DNA from: Mytilus californianus | Taxonomy: Eukaryota | NCBI RefSeq assembly: GCF_021869535.1 | Contig: NW_026262690.1 | Coordinates: 24,800,001 to 24,864,000 of the forward strand | Reading direction: 5' to 3' | Length of the DNA: 64,000 nt | Shown: one piece after another, positions 1 to 64,000 of the stretch | How the letters are laid out: every line of letters starts with the position of its first letter | Position numbering within the stretch: position 1 is the stretch's first letter | Made by a program: the position numbers and the translations under genes | The notes under the pieces: generated by a model | The model's input: the letters and a program-made list of their open reading frames with translations, nothing else | What the model was told of the DNA's origin: nothing | Databases searched by the model: none

Positions 1-3000
1 AGGTGTCTTAAACAAAATGATTCGGAAGTAAAATATCTTTTTGGGTATGACTGTTGCTCATATTAAATTTTACAAAGACTATGTGTAAAATTACCATTTT
101 TCCATCAATATAAATTGAATGTTTATGACAACACAAATGTCATTTCTTCAGACTTTATTTAACAACAAACACAACACGATTTAGAAGAATTGAAACTTTA
201 GTATTTTTGCAATTTAAGTGACCAAACAATGGCAACTAAAAGCCTTTGATTTACACAATTCTACAAATAATTCCTTTTTTTCATAGTTATGGTTATAGAG
301 ATGAGGTTAGGTTAACAATATCAAACTTCAGAAATCAGAAAAAAGTTACCCCTTTTTATCAGGAGAAAAATGTGGTTATTTTTATTTTAGTTGTTGGTTA
401 TTTTGTCATCAGTCGCACGAACTTATGCTTGCAAAATTACTTTGAGTTCTAATACACATTCTTTTTTATGATTTTTTATTACTAGCCTTAGGTATGGACA
501 CATGTATTCTAATTGTTGAAAAATATATGTGGAATTCTAGATTTAGTTTATATCTAGGTGGCTTTTAATTTTGATGCTGTGATCGTCATTGGTTTCGATA
601 ACAAATTTCAGTTCAACATTTGACATTTAAGTCGTTCAACGCAGCAGAAGGTATTAATGATTCTAAATAAAGAATAAATGATCGTTTGCTTCAAGTCCAG
701 TGGCAAATATTTCATGTATATTTAAGAGGTTATTGCAATTTGAAAGCGACGTGAAGTAATCAATGGATTTGTAAACACCACCCCTCGTCTTCACAGAAAT
801 GATTTTCATTGAATCTAAAAAAAACAAAAATAAATATTTTACAACAGTTAAGAAAGTTTTATTGTGAATACAAAAGAAGGAAGAAAAGAAATAGTGTGTT
901 TTAATTCCTGTGACTTACCGTCAGTTTTTCAATCCACATCTTTATTATCCAAGTCTAAAATCCGATATCAAAATATTTACTTTTATTTGGTTTTATATAT
1001 GTTGCTTCCCAAAATATTTCAAGTTCATTTAAGTTCTTTATCCTCGATGAAAACATTCATTGTGAAGGAGTACCGGCTAATTGTTTATTATCTATTACTA
1101 ATGGCATGTGGTTTAAGATGAGGTAATCACTATACTACATCTGTATCTTTATGTCCGGATACACATCATCCTTTTTGTTAGGACCTTTAGTGAACGTATA
1201 TTCCCTTATTAGTGTACGTTTGTTGTAATATACGTATCATTTATATACCATTTCTTAGTAAACAATTGTTATACTTAGCAATAAGAGTTCTTAAAAACTA
1301 CGACACATCGAACTTGTGTATGATCCACTTAAAAATAATTAAAAAAAAAACTCGAAGTGTTGCTGCATTTGTCTCGCTATTTTAAGGCACAATTGGTGCA
1401 CATAGAAAAAAGAGAGGCGGAAGATACCAAAGTGATATACACCTGTCCTAAGTCAGGAACCTGATGTTCAGTGGTTGTCGTTTGTTGATGTGGTTCATAA
1501 GTGTTTCTCGTTTCTCGTTTTTTATATAGATTAGACCGTTGGTTTTCCTGTTTGCATGGTTTTACACTAGTCATTTTGGGGGCCCTTTATAGCTTGCTGC
1601 TCGGTGTGAGCCAAGGCTCCGTGTTGAAGGTCGTACGTTGACCTATAATGGTTTACTTTTACAAATTGTGACTTGGATGGAGAGTTGTCTCATTGGCACT
1701 CATACCACATCTTCTTATATCTATCACAAGTCGAAGACAAACTGAAAACGCCAGACGAAAAGCAATAAACAAAGAAAAGACAAGCAACAGTCTGCAAACC
1801 ATATAAACTGAGCAACACTAAACCACCCCAAAAACCGGGTTGATCTCAGGTGTTCCGGAAGGGTTAACAAATTCTGTTCCACACCCTGTGACACCTATAA
1901 ACAATGTTGATAAGTAATAGAAAGTGATTAGACATCACGCCATAGCCAATTGTAAATTGATTTTTATATACCCTAAGAATTCACCATATTTTAATAAATT
2001 CAGTCTGAAAAGTCATCGTTGTCCTTTTTTTACATTTAGTAGTCCGCATTTCATTATAAATTCACATGAAAAGTTAAAACATTTTTTTCTAATTTTAAGT
2101 CATACTAAAGATAATTATTTTATATAGCCCTCCTCTTTGTTAAACTGGTACAATACAGTAATATTTATCTAACCAAAAATATATTTGCTTATGTCCATCT
2201 TCAAATGATTATCTTCTTAACCTATTTTACAATACAAGAGTCAGAAAAAAGTCATTTTGTTTAATTCTTGCAAAGTTTAGGATAATTACTCCTTGTCTTT
2301 GACCTTTCATTAAAGATATAGCATAAATTTGTCGACTGGGAAAGGCAAAAAGGACAGATAATAAGCTGTCAAATGGTTTATATAGGTGTGTGTTAAACGA
2401 ACGCACTAAATTTCTTCACAAGGCGTCTTTTTGAAAAATGTCCCTCGACTATGATGTTCGGTTTGCTCATTCATTTTTTTTTTACATGAAACTGATATCA
2501 ATTTGCTTATTTAAAGTTTGAAACATGATCAAAATATTCAATTATACTTATTCTTTTCTATGTTAGAATGTTGGGCATAAAAATAATGTGGATATTCAAA
2601 ATATGTAGTTTTAAGATGTTTGTGGCGTTGCTATATAAACTTGCGGTATTGGTTTTTCTCATTTTTTTTAAGGCCGTAGGGTGCCCGATAGTTGCTTAAC
2701 AAAGCATTTTTACGCATGTCTCAAGTTAGGAACCTTTAGCTGTTGGTTTTGTGTGTTTTTTTTTTTAATTTTGGTTCATTTGTAATTGGAGTTTAGTGTG
2801 GCGTCCATTTCGCTGAACTACTATACATTATTGTTTTGGGGCTGCGTTAAATATGTTTGATAAAAAGTAAAATAACAAAAATACCCAACTCGAAGGAAAA
2901 TTCAAAACGGAAATTCCCTTATCAAATGGCAAAATCAAAAGCGCAAACACATCAAACGAATGGAAAACAACTGTCATATTCCTAACTTGGTACAGGCATT

Positions 3001-3099
3001 TCCTTATGAAGAAAAATATAATTTCTGGACATGGCTTTCTGGTGATTTAAAAGAAATGAAGTGTTTACAATCCAATAAACTCTCAGCTTTACATGAACA

Positions 3100-3276
3100 T
3101 TATACATTTTTTGTTAGATCTCAACCCTGCCCATTTACCTCTTGCCAATGTGGAATAAATAAACACACAGCAATACGCCCAGTAAAACTCAGTTTGAAAG
3201 AAGTCCGAGTCCGATGTTAAAATAAGTAAGAGAAGAAACTAAGCAAAATGACAATGATCAACATAAATTAACAAAT
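3100..3276 (-). repeat. Dispersed fragment of the 3' UTR of the Sec-type Naiad element, ending at the twister cleavage position
   Basis: Reverse complement aligns by eye to 58440-58612 (CATCGGACTCGGACTTCT...CTGAGTTTTACTG...CATTGGC.AGAGGTA...GGGTTGAGATCT...ATGT.TAA), then diverges. Confidence 0.85.
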
Positions 3277-3802
3277 TGATTTGTTTGTTACTGATCATAT
3301 ACCACTTTTTGGGTCTTTGAGAAATAAAAACTTAAAAAATGAAACTTGGATAATGATCTGAGTGAAACTGTCGACTATAAGTCTTTGATTGGTGGTTCAT
3401 TGTGACAAACCTATCTTTCAGTAACAACACATATTGCAGCAATAAATCTGATACTATTAAATGTTTAATAAGTATCTAATGAGATTGTTGTCGTATCATG
3501 AACTTCTATCCATATCCCCTCGCATCATGTTGTACCATCTTCATTTAACAGCAATAACAACAGGAAATAGTTTCAGAATTAACATACCTTTATATTTTGT
3601 TTCAAGTCAATTATTTGGTGGTAGATTATAGAATTGTATAATCATGGTTTATAGACGAGTTGATTATTCCCAGCTGTTAAATGGTGCTGATGACTTTTCT
3701 TAACCCGTTTCTGCATAACCCGTTACTCGACATTAAATATCGGTTAAGAGGTCACAAAACATATAGGTTAGATAAAGTTGCGTGCTTGCAGTTTAATAAG
3801 AA

Positions 3803-5298
3803 ATGTGTCACGTGAAATACAAGTTGAATCACAGTCTTAGTAATTGCTCCTCGTGGCAACAGCTTTTAAAACTTATTCTCAAAACAAATGAAAAACACTG
3901 TTTACAAAGATATAAGTTATGCCTCCAAGTAAAAAAACGGATTCCGACGAAACGGAAATCCCGTTTCCAGCCATATAGTACTGAAACTGTTGTTACAAAA
4001 ACTAATTCTGAGAGAACAAAAACCGAAATGGTGGACGAACTGTCTAAAATTGGTTTCAAAGTGCCTACAAATCTGACTTTAAACGTTGTTAAAACTCTGT
4101 ATACAGAAAACATTGGTAACAAAAACAGTGATGCTCGCGTAGAAGCCATCGATAATATTTTAAGTGCAACAGACAGTTTTCCATCTGATACGCAAACTGC
4201 TTCAACAGAGACTCAAAACCGTGAAAGCATTGACATTACTTCTTCTGCTACGGAACATGTTAACACAAATATATTAGTGGCTGCTTTTAACACTATGTCA
4301 CAATGCGTGAACGGCCTTCAGAAATCTGTCGATACCCTGATGACAGAGAAGCTGTATGATACTAGCAAACCGTATAATCTACATCAATGGTACAATTCCA
4401 GTAATACCGCACCGTCGATACAAAACACACCGGATGCGTTAGTTCATGGATTAAATAGAACAGGAGTTCGTTCTGACGATTTTCCCAATGTCGACATAGT
4501 TTCTACAGCATTACAGAAACAAATAATACAGGGTAAGGACATTAACTTAGCTTCTCTCCTTATTCCTAGTTTCGAGAGTCCCCAGTCACATACCATTTTG
4601 GCAGACGGTATGGAAATTAATGTAGGGAATAAGCCAGACCCGCGTTTAAATCGACAACTAACCATCCAGGAATTCATAAAGGCCTTCGGAAAATTCAAGC
4701 GTGTAATGACATCTGCTTTTCCAGGTAGGAGATTTGAATTAGACGCCTACGAGGAGGATATCATAGAGATCAGTAATTTTTACGGTCAGAAGTTCTACGA
4801 CTACCATAAATTGTTTTCAGCAAAAGCCTCGACCCTTCTTCAAGAGAAACAAATTAAAGTCGATTGGAGCAAAAGGGATCGCGACCTGATGATCTTGATA
4901 GGTGCGGGCGTTGAAATAAATATTTGCAAACTTTGTCACATGGTTGACCATGACACAAAATTCTGTCCATTGCAATTATCAGAGAAAAACGTATCTACCC
5001 CACATCTAACGAAAAATAGCGGTAATTCTGATATTCGTGGTAGGAAGCGTTTTTATCACAACGGAAAAGAAATTTGCAATAATTTCAATAGCATGTCTGG
5101 CTGTAATAAAGACGGTCGATGCCTTTTCTTACACATGTGCTCCAATTGTCGTAACTATGATCATAGCGTAACCGCCTGTCATCGTCAATCTTCGCATAAC
5201 GATAGCGAAAAAAAAATAGAAAGAACCACGCTTTTAAAAACACTGTTGCTAAGACTGGTACTCCTGCATCAAAGCACAGCTTCGGTTCCGAAAAATGA
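3803..5298 (+). CDS. Gag-like ORF1 with C-terminal Cys/His knuckles; apparent frameshift in an A9 run at 5208-5216
   Basis: GKDINLASLL, YDYHKLFSAKA, CKLCHMVDHDTKFC and CNNFN...C...C...H.C..C...H motifs, typical of YR-retrotransposon Gag. Adding one A to the run gives the tail NRKNHAFKNTVAKTGTPASKHSFGSEK ending at TGA 5296-5298. Confidence 0.75.
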
Positions 5299-6932
5299 CT
5301 ATCAAATGTTAACTTCCCCCTACATGCTACTACTCCGATTAACGTAGAAGTATTACAAAATGAACTTAGAAATCACAGTGACAAATCTTTTGTATTTTAT
5401 TTATGCAATGGTTTAAAATATGGTTTTGACACTAAAGTTTCTGTGACTAGTTTACCAACCCTTGAATGTCGTAATAATTTGTCTGCACGATCACAACCGA
5501 ACGTAGTAAATGAATTGTTAAGGAAGGAGTGTGAAAATGGTTTTATGTACGGGCCTTTTGATACACTTCCATTTTCAAGTTACCGTGTCAGTCCGTTGGG
5601 AGTTGCGGAAGGAAAATATTCAAAGAAAAAACGACTTATATTGGATTTATCGGCACCTCATCAAAGTGATACTCATTTTAGCATCAATGAATTAATTGAC
5701 AAAGACATCTGCTCTATGTCATACGTTAAGATCGACAACGCTATAGATATTATCCTGAAATACGGAAAAAATTCCTGGTTATGTAAGTACGACATTTCCA
5801 ATGCATTCAAAAATTGTCCTATTTTACCTTCACAATGGCCTTTGTTTTGCATTAAATGGGAGGAAAAATATTATTTCTATGTGCGATTAACTTTCGGTTG
5901 CCGATCTAGTCCCATTATATTCGATACTTTGTCACAAGCAATATGTTATATTGCCACAAACAATTACAAGGTCAATAACATTTTACACCTGTTAGACGAT
6001 TTCTTAACTATAGATCCGCCACACGCTGACGGAGAGCGATCAATGGCATTAATGATGATGATTTTTAAACGCTTAAATGTTCCAATAGCGATGCACAAAA
6101 CTGTTGGCCCTGTAACGTGTCTTGAATATCTTGGCATCATTCTCGATTCACAAAAAATGGAAGCCCGTTTACCGCAGGAAAAAGTTGATCGAATTTGTGA
6201 GTTTATTTCAAGTATAAGTGTCAAATCCTCTTGTTCTAAGAGAGAAGTTCTACAGCTGCTTGGGCATTTAAATTTTGCCTCAAGAGTTATATTACCGGGC
6301 AGGTCATTTGTGTCTTATCTAATCAATTTATCAACCAAAGCAAAAGAATTACATCATTATGTGCGTTTAAATAAAGAATGTCGGATAGATCTTGAATTTT
6401 GGTTTCGATTTCTAAAGAATTGGAATGGAATTAATATGTTTTATAATTCTTCATATATATCTAATTACGATATGGAATTATTCACAGATGCATCGTCAAC
6501 TATAGGTTTTGGTGGATATTTTGGTGGAAAGTGGTTTTATTCTTCATGGCCGACCGAAATAAAAAACATCACAAACAGTAAACATTCAATGGCATTTCTT
6601 GAATTGTACCCAATCGTTGTGGCAGCTGTTTTATGGGGCGCCTCATGGAAAACAAAAAAAAAGTGTTATTTTGGTCTGATAATATGTCTACAGTCGAGAT
6701 TATAAGGAAAGGCAGATCAAAATGTTTGTATATTATGAAGTTAATGAGAAAATTAACATGGTGCGCGTGTACAAACAACTTCTTTTTTAGTGCAAAACAC
6801 GTGCCAGGTTTACAAAACGATATAAGTGATGCCTTATCTCGATTTCAGATACAACGATTCAGAGCCCTGGCACCAGATGCAGACCCCTTTCCGGAACCGT
6901 GTCCCAAAATCTCAGATGTAATATGGTGTTAA
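5299..6932 (+). CDS. Reverse transcriptase + RNase H (pol); apparent frameshift in an A9 run at 6654-6662
   Basis: The frame is open from 5299 (TPINV...GL..GF). Motifs: KKRLILDLS, KYDISNAF, LTFGCRSSPIIF, HLLDDFL (5989-6000), LEYLGI, RNaseH FTDASS / ELYPIV, then WSDN / HVPGLQNDISDALSR in the -1 frame (track ORF 6633-6932). Confidence 0.9.
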
Positions 6933-7927
6933 AACAAACTGTCGAACAACTATGGACGACATCTATATCTAAAAGGACTAAGGACGTGTATGATATTGGT
7001 TTCATGCATTTTAAGAGATATTTACTGTTAAATAATGTGACATTTACAAATAATTTGGCCCCAGTTTCGGAAGAAATCCTCATATATTTTGTTGCCCATT
7101 GTCAAACAGTTCTGAAACTTCATTATTCTACCATTAAACTTTATCTCTGTGGAATCAGGTACAACTACTTGAAGGAAAATTGTAGTGATCCCTTAGAACT
7201 ATATAACGGCAAACCATTTCCTAGGCTTACATTGATCTTAAATTCTGTCAAACGATCTCAAAATCAAAACAAGAGAGTAAGGCTACCTATCACTTTTGAT
7301 ATTCTTGAACAAATTATAAAGAGATTACGAAAGGGAGTTTTTTCAAAGTTCATTGACCTCATGATAGAAACAGCTAGCGTGATTTCTTTCTTTGGCTTTC
7401 TCCGATGCGGAGAAATAACTGTTATCAAATCCGAACAATTTGAACCTGCAATTAATTTATGTATATCAGACATTTCATTCACAGACAATGTTGCTAACTT
7501 TCACTTGAAACAGTCAAAAACTGATCCATTCCGTAAGGGTATAGATATTCAGCTACACAAAATTAATAGTCATAGTTGTCCTTATCGTGTTTTAAAAAGA
7601 TATTTAGAGATCAGGAAAACGTTTATGTCGTCTTATCAAAACACTGACCCTCTTTTTGTATCAATTGGCAATTTAGCCATGGAAAGAGAATTCTTTATAA
7701 CAAAAGTCAGACATGTTCTTGAGTTATGCGGTTATGATCCTAAAAACTTTTCAGGTCATTCATTTAGAATAGGTGCTGGAACCGCAGCTGGTCAGGCTAA
7801 CATAGAGGATCACATGATCAAAACATTAGGTCGTTGGTCTTCAGATTGCTATGTGCGTTATATTCGCACTCAACCAACCTCTATAAAACATGCACAACAG
7901 CAGCTTGCTGAATCTATTTATCATTGA
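6923..7927 (+). CDS. Tyrosine recombinase (integrase) of the YR retrotransposon
   Basis: Catalytic motifs FFGFLRCGE, LKQSKTDPF, GHSFRIGA and LGRWSSDCYVRYIR. ATG at 6923 overlaps the pol stop. Confidence 0.95.
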   Translation: MVLKQTVEQLWTTSISKRTKDVYDIGFMHFKRYLLLNNVTFTNNLAPVSEEILIYFVAHCQTVLKLHYSTIKLYLCGIRYNYLKENCSDPLELYNGKPFPRLTLILNSVKRSQNQNKRVRLPITFDILEQIIKRLRKGVFSKFIDLMIETASVISFFGFLRCGEITVIKSEQFEPAINLCISDISFTDNVANFHLKQSKTDPFRKGIDIQLHKINSHSCPYRVLKRYLEIRKTFMSSYQNTDPLFVSIGNLAMEREFFITKVRHVLELCGYDPKNFSGHSFRIGAGTAAGQANIEDHMIKTLGRWSSDCYVRYIRTQPTSIKHAQQQLAESIYH

Positions 7928-10900
7928 TTATATTATAGTCAACTTCGATTTTATTGACAGGAGAACTGCATGGTTGCTTTATATGTATATTTTGTTTCTT
8001 TTGTTTACCTTATTATTGTGTTATTCGTTGACTTATTGAAGGTGATCCCGGGGGATTCCTCATTCTAAATACTTGGGGTCACTCAGACTCATCTGATTTC
8101 TCATCACTATTTCGTCAGAGTTTCTTGGCACCTTTTCAAATATTTCACTTATCATTCATAATTTTCATTCATTTTCCAAGCATTTTTCATTTAACATCTC
8201 CAACCTCAACTCAACACCTTAAAACATTGTAGCCCACCGTCACGCGGGGGCTGGTCCACTGCCACGCATGGGCCGTCAGATGAAGCTTCGCTTTGTCATT
8301 CTTTTGTCAGTTGTGTTGTTCAAGTTGAGTGTAGTGGCTTGTCAGCTGGTGTACTTTCCACGAAAGAATCGCTTCCTGACAAAGTCCTGGAGCAAAATTA
8401 TTCGTCAGATAGTTGAGTGATTTCCCAAGGCCAAACAATTTAATATGTTTTATATATTTAGTACAGAAAATACGTTTTCATTTTATTTAGTGTAATATTC
8501 ATAATAAATATATTACATTTACACCGTATTGTTAGTATCAATGGTTCCGTGACAAAGTTATTATTGAATCTACAGTCTGCTAACACTACACTAAGATAAC
8601 ATTCACCAGACAGGAACCTTTAACAAATTTGACCTTAAGATTTGTAACAGATGTTAAAGTTTTAAAACAGTGACGCTAATAAGCATATCGACACAGAATA
8701 ATTTCGCAGATTGATGTCCTGCGAAGATTCTCATACTAACTGATTGATTGATAATGGGAATAAAATAATTATTACAGAGACTGCAATGTCAAATTCCTCA
8801 CAAATCATATTGTGCTATTACACGTGTATAGCAAACTGCATAACATGAGACTTATGGTTTAATCGCCATTGAAACCAGCATCACAGTTTGAATACAACCT
8901 TTAATATTAAATTTTATATGATTTCACTTCGACTATTGAACTATATTTAGATAAACAAGATTATCATGTGGAAAACTGGCGTCATTTTCAGATATAAATT
9001 TATCGATTGATTAATTGGATTGGATGCTTACATGGTTGATTGGTTGTTGGTGTAGTTTCAGTGGCAAATATTTCATGCATATACACGACGGGAAAAACAT
9101 AAAATATATTTTGAAACAGAATTTCGACTATCAGTTTTACACAAACACACACTGGAAAAACGAATATATAAACTAACAGCCTAACTGGTGCATAAGTGAT
9201 CGCTGTGTCATGTTGTAAAAATGTGTGAAATTGTGAATTTTAGCATTTTCTTCTTTCTACATCGTATTTGGTATCAAAAGTCATTATTTCTTATGAGTAA
9301 TTAAGTTTTAATATTTTAATTAAGCAATAAATGCATTTTGTTCGGGAAACAAGATTTTGAACTATTTTCAAATAATTTTATAAAAGACATTTATTAGTCG
9401 TGTTGGCGTTACTAGGAAATATTTATGGATTAAGATTGGGATTATGTCGTGAGAATACTTTTTGACAACAATGGTCATCAATGTTATTTATTTGTCAACA
9501 CCCAAACTGTATATATATAGAGTGAATAATGTCAATTAACACTAAGTCTTAATTTAAAATGCTTTAAATTTTATATATTTCATTGTTTGGAAACTATTTG
9601 TTTATTAGTACCTTTTTCTATTTTCATTGATCAAAACGTTTCTATGATCATGTTTTATAAAGGTTAATTTCGAAACGAAAAGGTGGCAGAGAAAAAAAGA
9701 GAGAACCATGTGACGCACCGGTTCGCTCCGCTCCCGATCTGCGAGCAGCGGCGGGTTAATGTAGGTTGCCATGATTACTGTTTTGTAAATATGTTTTATG
9801 AACTGACTGTATATATGTTGGATGGAAAAATAAAGTATATGAACGTTCATGTATCCAGTCTCATGTATTGATTTACAATAACTTCTCGGTATATGGAACC
9901 GTTGTCATCAGAAATTGGAATAAGTTTGTTGGATTGTAAAACACTGTTATTTATCTCTGATGGAATGGATTTACCAAAAACGAAACACACAAACGAACCA
10001 AACACCAAATTATAATCAACTATTTTAATTACGCCAAACAACGATTTTCTAAACACGTCAGCTGCAACCAAAATGGAAACGGAACGTGTTGTGACAAGTA
10101 TTTATCTCTGAAGATAATGCCCAACAACATGAATCTAACTTTCTAAATCTAGGTTAACCATTGGTGTCATATGCTTGTTGAAAATATTTGGTATATATAA
10201 TTCCACCGTTTACAAGAAATGTGGAACATGCAGTAGATATTTTGTCTGTCCAATGTTATTTCATTGCGACTGTCCTAGATTTTTACAACACAGTTGTATA
10301 ATTATAAGTTAGGTTTCTTTCAAAGCGATTTCTGTATTTAAATTTAGCAGGAACGCAAAGTTAAGCCGAATAGTTTTAACAGTTGTTATTATGACTATCA
10401 GAAGTCCATTACTAGGTCTTACTAGGTACTACGTCTGTTACTATTAAATTCATACAATCTATAAATCAAAACAATATTGTGCTCGTTTTGACATCATAGA
10501 AAACCGCTAAAATAGGATAGATATAAGTGCTTCCCCATAACACACAATCTTGAATAACAACGTACTATTCATCTTATTGTATAAGTTAATTGGTTCAAGT
10601 GTTTTCTAATCAACCGGAACATTCACAAGTGTTTTATCGTGTTCTGACACACGACCATTCTTGTATCAAGTTTGATTTAGAAATGCAGCTGACCGAATTA
10701 ATGTATTCTTTAACAAAATGAATGTATAAGGATGGTGTTTTAAAATTGTAATTCAAAGCATAACAAATGAATAACATATTTTCACTCGGAGAAAGCGGCT
10801 ATGCGTAACTTTAGATTTTAAGATGTAAGAATAATTATTTTCCTCCAGTGGTCCGTTATAAAAAGATTTTAACAAGAAACTCCGATACATGTACTTGTGT

Positions 10901-10934
10901 AATTTTAATTTATATATAGCTGTCATTTGTTAAA

Positions 10935-11290
10935 AATGTTCTTATGTTGTGCTGTTACTCCACTGTCCCAGGTTATGTGGGAGGGTTGGGCGCTCGAAAA
11001 CAGGTTTAATCCCGCCGCTTTATGTTTCTGTCTGTCCCAAGTCAGGAACCTGTAATGCAGTGGGTGTCGTTTGTTGTTCAATGTTGTGTATCATTTTTTT
11101 TTTTTTTTTTTGTGTATTGATTTTTTACATAAATCAGAACGTTAGTTTTCTTGTTTGCATTGTTTACATTTGTCATGTCGGGGTCTTTTATAGCTTGCTA
11201 TCCATATGGGTGACCCATAGTTGCTAACTTCAACGTAACTTGATCTTTGGTGGAAAGCTCATTGGCAATCATACCACAGTTCCTTATTTT
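10935..11290 (+). repeat. Dispersed repeat family B (twister-bearing, fixed 3' end TCATTGGCAATCATACCACA...)
   Basis: Similar by eye to 45195-45680, 1436-1725, 49140-49315 and 51760-51960. Short 3' pieces at about 13285, 43765 and 61020. Confidence 0.8.
10960..11063 (+). ncRNA. Type-P5 twister ribozyme copy (family B), P3 degenerate
   Basis: P5 CAGGU/ACCUG plus outer CCACUG/CAGUGG; GAGGG 10981-10985; UAA 11007-11009; CGCC; P4 UCUG/CAGG with loop UCCCAAGU. Confidence 0.7.
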
Positions 11291-11464
11291 AAATTGATAG
11301 AGATCATTTACATGCAGAAATGCCTTTCTTAGCCCTTGAAAAATTTTGGCAAATACAATTTAGCATATAATTGAGGAGTGTGCTAAGCCTTTTAAAACAA
11401 ATGTGTACTTTCTGATGCCATAATGGTTAATAAAGCAGTAATGGGTTTATATCTTTAATCATTC

Positions 11465-11647
11465 GGAGTTTAGTGTGATGTCCATTTTCCACTGAACTAG
11501 TATACATTATTGTTTAGGGACCAGCTGAAGCCCGTCTCCGGGTGAGGGATTTTCTCGCTGTGTTAAAGATCCATTGGTGGCCTTGGGCTGTTTTCGTTCT
11601 TTGATCTGGTCGTTGTCTCTTTGACACATTTCCATTCTCAATTTTAT
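11465..11647 (+). repeat. Dispersed copy of the 3'-terminal segment of the Sec-type Naiad
   Basis: Aligns to 58705-58895, same terminus TTCCATTCTCAATTTTAT. A minus-strand copy lies at 22431-22580 and a short piece at about 13378-13410. Confidence 0.85.
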
Positions 11648-13923
11648 TAAGTATGTTGACTCCACCAAACTTTATTTGGTTAAAATCCTTATTTTCTATA
11701 TTCAAATCCAGTAATCAAAATGTTATTTAATTGTCAGGCAATTATTTACCGCATATTTATTATACTAATGGGAAAAACTGACACGCTTGTTTCTCAGCAA
11801 ACGGTTCCTGTTTACTAATAACCATGATAATTGTCATTAATATTTGGAGCTTAATACCAGACTCCGCTCACAGGCGAATGATATATTTTATTTTTTTAAT
11901 ATTGAATATTAAGATATTAAACATACAAACAACAAAAAACAAATACGCAAATTAAATGCAATGGAATCAACAACATATCAACCTGATTGAAGATGGGTAA
12001 GTCATGTGACTTAAACCTTTTTGTATGTTATTCTTAGATGTTCAGTCATTGGTGTGTTAACTGTTTCCATATAAAGTATTTGTTCTAAAGTATCACCATC
12101 TCTTTTGAAGTGTCTGCACACCTGACAATGTTAAAGTAAAATAAAACAGTTAAATGAAAAATTGCCATAAACATACCATGACACAAAATTTATAAATGAA
12201 AAAAAGTCTTTTCTTGAAACAAATTGGTACTTAAAATAATTTCATAGTAATGCATATGCCATGCGTTTCCTGCAATTAACTTCATGTATAACACAGAACA
12301 ATCTAAAGACACATATGTATGCCTAAATAAGGGAAGAATATTACTAACAGTCGATTTCCGTTTATGAAATTGATTACTTCAAGTGACATGCATGTATTTG
12401 TGAAGTTTTTTCTTGAAATACTTTTAAACATCTGATTCTTTATAATAACATGTCATGAGAAGTCACTGACGAATAAGGGTGATTAGGGGGTATCACTTTT
12501 GAAGACAAATAAGGACAATATAAATACAAAAACATATATATAAAAATAGAAAAATAAATCGTATATGCAATAATTATTACAAGATTTGCTTCCTCATTAG
12601 GTATAAGGTACAGGCCACATTTATCGACCACTGGGAGTTTTTTTTATTGCTTTTAGATCTAGAGGGATTACTACATAGAGGTCAATATCGTAGACTTTTT
12701 TTACAGCATAAGATATGGAACTTTTTTAATGTAACGTTTTTGGTATGTTAGGTTTTACATGTTAAATGATACAGGAAGTTTTGTGATACAAATATCAATT
12801 GAGCAGCTTTATCAATCATGAAAACCACAAGGTAGCAAGGTAGCAGTAGATACCAGTTTTAGGGTACCAACACAAGTGTGACGATTTAACAAAAACTTGT
12901 TCCTGTCACCTTATAAAAAACAATAAGATATATGTTGGGAAAATATTTTGCTTTCAGCATATGATATATATTGAGTTCAGAGCAAATACACTTTTGTTTC
13001 ATCAACAGTAAAGATGTATATTGAAATATACTCATGAATGCTAAGTATTCATTTTCTGAGAGAAAAAAAAACATGAATTAATTTCAGTAGTTCTCTTGAG
13101 TTCTAACTATAATATATTTATATAAATTTATTATTCATATTTACGCAGATACGTAACTGTAGGAGAAATAGTAGTGTGGATTCTTTCTGTTATTTGACAT
13201 TATGCAATGATAAAAATCTGACAATTTTACATATAAGTATTCTGCAAAATGATCATAGTCCACGTCACGTCATTTGAACTCGGGTGGATAGTTGTCTCAT
13301 TGGCAATCCTACTACATCCCCTTATATTTATATAAACTAATATATATTATAGTGTTCGTTGCAAAATCAACGATCAATAAATTGAGAATGGAAATGGAAA
13401 TGGGGAATGTAAAGACTCGATATCAATTTAATGTTATTCAAGACTACGACGTTAGGTACATGTAAATGTATGTCCGATTTTGTCACCCGTAATGAATCTA
13501 CTCTGATTGCTCTAGATTCTACTCCCATAGAATGCATGATTGTTACAGACATAAAATGTATTTCATACCTTTTTTGTTGCAGGGTCAGAACCAAAAGTTA
13601 ATCGACCGAGACTTTGAGATTCAACTTTTATTTCAGACTCTGTGAATGTCCCTTCTTCTATTTCACATACACCTAAAAAAAAAAGGATCTCCTGAAGTTA
13701 AAGAGAAACTAACAGTTGTTTGAAGACTTGATATTTTGATGTTCAACAATCGATAGAATCAATGCATTCGGTCAGATAAATTAGGCGGAGCTCTAAACTC
13801 AGAACGACTGAATGGATTAAAATAAGGCATGTTAATCTGTGTATTAAAACAGGGCATATAAAAACTGTGCAATAAAATAACATTAACCGTACCAATTTTA
13901 CTGCATTTCTCCACCATCTGTCG

Positions 13924-13927
<4 letters not shown>

Positions 13928-13957
<30 letters not shown>
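13928..13957. repeat. (TA)n microsatellite
   Basis: About 15 perfect TA units read directly. Confidence 0.95.
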
Positions 13958-13958
<1 letters not shown>

Positions 13959-14238
13959 CAATTTCCGTTCACATTTGTGCTATTCTCGTCACCAAAATCG
14001 GAGTCAAATCAAACAGTTGTATTCAGTTAGCCCAAATCGTTCCGGCCATTTTTTTAGATGGGCCCTCAGCTCCCTCCCCTTTCTTGAAAATCCTTCGTCC
14101 GCCATTTCGAATTGTCATAAACGAACGGAGAAAAAAATAAAACTAAATAAAAGGAACACTCACTTAAATGAATAGTCTTAGAAGTTAGAAGTCATAAGGT
14201 CGAAGGTGAAATATAAGTTGTGTCATACAGATAAATAT

Positions 14239-14749
14239 AACTAGATATCATTGAGATGGGAGCCATCTCTGTGGGCCCCGCTGTGAATAATGTGTGGTAA
14301 AAAATTTGTATCTTTATCATTTGACATGGGGTTGTCAAATGAAACCAAAGTTTTTGACCTTGACCTTTGACCTAGGAAGTTGTACATAAATTATGACACA
14401 CTCTCTGGTGTTGGTTTATATACATATCAAGTATAAACTTTGAAATCATAACGGTTCTCAAGATATAGAGCGGACACGATCTTTACCATAGGACATGGAG
14501 TTGTCAACTAAAACCAAAGTTTTTGACCTTGACCTTTGACTAAGGAAGTTGTACATACATTATGACACACTCTCTGGTGTTGGTTAATATACATGTCAAG
14601 TATAAACTTTGAAATCATAACGGTTCTCTAGATATAGAGCGGACACGATTTGTTACGGACGGACTGACAGACGGACGGACGGACGGACGGACGGACGGAC
14701 GGACAGACTGATCACTATAGGGCGTCCGCCATTCGGCGGGGCCCTAATT
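14239..14749 (+). mobile_element. Non-autonomous Helentron/DINE-1-like element carrying two ~169-bp tandem monomers and a (GGAC)n microsatellite
   Basis: 5' hairpin GAGATGG/CCATCTC; subTIR GGGCCCCGC (14274-14282) inverted to GCGGGGCCC (near 14735-14743); monomers 14311-14479 and 14480-14649; GGAC/ACAG run 14657-14708; 3' stem-loop TAGGGCGTCCGCC-ATTC-GGCGGGGCCCTA. Confidence 0.8.
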
Positions 14750-14819
14750 AGGAAATTAAAATAGTATAACCAAGCTTATATTCTGCCCATCTCACATTTC
14801 CGTCGTACTTTCTCAGAAA

Positions 14820-15850
14820 CTAAAATGTATGAATTCTTCAAAGGCATTGTTTTGTATAAAGAAAATGCTTTATTCTGATTAAACAGACATTTTTTTCTCA
14901 TATGAAACTTTTTGATCCTTGTGTTGGTCCAATTATGTTTTATTGTAGTGAAATATGGTCACTTAATATTGTAAACAACAACAAAACACTTGAGTCACAA
15001 TATTTGTCAATGGAATCAGGAAAACTTCAAATCAAGAGTCTACTTGGAGTTAACTCTATGGCAGTAAATACAGCTGTAGTAGCTGTATTAGGAATGTTCT
15101 CTATTGGTATTCAGGCTCTCAAGTCTTCTACAGGATTCTGGCTGCATTTTTTAAACTCAAAGGAGTCTTTACTTTATAAAGTTTATAAAGTTAACCAGCA
15201 ATTACGTGATGGATTTGTTTCAAAAATTAAAATTTTACTCTCCAAATTAAGTTTTTCTCATGTTTGGGAAAATCAATGTACTTTTTCTAAAAAACCGATT
15301 ACTTTCAGCTTTAGCAAAGAAACTTAAGGAAAGTTACAATATATTTTGGGAAAATAGCCTTTTAATGATGACAATTCAATAAATGGAAATATTAAGTTAA
15401 GAACTTGTAGAAAATTTAAAGTAAAGTATGAACTTGAAAAACGTCTTTTATTAAATTCATATAAAAATGGTATTAAATAAAGGCAACAGTAGTATACCAC
15501 TGTTCGAAATTCATAAATCGATTGAGAAAAAAACAAATCCGGGTTACAAACTAAAACTGAGGGAAACACATCAAATATAAGAGGAGAAGAACTACGACAC
15601 AACAGAAAGACAACATTAAAAACTATGCCAAAATAAGAATAAGTAACAGCACGCTAGCTATTGAACGTGGTATATAGGTATAATAAAACAGCTTTAGAAA
15701 AAGATTGTGCCCCTTATGTAATATAGAGGTGGAAGATGAATTCAATTTTGCATTAATGTGTACACAACTCAATTACTCTAGAATGAAAATGTTTAATGAC
15801 ATTTATGATATTGTTCCTAGTTTTATTTCAATGAGTAATGGGGGGGGGGA
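14820..15850 (+). pseudogene. 3' fragment of a non-LTR retrotransposon (LINE) ORF2, decayed and interrupted by a repeat at about 15480-15620
   Basis: KLFD.CVGPIMFYCSEIW, LLGV...N.AV...LG, VWENQ and KLRT..KFK motifs. After the insertion: IRISN.TLAIE.G and the Zn-knuckle LCPLCNIEVEDEF.F.LMC. Contains stops and frameshifts. Confidence 0.8.
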
Positions 15851-16962
15851 TTTAATTTAATTTTCTCTTTTAAAGAATATGACATTTTGATAAATTATTG
15901 TTAATGGCATAAATGAGATGTATAATTACAGAAACAATAATATTGTAACTATAATCTAAAATATGAATTAATAAAATAGAGTTAAGCAGCATTTCTTCTA
16001 AATATAATCATTTTATGCTAATTTAAAGGGGAGGCATGTCGTCTAACATTTTAATATTGTTTGTAAATGTTACATATTTGTATTCTTATCTTATCTTATC
16101 TTTAACTTATTTGCGACTATATTTGTGTCATTTGAATACGTTTAGGCAGGGTCTCCCTGAACTGCCTCTGAACAAGACCTGAAACGTTTATTTAACAAGT
16201 TGTATGACGCGTTTCAGATAGCTCGTGAACTTCATGTTAGTCGAATAATTTTTACAAAAACGTATGTTTTTTTTTCACAAAGAACACATGATTACACTTA
16301 ATTTTCATTACATTTTTCTCTGCGACAAATTTTCTTGCCATCTTGGTATTTGATAACAAAATTTATTCTTTTTTTTTTTTACAAGCATCCATTGTATTTT
16401 TTTCAAACAGCTGATAGGATTGTATGATGATTTCTCATCGTTGTAGATGATCCCTTTTGAGTCGCGTTGGGGAAGAAACGATTATTTTATACCATTCCGC
16501 TGTGTGTTTTTGCATACATCTTTTCTCCGTGTTTTATATGTGAAAAGGCAAGTTCAACAATTCATACACATACCACCCACAGTGCAAAATATTGCACTGA
16601 GTTGTCGGCATTTAAATGACAATATATATACAATCGGTAAAAATCGGACTAATATTGTTCAGACTTACCAAGATTGTGCGCAATAATGAAGGCTATTTTA
16701 TCAGAGTCTGGTTTGCGACGAATGAAACCAACCTCCCTGTGCAATGGTTTGTTTGTCTCTGGATGCCAAGAATATGCCCTTAAAAGAAAAATAACCACGA
16801 ACAGTAAACGTATTTGGCTATAATGAAATACAAATGTAACGTTTTCAATGGAAAAAAAAAAAAACAGAACCGTCTCGTGACTTTTTTTGGTCTACATGTA
16901 ATTACAAAAAATGTATTTCTATGCTGTTACAAATAAACTGAATATGCAAAGTACATACTTAA

Positions 16963-17178
16963 AAAGTAGGATGGGACTTTAAATAAATGATCACCTATAA
17001 AGAAGGATTGGACTTTAAACAAATGATCACCTATAAAGTAGGATGGGACTTTAAACAAATTATCACCTATAAAGTAGGATGGGACTTTAAACAAATTAAC
17101 ACCTATAAAGTAGGATTGGACTTTAAACAAATGATCACCTACAAATTAGGATGGGACTTTAAACAAATGATCACATAA
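16963..17178. repeat. Minisatellite, 36-bp unit x6
   Basis: Unit AAAGTAGGATGGGACTTTAAACAAATGATCACCTAT, head-to-tail, no spacers. Confidence 0.95.
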
Positions 17179-18913
17179 TAGATTTACATGATTCATTTTA
17201 CATCATAATCATACTGATGGATATCTGATTAAAACAAAATAAAATTCGAATATTTCAAATTTACTCGTTTTAAGTCACAGCTGTTCAAAGTCCAGAAAAG
17301 TAAACATATAGCGACGTTTTAGATTTAAATGAACGTCATCTATGTATAACTAGTAAATGATTTATAACGATTCGTTACCACGAGTTACTTAAAACATGTA
17401 CTACAATCATTCCCTGATGAGTAAGTGCATGGGTCAATTGCTGCGGCTTTAATTCGTATGTGAATACCTATTTGTTGTAATTTGTACATCATTAAACTCC
17501 CTTAAATGGATATAATCCTATAAACGGGATTTATTCAGATAACTTACGAAAACTGAATATTAGGCTGCCCAACATGCACGAATTCCAATTCTTCTACATA
17601 GGTAAAGTCTGTAATGGTTGGATATTTGCCTTTGCCAACTTCACCTCGCCATTTCCCTAACAACCACGACAAAGGCTTTATAAGTTCGTGCATCCTTTCT
17701 TGAATATAATATTAAAATCGGATTTCGTTAAAAGCACATTTAATATCACAATCGGCTGACACCTAACGTTATATCTTATATTGCACAAACACTCGCAAAT
17801 AACAAAATGCTGGGAATGTTTCATGGAAGTGGATTATGTCGCATCATCTTTCTCAAATCATCAAACAAATTTTTGAATAGCAAATCAACAAAATTTTATA
17901 ATCAAAACACTATATAGATTTACTGAACATTTTAATAGTTTAACCATTAAACGGAAGCATATCATAAAATTATCCTTTGGGCAGGGTGATTTTTTTTTTT
18001 CTGACGGTTTATTCGTTGTCATCTTTTGCAAGTACGCCCACCTAAAAAAATCAAATGGTCATACCCTAACAGTAAATTTTGATCACATCTGAAGGACTTT
18101 TTTTAAATTGGCTTTTGTGTGAAATAAATAACTTTTAAAGGCACCAGATGCGCATCACGACAACCAATGTCTTCAGTGATGCTTGAGGCCAAAACATTTG
18201 AAAATCCAAAGGCTGACTTGTCCACAATGATATAAGGAAAGAAACAGAGCTATTGCAAGAAGAAAAATTGGCCCAACCTCTTTGAAATGGCCTATCCGTT
18301 CACAGTTTTTCAAGCTCGTATTTCCGTGTTACAAGGGAGTTAACTCGATTTTCCTTAGTTTATTTTTTAAGGAATCACAACGTAAACAAACATTTGTTTT
18401 TAAATTAGCAACTTCCCCTTACCGTGACGCCTCACGTAAAAATGTAGCAAGAAGGATATGCAATAACATAGTAAAAATGTATATAACATAATATAAAATT
18501 ATACACAACATTAACACATCAATAAAGATACAAAAAGAATAAACAAAATTTGAAGGACGGTAATAGGTGATGGAAAACTTACTTCCCAGTTGAGACATCA
18601 CTCACTCAGGAAAAGATACGAACACTATCCGGATTGAAATAAAAATGGTATTTGATTTAACAGACTGGGAAGAAGTAGGAGAATACATTATGCGTGACCA
18701 TCTTCATCGACAATGATTTTTTAATCTACTCTTAAACGATTATTCTAAATGCTTTAGATCGTTAGGAAAATTGATATATAATATACAGTTCATACAAACG
18801 GCAGTACAAAAGGTGCACCAAGTTACACCAAAAATGAGAAAAATAAAAGAAGTTTATTTAATGAATGAACAATATTTTTTTCTTAAATGACAACTATTAC
18901 ATCTATTACGTCT

Positions 18914-19603
18914 GATTCAGTATCAGTTGTCCTATGTAAAGTAGCGGACTCGTTTGGTTCAGTATGATTATCAGTTGTCCTATGTAAAGTAGCGGACTCG
19001 TTTGATTCAGTATGATTATCAGTTGTCTTATGTAAAGTAGCGGACTCGTTTGATTCAGTATCAGTTGTCCTATGTAAAGTAGCGGACTCGTTTGATTCAG
19101 TATCAGTTGTCTTATGTAAAGTAGTGGACTCGTTTGATTCAGTATCAGTTGTCTTATGTAAAGTAGCGGACTCGTTTGATTCAGTATCAGTTGTCCTATG
19201 TAAAGTAGCGGACTCTTTTGATTCAGTATCAGTTGTCTTATGTAAAGTAGTGGACTCGTTTGATTCAGTATCAGTTGTCTTATGTAAAGTAGCGGACTCG
19301 TTTGATTCAGTATCAGTTGTCCTATGTAAAGTAGCGGACTCGTTTGATTCAGTATCAGTTGTCTTATGTAAAGTAGTGGACTCGTTTGATTCAGTATCAG
19401 TTGTCTTATGTAAAGTAGCGGACTCGTTTGATTCAGTATCAGTTGTCCTATGTAAAGTAGCGGACGCGTTTGATTCAGTATCAGTTGTCTTATGTAAAGT
19501 AGCGGACTCGTTTGATTCAGTATTAGTTGTCTTATGTAAAGTAGTGGACTCGTTTGATTCAGTATGATTATCAGTTGTCCTATGTAAAGTAGCGGACTCG
19601 CTT
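18914..19603. repeat. Minisatellite, 42-bp unit x16 (three 48-bp variants)
   Basis: Unit GATTCAGTATCAGTTGTCYTATGTAAAGTAGYGGACTCGTTT. Units 2, 3 and 16 carry a 6-bp insertion (GATTAT). Confidence 0.95.
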
Positions 19604-19822
19604 TTTTTTAATTATTATTAATTCAATCCATTCAATAGTCATTGAATTTTTCATTTTTTGTCGCATTAAATTTTCAATTTAAATTTCGATATCGTTCCCC
19701 AAGCAAGATTCGAACTCGAGCTGTGGAGAAACCAAGGGTACCATCGTCTGCTGTTTGTCCAGCTCACTCGTTTTACTAATTAAGTTCTGTACTAATCCAG
19801 TATATAAAAAATATAAGTACAC

Positions 19823-20068
19823 TTCGGTAGTGATAGGTGCCTTTCCTCGTTGGGTGTTTCTAAGGACATGAATTCGGTAGTGAGATGTGCCTTTCCTCAT
19901 TGGGTGTTTCTAAGGACATGAATTCGGTAATTAGAGGTGCAATTCCTCGTTGGGTGTTTCCGAAGACACGAATTCGGTAGTAAGAGGTGCCTTTCCTTGT
20001 TGGGTGTTTCTGATGACATGATTTCGGTACTGAGAGGTACCTTTCCTCGTTGGCCGTTTCGAGGACAA
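19823..20068. repeat. Minisatellite, 50-bp unit x~5
   Basis: TTCGGTA recurs at 19823, 19873, 19923, 19973 and 20023. Confidence 0.9.
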
Positions 20069-21067
20069 GATGGCAGTGGCTTGGAGATTGTACAGATGCA
20101 TTTTGTATATCTGAGCGGTATATGTATTTTTTAAATTATGTTCAATTTATTATACAGGTTGGCAGTAATATTGGTCTTGTATTACAGTCATGTTTGTGGT
20201 GGGATTTTTACAAATCAGGTGATAAAAGGTGTATAATTTTCTGAAGTTTATTCGTTTATCTGGTTATGTTGATAGTGTCTTCAGTTATATTTGTTTTTTC
20301 CTGAACACACATAACTTAATATTTCCTTTGATTGGCGACTGATAATTTGCTGTCGGTTTTCTGTGTGGCTTATGTGATTAAATTTTTCCTCTTGGAAGGA
20401 TTCCTATCGAAAAATATTTCATGTTTCATGTTCCTCTCTCGTTAAATGTGACATGCATATTATATCAATAAGAATTGTGAAGGATCTTAGATGAACGTTT
20501 GGTAAATTACAGCTTCACGCTACAAAAGATACATTTTGATATCTGCAGTTAAAATGTCCCTGAGTTGACTGTACTAGAGTACCTCATTTTCAATATTTTG
20601 ATGTATTTACCAACCTTTTATTCGAATTTTCAATTATAAAAATGGACATTTCTGAGAATTAACAGCCAAAGAGTTTTATATTAATATCTCTACTGAAATT
20701 TGTTTGCAATTATTTAACAACTAGTTTTATGAATAATATTCCTCATTTTGAAGTTTAAATAACAATGCATTAAAATCCAACATTCTATGCGTGATTGATA
20801 ACAAAGCATATCACAATGCACTTTAAAACAATTTGTGCAAGCAGATCACGTAAAAGATCTATCGCTGGAAGCATATTTCTGAAATTACTAGGTTGCTCTG
20901 TCAACAGCAGTTGTGATTTATGAACAGTATAATATAAAAGAATATCGATAAGTTCTGTTTTATACTGTTCCACTTGAAACCTAAGCTTACTGATTCTTTA
21001 AAAATCTATTTGTTTAATTGTACATGGAATTTGAAACTGAATATGCACAAAGAACAAAGCAGTTGAA

Positions 21068-21128
21068 ATGACGAGCTCCAAATGTTTATTTGTGTTATCA
21101 ATATTAGGATTGCCTCTTTCTGTAAAAG
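21068..21128 (+). CDS. Gene 1 coding exon 1: signal peptide MTSSKCLFVLSILGLPLSVK(G)
   Basis: ATG, hydrophobic core, phase-1 donor AAG|GTTAGT compatible with the phase-1 acceptor at 26597. Confidence 0.65.
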
Positions 21129-24080
21129 GTTAGTAACTTGTTCTAAGCAAATTCACGGAAAGGAGGGTTCGAAAAGGGGTAGGAAATTTCTTTCAGCAAA
21201 AATACCAAATACATCTACCATAAGATCAGAAATTTCATAATGATTGTGGTAAACATTTAAGTTTGAACTTCTATTCTGTGAGTTAAGCGGCGAGTCGATA
21301 ACAAACGTCTTCAGGTGAAAAAATTAGAAACGTCAATAATCAATGAATCTCTAACCATACAAATTTTAAAACATCTCAAATAATAGGTTTTTTTTTAGGT
21401 TATCTGTAAAACTGTGCGTGTCATTTTATTTTGTCTTTCCTAATTCTTTGCCTCGAGTGTACGTGATGATCCCAGAAAGACGCGTCATGTGCTGGGAAAT
21501 CAGTAGCATACTTTATTTAAAACATCTGTACTCAATCGGCAAGAAACTGCAATATTATGAAACATTTCTCGAGATCCTAATTTCAGAATGTTACGAGATG
21601 GACCTAACTATCGGGAGTGCTTGGTCGACCTCTCCGGACCATTTCCGACCAGCAGGACTATGTTACGAACATATACGACTGTGTTTAGAAAATGGTATGA
21701 CATCCAAAAAGCTTTCATTTGATACAAAAATTACCCAAATATTTTACTAATTGACAGCTATGCGTAGGTACTATTTTGTTTAAAATATGTATTACTTTCT
21801 TTTTGACTGGGCCGAATTAATGGTTCTATACCTAAATCATTGACTGCCAATAATTACTTTTTAAATAGTACTATGCAATTCTCATTGAGGAAGATATTTA
21901 ACGTACATACTCATCAGGTTACAGTCTGCAATCACTCTGAATTCTAGTCGACGAGCACTGGTTGGTTGAAAAGCAGCCCCATTTTAGTCTGCTTAGATCA
22001 CATAGACTGTAACTACGGTTTAAATTTTCAAAAAAGTAAGAAGGAACCAAATACTATAGGCAATCAAAAACAATAAGACGAATTCGAAGAAAGACAAAGA
22101 ACGCCATGGCCAAAAGAAAAAAGACGATCAAAGAGACAAAAGTTATCTAAAGATTGAAAAACATTGAATACTCCCCCTCCTCCCCCCCCCCCCCCCCCCA
22201 AAAAAAAAAAAAAACCTTAGTAAAAGTATAAGGTCAGGTTGAGCATGAGGTAGCACTAGCTAATCAGAAACTGAAAATACCTTTCCAGGGCTCCTGAGTT
22301 CACCGCGATTTTGTTTGGTTCGTGATCCCAAATCTTTAGTTTTCTGTGAAGTGTTTCATAGAGTTTTGTTTTTCTTTTTGTCATTGTGTTTTCTGTCCTT
22401 CGTATACTCATTATTTTGATTGCCTCTATAATAAAATTGAGAATGGAAATGGGGAATGTGTCAAAGAGACAACAACCCGACCAAAGAGCAGAAAACAGCC
22501 CAAGACCACCAATTGGTCTTCAACACAGCGAGAAAATCCCGCACCCGGAAACTGGCCCCTAAACACAAATGCGTACTAGTTGACATTTTCCGTTCATCGA
22601 TTTAAAATACAGTAGCCTTCCAGAAATTCGACTTTCAATATTCGAAAATTCAAGTTAAACTTTTAATCTTTTTCTTTTTATACAATAAAATTAAAAATAA
22701 ACATTGATTGGCAAAATACTCAAAACTTGGACCCACCATAGGCTTTATACTTCATTTATTTCATTTATTAGATTAAAGTTTGTATATAAATAATTGATAG
22801 CCATGATATATCACGTCTCCGTAATGTTTGACATTAAACACAGTATTCTATTTCGATCAATACAATAATTGAAATCAATGCCTATTGGGTGATTACAAGC
22901 CTTCAAGTTGGTCCAATGCTCGTTAATAAGGAGTTAATGCAATACAACTTTCATAATATGTCGATACAATTGAATTCAAGATTCCATTGCACTTTTTGTA
23001 GTCCTTTGAGGGTAATGAGCATCGCGTTGTGGTTTTAACGGTCGCTATTGAGGAGATCACTTGATGTTTAATAATTCTACAAATGATAGATTTACCACTT
23101 CCGAGAATGGTGCCATTACCACTGTCTAAAGTAATCTGTTTGCGAAATAAAAAAAATAGCAGATATATAGCGGTTGTGTTTTATTCATTTATTCTAGTCT
23201 ACCAACATGCTGCCGTTACATTCATAATACAGACTCTTTGACAATAAAGCAACCACCAGTTTAACAGACCAGACTTAATCAAAGGTTGATCAGATTATTT
23301 TGGCGTCGTGATACACGTGTAAATCGGTAAGATAAGGACATTGGTCGTTAAAAATATATTTATTTGACTACAATAGAGAATGAAGGATTCGTATTTTTCT
23401 TTTCCTTCCCGGGTTAAATAAATAAATTAAAATCTATTTAAAATGTCAAAACAAAAACAGTACAGAAAATTATCTGCATGAAGTGTAAAAATGTCAAAAG
23501 GCGGATTGTTGATGTGCAGCAGTCCAAAATCTGATGAAATACTCGAAATAAACAAATATTATACATGAATAACTTAGAACAGTGCCTTTATTATGTTGCT
23601 TACAGGTGACATCTTGTTGTTGCTTGTTTTCTGGCAATTATATCTAAAAGGCTTACTGAAAACGAAACAGAGAACTGAACTTTTCATAAAAAAAGTCATA
23701 TTAAGTTAACATTTTTATTAAAGAAAGAAAAAAACCTGTATCATTGGATATTGGATTAATAAATTTTAAATACAAAACCTGTTTATTCACCAAAATGATC
23801 TCATAATGAGATTATAAAATTCGGCGTTTATTAAATCTAAATTATGAAATTGATACTCGCAAGGATTTGATGCCAACTGTACTAATGAAAAACTAACTTA
23901 TCACTTGAAATTTATGTTATTTGCAATCACGAGGGTGACACATGCAATAAAACAAAAATGAAAAGGGACTTTTTGTATCTTTAGGTTATATATAATTAAA
24001 TTATATAGAAACGTATACATGTATTATTTACATTAAAAAAACTTATACAATTTCTGTAAAAACTCATAAGTTATAATTTG

Positions 24081-24120
24081 GTCAGACGCGCGTTTCGTCG
24101 ATACAAGGCTCATCAGTCTG
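24081..24120 (-). ncRNA. Minimal type-I hammerhead ribozyme motif in a retrozyme-like repeat (core intact, stems I and II damaged)
   Basis: Minus strand reads CUGAUGA GCCUUGUAUCGAC GAAAC GCGC GUC UGAC: canonical core, short palindromic stem III, GUC triplet. Confidence 0.7.
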
Positions 24121-25099
24121 AAGATCAAACCAAATACCAACTTGAAGTTAAAAAATATGCCAAATCCGGCTATTGCAATATATGCTTACAGTGTAAGGGC
24201 TTTCGGAGCGAGGAGGATAGAAAAACCTTATTGTTTCGAACAATTCGACGTTTTATAAATAGTTAATTTACAGAAAATGAACATATTAATAGTGGATATG
24301 GCGCAGAAAAATTATGAGTTCTTATATTTAGAAATAAGTTTTTGGTTTTATAATACACAAAAATGATAACAGAAATAATAAAAAAAATAAAGGATAGTAC
24401 ACAACAAAGACAAACAACACACACATGGTGAAGATTGCCCTATAGTTGGTACAGACACAAATGTGGTGGAGATAAACCAATTGTACGTAAAAACAAAATT
24501 TCAACGGTGGTCATGTTTGATGGGTTTGATAGGTTATCTTAAAGAGAGTAAAAGTATCATCTCTTTACATCAACTATTAGATCATTTTGAATTTTCAATT
24601 TTCAATACTGTGTTGTTTGGATATAATTGCATTTTGATTCACATATAAGAAATCTTTAGTTAATCATCTGGAGTGAAATCAGACCCAAATTCAGTTATAG
24701 TATTCAAGGTATAAAAATTTAAGCTGTCTGAATTATACAATATATTTCTGAATTAAAGAATCCAAGAGAGTACAAGAACAGCATATGTTCAGAAAAATCT
24801 TAGACAGAATGGGCACAGGATGTTTGCGCTTTTCCCCCTGTAACACGAAAGGCCATTTGCGATGTTACCTATAAGTTCTTGATGAGGTGTAAGCATAACG
24901 CGAATAAAATCAACTTATAATTGTACCATTCTTCGATTTAAAACGAAAACTACATTCCTAGTGTGTTCATTGTATTGCCTTGAAAGTCATAGGAAATTTA
25001 TCATGATTGTATATTTAAGCTAATTTCAATTTTTGTAAATCAAAAAAAAAAATTTTTTAAACCAAGTGAGCGGCTGTTTCTACATAAATGTACATCCCT

Positions 25100-25209
25100 G
25101 GAGTAAGTTTGACACAAAAACTTACGACTAAGATTGATCGTAAGTATACTGAATTGTTCATGACTTACGACCAATCTTAGTCGTAAGTTTTTTTTGAGAA
25201 ACCGACTCC
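25100..25209. mobile_element. Palindromic MITE-like element
   Basis: ~46-bp inverted arms (GGAGT...AAAAACTTACGACTAAGATTGATCGTAAGT) around a short spacer. Confidence 0.7.
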
Positions 25210-26009
25210 TTTATGTATGATAATTCCCGGTGAAGGTAAACCCAGAAAAGCGCTTCCGACACATGAATTTCAAAAGTTTTTTTGTCCTTTTTCTTTCATG
25301 TTGACTTAGAAGAAAGAGTCATGGTTGTTATTAGAAATTTATTTTAATTCAATAAAGTGTTCTCGTTTTTATGTGACACAATCATGGTGGCGAAATATTT
25401 GAGTCATCAAAACTCTCCAAGAAATACAAATTCTACAATCGAAATAGGAAAATGGTTATAAAAATTTCTTCCAGCCCGGATACATGAGGTGGGAATCATA
25501 AAGCACCAACACTAAACTGTTATGTTGATAAAGCGCAAATGTCCTGTAGAAAAAGCGCAGGTGTCCCTTTTTGAAAAACGCAAATGTCCTAAAAATTGAA
25601 GCTCAAATTTCTATTTAGAAAAGCGCAAATGTCTTATAAAAAAGCGCTGACGAGACGATTTATTTTCGCTATCCTGTTGATATTTTATCAACAACAAAAA
25701 CAAAAGAATTTACATTGTTAAAACTTTGACACAATAATTAACAAATAATCAGAGTATGCTTATGTAAACCACATAAGCGATTTAGAACAGTATGTAAACA
25801 AGTACTTCAATCATCAACCAGGAGTAATTGATTGTTGTTTGTTTAACATTCAGTTATTTAGTTTAGTATAGTCATATCCCGGACGTAAATAAATATAACA
25901 ATATAAAGGTAGATTCTGCAGATTAGAAGAAATTGGTATTTTTTTTCGATCTAATTTGGCCATAAAGTTCATAGCGTGTTAAAAATATTTATCATCTCTG
26001 GTATTCATT

Positions 26010-26290
26010 TTGCTGGCTTGAGCGTCCTTGATGAAGTTAAATCTAGAAAAGCACACTTGACGAACGCAATTTAATAAGCGTTATATTCATTTACTATAGC
26101 ACTATGTTGCAATCGCTGCTGATGGACTGCTAGTCCTCGAGGTTATTATGAGCTCAGTAGTCAATGCTTCAGTGTTGACATAATTTATAACTTATTTTGA
26201 TTTTATTCTCAGTTTATAAATAATCCAAAGTTCTAACTCCCTCAGACAAAGCTGCCCTAAGATTGAATTGGCTATTCTTTTTCGGTCTTC
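26010..26290 (+). repeat. Degenerate retrozyme-like repeat with a hammerhead remnant
   Basis: GAGCGTCCTTGATGAAGTTAAATCTAGAAAAGCAC resembles CTGATGA-stemII-GAAAAGCGCTTC. The body matches the reverse complements of 44975-45192 and 51040-51120. Another remnant lies at 25222-25260. Confidence 0.6.
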
Positions 26291-26596
26291 TATCTATTCT
26301 AGTTTTTGGAATAATAGGCAGAAACACGTACATAGTGATATTCATTTTCGTCTGTTGCTAATCAGGCATAATTATTTTCGAATTTTTACACATTTATGTG
26401 GGCATTTTGGGTGGCAGAATATTCATGTTCATTCTGTCTTGGGCAGATAATTTATTTTTTTAATTTCTTACCAGGCAGCATATTCTTTTCCAAAATACCC
26501 CTTGAAAAACTAATTACCACATTGTTTGTTTTTTTAATTTATTTATGAATTTTTTATTCTCATTATCATTTCTTTTTAAAAGTAATCTTATTTCAG

Positions 26597-26736
26597 GTTT
26601 CATTTTTATTGGTTGCTATTGGAATGACGATAATAACACTTTGAGTGATTATTATCCACCTGTTCCAACGACAATACAGTGCTTCCTTCAATGCATCAGT
26701 GCTAATAAAGGATACACATATGCTGGTACACAGATG
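26597..26736 (+). CDS. Gene 1 exon 2: WSC (carbohydrate-binding) domain, N-terminal half
   Basis: Acceptor TTATTTCAG|, peptide FIFIGCYWNDDNNTL...TTIQCFLQCISANKGYTYAGTQM (GCY, C..C, YAGTQ motifs), phase-0 donor ATG|GTAAGA. Confidence 0.85.
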
Positions 26737-27663
26737 GTAAGATAATGCAAAGCTAGTGTGTATAATACATAAAAGTGATGACAGGAATGACAAAAAAACC
26801 GCACAGTACAACAGACCACATCAGCCATCAACACCTGAATCCTCCAAAAAATCCAACAGACATACAAACAACAACGGACATCCATGGTTCAAGTAGCCTT
26901 ACTTAGTACAGGCACAAACTATGGTGGGATTAAACAAGTTTTACGTGCGAAAAAATCTCCCCCTGTGTCAATTCAGACCATATGTCGAAAAAAAAACATA
27001 CAAAAAAACGACACCGTGCAGTTACTAATAGGATGACCACTATCAAGAACAAGGAAATAAAAAATATAATTTGTAAAGCAGGGTCAAAATGTACTCGTCA
27101 ATTAGGAGGCTAGCAAATTCAGCAACAGCTGTAAGTTAGATATTGCCGCTCAAGAAAAAACAAAATGAAAATGAAAGAAATTTTGCTTCGAAGGACATTG
27201 CTTAGTAAAATCACTTCATTTGTATCTGAACAATACGTAGATCACATGCATGATATTACATGAAGAGTTTTGTTAAGAATGTCTCTTTTATTTATTTTTT
27301 TTTGGAAAAAGTATTCAAAATTTGTCAACACCATCAAAATTGTTACCTGACAGTTGCATGATAAATAGTTCCAAACCCGAGGTCGATTTATTTCCAGCGT
27401 AGTATTTAGCGTTTTTTGTGCTGGCATGACACATCATTCATACGTTATTTTTCTATACATTTACTGTTTATACAATGCTAAAATTGTTCGAAACAGTATA
27501 GTTTTTATACCTCCTAGCAAAGATAGCTTTAGCCAGATTTATTTTTTTTTATCTTCAATGCTCTTCAACTTCGTTATTGATTTTGTTTCTGTAAATCAAC
27601 TGTTCAGCTAACACCACCGATGAATCTTGTATTGATAAATCGAGTCTGTTGTGCAATATATAA

Positions 27664-27767
27664 ATAACACATAGCTAAGAGGGTAATAGAGTAGATTGTT
27701 AACCCGAGAAAACATTGTCAACTGAAGGGTAACAATCTGCTCTATCACCCTCTTAGATATGTGTTAT
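27664..27767. repeat. Hairpin/MITE-like inverted repeat in gene 1 intron 2
   Basis: ~41-bp near-perfect inverted arms ATAACACATA.CTAAGAGGGT.ATAGAG.AGATTGTTA.CCC. Confidence 0.8.
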
Positions 27768-28307
27768 TTAATTTAGTATACTGAATGACTGAATGTTCTG
27801 TCTTAGTAAACAGTTACATATACCTCAGATATACATTGATTAATACAGCATAAAGAAACGGTTAAATTGTCAGCTACTAGTTAATTTTCTAGCCCACTTA
27901 TTTATTTGAAATGTTGTTAGTAATTTGTTTACTTATTACTGGTTCCAGTGTCATTGTATCTGAAATAAATTGTAGACAAGTAAACACTCATTGCAAAACA
28001 TCAAATATAGTAGTCAATTTATAAAGGGAACATTACTATATACGAATGTCAAGAATAAAGGATTGAACAAAAATAATTAGTCCTGTTTTATAAGCTTTTG
28101 ATTTAACTTATCTGACGAGACATAGATATTACTTAGCTAGTCAATTATATTAGTATCTATTGTCACTTAACAAGTTGGTTCTGACTTTTTTATAGACTAA
28201 GTGTTGTTTCTGGATTTCTTCCGATTTATCTTACTTATAAATGTTAAAATATAAGATTAGTGTAGAGTGACTTCTATTTTATTTTCTCCTTTCTTATATA
28301 TTTGCAG

Positions 28308-28443
28308 GTCCCACTTACATGTGTCTGTGGTAAAAGCATTGTTAATCAAAGAATTCAATCAAGCATCGATTGTAACATGCCATGTCCTACAATGTCAGGT
28401 GACATTTGTGGGGGTCACTTTAGATTGGCTGTGTATAATATTA
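28308..28443 (+). CDS. Gene 1 exon 3: WSC domain, C-terminal half (not in the ORF track in this frame)
   Basis: Polypyrimidine tract plus TTTGCAG|; phase-0 peptide VPLTCVCGKSIVNQRIQSSIDCNMPCPTMSGDICGGHFRLAVYNI (C.CG, C...C, CGG...VY); phase-1 donor A|GTAGGT. Confidence 0.85.
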
Positions 28444-29093
28444 GTAGGTATTGACATATTTAAATGTATATTTTTGTACTTATTGATCATGATACATGCA
28501 ATGCAAAATTGTAAATCTTGCATTGTGACTAAATAATACCTTTTACAATTTTTATGCTTGGTTTTCCTACCGGAAATTTACTTGATTAATCTAGATCTTA
28601 GCCATACATACATCCGGGTACTCTTTATCTTGACACGACAAACAAGAAAATATATGGTTGAGGTTTGGGTATCACAAGCATCTCCAAGACATATGAACAT
28701 TTTCAAATAGCACGGATGGGGATGGCACCAGGGGACAAACTACATATCATTCAACTGATCTTGATATGAGAAACAAGACAAAATATCGTTTAAGGTGCGG
28801 ACCTTCACCATTTTCAAGTTATTTAAAAATTTTCAAATGACAGGGGTGCACGACCCTTCATGTAAAACATATCATACAAATAGCGAGAAGCAAGAAATAG
28901 AAACAATAACACTTAACGCATAATAGCATTAAGACATATAGTGAACTTAAACAAATACAGTCAGTATAGTAAGAATCCAGATATGGTAACCTTTTCACAT
29001 CTTTGGTTTGGTACTTATGGATACTTGTTTCATTAACACTAATACCAAATTTCCTTATTTTGATATAGATTCTTAATCGACAACAAGAGTTAC

Positions 29094-29260
29094 AAAATTA
29101 TAAGGAAAAACTAAAAACAAAGACCAAATGAGAATATGAAAAAAGGCTGTTGCATCTGAAAGCTAGAAGCAAAGGCCAGTACAAATATATATATTATTCT
29201 GTCGCAGCAGCCTTTTTATATTCTCATTTTGTCTTTGTGTTGAATTTTCCTTATATTTTT
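29094..29260. repeat. Inverted repeat (MITE-like) in gene 1 intron 3
   Basis: ~58-bp imperfect inverted arms (AAAATTATAAGGAAAA...AAAGAC.AAATGAGAATAT.AAAAAGGCTG.TGC). Confidence 0.75.
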
Positions 29261-29909
29261 TTTATTTTTTTTACATGTACCTGTCTTCTTGTTGATTAAC
29301 AATATTTAGCTTCTTTAACATACAAGTAGTTCCATGAATAAGAGAAGATATTATTGGTTTTTTTTTAGTGAAAAAAAATCCATTAAAAGTACGTAATGTA
29401 TACATTTTAGTTCAGTGGACATATTTTATTCTTTAGAAAAATGTGTGAAATACGTTTTAACAAAAACAACGAACAATATAATGTTCAGATAGCTTGACTT
29501 TGTACAAGTACGACATTTAGTAAGATATAAACCGTGTACCTGTACACGAACCTCTCCTTAAATCGAATTAAAAACTTGCACAGCCCAGCTACAAACAAGA
29601 TTACTTAGGACCACTAATTGAAGGGGAAAAAACAATGGATAGTACATAATATGGAAAACAAGATCAAAATGTGCTCATTACTACAGGAAGCAAGGTACAT
29701 TTGGGATCAGTTTTAACCTCTCATAAATTCGACTAGGAAAAAGGTACAACTATATGTGAAACATGAACGACTTTCTAATATATTTTCCCTGATCGGGTCC
29801 AAATTAGTATACCTGGATAGTTCTTACATAGAACTTTTCCAAAACGTACTGTTCTAGAATAGTTCTTTATTTTATATAGGATACTGCACGTACTATTTTA
29901 TCTTTACAG

Positions 29910-30301
29910 CTGACGAATCAATACCGATAATTATATCACAAAAAGGAACTACAACTTTACCAACATCTCCGAAACAGGCAGACAATCTTGATTGTATGTG
30001 CCCGTGTAGTTTTACGAGCGGTAAATGGGATTTTTTGAAAGAAATCAATACAACTAAAGACCAACTTATTGATATCTTAAAATCAGATGTGAATGAACTT
30101 CAACAAAACTTAACTATCGATGTTAAAGCTACATCAGCGTATAAAAACACAAAAAGGTCTGCTTCAGATCGTCGCACATCATCTATGTTGATGGGTCTTG
30201 TTGGTGGAATCATTATTTGCATTCCCATAGTACTGATAATTTGGTCCGATATAATGCATATTTTAAACAGCCTCAAAACCAAGACCCGGCCCTTGACTTA
30301 G
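29910..30301 (+). CDS. Gene 1 last exon: Thr/Pro linker, CxCPC, coiled-coil, TM helix, short tail
   Basis: Acceptor TCTTTACAG| in phase 1. The four exons total 729 nt = 242 aa plus stop, with all phases consistent. TM segment MLMGLVGGIIICIPIVLIIW. Confidence 0.85.
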
Positions 30302-32029
30302 TGATGTGAACTGTTTCATCGACAGAAAACATACTTGAACTTCCGAGAATTAAAGGATGGTGTAAAAAAAGACTGGTTTATTGACAAAATTCTGGTGTAT
30401 CACTCATGTTAACAAAGAAGTCATATTAGGTTAGGTGCATTTCTGAAAAAAAAACAACATATGTAAACAATCTTAAGAGCATATACTTGTATCTATTACC
30501 TTCTTAAATATTCTAGCTCTGATTCAGCTCTTTAAATCTCAAAGATATGTTACTAATATACGGTTGACTAGTTATGGGCTTTTACAATCCGGCAGTTAAA
30601 TCTATGCGTAGGAAATGCGTCAATTTGAATGTACAGCATGAAAAGATAAGCAGTCAAACCTGGTCGCGGTAGGGAAGTTGAAGGTCGATGCTTTGTGTAA
30701 GTGGATTGCGACAAGGATTTCCAAACTTACCCTTTTTTAATTGCCAGTCAAGTCTACTATTCTACATCGTGTATTACCTAATTTTCAGAATCTTCCAATT
30801 GAATGTATTGTTAATTTGTTTTTGTCCTGATTATACATCGAATATTTGCCACTGGACGTAAAGTAAAGAATCATAAACCCAACAAATGATTTTTGGTTGT
30901 TACAGTATCATCATCGGGAAAATTCCATATTGAAAGGAAGTTTGAAATCAATGTGAACCGATGGTGATATGCAAAGTTCTATTTTTATTTTACTTCTCGT
31001 ATAGTGACCATAAAACTTTCATTAAATTATCAAGACAAATATAGCATATAACGTCGGTCGCGGGGATGTTCGCTGTAAGTATAGAAAATCAAAAGTATCG
31101 GGAACAAAAAGAATGTGTCCAAAAGATTAATAAAAACCCGCTTCACTGCTACATATTATTATTATGTTCAATAATCTAGAGGGAAACGTGATGAAAATAT
31201 TTGTTGGACGAACAAACAAGTTGAATGCATAAATTGGAGTATGAAAATACCGTAGTTAAATGGGTGTGAAAATTACCTTAGTTATCCTAATAGTGATGAC
31301 ATATTGAAATAATTTAAAATCTTCATTTTATTTTGGAGTTTCTAAAACCTGTTTGTTAAAAATTGTCAAATACTAAGGACAATGCAATACACATGTTTAA
31401 TCTTCTTATTTTATCATGACATTATATTTAACGCACAATATAAACCTATCACATTATCACATGTACAGCTTTTAATTATCCAAAATGCAAGTAATCGGAA
31501 TTACTGACAATATAGAACAATCTTATCAAATGATTATACGTCTTTAGTGAACTAAAATAAAAATCACAATTGCACAGATATATCTTGACGAAAGAAAATG
31601 TTGAAGTTATCTCTTCTCGTTGTTTTTTTTTTTTTTTTGTGTAACTAATGATGTTTCTTATTACCTGTCAGACATTGAATTCGTTTTATTCTCGACGTAT
31701 GCATGCGTTCTTTCTTTTTTACAACGGTTGGAAAGTTATGTTATGCATCAACTCACAAGCGACATGCATATTTGTTTTCGCGGTCTTGAACGTTAGATAC
31801 CAGTATAGTCGTCTGATCTATAATGTTACCGATTGATACCAGTATAGTCGTCTGATCTATTGATACCAGAATAGTCGTCTGATCTATAATGTTACCGATT
31901 GTGTCCTTCTCCCGATTATGACAACAGACTTAGCTTGAATTCGCATAATAGAGATTTCCAATAAAATGACATTACTAGACATAACCAACCTATCGGAACG
32001 TATCTCGGCTTATTGCATTGAAGCATGAC

Positions 32030-32188
32030 CAGTGGCGGAACTTTTCATAAGGGGGGCCCGCTGACTGACCTAAGGGGGGCCCGCTCCAGTCATGCTTCAG
32101 TGATTCCCTATATAATCAACCAAATTTTTCCCACGAAAGGGGGGGGGGGGCCCGGGCCCCCCAGCCCCCCCCCCTGGATCCGCCTATG
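32030..32188. mobile_element. GC-rich MITE-like element
   Basis: Ends CAGTGGCGGA... and ...GGATCCGCCTATG are imperfect inverted repeats; G/C homopolymer runs inside. Confidence 0.55.
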
Positions 32189-35100
32189 ATGACGGAGGGG
32201 AGCAAAGACTGCATGGATATTCGGCTCGTTGAATATACATACTTTGTTGGAAAAGATGCAATTAAAAAATTATCCCAATCTGCTATTTAGTTCTGTATAT
32301 ATTTTGTTATTTAACTCTGGATAATTTTATTGACAACAACTTTTGAGGGAATCCAGCAACCGGTAATCAAATGCACCGATCATTGCTTCGTCATTTCACT
32401 TGACCTATATATTTATTTCTCAAAGGGTGAATTTTTAAAACGACTAAATCAAAATTGAGCTTGAAAAAATAAAAATAATGAAATCTGAAGCGAGATGATA
32501 TTCTTGTTTTGATTTATAAGTTATACGGTTTAATCAGGAGTTTCAAACACGCTGGAATGTAAAAGGTGTACACGACTTTCTTTTTTAAACATACTTCTAT
32601 AATTCATTCAAGATACATTTGTCAGAGGTAGATATTGAGATCACTGATGCACCTAGTACACAATAATTTTTCATCTTTCCGTAGAATATTTTCAAATGGA
32701 ATTTAGTAGGATTGCATCTGCAAGAAAAAACAAGATTACACTTTCGTAAATTTAATCAGTTACCTTTTTAATTCTTGTCTTTATTATAATGATACATGTG
32801 TTCTAGGAAGAGTCTGTACAAATGTATGCGTTTAACGTCATTGCTCAGAAATTGTTTTTGTGAAATGTTTGGCGTTTAACTTATGCAAATACGTATGAAA
32901 AACGGACATGCATGGAATATTTGATTGCAGTATTGTTAAGAAGGACGATCCTTTTCGCTTTATGACCAACTTATGATACCAAAGAAATATTATGTTTTCC
33001 GGTCTGTGCATTCCAAATATAAAACCTTTAAAATTATATACCAAGTTAGAGTTTGACCCGGATTTAGTCCTCTAATGAGGCAAACGATTTGAATCTTGTC
33101 AGTCAAAGCCTCAACTTGGTTAAAAGACCGAAATGTCAATAGGGAGTTGACGGTTTATAGCAAATCAGAATCGCAAAATAGGTTTCAGAGTTTATAAATG
33201 CAAAAAAAACGAATTTTAAACAGGTTTGATTGATTGATAGATTGCTTGTATGACATCAAGTGACAAATGTATGTTCAGGACAAATAAAAACAAAACAATT
33301 CAATAATATGTAGACTGGGTCGACCAGGATAACATTATGAATTTCAACGCAACTGGAAAATGATAGCATGTTAAAAAGGGGTAGACATTTAGTCTTGTAA
33401 CAGCCCCCCTATGTATCCCTGTTTTATTTGTTCTGTAACGTGAAAAGCTAATGATTGCACTTTCCCTATATTTGATTGAACGTCCCCATTCAGACTGAGC
33501 GGGGCTGCGTATTAATACATCCAAGACAAGCAAACGGACCACCCTTTTTAAGCATGTGTTATACTGTTGAATAGGGTCTTGTATAGAATAAATTCGGGTA
33601 CATCCAGCAACGCTAAACGAACCACTCACTTCCCAAATGGGGGTAGTTTAGGCGACCATACTCTTGATTGGGCACACACTGGCACAAAGATCCTGTCTTT
33701 GAAAAATCCAGATTGTGGAATTTTATCATGAAATAATAATATATTTTCATGAGCGCATTAAATCCATACATTTCAATGAAACTGCTGGTTAATAGTTCAA
33801 TTCTCAGTATTCAGTTACAGACGGGTCCTGATCAAAACACTTTTTTTTTTTACTGAAATCTTATAATATAAGGGATATAAAATATTTTGCCTGGAAATGT
33901 CTTTTGTAGTTGGACTCGTATAGCATTCCCGTTTAACAAAACTACACAGAACAATCCTTAATCGAGCACACCTTTTAACATACAACCTATATAGGGAGTT
34001 TTCTCTATACGCATACAAGATAACTCAAATCGATCGTGCGATAGGTAAGGGATACGTGTATACGTGATCTTATGTCAGTGAAAATTAAGGCGGGAATCTA
34101 GAGAACCACGACAAAATGCATGATTCCTCCAATTTTTCACCATGTTAAAATTATTTAATATAAGCGAAAAATCCAGAATATGATTTTAAGAGTCTTTGAA
34201 TACTTTGTTTAAACTTGAGCGACGTATTTTATCAAGTTCAATGTTGGCAATAACCAGTCCCATTAGGTCCGTACGTCGAGTTAAGTACGTATTTCATTTT
34301 ATTGGAAATCTCTACTGGGCGATGCTTGCATAGCAGGAGAGAAATTTACCTTGTTGACGCACCCGGTTTCGTTTCTTATGAGATTTGATGCGATTCTCTT
34401 AGGTTCTGTTTGTAAACTCGATTAGTATTTTCTAAATCGATTTATGAGAGTAACGACATCGGTAAACTATTGCTGCCTACATTTGGTTGCCCTTTAGTAT
34501 CGTCTGTCTTTTTATACTTAACGTATAATGCATTTGTAATAAGCGATTGAAAAATAGCTAAAATATGGTTATCTTCCTTTTACCAGAAAAAAGCTCCGAC
34601 TTGAAAAAAAAACCTTTCATACAAAACATTTACATATGCATTATTTACAGTACATACCATCTACAAATTCAAACTTTCCCTTGTACGCGTGTTTATTGTG
34701 CGTTATGCGTGCGTGTTCCGTTCATTAATCGTCAATTCAACGTGCGTGCATTCATCATTCCGTGTGTTTTCCGTGTAACGTGTGGTGATCGTGCATTCAG
34801 CTTTTATCGGGTAACATTCATTCTGCTTATAATTTATTTTGTAATGTTTTTGATTATTATCAGTTTTGTACCACCACTACTTACTTATAAGTAAAAATAG
34901 ATTGAGAGATATTCTAAGGGTATTTCTTATCTTTGTTATTAGAATATGCCGATTTTAAGAAAATTTGAATTATATTGCTTAAATTACTTGTTTTAGTTGC
35001 ATTATATTTGAATCAGCAAATATCCAATCTCTACTGTATATTTGTGCTATAAACCTTACTTACTTAACTAGTTATTTACTATTGGAAGGGTTATTATTAC

Positions 35101-37396
35101 CCCACAAACTTTAGTTTTTAGTAACGGTGTTCTGATAAAATAGATATTAAAAAACTGGTTTTGAGATTCCTGTTTTCGTTTGATTAACGTACGACTTCTG
35201 TGTCATTTCTGCAACGATTTGAATAATTCGAATATGTGCACTTTGCCTATTTGGCAATTTCGTTTTCAACTTAAATTTTCTCATTTAGGTTTTGATGGCT
35301 ACCATTACTTATGTCCCTCAGATTTGGCCTCGTTTCCCACGGGTAACATTAGGACATTCTACGTAGAAGATACAATATGTAAAGTTGTAAATGGAACTGG
35401 ATTGCGGATTAAGATGCGGAAAGTCAAACTTAATTTCATTAATGAACTCGCACGTTAAAATGCGACTCGGCGTTCTGGCCTAGTACAAAATAGGCTTCAT
35501 ATTCGTAAAACATTAGTTGCTTGTTTTCTCTCTTGTAAACATGTGATATTTACCACTGGAAATTTCACAATTATCACCCGGATCATTATCATCTTTTCTA
35601 CAGACAAAATTGAATGCAGTTGTTAATTACTCTACACCTAAATTTTGTTTAACACTGGTTTACAAAACAACTTCCTTTTTCACAAATATCTTTTAGTTTA
35701 GTTTATATTATTTTTTAAGAAAAAGAGGCGGAAGATACCAAGGGAACATTCAAAACTCATAAGTTGAAGAGAAAATGACAACAACATGCCAAAAAAAAAA
35801 AAAAAAAAAAAAAAAAACGAAATGCAAAGAATAGACAAATATAGGCACTGAAATATCCCCATCCCACACAGATCCCTTTTTAAAGGGTGAAATTTTACAT
35901 ATGGGTTCATGAGATTCCAGACTCCAATTTAATATGAATTTAGGACATTGATTGGTCGGATAACACAAAATTTAATGTAGCATACAAGTACATTTTTTTA
36001 TTTTGAATTTATTTTTTTTTCAAAAACAATTTCTAAAAACAGACCAGTTATTGTTCAACACCCGAACTTTTTACTTTGTTCCAAATGTCCAAGAATTAAA
36101 AAAAGTAATTAACACGTCGGAATAAATCCGATGGTACCTTCACTTATAATTATACAATATGCTCTCTTAATTTTCAATGCCTATGAATTGCAATGTACAA
36201 TTTCGTAAATCGTCTAAATTGTGGTTGACCTTACATATTCCATCATTTTCTTCTTAAAAACTTCACATATTACCATCATATTTCTAAAGTACTCAACCAA
36301 AACACTTTTGTATCAATTGCTTGCATTATCTTCCTCGTCAATTCATTTGCTTTGTATATTTCTCGCAAAAATCTTTGGACACTTCTACGGTGGAAAATTA
36401 CAAGAAAAATAACTCCTTTTATAAAAATATGATTATACTAGATACGATAATTACGGAATCACCATGGGTGCATGAGTTGCGATCGTTCTAGATTTGTAGT
36501 TAAAGTAACAGTTTTTTGCTCGGGTGCAGGCTTACTTATTTGTTTTTTTGCGGGTTAGGTCTGTAAAGTATGTATGGTTCAATATAAATATTGTTGAACA
36601 ATTTGAGATATTTTAAAATGGGTTATATTCTGATGAAAGAATTTAAAAAAAGGAAATACTTTTTTCTTTCTTCCTTCTATTTTGGAAAGCATATTGAAAG
36701 TCTTGTCTCACAATCAGTGTTAATTTCAGTTGGACCCTAATCCTTTTTTCTTACCCTTTGACCTTAAATACTTCTTGCAATGAATACTTGCCATAATGTT
36801 GTTTGACTATGGTGGAGCAATCGATGACATATCCTTTTTCCATCGGTAAAAAGTTTGCTTAATCATAATTTTTGATCTATAAAATAAAAAGTTTTCAATT
36901 AGGTATCTATGTTAAAATTGTTTTTTAAAGTGTTGATTACCTGATGGAGTAAGTATAAATAGTGTAACAGCCTTCCAATCAAACCAAAAACAACATACAT
37001 GTGCTTTGAATGATTGTTTCTTATGTTAAATTTGTTTTTTAAAGTGTTGATTACGTGATGGAGTAAGTATAAATAGTGTAACAGCCTTCCAATCAAACCA
37101 AAAACAACATACATGTGCTTTGAATGTTTGTTTCTTTGTACCATGTACCATGTGACTTTACCGTTTTAAATATTAAAAGATACCAATTTGCAATAGAAAT
37201 GACCATCACTTTATAGTTTTGATTATTGATTTTATATCATTTTATAAGTAAACTTACTTATATTCATAATATAATATATTAATGATTTGGAAATGTTTTT
37301 TGATTCCTTAAAATACTTTTTTTAATTTTGTCTTTGATTGATTAAAAATTTCTATAACTTATAAAGGACTATAAGCAAGCTTTTCATGCTTTTAGC

Positions 37397-39300
37397 ATGG
37401 TGAGTTACATAACAAGACAAAGAGGCTCTGAAAATGTTAATCAAAATATACAGAATAAAATAATTATGTCAAAGTCAAAGAGGGTGCTCCATTTCATTCA
37501 TCGAATACAATTACAAAAAGAACTGCTCAATGTTTAAAGATAAGTGAAAGTTTTATCAACAAATTAATTAATAGGACAGGAGAAAATCAAGATTCAAATT
37601 CAAAAATTGCAGCCAGAAAGGATACGCTTGACCAGTTTGACAAAGATTTGATAAAAAACTACTGTTCATAAGTTATTTCGAAAAAAATGAATGTGTTTTT
37701 AGGTACTGATGCTGTTTATCATATTAATTACGTGTTATAGTGTTTATTTAATTTGTCTTTGTATACTTTTAACCTTCACTGTTTAGTCCATTTTTGGTAA
37801 TATCCTTTTGGTGTGGCTCGGTTTTTATACACCCGCAATTGTATTATTATGCTATGGTCATTTTTTGTATTCTTGTCTTTCATTTTTTCTTATGTATTTT
37901 GTCTAAAGAGTATCTATATGCCATTTTGTTTTTCTTTGTTGAAATAGTTATTATGTTTTTAGTGATTAAGATTATAACACAATTTTGACTGCTGTACCCT
38001 AATTTTTGACATTTCTACCTAATATGTCTGTTTGTTTTGTTCACACATTGTTGTCAATATAATGGAATTCTATGCGACTGTGAGAGGTTTAGCTAGCTAT
38101 AAAACAAGATGTAATCCACCATTTTCTACAGAAGGAAATGCCTGTACCAAGTCAGGAATATGACAGTTGTTTTGCGTTCGTTTGATGTGTTTGAGCTTTT
38201 GATTTTGCCATCTGATCAAGGACTCTCCGTTTTGAATTTTCCTTGGAGTTCGGTATTTTTGTTAATTTACTTTTTATCTTAAAAAAACCGAAAACATATT
38301 TTGGAGAAAGACCATGATATTGTTTTATCTAAATGCAAGCTATGGAAAACCTTACATTGATTAGGATTCATATATAAAAATGTTGCTAAAAAAGAAAAGA
38401 TCTTGTTGAAAAAAAAGACATCATAAATCAATGTTTCCAATTTTAAAAACAATTAAGAAAAAACGTGAAGAAGGTTACACACCTATTTGTTTGGATGATA
38501 CATGGGTGGACACCAATCATACTACATCACATCAATGGACCAGTTCTGAAGAGTCGAAAAATAGATAAAAATCTCTAGGTAAAGGACAGAGATTTGTTGT
38601 GTTACATGCAGGTTATGATAATTTTTTGTAAACGGATGCGATTTACTTTTTAAGGGTAAGAGCACATAAATGAATGGTAAAATATTTGAACAATAGGTTG
38701 AGAAACAATTAGTTGCCGCTTTGCCACCAAAAAGTATTATAGTCATGGACAATCCATCATACCACAGTATCCGTGTTGAGGAAACAAAACCTTCAACATC
38801 TAACTCGAGAAAAGACGATATGAAGGGTATTTTAAATAAATTTGGTTTCGGATTTGACAGCAAGTTTACAGAACCAAATTTATACCAAATAGTTAAATCT
38901 AAGAAAATTGACCCTGTATTTAAGGTAGATGAATTCCTCAAAAAGAAAGAACATGAAGTACTTAGACTCCCCCTTACCATTGTGATTTAAACCAAATTGA
39001 ACTTATATGGTGTGATATGAAGGGAAAATTGGTCAGGCAAATTCAACTTTTAAACGTAATGATGTTAAATCACTTATCCATAAAGGATTTAACAAATTGA
39101 TAGTGTTATGTGATTAAAATCTTGTGATCATGTTAACAAAAATTATTGAACCGAGATATTGGCAAAATGATGCAATCCAGGAGGGAATTTAAAAAATTGC
39201 TATACACATTCAATCTGATTCTGAATCGGAGAGTGAAAAAGATAATTCTAATGATGGAGATGAGACTGAAGATCATGAATGGCCATTAAAATATATTTGA
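37397..39300 (+). pseudogene. DDE transposase pseudogene (Sailor/DD82E-like), interrupted by a repeat insertion at about 37700-38277
   Basis: HTH-like KRTAQCLKISE; LGFIYK; CLDDTW (D at 38494); GKGQRFVVLHAG; SIIVMDN (D at 38748); VLRLP-YHCDLNQIELIW (E at 38999); acidic tail. Many stops and frameshifts. Confidence 0.85.
38078..38166 (+). ncRNA. Type-P5 twister ribozyme copy (family C), P5 shortened by deletion
   Basis: GAGGU 38084-38088, UAAUCCACC, P3 AUUUUC/GGAAAU, P4 CCUG/CAGG with loop UACCAAGU. Confidence 0.65.
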
Positions 39301-40039
39301 TGTGAGAAATGTTTTTTTCCTTGCCCTTAACTTAAAAATAGCAAGTGTCATAACTCTTGTCTACTAACATAACATATGAAGGTATACATGCTATATTCAT
39401 TTTCATCTCATTTGCCTATAGAGTACTGTTTTACAAGTTTTTACTTTATCTGATATTTTCTATTTAGAACATGGACAATGGAGAATCCTATCATATGAAG
39501 AACAATTAAACAATCACATGACTTGAAATCTATTTTTGTTTGCCGGACAGTTAAGGTCGTCTTAATATTTAAAGTCACATAATTCAAAGAAACAAACATT
39601 CAAAGCACACGTATTTTGTTTTTGTTTTGATTGGAAGGCTGTTTCACTATTAATACTTACTCCATCAGGTAATCAGCACTTCAAAAAAATAAACTAACAT
39701 ATAGCCCTAATTGGAAACTTTTTTTAATTATAAACCAAAAATTATGAAATTAAAAGTCAGAGTTCGTATATATCATATATTAACATACATCAAGGAAAAA
39801 AAAATTTCTGCAAACATATAGAAGTCATATGGACTATACTTCTAATAAATCAATTTTGGATTTGAAACGGTCAGTTTGATCTGAACAGCTCTTAAAAGAC
39901 TGAACAATAAATTCTTTACTACAAAATTATTTTATATCTACCTGTGTGACGTCATACGCGCGATTCTAAAACCTTCCATCCTTTATGGGTGGATTTTACA
40001 TAGATAAATAAAATCGTAATAGCAAAATGAGGATGTTAA

Positions 40040-40415
40040 ATTTGACGTATGTCTTTTTGTGCTTCTTTGTTACATTTGTTTGTTTTTATAGTGAATAAGA
40101 TGATAACACAATGTTGACTGCTGTACCCCTATTTTTGACATTTTTACCTATTGTGTCTGTTTGTTTTGTTCACGCATCGTTGTCAATATAATGGAATTTG
40201 ATGCGACTGTCATACAAGTGAGAGGTTTAGCTAGCTATAAAACCAGGTTCAATCCACCCTTTTCTACATAAGAAAATGCCTGTACCAAGTCAGGAATATG
40301 ACATTTGTTATCCATTCGTTTGATGTGTTTGAGCTTTTGATTTTGCCATTTGATAAGGGACTTTCCTTTTTGAATTTTCCTCGGAGTTCAGTATTTTTGT
40401 GATTTTACTTTTTTC
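40040..40415 (+). repeat. Dispersed repeat family C (twister-bearing)
   Basis: Closely similar to 37950-38277; a 3' half lies on the minus strand at about 2870-3020. Confidence 0.85.
40208..40303 (+). ncRNA. Type-P5 twister ribozyme (family C), core apparently intact
   Basis: P5 UGUCAUA/UAUGACA; P2 UC/GA; G40222-A-G-G-U; scissile C40250-A40251; T2 A-U and C-G; P3 6 bp; P4 CCUG/CAGG; T1 ACC/GGU. Confidence 0.75.
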
Positions 40416-41383
40416 TTACGTCGTTCCAGTTTCTCGGTCAATTATTAGACTTATCCACTGCTGTAAATTCAGTACTGTTAAGACATTTAGCTTGCAGTCA
40501 ATTAAGATCTGTTTAGTCTATGTTCAGACAGTTAAGTAGCTGATATTTATTTACCTGTACAAATCAAAATCATACTGAACTGTTTGAAATGCTACTACAC
40601 AGCAACTGTACTGAATTTACCACAAGCGAACTGTCTGAACAGTACTAAATCTACCGCAGTGAATAAATCTGAAAATTGACTAGAAAAATGTACATGACTG
40701 AATATTCTATTGTTCAGATTTTTCAGATTTTTCAGATTCTTCAGATTCTGTTAAGATCAAAATGACAATTCCAGACTAAAATTCATTTACTAGTGATGGT
40801 TTTCTTTTTAGCTTTGGTTTTTCTGTCTCTTCAGTTATATAACTTATCAAAATAAAACCTTGATGATATTTAGGCGGTTTGTTGCCATACAAAGGGTGTC
40901 AAGTTCGACCATTTTTAAATCAATTTGTTGTTGTATAGCACCTAATGTGCAATCTCATCTGTTGCAATGGTTAATCATCCTGCTTTCCTTCATCAACTAT
41001 TATATGCACCCAACACTGTGTCAGATTTGTTGTAATATTTCCTATATTGATAGATTTTATATGATAAAGACATAATCTTTCGACCAGTCTAATTGAGGTC
41101 TGGAGCTGGCATGTCAGTAACTGCTAGTAGTCCTTTGTTAATTTATGTTGATCATTATCATTTTGCTTGGATTAAATAGTATTTTTTCAATAAAACAAAT
41201 CATGATAAAATAGATAATACATTATGATCAATTAGATTCAGAAACAAGCAACATTGCTTATCTTAATTTGTCTTCCAAAAAATGATGACACACAACATAA
41301 TGGTGGGGCATTTTGAATGAGTGTGATTCGCATGACGGGTGATGGATGCATAACAGGAGATACTTATCCTGTCGTCGCACCAA

Positions 41384-41524
41384 GGCCTACTATGGTCATA
41401 AAAATTTACTAGGAACTCTGAGTACAAAATATTTTACTCGAAACACCAAATCCAGCATTTTGGTTGGTTGAATTCTGAGTCTGAGTACGATAATCGTACT
41501 CAAAAGTTTTATGACCACAAGGCC
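41384..41524. mobile_element. MITE with GGCC-initiated TIRs (PIF/Harbinger-like)
   Basis: GGCCTACTATGGTCATAAAA ... TTTTATGACCACAAGGCC inverted ends. Confidence 0.6.
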
Positions 41525-43321
41525 AGAGCTATCACCTTTTGTAGTTCATGCGATTTCCTCAGTTTTTGTTTGTTACCTTGTTTTGTGTCTTCCAAATCGA
41601 TTAACGAGATTTGAACTACTGTTGCCTAAACTTAGTGTGGTTAGGTTGTGTCTTATTGACGCATAACTCAAATCTCTATTAATGCAAATAGTATCTCAAT
41701 GGTTTTGATATATCAACGGTCTTCAATAAACACTAACGTTTAAATCATGAGAATATTTTTGTAAATTCATTTAAACTGAAATTAAGCAAAAATAAAGCGG
41801 GTCGTTTTTTTTCAACAATACACTACCCTGTCTCAGTAACTGATGTCGTGGTTTTCTGTTGTATGCATACATAGCTATTTAGAAATTCATTTATACTCGC
41901 ACTTGTGCGGGTTACTTTCTAAAATATACACACACAAAAAATAAAGATAAAACAGCAATATAAAAACAGGAAATATATCTGTAGGCCAATATACTGTGTT
42001 CCAGAGGACAAGTGTGTTAATAATATGCCAAGTTCTAAATGAATCGTTGACTAATACCAATTCAACAGAGATTAACAAAGACATGCTGCTTTGAAATTCG
42101 TTAAAAGAAGATGCTTTCACGGAGACACACTTGAAATCAATTTTTCAGTCTATTTAGAGGTAGGAAATATTTTTGTCGTGTCTTTCCTAGATTAGACAGT
42201 ATTTCATGGAAATTCTAATTACCAGACAATAAGGGAAACATTTTGCGTGATGAGAAATTGCAAAAAAGAAATACTGCCGGATAAGCTTGTCAAACCCCCA
42301 GGATGCTGCTTGTCAATCTGAACCAGTATCAACAATTATAATAGGCGTTTTAATTTGAAATGCATTTCGAATGATCTGTAATATTGATGTTATTTAAAAT
42401 TATGTTTCAGATAAAACATGCATACATATTTGTTCATACATTATCGTGATGACACATAAAAATCATGAACTTATAAATGTAAGAGTCTGATTCAATATAG
42501 GAACTGAAAATAAAGAGTCGGATTGGAATCGTTCTCACTTCTTTTGACAAGACTTTAGTGAGATTATTCTAGTAACTTTACTTAGTAGTAACATTTCAGT
42601 TTTAATGACTCGATTTGGTCAATAATGTTTTATCGAGATTTATCCGGTCGATGAGGGTCCGTTGGTACGTTTGTGTCGAAGAAATGTTGAAAAAAGTCAC
42701 TTCATTTTTGTTGTGATAAGAGATGTAAATGAAAAAAAACTCTACATGTGAGATATAGTAATGCCCTACTAAAAGTAAACTTCATGGAGACTATGAATAC
42801 AAAAAAAAGTTAATCAATGCAAACAAATTTAATTATATGTATACAGCTTTCTTTTCTCATTGAACTACAAATAGGTCTTGACAACCTCTTGCTTCACTTT
42901 ATATGATTTGAATATAATAAGGAAAGAGAATTGATTTAATTCAAGAAAACTTTGTATTCTAACTCTCTACAGTTAGAACTATTTCCGGAAACAATTTTTA
43001 CCAAACATGCTAGATGATATATATCGATAAATGAGTACATTGTATTTTCATATATATTTGTTTATTTCGTGATTGAAAATGATATAATATGATTTAATTT
43101 AGATGTAATATAATGATGCTTACCAGAGAGTTACCCTGGCTTTCACTAGAATGCTGGACTAGTTAAGTAAATTGTTAACAGCAATAGTGCAATATGTTGT
43201 TGAAAAAAAAGGAAACTTCTATTATTAACTACCATCACATCAATGCTATGCTAAACTTGCGTTTTAGTCAATATCTGCATGTTTATTTTAAACTGTATTT
43301 GTATCAAAGATTTTAAAAAAT

Positions 43322-43572
43322 TGTGCGGACTCACCGCTGTTGCCCCGACGGTTGGTATAAATTCAGCTTTTCTAAGAAATGTATGTCAGTATCGTTGCGC
43401 AAATCTAAAGACATATTTTGCCTCAGATTTAGCACAACAATGTTAGATCTGCAAATTTGCGTTAGTAAATTTTTGTTTTTTCCTCAGGGGGATTCGAATC
43501 CCTGCATCTGAGACATCGTGGCAACACTGCCTGCACTGTGTCCAGCGCCCTGGACCACTCGGCCAAATAGGC
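43322..43572 (-). mobile_element. tRNA-derived SINE
   Basis: Minus strand: A-box TGGCCGAGTGG (43555-43565) and B-box-like GGGATTCGAATCCC (43489-43502), followed by a non-tRNA body. Confidence 0.7.
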
Positions 43573-44974
43573 TATATAAATAAAGTTGTGGTTAGTCGAG
43601 TAATGCCTTTCCTCGTCGGCTTCATCTAGGGTTGTAACACAGTACATGATGTAAAGTGGCAAGTAAATGGTATGCCTTGTATATCAGTTATTATCTATAT
43701 AAAACACTTGATAAAAATATAACGAATGGTACAGGTTCAGTTCATAAAAAATACCAGGCATCTTGTGGAGAGTTGTCTCGTTGGCAATCATACCACATCT
43801 TTCTATTTATATATAATGAAGTATGTCAGATGCGGGTTTTGTCTACACAACATTCGCCAGTAGAGCTCGAAGAAAGTTGGAAGGTAAAATCAATATCGAA
43901 GTTTAATGCGCCTACAATCCTTTGCTTTGAGGAATTTATACATAGTTACAATGGCAAACATGGCCTTTACGAGAATCACTGTGAGTATCTCACTAGAAGT
44001 AGGAATTGATTACACTTCCGGAATATTTGAGTTCTTCCCAGTGGTAACACCGTCCATGTTTATCATATGTTTCCTAAGTATCCCTTTGTTTGTCACGTTT
44101 TTTTATTTTTTACTTATCCATAGATTCTGTGACTTACAGTTCCACGAATCAACAAATCAAGCCAATATTTCCTCTGTGTGCCTTACCTAAAATAATATTT
44201 AGCTACAATATGTCTTAATAAAACATTTTAAAGTGTGTAAAATATCTTTTTAGGTAAGGGCTTGACTTATATCTATTCCGTCTAATAGCTACAAATAATT
44301 TATGTATAAAAAGCCAGATAATGGCTCTTATCATACATGTACCTCCCTACGCCTTTCAACTATATTTTAACTTTTTTTACCGTAAAGGTTTATTCTAAGC
44401 AACGTGTGCAGGTCACTTGAAGTTCTGTATATAAATAAAAAAAAATATATAACAAAGAAAGAATTATAAAACCATTTTTACAGGTAAAATTAAATATATA
44501 TATATATTTATACATTATTTATATTGATTTTAAAGCATCTTTAATACCTTTGAAGCTATATTTATAAAAAAAGTTTGCCAGTTAGGAATAAAAAGGTGAA
44601 ATAAAACGATGATTTATCTTTGCTAATTTTGCATTAGTATGGGGCCAAAATCACAACAGCTACACTGAAAATATTCATTTTCTTTCTGTTAAATGTAAAA
44701 TGTTATGTGATACCCTATATACGTTTGTCTTTTTCAAATCGATTCTAACATCCTCCCAAATCGCAAAGAGTTATTTTTAATTATACTAGAGATATTTTAG
44801 GTAGAGGTTACTAAGGTTTAGATTTAGCCCATCACAACAAAAAGTGTACCTTTTCATTGCAAAATAATTATATAATGGTGTACTGATATTTTACTCTTAG
44901 AAACATGAATTTTCGTTTAGTTGTTATTGGCTTTGAACTAGCTTTCAGTAAAAAATGAAAACAACGCGTTATAA

Positions 44975-45192
44975 ATTTCATGCGTCCGAAGCGCTTTTCA
45001 GGATTTAACTTTATAGTTTAAGAGCTATATAACCAAACAATGACCTATTAAAATAGCCAAATCCACCTAAGGTCAACTTTGCCTGATGGAGTTGAAACCT
45101 TAGTTTCTTATAATATCAAAATTTATTAATGAACAATTTTTATCATGTCAGTACCGAAGTTTTGATTTCTGAGCTGATGATACCCTCGGGTT
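44975..45192 (-). repeat. Retrozyme-like repeat with a partial hammerhead (GAAAAGCGCTTC half)
   Basis: Reverse complement matches 26010-26290; the CUGAUGA half is lost. Confidence 0.55.
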
Positions 45193-45332
45193 TTAAAATG
45201 TCATGTGAATACTCTCAGATCTGTACTTTGTGTCTTTTGTGTTTTTGTTGGTGTTTTTAGTTTTGTATCGATCAGATGAGTTAAGTCCTTTTCAACTGAT
45301 TTTTATAGTTGTTCATATGTTGTACTGTTACA

Positions 45333-45433
45333 CCACTGTCCCAGCTTAGGGGAGGGGTGGTACAAGCAAGCCTGTTTAACCCCGTCACATTCTATATGTG
45401 CCTGTCCCAAGTCAGGAGCTCGTAAATCAGTGG
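45333..45433 (+). ncRNA. Type-P5 twister ribozyme (family B), near intact
   Basis: P2 CCC/GGG; G45352-A-GGGG; UAA 45377-45379; P3 ACAU/AUGU; P4 CCUG/CAGG; T1 UCCC/GGGG; outer CCACUG/CAGUGG. One C-to-U change in T2. Confidence 0.75.
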
Positions 45434-45893
45434 TTGTCGTTTGTTGTTGTATATCATATTTGTTTTTCATTTATTAGTGTGTACATAAATCTGGCCGTCA
45501 GTTTTCTCGTTTGAATCGTTTTACATTTGTCATTTTGGGGCCTTTTATAGCTTACAATGCGGTATGGATTTGTTCATTCTTGAAGGCAGTATGATGGCCT
45601 TTGTTGTTAACTTCAACGTCATTTGATCTCTGGCGGAGAGTTGTGTAGTGCCAATCATACCACATCTTCTTATTTTCATTTAAACGGGACAAAGGAAATG
45701 CTTGTTATTTTTTTAAGATCGTACAGATTTAACATTTTAGAAATATACAAAACCAATTGTATGGCAAATAAGTCTTTTAATCTAAATTAAGGAATTTACT
45801 TCTGCATCCCTTGTTGATCATTTTTTGCTTCCAAATTTATCTGCTTACAGTGTATTAATTTTCATTTGTAAAGTCTTTTGTAATGTCTTTGTA

Positions 45894-46927
45894 TGATTCC
45901 TTGTTGTAGAATATGTGTAATGCCTTATCACAGAATATGTCTGATGCCGTATCGCAGAATATGTCAGATGTCTTATCGCAGAATATGTCTGATTCCTTGT
46001 CGTAGAATACGTGTGATGCCTTATCGCAGAATATGCCTGATGCCTTATCACAGTATATGTGTGATTCCTTATCGCAGAAAATGTGTAATGCCTTATCGCA
46101 GAAAATGTGTAATGCCTTATCGCAGAAAGTGTGTGATGCCTTATCGCAGAATATGTCTGATACCTTATCGCAGAATATGTCGTCTGATGTCTTATCGCAG
46201 GATATGTCCGATGCCTTATCGCAGAATATATGTGATGCTTTATCACAGAATATGTCTGATGCCTTATCGCAGAATACGTGTGATGCCTTATCGCAGAATA
46301 TATCCAGTGCCTTATCGCAGAATATATCCGATGCCTTATCACAGATTATGTGTGATGCCTTATCGCAGAAAATGTGTAATGCTTTATCGCAGAATAAGTC
46401 CGATGCCTTATCACAGAAAATGTGTGATACCTTATTGCAGAATATGTTTGATTCCATGTCATAGAATATGTGTGTTGCCTTATCTCAAAAAATGTGTAAT
46501 GCCTTATCGCAGAATATGTCTAATGCCTTTTCGCAGAATATGACTGATGCCTTATCGCAAAATATGTGTGATGACTTATCGCAGAATATGTCTGATGCCT
46601 TATCTCAGAAAATGTGTAATGCCTTGTCGCAGAATATGTCTAATGCCTTTTCTCAGAATATGACTGATGCCTTATCGCAGGAAATGTGTGATGCCTTATC
46701 GAAGATAATGTGTAATGCCTCATCGCAGAATATTTGTGATGGCTTATCGAAGAATATATCTGATGCCTTATCGCAGAATATGTGTGATGACTTATCGCCA
46801 AATAAGTGTGATGCGTTACTGCAGTATATGTCTGAGGCCTTATTGCAGCTTTCATATGATGTTTTACCGCAGAATGCACGGGATATGTATGATTTCGGAT
46901 CGTAGAATAAGTGTGATCCTTATCATA
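45894..46927. repeat. Minisatellite, 24-bp unit x~43
   Basis: Consensus TGATGCCTTATCGCAGAATATGTS; it generates the stacked 8-aa-repeat ORFs in the track. Confidence 0.95.
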
Positions 46928-47559
46928 GATATCATAGATATCATGGATATCGTTAATATCATATCAAGATGACCACCAGCAGATTTTAATAGAGTACAAA
47001 GACAGTTTCTTGCTAGTGGAAAAGAAACCGCTATCCTATCGGAGCACACGAGTTCAGCTATTTTCGATGGGGTTTCAATTTCTCGATATTAAGTTTTCTG
47101 TGATTTGTTTTGTTGCTAGCCGTTTCTTTTTTCTTTCTTTTTCTAATGGCTATGGTGTTGTAATGTACTTCTACGACATGTTTGTAAATAATGTTACAAA
47201 GTCTTCTTTTCCATCCTTACAAAATGAAAAAAAAAAAAATCTTTTATACATTTGTAAACATATAGTTGAATTAATAGATTTACTGTTTTTAAAGTTAACA
47301 TGCATCGAACTGGTAAACCATCCTCTTTATTGAAAGTCAATTAAAAGGTTTTGTTAAATATTTATTTGCTCACATAGCATCCAAATCAAGTGTTACAAAG
47401 GTAATACAATCTTTATATTCCGCATTTAAAAAGGACTTTAAATCGTTATTTCGATTTTGTCTCTGATAATCTGACAGATTCATGCATATTCTGTTACAAG
47501 TAGGTTATGTCGTCATAAGCGTTTATTCATTTCTAATGCAGTTTATAATCATAAAAAAG

Positions 47560-47638
47560 ATGGAAATATTCTATAAATCTATGATTATTGCGTATTTTAC
47601 AATGTATCTTGTTGTGCTGTCGGACACTTCTTATACAG
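47560..47638 (+). CDS. Gene 2 putative first coding exon: signal peptide MEIFYKSMIIAYFTMYLVVLSDTSYT
   Basis: AAGATGG start context, hydrophobic core, phase-1 donor ACAG|GTATGT compatible with the acceptor at 52224. Confidence 0.55.
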
Positions 47639-50600
47639 GTATGTTAGTGTTTCTTTTTTTTTGTCTCTTTCTTAAATATATACTCGTATGTTATGTATAA
47701 ATAGTGAGCAAGGGTAAGCTACAACGACACAATAAATAAACTCATCATAGATATCAGGATTAGAATTTTGTATGCAAGACGCGCGTTTCGTCTACAAAAC
47801 GAAGCCAACATCATAAGTTTCAACTAAAACAATCAAAGAAATTCCATACGGAAAAGATAAGTAAAAATAAAGAGCCACCAGCAAATGACGAAATAAGACA
47901 AGAGCATACAGAAACGCCGATAGCTAATGGCGAAATTCTAGAAATGGGACAGTCCGAAACATAAAGTTACCTAAGTTTTTTTATGCAGCCCTGCCTATAT
48001 AGATTTTTTTTATCTCTATTAATAGATCTTAGGTACCTCAAATGTAGAAGCAAATATATCATGCATATTGAGGATATGTATCTATCAATAAAGAGCAGGA
48101 TAGGGGTCGGATAAAACAACGTTGAGTATTGGTAGCTATTTTCGTAAAGATTGCCTTTACACTGGTCATTTCAAACGAAAAGTTGTGCATTTGTTGCTCA
48201 CTTTTAGAGAATGACAACAATCCAACACGTTCATTGGATTTAAAGTCTGGAATCACAGAACAAGTCACAAGTGAAAGAGCTCAAAAAGCTAAAAATGCCA
48301 AGAATTCAATGACATACATTTTGTACAAAAGAACCCTATTAATTCAATTGTTTGTATTTGTTATTTAATTTTCAAATTTAACTGTTGACACATTTTATCT
48401 TTATTTGTATATTAAACACAAAGTTGATGTATTTTTTTTAAAAACATGAAATCTTTATCAGCAGATAATTTTTGTATAGATTAAACTGATTAAACACAAT
48501 TCTCGTGATTTTTAATGTAAATCCCCAGGACAGTAGTACAATAAACAAGGAAGACTTAGTTATATTTTTCTACAGCTTAAAAACATGCAAATATTTTATG
48601 GGATTCTAGGAATGTCATTCTCATACGGTAGGAAGAAAGAAGGAATGATAAAAGGTTTTTACTTGACATCTCAGTATTAACAGATAAGCCTTTATTTTAT
48701 ATATAAAACTTAAGTGTACGTTAAACTTGTATTTAAAAAGACTTTAATTTCAAAACATAATATGCAGATATGGAAACTTCAAGAAAACGGAAAAGCAACC
48801 AAACTTGAAGAAAAAAATACAGGAAAACAACTTATAGAATATACCGTATCTCACAGTGATTTTTTTTTTCAGTTCAGTGAATTAACTTTCATTTGAAAAA
48901 ACTAATGTATAGGAATGGTATTGAATTGTTAAAAGTGAATTAAATATAGAGTATTGGACTGGCATACAATTAAAGCAACCCAACGGAATATGGACCATAT
49001 CAATTAAATGTGATTGATCAAAATTATGTAGAAACGTTTCTATCAATTTAATTTCCCAAGTCAGGTGCATGTAACTCACTGCTTGTAGTTGGTTGCAGTC
49101 TGTAATATTTCTTTTTTATTTATTGTTCTACTAGCATACATCAGGCTGTTGGTTTTCTCGTTTCAAATGTTTAACATTTTATCATTTCGGGTCCTTTTAT
49201 AGCTGACTATACGGTACTAGAATGCTTATTGTAGAAAGCCGTACGGTCACATACATTTGCTTTAATCAAGTCATTTGGACTCTGGTGGATAATTGTCTCA
49301 TTGGCAATCATTGGTTTTACATTCATTACAAATGTCAAAGAAATATTAAGAATTAGATCTTCATTCACTCTACTGGAAACCAAATCATGCATGTGCCAAA
49401 ATACTGTCATGCTGCTGAGTCTGGTAAATACATCACAAAACCTCATTCAAAATTACTTACATGTAATATATCAGAAATTAAAACAGGGCTTTAAAGTTGC
49501 TATCAAACTTCGTACTCAAGGGGAGGTGCGAATCATATTGGAAGCTAAATTGAACTAAAGAGGGACGAAAGATACCAGAGGGACAGTCAAACTAAACTAA
49601 AATCTGTAGGGACATTCAATTATAATCCTTTATCTTAAATCAAATCATTTTAAATTTTCACTCTTTACACAGGTACATGTGTACTCCATTTTTAACTTAA
49701 AGACATATTGGAGACAACTATATATATACTATGCCTCATTAAAAGGAAATTCGATCATATTAAGTATAAAAAGCTTGTTTCAGAAAGATCCAGAATCGAT
49801 ACTTTGTTAAAAACCACTGATTCTAAAAACAGTTCTCTGAAACTGGCCTGTTCAAGAAGCTTGATTATATATTGTTTATGTTTGGTAAAAGTGTTTTTTC
49901 AACAGACAGTTAGCATTTTGTTATCATCTACTCGAATAAAAGTTCTTCCATTACTTTTGTTTAAATTACTAATAAAAAACAAATAAGAGAAGAACATTCT
50001 TAAGCCTAAACACATTATATCAAAAAAATTAAAAACATTTCGTACTCTTACTTGCTGGGAGGAGTCGAAGAATTATAAATACATGTTGTTTGGCCTAAAC
50101 ACAAACGTGTTTCAATGTCGAATAACTTCAAAGACAAACTGGTTATCTACGTTTGAAGATTCCACGAGGTCAATATTCGGATTAAAACTTAATACTGTAG
50201 TAATGATAAAATAAAAGATGCAAAATGCCACTATTTTTACATAAAGATTCTTTAATATTTCACTGAAATTGGTTGACTTGTTATGGAGAGTTGCAGATAC
50301 AAAGCGACAACCCTGTTGTATAAATATGACAAAGTCCCTGTATTGATCCGGGAAACCACCATATCAATTAGATATACAAATAAAATAGATGTGCATAATA
50401 TCACGTACTGAAATGTTTCCTATAGAAGCATTGAAAGTATAAAAGAGTCGGAACGAGGAAACAATTTCATAACAAAGACATACATACCTTGTAGGAATTT
50501 TCAGTGCTAAATGTGAAATGCGTTTTAAGTTTTTCTGATACTCAAGATAAACTGTTAATAATTTCACATTTACTGAACATTGAATTTTTCAAAGTAGCTA

Positions 50601-50884
50601 TTCATTCAGATTTGTTTCGTATGTTTGAAGGAGTATTGTTTGTACGAATCTCATATCTAAAGCAGAAAAATTTGATTGAATATCAACCGGATGCACGTTT
50701 AAAAAATCAAAACGAAAAAAATGTCTTTATAAATAGTAATTATCAATACAACAAAGTACAATATTTCGTTTTTGTTAAGTATATACATTTTGCAACAATT
50801 GAGTATAAAGCATTGCAGATACAGAAAACTATGAAACACCATGCAATCAAATCATCATAATTGTATACCAATATATACCATGCT

Positions 50885-51345
50885 CACCAATGACGCTCCA
50901 ATAAAAACAATAACAATTCTGAAAGGTTTTGCCAAATACAGCAAATGTAATCCCTTCCTTGGGTAGAAAATCTATAGTATTTCGAAAAATTCAAAGTTTA
51001 GTAAATTGTTAAATCATAATTATGACCATATCAATGATAATTGATGTCAACACAGAAGCGCTGACTACTAGGCTGGTGATACCCTCGGGGAAGTAATATC
51101 CACCAGCAGTGGTATCGTTCGCGTGGTAGTATCTAAACTCATCATGCATACCAGGTTTAAAAGTTTGTACACCAGACGCACGTTTTGCCTACAAAAGACT
51201 CATCAGTAACGCTCGAATAAAAACATTAAAAGTCCAAGTGAAGTACGAAGTTGGAGAGCATTAATATTGAGGACTTAAAATTCCGAAAGGTTTTGCTATA
51301 TTCACCTAAGGTTATCTAGTCTTGGAGTAGAAATGATAATCTTAG
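50885..51345 (-). repeat. Retrozyme-like repeat, more than one unit long, with an inactivated hammerhead
   Basis: Minus strand 51171-51215 reads CUGAUGA GUCU-UUUGU-AGGC AAAAC GUGC GUC (G12-to-A). 50890-50945 recurs at 51207-51310. A 3'-half motif also lies at 47776-47800. Confidence 0.65.
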
Positions 51346-52223
51346 ACTGTGGAAATTCAACAAGATTCGCATTTTTTTCTTTTCGTATGTTTTGTTTTTG
51401 GTCAGTTTTGTTTGTCATCTTTGACTTTAATTGCCCTTATTTAGCGTCTTACATACTTTGCATTTATGATTAACTTAGTAGTTGTTTGTTGCTGAACGTC
51501 TTGTGTCAACTTTCTGCACGCATATACATAACAAAAACAAATCAAATTGGTAAGTTGTCAATATGTAGGCCGATCAGATAGAAAAGGTGGGATGGAGGGG
51601 TAAGCGGAATTTAGCTGTCAATTTTGTAAACAAATATTGTTTCCATATTTGTCACAAGAACCACCATAACGTTTTATATTCACAAAAAGAACATATTGAG
51701 CCTTTATCTCAGGGGTTGTCGTTGGTTGAATGTCTGTCATATTTGTTTTTCGTAAATTGTTTTGTTATAAATTCGGCCGTTATGTTTCAAAATTGAATTG
51801 TTTCATATTTTTCATGTCGGGGCCTTTTATAGCCGACTATACGGTATTGGTTTTTCTTACTGTTGAAGGTCCTACGGTTGCCTATAATTGCTTACATCCA
51901 CCTTATTTGAACTTTGGTTGATAGTTGTCTCATTGGCAACCATACCACATGTCCTTATTTTTATTTTGAATGGCTCCATTTATTTAGAAAACCTGTTACC
52001 AGGCTGAATTTCATACATGTGCATGTAGCTTAAAACACACGGTCAGAGGTGTCCAGTGATAAAATTATTCAAAATTATCGGTCTTATATTTTTTATACAA
52101 CTTTTCCGGCCTTACCGATTGCTAGTTGCATTCAAATCACCTGTTTTCGTGTTGAATATATATGTTTTTTAAGCAACCACCAATCACAATCATTTAATCA
52201 AATCTCAATTTGATTTATTTTAG

Positions 52224-52525
52224 CGTGTTCGTGTCCCTGCAATACTGTTGGAAGAACCTGGCAACATTTACTCAGTTTAAACCTGACGGAACAGGAATTG
52301 GTTATGTACTTAAATGAATATATACAAGACCTGCAGCAAAACATTACTATTGATCCTAAAACCACGTCTTCGTATATTAATTCCAAAACGTCGGCACCTG
52401 ACAATCGTTCTTCCTCTGCTGTGATTGGCTGGTTTGGTGGAGTAATGATGTGTGTGCCAATAATTTTATGTCTGTGTTCAGATTTCTGCCGATGTTCTCA
52501 TGGCAAGAAATCGAAAGAAGAGTAA
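52224..52525 (+). CDS. Gene 2 last exon: CxCPC, coiled-coil, TM module; paralog of gene 1 last exon
   Basis: Acceptor TTTATTTTAG| in phase 1. Gapless 86-aa alignment to gene 1 with 38 identities (counted by hand). Confidence 0.85.
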
Positions 52526-52964
52526 TGATACTGTAGTGATTTTCGTATGATTTTGATAATGATAAAAGCTCCTACGGTTTCGATGATGTGTACTTAAAAG
52601 AAATGTTAGTAAATCAAGTGACAATGTAAAACCTATATTCGTTAGATTTTAACTGAACACTATACTCCTTTCTATCATAATAGAAAGAATAATACGATGA
52701 TACTTGAGTTTTCCCTTAAATAATCGGATGCAAATATCAGGATCAAGAGGGTTATTCCTCAGTAAACTAAAATTAACTTCGATTTCTAAATAGGTGGAAA
52801 ATGATAAGTAAATTAATTCTTTTCCACTGTCACCATATAAATAAAAATTGTTTCTCCGCAAGGACAATTTTGATTAAAAGTTTACAAAAAAAGTTTTGTA
52901 AAAAGTAATGATTAAAACAACTAGAATTTTCTTTTTTAAATACATATTCTTTTATTATTGTTTA

Positions 52965-55020
52965 TAAAAAAGAGGCGAAAGATTCCAAAGGGACATTCAA
53001 ACTCATGTCGAAAATAAACTGACAACACAATAGCAAAAAAAAAAGAAAAACAAAATTATACAAGACACAACATAGAAAACTAAATACTGAGCAACATTAA
53101 ACCCCACCAAAAAATGGGAATAATCTCAAGTGGTCCAGAAGGATAAGCAAATCCTGATCCACATGTAGCACCGGTCATGGTGCTCATGGAAGTACAAACC
53201 CGGTGATAAGTCTAATTCGGTAGGTCGCATTCGGGAAAAAAAGAGGACGATATTGTGCTTAGGGCGATTGAATCATGTCCGTCGTCATCTGTGAAACAAA
53301 TATTCCATAACGAAAAAAAAAAAACTCGTGATGACGTCCGTTGTATTTACGAAGGGATGATATCAAATTTACCATTTGAAATTCTTGGTTTAATAGCTTC
53401 CTTGTGAGCAGCAACTCTCTATTAAGGATATCGTGATAGGAAACGCAAGCCTTGGAGTATCGTATCAACTGGAGATATATACTCTATATGCAGCTGTTGG
53501 AATGTTGCTACATAGAAATGGAAAGTGTATATTACAGATCTTTGGATTTTTTTAGTATCTACATCTGATTCACGTCGCCTCTAGTATAGGTAGATTCACA
53601 GTAACTTTGAAGCCCGACTTTGATTGATGATACCATTGATGTTTATAAGTTAGAAAGAGGTTTCGTGAAACACTTGGAAGACCTATCAATATAACGTTGT
53701 TTGTAAGGACATGCATGCAATTTGGGTATTTAAAACAGTTAAGGAAGATCTAGTTATTCATAATTGCTTGAAATTCCAATTGAACACAGAACAGACCTAA
53801 GATTATCCAGGATTTCCTCTTTGGTAAGTGTCTACGTCTTGTTTCTCGCGTTTAACCTATTGCCTGGCATAATCCTCGACTGAATCCATCAGTATTTTGA
53901 AGTTGTGTTTCCAATTTGCTCACGAGGAAGTGTTATTGACAATGTTTAGGTCACCAGTCATAACGTGACCAGTAGAATTATATTTGAATGGGGATCTAGC
54001 ACAAGGCAATCAGGAGGTTTAGAATTGAAGTCATTAATATCAGGATCTTGCAACACGTGCTTATAATTGAAAATTCTAGTTGCAATTGGTTTGGTATAGG
54101 TATAAGAAATGATAGGTACAGACTGATCTTAAAAATAGGGAGGTATTTTCGATTGAACTGATTTTGCCCGAGTTGATGGCATCGAAACCTTTGTTGGCAA
54201 AGGAAAGTTTTAGAAAGGATCTTTTCTCCTTTTCATCTTTTCCAATGCGAACTGGTTTGAAAAGTCTGTAAGTGGCATTATCTTAGATGGTAGCTGTAAG
54301 TTTGTATTGGTGTGAATTTGGGTTTTGCCTTTTGTTAAGGACTTTCCGTTTTTTCATTGGAGCTCGGTATTTTTGCTATTTTTCTTCTTGATGTAACAGT
54401 TGTTTCCAAACACGAGTTGTACAGAAATAAAGTTTTGAAAGGGGTAGTGAATAAGGCTTCGTGTAAATGTGATGAATACCCAACGACTTTTGTATAAATA
54501 GCAGAAGGTCATGGAGATTGGTATAATGACGTTGACGATCACTGCGTCTACGTCAAGGAGTAGAGTTGAAAATGTTCATTACATTCACCGAGCTACAGGA
54601 AGGACTATATAGAATACCTATACCATCAATTTTGTCATTGCAACCATATTGTGTCGCAGTTCCCGATTCTCAAATCAAGAAGTCTTTCTATTGTCTACGG
54701 AGAGGGTTTCAAGATGAGGATTGTTAGTCCTGTGGTACATTTTTTTCGATGATGCGAACTTGCTTAGAAAGGATTGAATGATCAGGCTAATTAAAATGCT
54801 AGAAAACAATGTTTCTTGCAAAATCGACAAAAGATCTATAAATCTCACTTAATACAACAAATGTCGAGGACAGAAGTTAAGTGAGATTTTTAACATAAGT
54901 TGAAAATGTTGCTTAACGATGGAATTCCTAACGTGCCAAACTCAATACTTTTTCCCCGGACTTAATGTTAGAAACATGCCAATATCAGAATTTGGAATAT
55001 AAGCAATCAGAGAAACTCCA
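52965..55020 (-). mobile_element. Heavily decayed Naiad-type Penelope-like element of a second subfamily
   Basis: Minus-strand relics in order: GIY-YIG C-terminal part (FN.PDHSILS..VRIIEK, YGCNDKI; about 54400-54800); FANKG.D / IPPYF / GHVMTGDLNIV (53941-53970); IPKLHACPYK (53701-53729); RT thumb VYISQLIRYS.AC (53259-53520); then 3' UTR. The RT core is deleted. Confidence 0.8.
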
Positions 55021-55253
55021 GAAAATAGATTCCTAATAAAATATTGTGATATGTCTTGATTCAAACAAAATTTATTCACTAAGAAAAATCAAATTCAAAG
55101 CAACATTATTCAGACAGTTAGTTGGAACAACTCGACTGATTGAAGCATAACGTCAAGTGGCATATTGTTTATACATACGCGGGACAGGTACAAACTAACA
55201 ATTGATGCAATAGTTACATGTTTATGTATGTTCTAAACAGTTGGTCGATCGGA

Positions 55254-58200
55254 ATGAAAGCTTAGAAATGGAAAAATATTAAATACTAAACTCGTTCAAA
55301 GGGTATCTACACGTCTCAATCTTCAAAATCACTTATCTAAAAATACTACCATCGCTAACATTTTAACAATAAAAATCGTGGTTACCCTTCTATCGATAAG
55401 TGTCATGCCAAAAAATGACTTACATGTCCCCGTCTTTCCACCAACAATACGGTAAGGTCTACGTTTAATGGTCGCACATTTTCTTTAAATTTTGAAACTG
55501 ATATAACTTGAAAAACAAACAGTATTATTTATTTACTCACATGAAACAAACCGGGATGCGGTATTCAGTACGTAGGTGAAACTGGACGATATTTTTCTAA
55601 ACGCACGCAAGAACACCTGTATCGTTTTAAAAGACCCAATAAATTCAAAAGTATCGTTTATCAACATCTTAAAAAGCACAATCATCCTATTAAATATTTA
55701 ACAGTTCAACCTTTAGAAGTAGTAGATAAGCAGCCTGGTGAATCTCATTCAAATTTTGTAGGATCACGGAAAATAATTGAATTAAATTGGATTAAAAAAT
55801 TACAGACAGTCCACCCTCTCGGCCTTAATGATAATATCATGGGAATTGGTAATATATCAAGAACCGATTCTGTTAACATTTTGGATATAGTTTCTAAAAC
55901 TTTTCGTAAAAACCGTTCTCATGGGCGTAGAAAAAATCGCAATCAAAGAAAATTTCGGACCAATCATACAAATTTTGTCGGACCTTATTTCTATTTCAAA
56001 AAACAACGGCAGACATTATCTATTAACCCAGCTCTGTTCTTTACCTATAAATAAATTAAATAAAATTTTAGAGGGTTGCAACACAATTTCATATTGCAGT
56101 CCTAAGTATGAAATCGTTCAAATTATAATGGCATATTGTTATAATAAACTGTTTCCCAAAATTGATCGCCCTGAAGATCATAAAAAACATTTTATTAAAA
56201 TAAAGTATGTCAATAAAGGTTTTGATTTTGTAAATATTGCCGGTATTTTAACGACCATTCTGTTAAAGAACAAATTCCTGGATATTTTGATTATACTGAA
56301 CTCCCTCTTATTTGTTATATTTACAAGAAATGTACCCGAAAATTTGTGTTTAATTATAACCAAGTCTGTAAAGATGTAAATATCAGTGAAAATACATCTA
56401 CGTCATGTAATTGTAGTAGTTCCGAAATACACTTATGGCCTCATTTCCCATGTTATAACAGGAGACCTTAACATCGTTCGCGACCGAGAGTTAAAATCGT
56501 TCCTCAGTAAAGAACCTAAATATCGTCCCCCGTCAATTATTAATTGGAATGAGTGTCGTAATATCATCCACGACTCACTTCGTGCTTACTGTTTGAAATG
56601 AATAAAACGGGAAAAAGCTGACAAAAAATCTTTGGACTCTTTTTTTAATTCAGTAATGAAGATAGTTGATATACGTATACAACATTTTAAAGAACATTTT
56701 ACTCTTAACAACAACCATAAAAATCCTATTTCTCGTACCAAACATAAACTAATAGAACTAGCCAAGGAATTTGTTTTTGTCCCGGCTGATAAAGCTGCTA
56801 ATAATATCATTATAGTTTGACGTAAATTTTACATTGAGGTTCTGCAAAAGGAAATCACAAATTCACCAACATTCCAACTGACTTCATTTTCAGAAAACGA
56901 TATCTGTAACAAACATAAACTATTAGCTACTTCTTTACAAGCAGAACCAAAAACAATGAAAGTCCCAACTATGTACTGACTTCCGAAGCTACACAAATCA
57001 CCTTACAAATATAGATTTATTTCGTCTTCAAGTCATTGTTCCACTACTAAATTGTCTATTTTACTTACTAGTACACTTGGTACAATCAAAAACCTGATAA
57101 CAAATTGTTCTAATAAGGCCTTTGAAAATAGTGGAATTAATTACTTTTGGAGTGTCAAAAATTCGTTGGAAGTACTTGATAAATTGCATGCATATATTGG
57201 TGATTTTGAATCTGTTCAAAGTTTTGATTTTTCTACCCTATATACCACTTTGCCTCATATTCTTATTAAGAAAAAATTCACACACCTAATTAAATGGGCA
57301 TTTGAAAAGTCGGAATGCGAATACATATGTTCAAACTCTTTTAGGTCATTTTTTAGTAGCAACAAACAAAAGAACTATGTCAATTGGACATGCTTTGATA
57401 CTATATCTGCCCTTGAATTTTTACTTGATAACATTTTTGTTCGCTTTGGAGATTCCGTATATCGTCAAGTTATCGGAATTCCAATGGGGACTAACTGTGC
57501 ACCACTTATTGCGGACCTATTTTTGTATTGTTATGAGTTACAATTCATGACTAAAATCAGCAAAGACCCATCGAAACAACATCTTATACAAAAATTTTAT
57601 AATATTTTTAGATATTTGGATGATATATTGGCTCTCAATAATGACGACTTCAGTGTGTATACTAAAGACATTTATCCTGTTGAACTTACTTTAAATAAAG
57701 CTAATACTAACAATGACCACTGTCCTTTCCTCGATCTTGATATCTATATCATTAACGGGAAGCTTAATACAAAAATTTATGATAAAAGAGATGATTTTTC
57801 ATTTCCTATCGTTAATTATCCATTTTTAGATGGTGACGTTCCCTTGTCACCATCTTATGGTGTTTATATATCTCAACTTGTACGATTCGCTCGTGTATGT
57901 AACAACGTATTAGATTTTAGCGAGAGAAATTTATGTATTACTGAAAAATTATTACACCAGGGTTTTCGATATCATAAACTAGTCAAAACATTTACTAAAT
58001 TTTATCATCGGTATAAGGACATCATTCGTAAATATAACTCAACATGCAGACATCTTATACGTTCGGGTATTTCACATCCATGGTAATATTCCTTACAGAG
58101 CACAAAAATAGCAGTATTCACAGCAAAAGCTAACAAAACCTTTAAACAGACTTATTAAGAAGGGATATAGTTACGATACTGTTGTCAGGTCATTAAAGAT

Positions 58201-58255
58201 TGCATATTTTGGCTTTAATATTCATTCACTTATAGGGTCTTTGCATCGGAATTAA
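55254..58255 (+). pseudogene. Naiad EN-RT ORF (putative selenoprotein), disrupted by about six frameshifts
   Basis: MKLRNGK start; IIYLLT*NKPGCGIQYVGETGR...KRTQEH; ELNWIKKLQTVHPLGLN; CNC at 56406-56414; HVITGDL; DKAANN; PKLHK; SFDFSTLYT; GIPMGTNCAP; RYLDD; FLDL; VYISQLVRFAR. TGA at 55416, 55509, 55542, 56599, 56818 and 56977; TAG at 58109. Confidence 0.9.
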
Positions 58256-58304
58256 CACATTTATTCTAAAACCAGTTGTTGGCATGACACGGGTTATGTT
58301 CTTC

Positions 58305-58371
58305 TCATATATTTTATGACGGTATAATACTGAACCCATAACAGGAGGGATTGTGCCTGATATTTATATGA
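58305..58371 (+). promoter_or_regulatory. SECIS element (form-2-like)
   Basis: Helix I UCAUAUA/UAUAUGA; core AUGAC (58316-58320) opposite UGAU (58358-58361); helix II GGUAUAAU/AUUGUGCC; apical AA (58333-58334); small apical CC/GG pairing. Confidence 0.75.
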
Positions 58372-58566
58372 TGAAGACATAATCTTTCAATCAGTTTAAT
58401 TGAGGTCTGGAGCTGACATGTCAGTAACTGCTAGTAGTCTGTTGTTATTTATGTATTATTGTCATTTTGTTTATTTTCTTTTGTTTTCTATTCTGACATC
58501 GGACTCGGACTTCTCTTATACTGAGTTTTACTGTGCGTACTGTTGTGCGTTTGTTTTTTCTACATT

Positions 58567-58657
58567 GGCTAGAGGTATAGAGGAGGGTTGAGATCTCAAA
58601 AAACATGTTTAACCCAGCCGCATTTTTGCGCCTGTCCCAAGTCAGGAGCCTCTGGCC
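58567..58657 (+). ncRNA. Type-P5 twister ribozyme in the Naiad 3' region
   Basis: P5 10 bp GGCUAGAGGU/GCCUCUGGCC; GAGGG 58583-58587; U58610-A58611 scissile; P3 GCA/UGC; P4 CCUG/CAGG; loop UCCCAAGU; T1 and T2 pairings possible. Confidence 0.8.
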
Positions 58658-61600
58658 TTTGTTAGTCTTGTATCATTTTTAATTTTAGTTTCCTGTGTAT
58701 AATTTGGAGTTAAGTATGACGTCCATTATCACTGAACTAGTATACTTATTTGTTTAGGGGCCAGCTGAAGGACGCCTCCGGGTGCGGGAGTTTATCGCTG
58801 CATTGAAGACCCATTGGTGGCCTTCGGCTGTTGTCTGCTCTATGGTCGGGTTGTTGTCTCTTTGACACATTCCCTATTTCCATTCTCAATTTTATATATA
58901 CTAAAATAAGTCCTCTATACAGGAATTTTTTTTTACATTTATTACAATTTCATATAATCGACAAAAAATATGTCATTCATTAAAAACATTGCCTCCTATT
59001 AAACTCTTGTGTTTTAAGTTTACTGAACTTGACCTATAAAACCCAAAACAGAACCATGGAGGATGTGCAAAATAAGTGAAATGATAGGCATGTTTGTTTA
59101 CCTTTCCTTTTATCATGGGTTTCCCTCGCACTTGCGTTGTGCGGTTTCGGAAGTACTAACGAGAGGACTCGTGATTAAGGTCTGCATTCGAAAAAACTAT
59201 CGGTGAATTAGAGTACGAGAAGACAATAATTCAATGGCAGTACATTTCAGAAGATTTTAATACGCTAAATGATTTTCTTTTAAAAGACAGTCTATGTACA
59301 GGTGTTTTACAGTAAAACTTAGTCATTCAATATATAAAACATATCGATCAACTTTTTTTTTTAACTTAAAGTATCATATGTGAATTTAATATATACTTAT
59401 ATATATATACAGTTATATACATTCATGATCCAACAATCTGTTGATACTTTTAGCATCGCACTAGGTCATGATTTTTATGACTGCGTATAATGCATTTACA
59501 CTACATGGATGTGTACTGATTCATAGTTTTGTCTGAGAAACATAATTTTTCAATTGGTTGAAATTGGCTTTGAACTTGTTTTCAGTAGGTGCGAGTACTC
59601 TCAAAAAGGTACTTTGTGTTTTCGTCTTTTTGTTATGCTTTGTGCAGATCTGATGAGTAACTCCTTTTAAGCTCATTTTTCTGTACAGTTTGTTCTGATG
59701 TTGTAACCACTATCCAAGGTTAGGTGAGGGTCGTTAGATATATCTTTTACTTGACGCCAACCAACCGACTATCGATTATAATCGGCTACAAATTTATTTG
59801 GAGGTTTATCTTTCATTGTCAACAACTTAACACATTTTTATAGGATTTCTAAGGTGCTTTAGAGCTTATAATATGTTTAGTGTAAACATTAATTAAAATC
59901 AAGTTTTTAAAAGTTAAATAATGTACACAATTTGTATAAATATATAGTAAAACTATTAAATAATATTCTCCGGAAACAAGCTGTTAACTTATTTTAATCC
60001 GTTTCTTAATAACATTTTGAATACATGCTGAAGAAGAGAGGCAAAAGATACCAAAGGGACATTCAAACTCATAAGCCGAAAATAAACTGACAACGCCATG
60101 GCTAAAAAAGAAAAGACCAACAGACAAACAATAGTACACAAAACACAACATAGAAAACTAAATACTGAGAAAAACGAACCCCACCAAAAACTGCTCCACA
60201 TGCGACACCCGTCGTGTTACTCCTATAAGATAAGTAACAAGTGATATGGTATCATAAAATAACGGATTGGTAATTAACTCTTATCTAACCCCAAAACATC
60301 ACCAAATTAATAAACCATCGGTAAAGTAAATGTTCTGACCCTGAAGCTTGACCGACTGTGAAAATGTGAAATAGAAACAGGTTTGTCATGACAAAGGATA
60401 GACGAGACTGTTACCGGAATAAACAACACAAAAATTGAAAAATTAAAAACGAAAAAGTACAAGACTTAAACTCAAGTAAGTGCAAAACGAACCACTTTAA
60501 AACAAAACTAGAGGTGTTCTCCGGTTCTCCGGAAGGGTAAGCAGATCCTGCTCCACATGTGTCACCCGTCGTGTTGCAACAAAACCGGCAATAAATCTGA
60601 ATCGGTAGGTATATATTAAGCGATTCTGCATGTATCTACTGCAGCCATTTGAGGTGGAACCAAAAATATTAAGGCATTTTTATTTATTTTAATAACTTAT
60701 TAGTTAAAACTGATTATAGGTGATTATGAAATTTATCAATCGATTATTTAGTTGGCTGTCTCAAATTATTGAAATATCACTAGTATTAAATTTTGAAAGC
60801 GCTAACAAAAATGTTTAATCCCGCCACATTCCTTATATGTCTGTCCCATGTCTGGGGTCTGTAATTCAACAGTCGTCTTAGCTTGCTATCTGTCATATTT
60901 GTTGTTGTCTTTTTAAGGATAAATCAAACCGATGTTTTTCGAATTTGAATTGTTTTACATTTAGATGAAAGGCGTATGGTTACCTATCATAGATGTTTAT
61001 ATCCTAGTATTTTGGTCTCAGGTGGATAGTTGTCTCATTGGCAATCATGTATCTCCTCATGTTTCATTTTGTTAAATTGTAGCAATCCAGCAGAAAACAG
61101 CCAATTAAATCTTTACACTTCTTACATAATATTGATAATGAGAAATGAAGATAAAAATATATTGGAATTATGAAGCAAACTTTATTTAATAAGGAAAAAG
61201 ATATACAAAATTAAATTAGATCGTAATTTAACAGAATGATTACTATAATTCCCTCATTTTGCGACCATCCAATACTGCAATGGAGTAAGGGGTTGTCTCT
61301 CCTCTTCCAGATTGCTCAGTTTTTGGTATTGAAAGGCAACAATAACTTATATTCTTTATTCTGCAATAGTGATTTATAAAATTTATGTTTATTTGCTTTT
61401 TTTAGTTATGAATCAGGGATGGGGTATTCATATTATACGAAAACGTGTACTTCTCTGGCAAGGGCACATACATTAGACTTAAAACGTAATTATGCATACA
61501 TCTAATAAAAAATGTGTCTTGTATTTAAATATTTGCATCAACCGACAATTTATTTGTACTCAATATTGGTATTTCATTGAAATACTTTGAACACTTATTA

Positions 61601-62664
61601 AACAAGTATACCTTTTGATTTACGAAACAAATCTTTTGTAATTTATGGCATATATTTTTGATTATGTTATTCAAATACAAACAAACAGTAAAAATTGCAC
61701 AGTTGTTTCTGGAATTCCGTGACTGAAAATCTATAAAGTAGTTATTAAATCAAATTTAAAGAACTGGTCATTTAGTCCTAAGCACAGTGTGGTATGAATT
61801 TATTTTCCAGCTCTTCTAATGAGATAAATTTTGAACTTTAAGAACCATATAAAAATCAATAAGTTTCTCATCTAACATAGAATAACCAAATAACGGATGG
61901 ATAATATTTAACAAATTATGTTAAACGAGCAAAGAGAAATCAAAATTCACACAACAATCGACATTGAATTCCAGAAACAACTGTGCAATTTTACTTTTTT
62001 TTTTATTTGAATACCATGATCAAAAATATATGTGATTCCATCGGTTTTAAATAACACAGACTTAACGATCTGTTATTTTTGGTCTCTCAAGGAAGCCACT
62101 GTTATTGACACTCGCTTCTGAAAAAGAAACCATTAGTAAAATCCTTTTATCCTCAGGCAATGACGATAGTATAGTTTGCAACTGACAAAATGAAAACTTA
62201 AGTGTCTAATCGTCCTTTGTCGATTAGATGTACATGTATGTCACTGTGAATGTGTTCTGAACTGCCATGTGAACCGACCAAAAAATAAATTTGCAATTCA
62301 TTTAAAGTATATTAATCTTTTTCTGGTATTTTTGCTTGCCGAAACAATGACAGAACATGCTTTTTTGCTTTGTTTGATCTTCGATAATAGTGTAGTGCAT
62401 TGTTTTGGATCGATTATGGTGAGGAACTAATGACAGCATCATCGAAAAGGAGTTAATTTCATCCTAAGTTGCACCGATTGTATACTTGATTAAACTTCTA
62501 TAAGTTGCTCCAACATGACCGAGTACCAGAATGACCTACCACAAAGAAGGTAACCTGCCGAAAATTATACACTCCGGTGTCAAAAGTTGGTAATATGAAA
62601 AAAGTTTATAATTGTTATCCCGTATCCAAATTCGTTGATAGTTTTCCGCATACAGTGACCTAAA

Positions 62665-63331
62665 AGGGGCATTAGGTACGAGATATAAATTTTTTCAATC
62701 ATTAATGAAAGTGAAATAGTGAAATAATAATTCGCTTTTAGCAGCCAGTTTGGTTCAATTTTGTCAAAATAAGCTAAGAAATATCGCTGACGAATTATTT
62801 GAATAATTCGACCTCATTGAAGCCGTATTCATGTGACCTTCAATTTAACCCCTTAGCTAGAGATGGGTTACGCACATAAACTAGGCGTGTTCAGCTATCA
62901 AAAGGAAAAGAATGTCAACATTGAAAGTGAAACAAGGGTAAACCATTTGCTTGACCGATTCGATCCACAAAAACTCATTCTTATATAGTTGAAAACGATG
63001 TTTAATATATTTTTTTAAACTTTAATATGAAATCAAACAGACCTAGAAAAATCCAATTGCTCGTATTCGCTATCTATTTATATCTATATTTATGTTTATA
63101 TCGGGTTATATGACCGTCGGCAGTCTTCGGAGGTCTCCTCGATTGTTAATTAGTTGGCGTCTAGAATAAAATACACACGAAATGCTGATACATTTTATCG
63201 AGTCCATGCATCCATCGTAAATTGTTTATTTTAGACTTTTTATAATTTGGATATATGTTTTAGTATGTTATAAATCAAATATGAGAATTTGAGTAAAATC
63301 GGTGAACATGAATTTGACGGGTAATGCCCCT
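62665..63331. mobile_element. Non-autonomous Kolobok-like DNA transposon
   Basis: TIRs AGGGGCATTA / TAATGCCCCT, flanked by TAAA (left) and TTAA (right), consistent with a TTAA target-site duplication and AG...CT ends. Confidence 0.7.
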
Positions 63332-64000
63332 TTAACATGACACCTTTCGTTTATATTTCGGAAACCAGACTGCGCAATTGCAAAGCATAGTATCAACTGA
63401 TTCTGAATCATTCAACTGTTATGACAAAGTTTAAAATTGGAACGCGTAAAAAATAAGGAATTTTGAAAAAATAAAATAAAACTTTGTCCTTTCGTCGATA
63501 TGCACGTTCTTACCTCAACTTCAATTATTCTGTATTGATTGTTTATCAAGATCACGATAGGTTTTAGATCAACAATGATTTACACAGAACGTTATTGATT
63601 TGTTATAAATGTAATAAATAATAAATCGTGTTTTGAGGACTGAGGTTAGAATAGTATTAATATATTTGTTCAATAATTTCCTAAACACAAAAATGATCAT
63701 AAACTCGTTTCATATGACTTGATAATATAAAAAAGAAACAAATATATGGTTAATTTAATAATTTCCTTAACATCGTCAGGAAATTGTCTCAAATGACTTA
63801 TTAAAGATGATTATATAATTCCAAAGTTGATTTAATACTATTTGTATTCACAGAGTTTGGTCTGCTGGTTTCAAAAATGAAATGAATAAATAAGATAAAT
63901 ATAAAAGAACAATTTGCTTCATATCACATCTCCTGAATTCTATTATCATTTACGATCACTTTCAGTAGTGAAATTCTTTAGCCAATTCATGCATTACCGC

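Follow-up and report, generated by a model that had tools for sequence, protein, structure and literature searches.

Does one twister-type ribozyme fold sit in several dispersed repeat families of Mytilus californianus, and do these families use it to process their RNA? Both had been claimed in a sequence-only reading of the window (the whole 64,000-nucleotide stretch of DNA analyzed here). Our best reading, which we hold with moderate confidence, is that a homologous P1-less twister module of type-P5 order, probably self-cleaving, lies in the 3′ regions of Naiad-type elements and their relatives. It is likely that the twister fold is kept by selection, and the predicted self-cleavage of the module is plausible.

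Twister-type cores and partial copies in the window

All five near-complete cores that had been read from the window were found in place, each on the forward strand and each decayed. Their elements are arranged as in a circularly permuted twister of type P5 (P5, P2, GAGGN, N/AA, T2, P3, P4, P5′), with UNCCAAGU as the P4 loop. With up to 3 mismatches allowed, the P4/L4 hairpin GCCTGTMCCAAGTCAGGA was matched nine times in the window, compared with 0 expected. The cleavage sites predicted earlier, at 40250/40251 and 45377/45378, agree with the twister rule of cutting between N and A.

The family B core at 45333-45433 (copy B2) was identified from its sequence and a match to Rfam Twister-P5. Its P5 pairs 45333-45338 with 45428-45433, and its P2 has a 3′ strand at 45348-45351 and a 5′ strand at 45380-45383. 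GAGGG lies at 45352-45356, including T1 (45354-45356), and cleavage is predicted between U45377 and A45378. T2 (45384-45385) is followed by P3 (45386-45390 with 45396-45400) and P4 (45401-45404 with 45413-45416); loop L4 (45405-45412) contains the partners of T1 (45406-45408) and T2 (45411-45412). The minimum-energy fold consisted of P5, P3, and P4, and a narrow scan with Rfam Twister-P5 gave 20.0 bits (E = 0.025) at 45349-45416. Decay is visible in T2, which is G·U plus U·G, and in the P1 region, which has no palindromes. The second family B core (copy B1, 10960-11063) has its predicted cleavage site between U11007 and A11008, a P4/L4 hairpin at 11030-11047, and a P5 supported by the junction-adjacent duplex-energy test (P = 0.014). 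We regard it as a decayed copy because of a P2 mismatch and a poor P3.

Sequence, P5 pairing (P = 0.004), and folding define the family C core at 40207-40304 (copy C2). Here P5 pairs 40207-40214 with 40297-40304, and P2 is made of a 3′ strand at 40218-40221 and a 5′ strand at 40253-40255, with two contiguous pairs, or three if a bulge is allowed. GAGGU is at 40222-40226, predicted cleavage falls between C40250 and A40251, and T2 consists of A40256 and C40257. P3 (40260-40265 with 40271-40276) precedes P4 (40279-40282 with 40291-40294), which encloses L4, UACCAAGU, at 40283-40290. Rfam gave only a partial twister-P1 match (14.2 bits) for this copy. Copy C1 (38078-38166; predicted cleavage between U38112 and A38113; hairpin at 38140-38157) has lost the P5 5′ strand to a 9-nt deletion relative to C2 and has no junction-adjacent P5. 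The fifth core, at 58567-58657, lies in the tail of a putative Naiad element, about 285 nt upstream of the element's 3′ end (~58895). It has GAGGG at 58583-58587, predicted cleavage between U58610 and A58611, a hairpin at 58630-58647, and a P5 pairing 58567-58576 with 58648-58657 (P < 0.001). Its Twister-P5 match reached 17.4 bits (E = 0.095), with a folding z-score of −2.9; P2 is misaligned in that match because the copy has AGAG opposite CCCA.

The "half copies" of the sequence-only reading proved to be a mixed set, some truncated at their 5′ ends and others not. A D-type P4/L4 hairpin with a UCCUAAG loop (1441-1458, forward strand) belongs to a copy 5′-truncated inside P3, a C-type hairpin (2980-2997, reverse strand) to a copy truncated at P3, and a B-type copy with a degenerate hairpin (60800-60870, forward strand) is 5′-truncated in the P1 region. 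The copy at 26895-26966 (reverse strand), however, is an H-type degenerate full core with GAGAU, a UACUAAG loop, and a 4-bp P2 but no P5, and the one near 24440 (reverse strand) is barely recognizable. At 3101-3274 (reverse strand) there is the upstream half of a Naiad tail, equivalent to 58442-58612, whose similarity ends 2 nt past the predicted cleavage site; this type of end is an isolated case, with three genome-wide in the main subfamily. An isolated B-type 3′ tail at 43761-43812 (forward strand) comprises only the last ~50 nt and runs into a TA repeat. Of all positions in the mapped stretch, this tail had the greatest RNA read depth.

Conserved letters and covariation between lineages

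The proposed check with the Rfam twister-P5 model came out below threshold. Twister-P5 (RF02684) was the top Rfam match in narrow scans, with scores of 20.0, 17.4, and 23.5 bits (E = 0.025, 0.095, and 0.0028), all under the gathering score of 37.6; families C and D gave only partial twister-P1 matches of 13 to 14 bits. Sub-threshold twister matches appeared in narrow scans only: scans of the whole window detected none, whether at the gathering threshold or at E ≤ 10, and a genome-wide RF02684 search with default filters, in which 79 of 35,978 candidates were scored, returned no match. About 19 of the 20 conserved twister positions nevertheless agree with the Twister-P5 consensus line. The core letters (AA, G-C(-C), G before P4, U-C-C-C-A-A-G, A after P4, and G-A-G-G-G) are present except at the covarying T1 and T2 positions and at C31, where all lineages have U. 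No lineage has lost the catalytic G of GAGGN or the A that follows the scissile bond, and N6 is U, C, or A, a position at which twister tolerates variation. There is no P1 helix adjoining the cleavage site, and the segment from GAGGN to N6 cannot pair end to end. In its place lie two elements: UUG...CAA, which is a palindrome or hairpin, and a further palindrome, AAAC-NN-GUUU, whose end is at N6.

T1 is GGG/CCC in family B and the Naiad copy and GGU/ACC in family C, and T2 is G·U in the former and A-U in the latter, just as had been read from the sequence; a third matched T1 state is AGG/CCU. In context, T1 reads GAGGG/UCCC, GAGGU/UACC, or GAAGG/UCCU across lineages. P3 and P5 pair despite their sequence changes, also as claimed, and P2 does likewise between lineages, its pair 9-44 being C-G, A-U, U-A, or U·G. 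Together with their covariation from one lineage to another, the agreement of these pairings with the twister double pseudoknot argues for a twister-type fold kept under selection in several abundant retroposon lineages. As these are related, the covariation represents few independent events.

We aligned 21 diverse copies. T1 was paired in 96.8% of cells, with both-side changes at two of its three pairs; the values for T2, P4, and P2 (the last in the MAFFT register) were 97.6%, 98.8%, and 67.9%. Overall pairing fell from 88.6% to about 50% when partners were slid by one column, and the covariation score of 0.220, versus at most 0.078 for slid partners, was reached by none of 500 shuffles. Among the first 100 genome-wide matches listed, T1 was matched in 93 and mismatched in 5. 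P2 measures 4 bp in lineages N (the Naiad tail), D, and H, 3 to 4 bp in B, and 2 to 3 bp in C and E.

The P5 helices of six lineages have sequences unrelated to each other. They were assessed by a junction-adjacent duplex-energy test, which gave P < 0.001 for N, 0.004 for C, 0.01 to 0.1 for B, 0.02 for D, 0.07 for E, and 0.10 for F. It replaced a position-free longest-helix test that was not significant (P = 0.3 to 0.5) and in which the parser chose wrong pentamers. Unconstrained minimum-energy folds contained P5, P3, and P4, sometimes with P2 and P1, in five of seven modules; folding z-scores were unremarkable (−2.9 to +1.1).

Lineages, traces of cleavage, and competing readings

The strict core pattern occurred 27,482 times in the 1.65-Gb genome, and the reversed-pattern control gave 0. 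In our sample of 90 genome loci and the window, supplemented by exact-pattern counts, the three or more families reported earlier grew to at least five lineages, the Naiad tail and the short families B, C, D, and E, besides further minor ones. The claim of unrelated flanks did not hold: GU-rich tracts lie on both sides in all lineages, and family B and the Naiad tail are distantly similar, a similarity that extends to the 3′ terminus. We attribute this to the lineages being diverged relatives of one Naiad-type 3′ module. Families B, C, D, and E and the Naiad tail look like diverged descendants of such a module, and the repeat families do not look like independent acquisitions of it.

BLAST start and end histograms, together with tail similarity, delimit the whole family B unit around B2 at 45200-45680 (forward strand); its 5′ end is ragged, its 3′ end is sharp, and its tail resembles the Naiad tail. 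The 20-mer at the family B cleavage site has 7,758 exact genome copies. The whole family C unit around C2 spans 40040-40418 (forward strand). Family C copies are 95 to 99% identical, and the family is therefore young; it is also present in read runs labelled as several related organisms. Elements of the Naiad clade encode a reverse transcriptase preceded by an N-terminal GIY-YIG endonuclease and insert at (TA)n; some clam families have in-frame UGA codons and a SECIS element. The putative Naiad copy that carries the 58567-58657 core contains a GIY-YIG-like piece and UGA at Cys-like places, followed by frameshifts, and its tail runs into TA repeats. Pfam searches of its open reading frame pieces gave nothing above threshold (RVT_1, a weak 13 bits), SECIS_1 scored 22.9 bits, under its threshold, and atlas feature matches of 0.87 to 0.97 were to clusters with HTH_animal, RVT_1, and GIY-YIG.

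The sequence-only reading had these families using twister for RNA processing. The selected fold in abundant lineages stands; the processing did not find support, Rfam scores being sub-threshold and neither RNA ends nor breakpoints marking the site. RNA reads from four runs (mapped at 88% likeness) formed no cluster of ends at 40250/51 or 45377/78 and covered both strands about equally. This test is weak because of the both-strand transcription, because most copies are decayed, and because it detects only ends that reach at least one-fifth of the local depth. Genome-wide, copies starting at A7 numbered 17, versus 84 at a control position, and copies ending at U6 numbered 3 in the main subfamily; neither is an enrichment. 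We rejected half copies beginning at the cleavage site as evidence of cleavage, since truncation points were scattered in the sample, and likewise tandem arrays as ribozyme-defined units, since their junctions (unit positions 433 to 124 and about 280 to 108) are not at the cleavage site.

These negative results suit a twister-shaped structural RNA that is not cleaved in vivo, whose fold and palindromes would be recognized by the Naiad reverse transcriptase or endonuclease or would serve packaging or dimerization; we regard this as possible but rather unlikely. It would account for the RNA reads without a cleavage signal, the site not enriched for breakpoints, the missing P1, the short P2 of C and E, and the sub-threshold Rfam scores. 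It also fits the position of the module, ~165 to 300 nt upstream of the 3′ end required by target-primed reverse transcription, since cutting there would part the template body from the priming end. Yet two letters that matter mainly for twister catalysis, the GAGGN G and the A following the scissile bond, are kept in all lineages while the helices drift freely, a recognition element would need no such close copy of the whole twister core, and the negative RNA test is a weak one. That the likeness arose by chance in a conserved repeat core free of structural constraint is very improbable. A covariance match of 20 to 23 bits is weak for 1.65 Gb, energy z-scores are ordinary, and the position-free P5 test was not significant, but the matched double changes fall in a pseudoknot of 3 bp to which the covariance model gives no score, the 93 matched T1 pairings against 5 mismatched (again among the first 100 matches listed) speak for constraint, and six lineages have junction-adjacent P5 helices of different sequence, with slid-partner controls collapsing.

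Retrozymes, nonautonomous elements bounded by a ribozyme, give rise to circular RNA. Families B, C, D, and E might be twister retrozymes, transcribed in tandem, cut to unit length by the ribozyme, circularized, and copied by the Naiad reverse transcriptase, a cycle like the one proposed for hammerhead retrozymes and Penelope-like elements. Tandem copies do exist, with B cores 312 bp apart at one locus (L003) and C cores 498 bp apart at another (L047), and an 18-copy B subfamily (as at L006) joins the unit tail to the cleavage site; a preprint describes animal hammerhead retrozymes as nonautonomous Penelope-like sequences (10.64898/2026.07.22.740005). We consider this unlikely, however. The tandem junctions lie away from the cleavage site, so that it sets neither unit ends nor junctions, and the L047 repeat includes 277 bp of other sequence. 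Copies mostly stand alone, sharply defined at the 3′ end and ragged at the 5′ end, and the mapped RNA reads contained no circle-specific joints. The 18 junction copies share a single common linker and so represent one amplified composite, a single event among at least 7,758 B copies.

Beyond the observed architecture, conserved letters, and covariation, the reading we favor, a P1-less self-cleaving module, would work as follows. The module, part of the 3′ region of Naiad-type Penelope-like elements and of their short nonautonomous relatives B, C, D, and E, consists of the P5 5′ strand, the P2 3′ strand, GAGGN (catalytic G and T1), a palindromic spacer in place of P1, N/AA, the P2 5′ strand, T2 (R-C), the P3 hairpin, P4, a conserved A, and the P5 3′ strand, with the P4 loop U-NCC-AAG-U supplying the T1 and T2 partners. 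Selection has probably maintained it in master copies, and most genomic copies, including all five in the window, are their neutral, decayed offspring. The RNA is predicted to cleave itself between N6 and A7, which might trim tandem or read-through transcripts, as proposed for hammerheads of other Penelope-like elements. Cleavage may need two copies paired via the palindromes, and dimer-only cleavage would therefore spare single-copy templates from self-destruction. More speculatively, and with considerable doubt, Naiad-type elements, whose clade has been described as ribozyme-free, may carry a P1-less permuted twister made dimer-active by covarying palindromes, with B, C, D, and E as nonautonomous "twister retrozyme" partners.

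Comparison with known systems

By covarying between lineages, the T1 and T2 pseudoknots have in effect undergone mutational testing in nature. Should the module cleave, twister would gain a second documented retrotransposon role, after Perere-3 in Schistosoma, along with tens of thousands of twister-class sequences missed by current Rfam thresholds. The Naiad clade, dominant in bivalve genomes, would also have its "missing ribozyme." If it does not cleave, a ribozyme fold has been reused as a structural element. We found no description of the module in the literature on twister with Penelope-like elements, Naiad, or bivalves.

With the type-P5 twister (RF02684, clan CL00120) the module shares the element order, the two pseudoknots, and the N-to-A context of the cleavage site: P2 3′ strand, GAGGG, the P1 position, UAA, P2 5′ strand, GC, and P4 with the GUCCCAAG loop. 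It differs in having a P3 hairpin in every case, which the model scores as an insertion, in that two palindromic segments replace P1 at the cleavage site, and in that the consensus C partner of G13 in T2 is U, giving G·U or A-U. Some lineages have T1 as GGU/ACC or AGG/CCU, and the module, a putative ribozyme, scores 17 to 23.5 bits against the gathering score of 37.6.

Like the twister variants of Perere-3, a non-LTR (RTE) element of Schistosoma mansoni, the module belongs to an abundant retrotransposon, and in both the P1 is imperfect or missing; P1 is dispensable for weak twister activity, and the variants function in Perere-3 retrotransposition (PMC8501958). The Perere-3 motif is of type P1 and lies at the 5′ end; there the cleavage site forms the start of the element, right next to the target-site duplications. 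The mussel motif, by contrast, is permuted and lies inside the 3′ region, and the cleavage site marks neither the start nor the end of its copies.

Naiads were reported to lack hammerheads, in a paper that does not mention twister and that describes the role of the hammerheads of Penelope-like elements as unclear (PMC8557442). The palindrome in place of a closing helix suggests that the module would be active as a dimer only. Hammerheads of Penelope-like elements act as dimers, and the palindromes that replace P1 make the idea of a dimer-dependent Penelope-like ribozyme testable in a second ribozyme class. A dimer-active Naiad twister, if real, would match in function the dimeric minimal hammerheads found in other Penelope-like elements, two unrelated ribozyme classes having been convergently recruited to one step of the same retrotransposition cycle. 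Like the minimal hammerheads of canonical Penelope-like elements and retrozymes, the module is a small, putatively self-cleaving motif in a repeated 3′ or pLTR region and in nonautonomous derivatives, but it belongs to a different ribozyme class.

Twister-type cores in dispersed units

Twister is a known ribozyme class, widespread in eukaryotes. The sequence-only reading had placed its fold in several retroposon families of Mytilus californianus, and direct inspection of the sequence bore out its coordinates for all five near-complete cores: 10960-11063 (B1) and 45333-45433 (B2) in family B, 38078-38166 (C1) and 40208-40303 (C2) in family C, and 58567-58657 in a Naiad tail. The hairpin common to these cores, made of helix P4 and its loop L4 (GCCTGTMCCAAGTCAGGA), had nine matches in the window at ≤3 mismatches, compared with 0 expected by chance. 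Each core lies within a dispersed unit whose 3′ end is sharp and whose 5′ ends are ragged. BLAST placed the ends of the family B unit at about 45200-45680 and those of the family C unit at about 40040-40418, while the Naiad-type core sits in the 3′ region of a Penelope-like element that ends at ~58895. Across the 1.65-Gb genome (175 contigs), the exact pattern GAGGKTT, 25 to 55 bases, and CCTGTMCCAAGTCAGG occurred 27,482 times, versus 0 for the reversed-pattern control, and the B-type cleavage-site 20-mer had 7,758 exact copies. Family C was also present in an RNA run labelled "mollusc metagenome."

All five window copies are decayed. In B1, P2 contains a mismatch and P3 is poor; in B2, T2 is doubly wobbled and the palindromes are missing; C1 is without the 5′ strand of P5; and in the Naiad copy, the P2 strands read AGAG and CCCA. 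At 40259, C2 departs from most of its family, A being the base in about 90% or more of the RNA reads. Because of this decay, negative in vitro results from 40208-40303 and 45333-45433 could have uninteresting causes. Intact natural copies are found at loci sampled outside the window: L079:2103-2227 (Naiad type), L020:1501-1627 (B), L032 around 1490-1625 on the minus strand (C), and L010:544-668 (D).

Elsewhere in the window, the plant MIR1319 model (gathering score, 116.6) matched a long near-perfect inverted repeat at 25100-25209 with 37.5 bits; we take this repeat for a probable MITE-like hairpin rather than a gene for a microRNA.

Architecture and covariation of the core

All of the sub-family representatives that we parsed had the type-P5 order: the 5′ strand of P5, the 3′ strand of P2, GAGGN, a spacer, N|AA (predicted cleavage between N6 and A7), the 5′ strand of P2, R-C (T2), the P3 hairpin, G, CCUG-UNCNAAGU-CAGG, A, and the 3′ strand of P5. 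The T1 pseudoknot occurred in three matched states, GAGGG/UCCC (Naiad and B), GAGGU/UACC (C, E, F, and G), and GAAGG/UCCU (D). The T2 pseudoknot was G13·U31 in Naiad, B, and D and A13-U31 throughout the C-type group, and the P2 pair adjoining the catalytic G was C-G, A-U (D), U-A (C), or U·G (H).

In a MAFFT alignment of 21 diverse copies, 96.8% of cells were paired in T1 (one pair GC 13/UA 7, another GC 19/AU 1/GU 1), 97.6% in T2 (GU 13/AU 8), 98.8% in the nearly invariant P4, and 67.9% in P2, where the C-type register is one column off. Overall pairing was 88.6% and fell to ~50% after partners were slid by one column. Counted by hand among the first 100 genome-wide matches listed, which came without preselection from 0.4 to 7.0 Mb of contig C1, T1 was GGG/CCC in 50 and GGU/ACC in 43; 5 were mismatched and 2 were artefacts. 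Two B-type copies from this interval combined GAGGG and a UACC loop with A at T2 position 13 and may represent an evolutionary step that links the T1/T2 states of the B and C types.

A position-free test for the P5 helix was uninformative. A stricter version, in which the duplex had to abut the junction, gave P values of <0.001 for Naiad, 0.004 for C, 0.01 to 0.1 for B, 0.02 for D, 0.07 for E, and 0.10 for F, the P5 sequences of these lineages bearing no relation to one another. Junction-abutting P5 was not found in the minor lineages H, G, and I or in core C1, which has lost the 5′ strand by deletion. Unconstrained folding recovered P5, P3, and P4 in five of seven modules, two of which also showed P2 around a P1 hairpin; the stability z-scores were ordinary.

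The covariance-model check proposed in the sequence-only reading gave no support at threshold. Twister was not found when the whole window was scanned with Rfam at the gathering threshold and at an E value of ≤10, and a whole-genome search with RF02684, in which 79 of 35,978 candidates were scored, returned no match. Once scans were narrow, Twister-P5 was the top match for B2 (20.0 bits, E = 0.025), for the window Naiad copy with its damaged P2 (17.4 bits, E = 0.095), and for a Naiad-type copy with intact P2 at a sampled locus outside the window, L079 (23.5 bits, E = 0.0028). C2 and a D-type copy gave only partial twister-P1 matches (14.2 bits, E = 1.4, and 13.1 bits, E = 3.4, respectively). 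Every score (13.1 to 23.5 bits) was under the gathering score of 37.6. In these alignments, GAGGG, UAA, GC, and GUCCCAAG fall on conserved consensus letters, P3 is an insertion, and P1 is a local gap; T1 and T2, as pseudoknots, are beyond scoring by the model. We consider it very likely that the module is a selected twister fold.

Palindromes, kinship, and the host element

The bases that follow GAGGN cannot form a helix with those that precede N6. In place of P1, each lineage carries a palindromic or hairpin segment between UUG and CAA, such as GAGAUCUC, GGCGCC, GGGAUCCC, UAGCUAGCUA, and GGCAUGCC or GGCUAGCC. The bases up to and including N6 make another palindrome (AAACAUGUUU, AAACUAGUUU, AAACGUUU, or AACCAGGUU). 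These segments change sequence between lineages yet remain palindromic, and the hypothesis that the module might act as a dimer via its palindromes would extend to all lineages. At 40209-40248, RNA reads from other copies joined back by 40 nt with 11 inserted letters in four of four runs, which points to a C sub-family whose spacer (the P1 region) is tandemly duplicated.

The flanks had been called unrelated between families. This holds at the BLAST level, where similarity runs only from the cleavage site to P4, but GU-rich tracts flank the cores on both sides in all lineages, and B resembles the Naiad tail distantly as far as the 3′ terminus. Given these common tracts and the B/Naiad similarity, the lineages would be diverged descendants of one module. 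Such descent is a requirement of covariation analysis, but the double changes then amount to few independent events.

An isolated B-type 3′ tail of ~50 nt (GGAGAGTTGTCTC...CATCTTTCTATTT) lies at 43761-43812 on the plus strand, followed by a TA repeat. Its RNA depth, >2,000 reads in each run, far exceeded that of the rest of 40000-45700, and loose ends occurred on either side, suggesting that this tail module is common to many repeat families. The tail is consistent with a recognition module that families share at their 3′ ends, and its TA repeat with the preference for (TA)n targets that has been reported for Naiads (PMC8557442).

For the host element of the 58567-58657 copy, the label "Naiad" is plausible, though not proven. 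It has a GIY-YIG-like N-terminal piece containing in-frame UGA and then frameshifts, a weak Pfam RVT_1 match (13 bits), Atlas feature matches to clusters with HTH_animal, RVT_1, and GIY-YIG, and a sub-threshold SECIS match. Among the sampled loci (90 besides the window), L089:1269-1330 carries a C-type core in which P4 runs straight into a SECIS-like 3′ half (GGAGGGATTGTGCCTGATATT); it looks as though a Naiad tail, chimeric or shortened by deletion, had its twister module fused to the SECIS. L056:1-3116 contains a direct duplication of 2,074 to 2,075 bp (98 to 99% identity) with an E-type core in each copy, in which no open reading frame with a family match was found.

Tests for cleavage and known systems

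We aligned four raw-read RNA runs to 40000-45700 at 88% likeness. The two strands were about equally represented, depths reached hundreds across both predicted sites, and no molecule starts or ends were seen at those sites. In sampled incomplete copies, breakpoints were scattered and not gathered at the cleavage site; one minus-strand fragment, 3274->3101, ends 2 nt past it. Over the whole genome, the main Naiad sub-family has just 3 copies that end at the site, and starts at A7 numbered 17, compared with 84 at a control 9 nt farther downstream. In 18 dispersed composites (e.g., G000:C1:62149690-62149718), a B-unit tail is joined exactly at the predicted cleavage site, as tail-TATAT-T-AACCCCGCC. 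All 18 have nearly the same linker and therefore derive from a single event that was later amplified; we rejected these junctions as a sign of cleavage. Tandem arrays cut by the ribozyme were also rejected, since tandem junctions fall away from the site.

The cleavage tests were thus negative or neutral and gave no support. Cleavage is still compatible with them: an RNA that has been cut need not serve as a template, the majority of copies are dead, and both strands are transcribed. We lean modestly toward predicted self-cleavage by intact copies. Less probable than this would be a putative role in RNA processing, of the kind suggested for the hammerheads of Penelope-like elements.

A literature search for twister with Penelope-like, Naiad, or bivalve found no description of this module. 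Naiads were described without canonical hammerheads, and twister is unmentioned in the Naiad paper (PMC8557442). Truncated twisters at RTE 5′ ends have been cited as unpublished work in a review article (PMC7761336). What is new is a permuted, P1-less, sub-threshold module of putative twister type in a new class of host element. In Schistosoma, type-P1 twister variants lie at the 5′ end of Perere-3, and elements begin at the cut (PMC8501958); the Mytilus module differs from that type-P1 motif in its permuted order, its want of P1, and its position in the 3′ region.

Follow-up and report, generated by a model that had tools for sequence, protein, structure and literature searches.

The window analysed here is a stretch of 64,000 nucleotides from Mytilus californianus (contig NW_026262690.1, positions 24,800,001 to 24,864,000 of the forward strand), and all coordinates given without a locus name count from its first letter. 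Towards its right-hand end lies a decayed copy of a Naiad (Table 1), a Penelope-like retrotransposon of a kind that is among the most abundant in marine invertebrates. A single alignment joins window 55258-58895 to positions 35-3680 of L010, a copy of the same family, at 93.6% identity. The reading frame runs from about 55254 to a TAA at 58084-58086 and contains the Penelope-like reverse transcriptase (RT) motifs together with the Naiad hallmark PADKA. Pfam returned no domain for the pieces of the window ORF, so the identification as a Naiad rests on motifs. The published markers are a GIY-YIG part N-terminal to the RT, a CxC motif in the linker and DKA in place of DKG (PMC8557442). L010 has an N-terminal GIY-YIG (IIYLLT(U)...YVGETGRYLSKRTQEH, with U at cysteine positions), a CxC motif (SCNCS) and DKA in PADKAANNIIIV(U)RKFY, and the DKA is found at the same place in the window copy.

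The window ORF is dead: an extra A stands at its start, there is a TAA at 56377, and TGG is changed to TGA at 56599 and 56977. These two TGAs resemble selenocysteine (Sec) codons; at both positions, however, intact same-family members read TGG (Trp), and the TGAs reflect decay, not recoding. Among the three TGAs in the RT half of the window copy, only the one at 56818 is a conserved Sec codon; the other conserved Sec codons are located N-terminally, in the zinc-finger/GIY-YIG part. Where loci with an RT identity of 54% or more were checked, nearly all had TGA as their sole in-frame stop at the recurring positions. Downstream of the frame lies a SECIS, with SECIS_1 scores in relatives of 30.9 bits (L010, same family) and 38.8 bits (L045). 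An earlier note on this DNA had described a Sec-recoded EN-RT with a SECIS. That description holds for the SECIS, which is present although below the Rfam cut-off in this copy, and for the conserved codon at 56818, but not for 56599 and 56977.

Beyond 58895 the element-specific read depth is zero, and the loose ends in the flanking sequence are varied and AT-rich, in agreement with the preference for (TA)n targets that has been reported for Naiads (PMC8557442). Between the window copy and five loci with RT identities of 65-83%, the 3′ UTRs can be aligned block by block: the SECIS, a second block, a twister-like motif and a long tail. The motif begins 197 nt past the SECIS, and its last position is 238 nt short of the 3′ terminus of the element. 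The second block (UCUGGAGCUGGCAUGUCAGUAACUGCUAGUAGUC, window 58400-58450) is placed between SECIS and motif in all aligned Naiads (L002-L007).

Table 1. Features of the decayed Naiad copy, parts of its predicted twister core, and further twister cores in the window.
Feature	Position	Strand	Basis or remark
Decayed Naiad (Penelope-like) copy	55254-58895	+	93.6% identity to L010, frame, read depth
SECIS	58306-58370	+	Rfam SECIS_1 full length, 22.9 bits (cut-off 35)
P5 5′ strand GGCUAGAGGU	58567-58576	+	pairs with 58648-57: 10 bp including two G.U
AUA spacer	after P5 5′ strand, before P2 3′ strand	+	sequence
P2 3′ strand, AGAG in the register of the family	58579-58582	+	GGGG in intact same-family copies
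GAGGG: conserved G58583-A, then T1 strand GGG (58585-87)	58583-58587	+	G and A invariant across the alignment of copies
Palindrome 1, UUGAGAUCUCAA	58588-58599	+	occupies the position of the P1 3′ strand
Palindrome 2, AAACAUGUUU, preceded by a single A between the palindromes	58601-58610	+	ends at U58610, 5′ of the predicted scissile bond 58610/58611
A-A, P2 5′ strand CCCA (58613-16), GC T2 strand (58617-18), C58619	58611-58619	+	CCCC in intact copies
P3 hairpin CGCA-UUUU-UGCG	58619-58630	+	double changes at all four P3 pairs
P4 CCUG/CAGG (58631-34 with 58643-46), loop UCCCAAGU (58635-42), then conserved A58647	58631-58647	+	sequence, covariation
P5 3′ strand GCCUCUGGCC	58648-58657	+	pairs with 58567-76
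Conserved Naiad 3′ tail	58658-58895	+	aligns with L002 and L003 tails, partly with L004, L005 and L007
Twister core, another truncated Naiad tail	10977-11047	+	R1 62.6 bits
Degenerate twister core	26896-26961	-	R2 52.1 bits
Twister core, third family, T1 GGU/ACC; sister copy at 40218-40295	38080-38157	+	R2 54.3 and 52.8 bits
Twister core of another family in a 5′-truncated Naiad tail	45348-45417	+	R1 67.8 bits

Type-P5 twister ribozymes were reportedly described by Roth et al. in 2014. In the window, every conserved twister element can be read in the type-P5 order between 58567 and 58657 on the + strand. The earlier note had placed the permuted elements at these same positions, and re-reading recovered all of them: T1 (58585-87 with 58636-38) and the pair C58619-G58630 can form, as can T2 (58617-18 with 58641-42), which includes one G.U, a feature of the family to which the window copy belongs. 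The P4 loop thus contains one strand of T1 (58636-38) and one of T2 (58641-42). Once permuted so that P5 is the open helix, a published table of twister elements matches the window in order and in conserved letters (PMC8501958). These core letters (UAA, GC(C), the loop UCCCAAG(C), the A after P4, an A-rich L2 and GAGGG) are all present and are invariant or nearly so across copies. The stretch 58567-58657 also folds better than its shuffles (z = -3.2); the nested fold of minimum energy contains a GGGUU/AACCC pairing with which T1 and P2 compete. Two details needed correction. P2 had been described with one mismatch among three pairs and has in fact two bad pairs of four (AGAG/CCCA), and what had been described in place of P1 as a small hairpin plus AACAUGUU is a run of two loopless palindromes, 58588-99 and 58601-10.

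The window copy differs in P2 from its closest relatives. L010, L011 and L012, which belong to the same family (95-96% RT identity), have GGGG/CCCC at this helix, and among the RNA and DNA reads of this stretch G predominates at 58581 and C at 58616. The window copy is thus weakened, and the other copies of its family are intact. Because P2 is weakened and the element is dead, this ribozyme copy is probably inactive, and natural intact copies are used for comparison throughout.

At gathering cut-offs, Rfam found neither a twister nor a hammerhead in the whole window or in 40 related loci. The lack of hammerheads agrees with the report that Naiads do not carry them (PMC8557442), which the earlier note had also stated. 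A scan of the whole window at an E-value threshold likewise gave no twister match. The Infernal check with twister-P5 that had been proposed therefore came out below the cut-off (37.6 bits for Twister-P5, RF02684) throughout the window and the 40 loci. Only when a stretch of about 120 nt is given does the alignment cover the full model, at 58586-58646 with a shifted register (17.4 bits, E = 0.084) and at the copy at 45349-45416 with the right one (20 bits, E = 0.019). The intact same-family copy L010 has no Rfam twister match even at E up to 10. By the criterion of Rfam, the window motif is a non-member. The alignments trace these sub-threshold scores to 22-25 nt that replace P1 and to the insertion of P3. 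A strict descriptor of the core letters, in which P2, P4 and T1 are required to pair, matched 17 times in the 359 kb of window plus loci, compared to 0.2 times in dinucleotide shuffles. Standard Rfam annotation would then overlook a twister variant of which each genome has thousands of copies. Elsewhere in the window, 25100-25209 (+) gave a sub-threshold full-length match to the plant MIR1319 family (37.5 bits against a cut-off of 116.6), probably a repeat hairpin.

The motif is tied to Naiad 3′ UTRs well beyond the window family. Thirty-six loci have an RT identity of 54% or more and a flank of 600 nt or longer; in 34 of them, two covariance models (R1, built from 14 cores, and the broader R2) place the motif on the coding strand at +314 to +1053, counted from where the RT match ends. 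Two genome contigs at 49% RT identity (L090, L091) carry it as well, as do five loci at 41-46% (L061, L066, L072, L075, L076); in-frame stops are absent from the two of these that were checked, L072 and L075. On this distribution (i.e. the motif in loci at 41-46% RT identity without in-frame stops), the twister predates the switch to selenocysteine. R1 and R2 gave no motif in about nine loci that have enough flank and 37-46% RT identity, and these may lack it or be too diverged. That the motif lies in the 3′ end of a Naiad, as the earlier note had it, is borne out by the UTR alignment on both of its sides, the linkage by R1/R2 and the stop of read depth at 58895.

The motif is found without an ORF as well. 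Several short repeats in the window carry it (10977, 45348, 1416 and others); the sequence downstream of them matches the Naiad tail of L005, and they can be read as ordinary 5′-truncated Naiads. In L004, a second, degenerate and inverted twister (8744-8812, -) lies 2.3 kb downstream of the Naiad ORF and fits the inverted truncated insertions of Penelope-like elements. L075, one of the loci without in-frame stops, has its twister about 2.4 kb upstream of the RT (35-112) with none detected downstream. The same locus has a 105-nt direct repeat (191-295 / 3625-3728) with copies 3434 nt apart, a geometry unlike a simple pseudo-LTR.

The absence of covariation among copies had been named in advance as a refuting result, and the opposite was found. 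Over 36 distinct cores, 91.6% of alignment cells hold standard pairs, compared to 73.0% when partners are shuffled (none of 500 shuffles reached 91.6%) and 37-48% when the strands are slid; since the copies are related, such cell counts overstate the number of independent events, whereas the distinct pair types per position do not. Both sides have changed in 20 of the 27 pairs, and the double changes include all P2 pairs, all P3 pairs and two P4 pairs. P2 occurs as GGGG/CCCC, GGGA/UCCC, GGGU/ACCC, GGGC/GCCC and GUGU/ACAC. T1, T2 and the centres of the palindromes were absent from the model that made the alignment, and their counts are therefore unfitted. T1 pairs in 89% of cells and T2 in 97%, with pair types GC, AU, UA and GU for T1 and AU, GU, CG and GC for T2. 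The T1 variants are GGG/CCC, UGG/CCA, AGG/CCU, GGU/ACC and AGA/UCU, and the outer pair of T2 is found as G-C, G.U, A-U or C-G. In the open helix P5, unrelated sequences form a duplex in each lineage (median z = -4.2 over 33 flank pairs, up to 25 bp). P2, P3, P4, P5 and both pseudoknots thus covary, and this, together with the conserved nucleotides, backs the assignment to type-P5 twisters made in the earlier note.

One clade deviates in a regular manner. In the second-clade loci L022, L027, L028, L029, L034, L035 and L037, a mismatch recurs at the second P2 pair (U.C or A.C), the third T1 pair is U.U, and T2 is CC/GG. The A.C mismatch in P2 of the window copy falls at the same position. That many second-clade copies combine one P2 mismatch with the U.U in T1 has to be counted against the ribozyme reading. 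The G.U pair in T2 of the window family, the Rfam scores short of their cut-offs, the missing cis P1 and the roughly nine loci without a motif count against it too.

A P1 helix formed in cis was sought by eye and by folding, and only the GGGUU/AACCC pairing mentioned above turned up. In its place, every lineage has two loopless self-complementary stretches between GAGGG and the predicted cleavage site. Palindrome 1 is 8-12 nt long and perfect in about 30 of 36 copies, occurs as at least 18 different sequences (with centres GAUC, GGCC, GCGC, GUAC, CAUG, AGCU, CUAG and UGCA), and has complementary central pairs in 33 of 35 copies. Palindrome 2 is AAAC-NN-GUUU (with centre AU, UA, CG or none) or AAACGUUU, and its final U directly precedes the predicted scissile bond. 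In L091 it has the centre UGCA, and in L090 it is AAGGUGCUUU, a sequence that needs G.U pairs to be self-complementary; this need for G.U points to pairing of RNA and not to a DNA site. Together, the two palindromes average 14.6 nt, compared to 5.2 nt in shuffled spacers.

A loopless palindrome cannot fold on itself, and a hairpin loop needs no self-complementarity. For this reason the palindromes suggest that two copies pair with each other. RNAcofold predicts a dimer 7.6-16.5 kcal/mol more stable than two monomers, domain-swapped and hinged on palindrome 1, a prediction that is limited to nested pairs and speaks for feasibility rather than proof. The hammerheads of Penelope-like elements offer a precedent: a palindromic loop closes their stem III, and cleavage is proposed to take place in dimers, with the tandem layout as an aid (PMC6765202). 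P1 is, moreover, reportedly dispensable for weak cleavage by twisters (PMC8501958). The palindromes suggest a cleavage that depends on dimers or tandems, as in the Penelope hammerheads. A stronger version would make the Naiad twisters obligate sensors of dimers or tandems, the first natural twisters with an intermolecular palindromic P1, which arose apart from the dimeric Penelope hammerheads. We put this version forward tentatively and rate it somewhat short of an even chance.

Tandem copies, which such a cleavage could use, occur in the same family. Three records of the same family (L010, L011 and L012) are circular permutations of one unit, and the first 145 nt of L010 recur at its end with a period of 4031 nt. 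At the junction, the 3′ end of one unit adjoins a 385-nt 5′ UTR, followed by the ATG of the next unit. From this circular permutation of three contigs, same-family Naiads are present in the source DNA as head-to-tail tandems, or possibly as circles. The window copy starts at the ORF ATG, without the 5′ UTR of the tandem unit, and an upstream pseudo-LTR twister was not found in it.

The mechanism that we propose builds on this arrangement. Intact copies would cleave between the U and A equivalent to 58610/58611. A transcript across a tandem or pseudo-LTR junction would carry two twisters one unit apart, and two cuts would free a unit-length RNA with the order twister 3′ half, tail, 5′ UTR, ORF, SECIS and twister 5′ half. 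The ends of this RNA would be a 5′-OH and a 2′,3′-cyclic phosphate, which could be re-joined. The palindromes would make cleavage depend on the pairing of two ribozyme copies, either on two RNAs or in two tandem copies. This unit-release role is the one proposed for the hammerheads of canonical Penelope-like elements.

RNA ends bear on this proposal in a limited manner. In three raw RNA-seq runs, depth is continuous over 58610/58611 with no pile-up of ends, a weak test given that both strands are read and that most reads probably come from thousands of dead copies. The data argue weakly against efficient constitutive cleavage of bulk RNA, as read-through of dead copies is likely. Integrated copies end at 58895, hence the 3′ end of the insertion is not set by the twister, a point counted against the ribozyme reading. 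The earlier claim that the twister defines the RNA ends of the element fails for insertions and finds no RNA-seq ends at 58610; at most, it could hold for the ends of a unit-length RNA. There is also a single suggestive case of a switch near the predicted site. At 3274-3100 (-), a 3′ UTR fragment of the same family follows the window Naiad copy until 2 nt beyond the predicted site (…AUGUAUAA), and at 3100-2940 (-) it switches to the twister region of the other Naiad family that is also found at 38080. Either a template switch to the end of a cleaved RNA or a nested insertion could account for this.

Altogether, we consider it likely that window 58567-58657 is a decayed self-cleaving ribozyme of the type-P5 twister class and an integral, conserved module of the Naiad 3′ UTR. 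The same fold could also be kept as a structural RNA that does not cleave, serving, for example, as a handle for the RT to recognise its own 3′ UTR or as a site of dimer linkage. The continuous RNA-seq depth at 58610/58611, the missing cis P1 and the P2 and T1 mismatches recurring in one clade would suit this role, and palindromes alone would suit dimer linkage. We nevertheless find it unlikely. Down to about 41% RT identity, the nucleotides important to catalysis rather than to folding are unchanged: the G and A that open GAGGG, the A-A that follows the scissile bond and the A downstream of P4, with U, or sometimes C, on the 5′ side of the bond. Twisters with a degenerate P1, moreover, cleave in Schistosoma (PMC8501958). 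Alternatively, the ribozyme could be a selfish passenger in Naiad tails or in non-autonomous derivatives, of no service to the element. Craig et al. raised this idea for hammerheads (PMC8557442), some Naiad-like loci have no detectable motif, and short tail fragments with the motif are its commonest form in the window. Yet its position and strand relative to the ORF are fixed from 96% down to about 41% RT identity, it appears to diverge with the element, and the short copies resemble ordinary 5′-truncated Naiads with tails matching L005; a passenger is thus, to our mind, a distinctly unlikely explanation.

Less credible still is that this ORF copy merely abuts a different repeat, either a SINE-like one or an RTE-type element with the motif at its 5′ end, as in Schistosoma Perere-3. 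Twister variants do occur at the 5′ end of Perere-3 (PMC8501958, PMC7761336), and a self-BLAST of the window gives mosaic matches around the motif. On the other hand, conserved Naiad UTR flanks the motif on alignment of six loci, the single 3.6-kb match to L010 runs through it, it is of type P5 and not a 5′-terminal type P1, and no RTE-type endonuclease/RT gene lies downstream. We rejected this candidate as very improbable. Chance resemblance to a twister, which the Rfam scores under the cut-off might suggest, is so improbable as to be negligible in view of the covariation over 36 cores, the P5 duplexes (median z = -4.2) and the descriptor counts (17 against 0.2).

The reading as a self-cleaving Naiad module has consequences for how these elements are understood. 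Naiads were described as devoid of the ribozyme characteristic of other Penelope-like elements with an endonuclease (PMC8557442), which left open whether ribozymes matter to the element. If a ribozyme of another class sits in the same place, with a palindrome for its closing stem, self-cleavage is probably a required step for Penelope-like elements and not a passenger. The model offered for this step is the cutting of tandem transcripts dependent on two copies. The motif also adds a natural twister without a cis P1. Should obligate dimer or tandem sensing be true, the Penelope-like life cycle would need a ribozyme that fires only on multimeric RNA and releases unit-length, possibly circular, intermediates. 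Our literature search, which ran mostly outside subscription papers (e.g. Roth et al. 2014), returned no twister in Penelope-like elements and no dimeric twister, though individual mollusc twisters may have been listed before. A 2026 preprint on animal retrozymes and Penelope-like elements makes no mention of twister.

Compared to known systems, the Naiad motif represents, as far as its sequence tells, a known class of ribozyme in a variant form, and its host element is new. With the type-P5 twister (RF02684) it shares P5, P2′, GAGGG, the position of P1, UAA, P2, GC, an optional P3, the P4 loop UCCCAAG and the A that follows, as well as the two pseudoknots and the predicted U-A cleavage. It differs in having two loopless palindromes instead of a cis P1, a P3 and a long P5 that are always present, and a last T2 pair that is G.U, A-U or C-G and not G-C; all copies stay below the Rfam cut-off, and the host is the UTR of a eukaryotic retrotransposon. 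The T-variants of the Schistosoma mansoni RTE element Perere-3 (PMC8501958) are likewise twister cores used by a retrotransposon, with a P1 that is dispensable or degenerate. These, however, are of type P1 and sit at the extreme 5′ end of the element, where half of P1 comes from the target-site duplication, whereas the Naiad motif, of type P5, is an internal part of the 3′ UTR, some 240-280 nt short of the 3′ end, in another class of retroelement. The minimal type-I hammerheads that canonical Penelope-like elements carry in their pseudo-LTRs (Cervera and de la Pena 2014; Lunse et al. 2017, reviewed in PMC6765202) have in common with it the host class, a position in the pseudo-LTR near the 3′ end, the tandems and a palindrome for the closing stem that points to a dimer. 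They differ from it in ribozyme class, the Naiad motif being a twister, and in their one palindromic loop where the Naiad motif has two palindromes.
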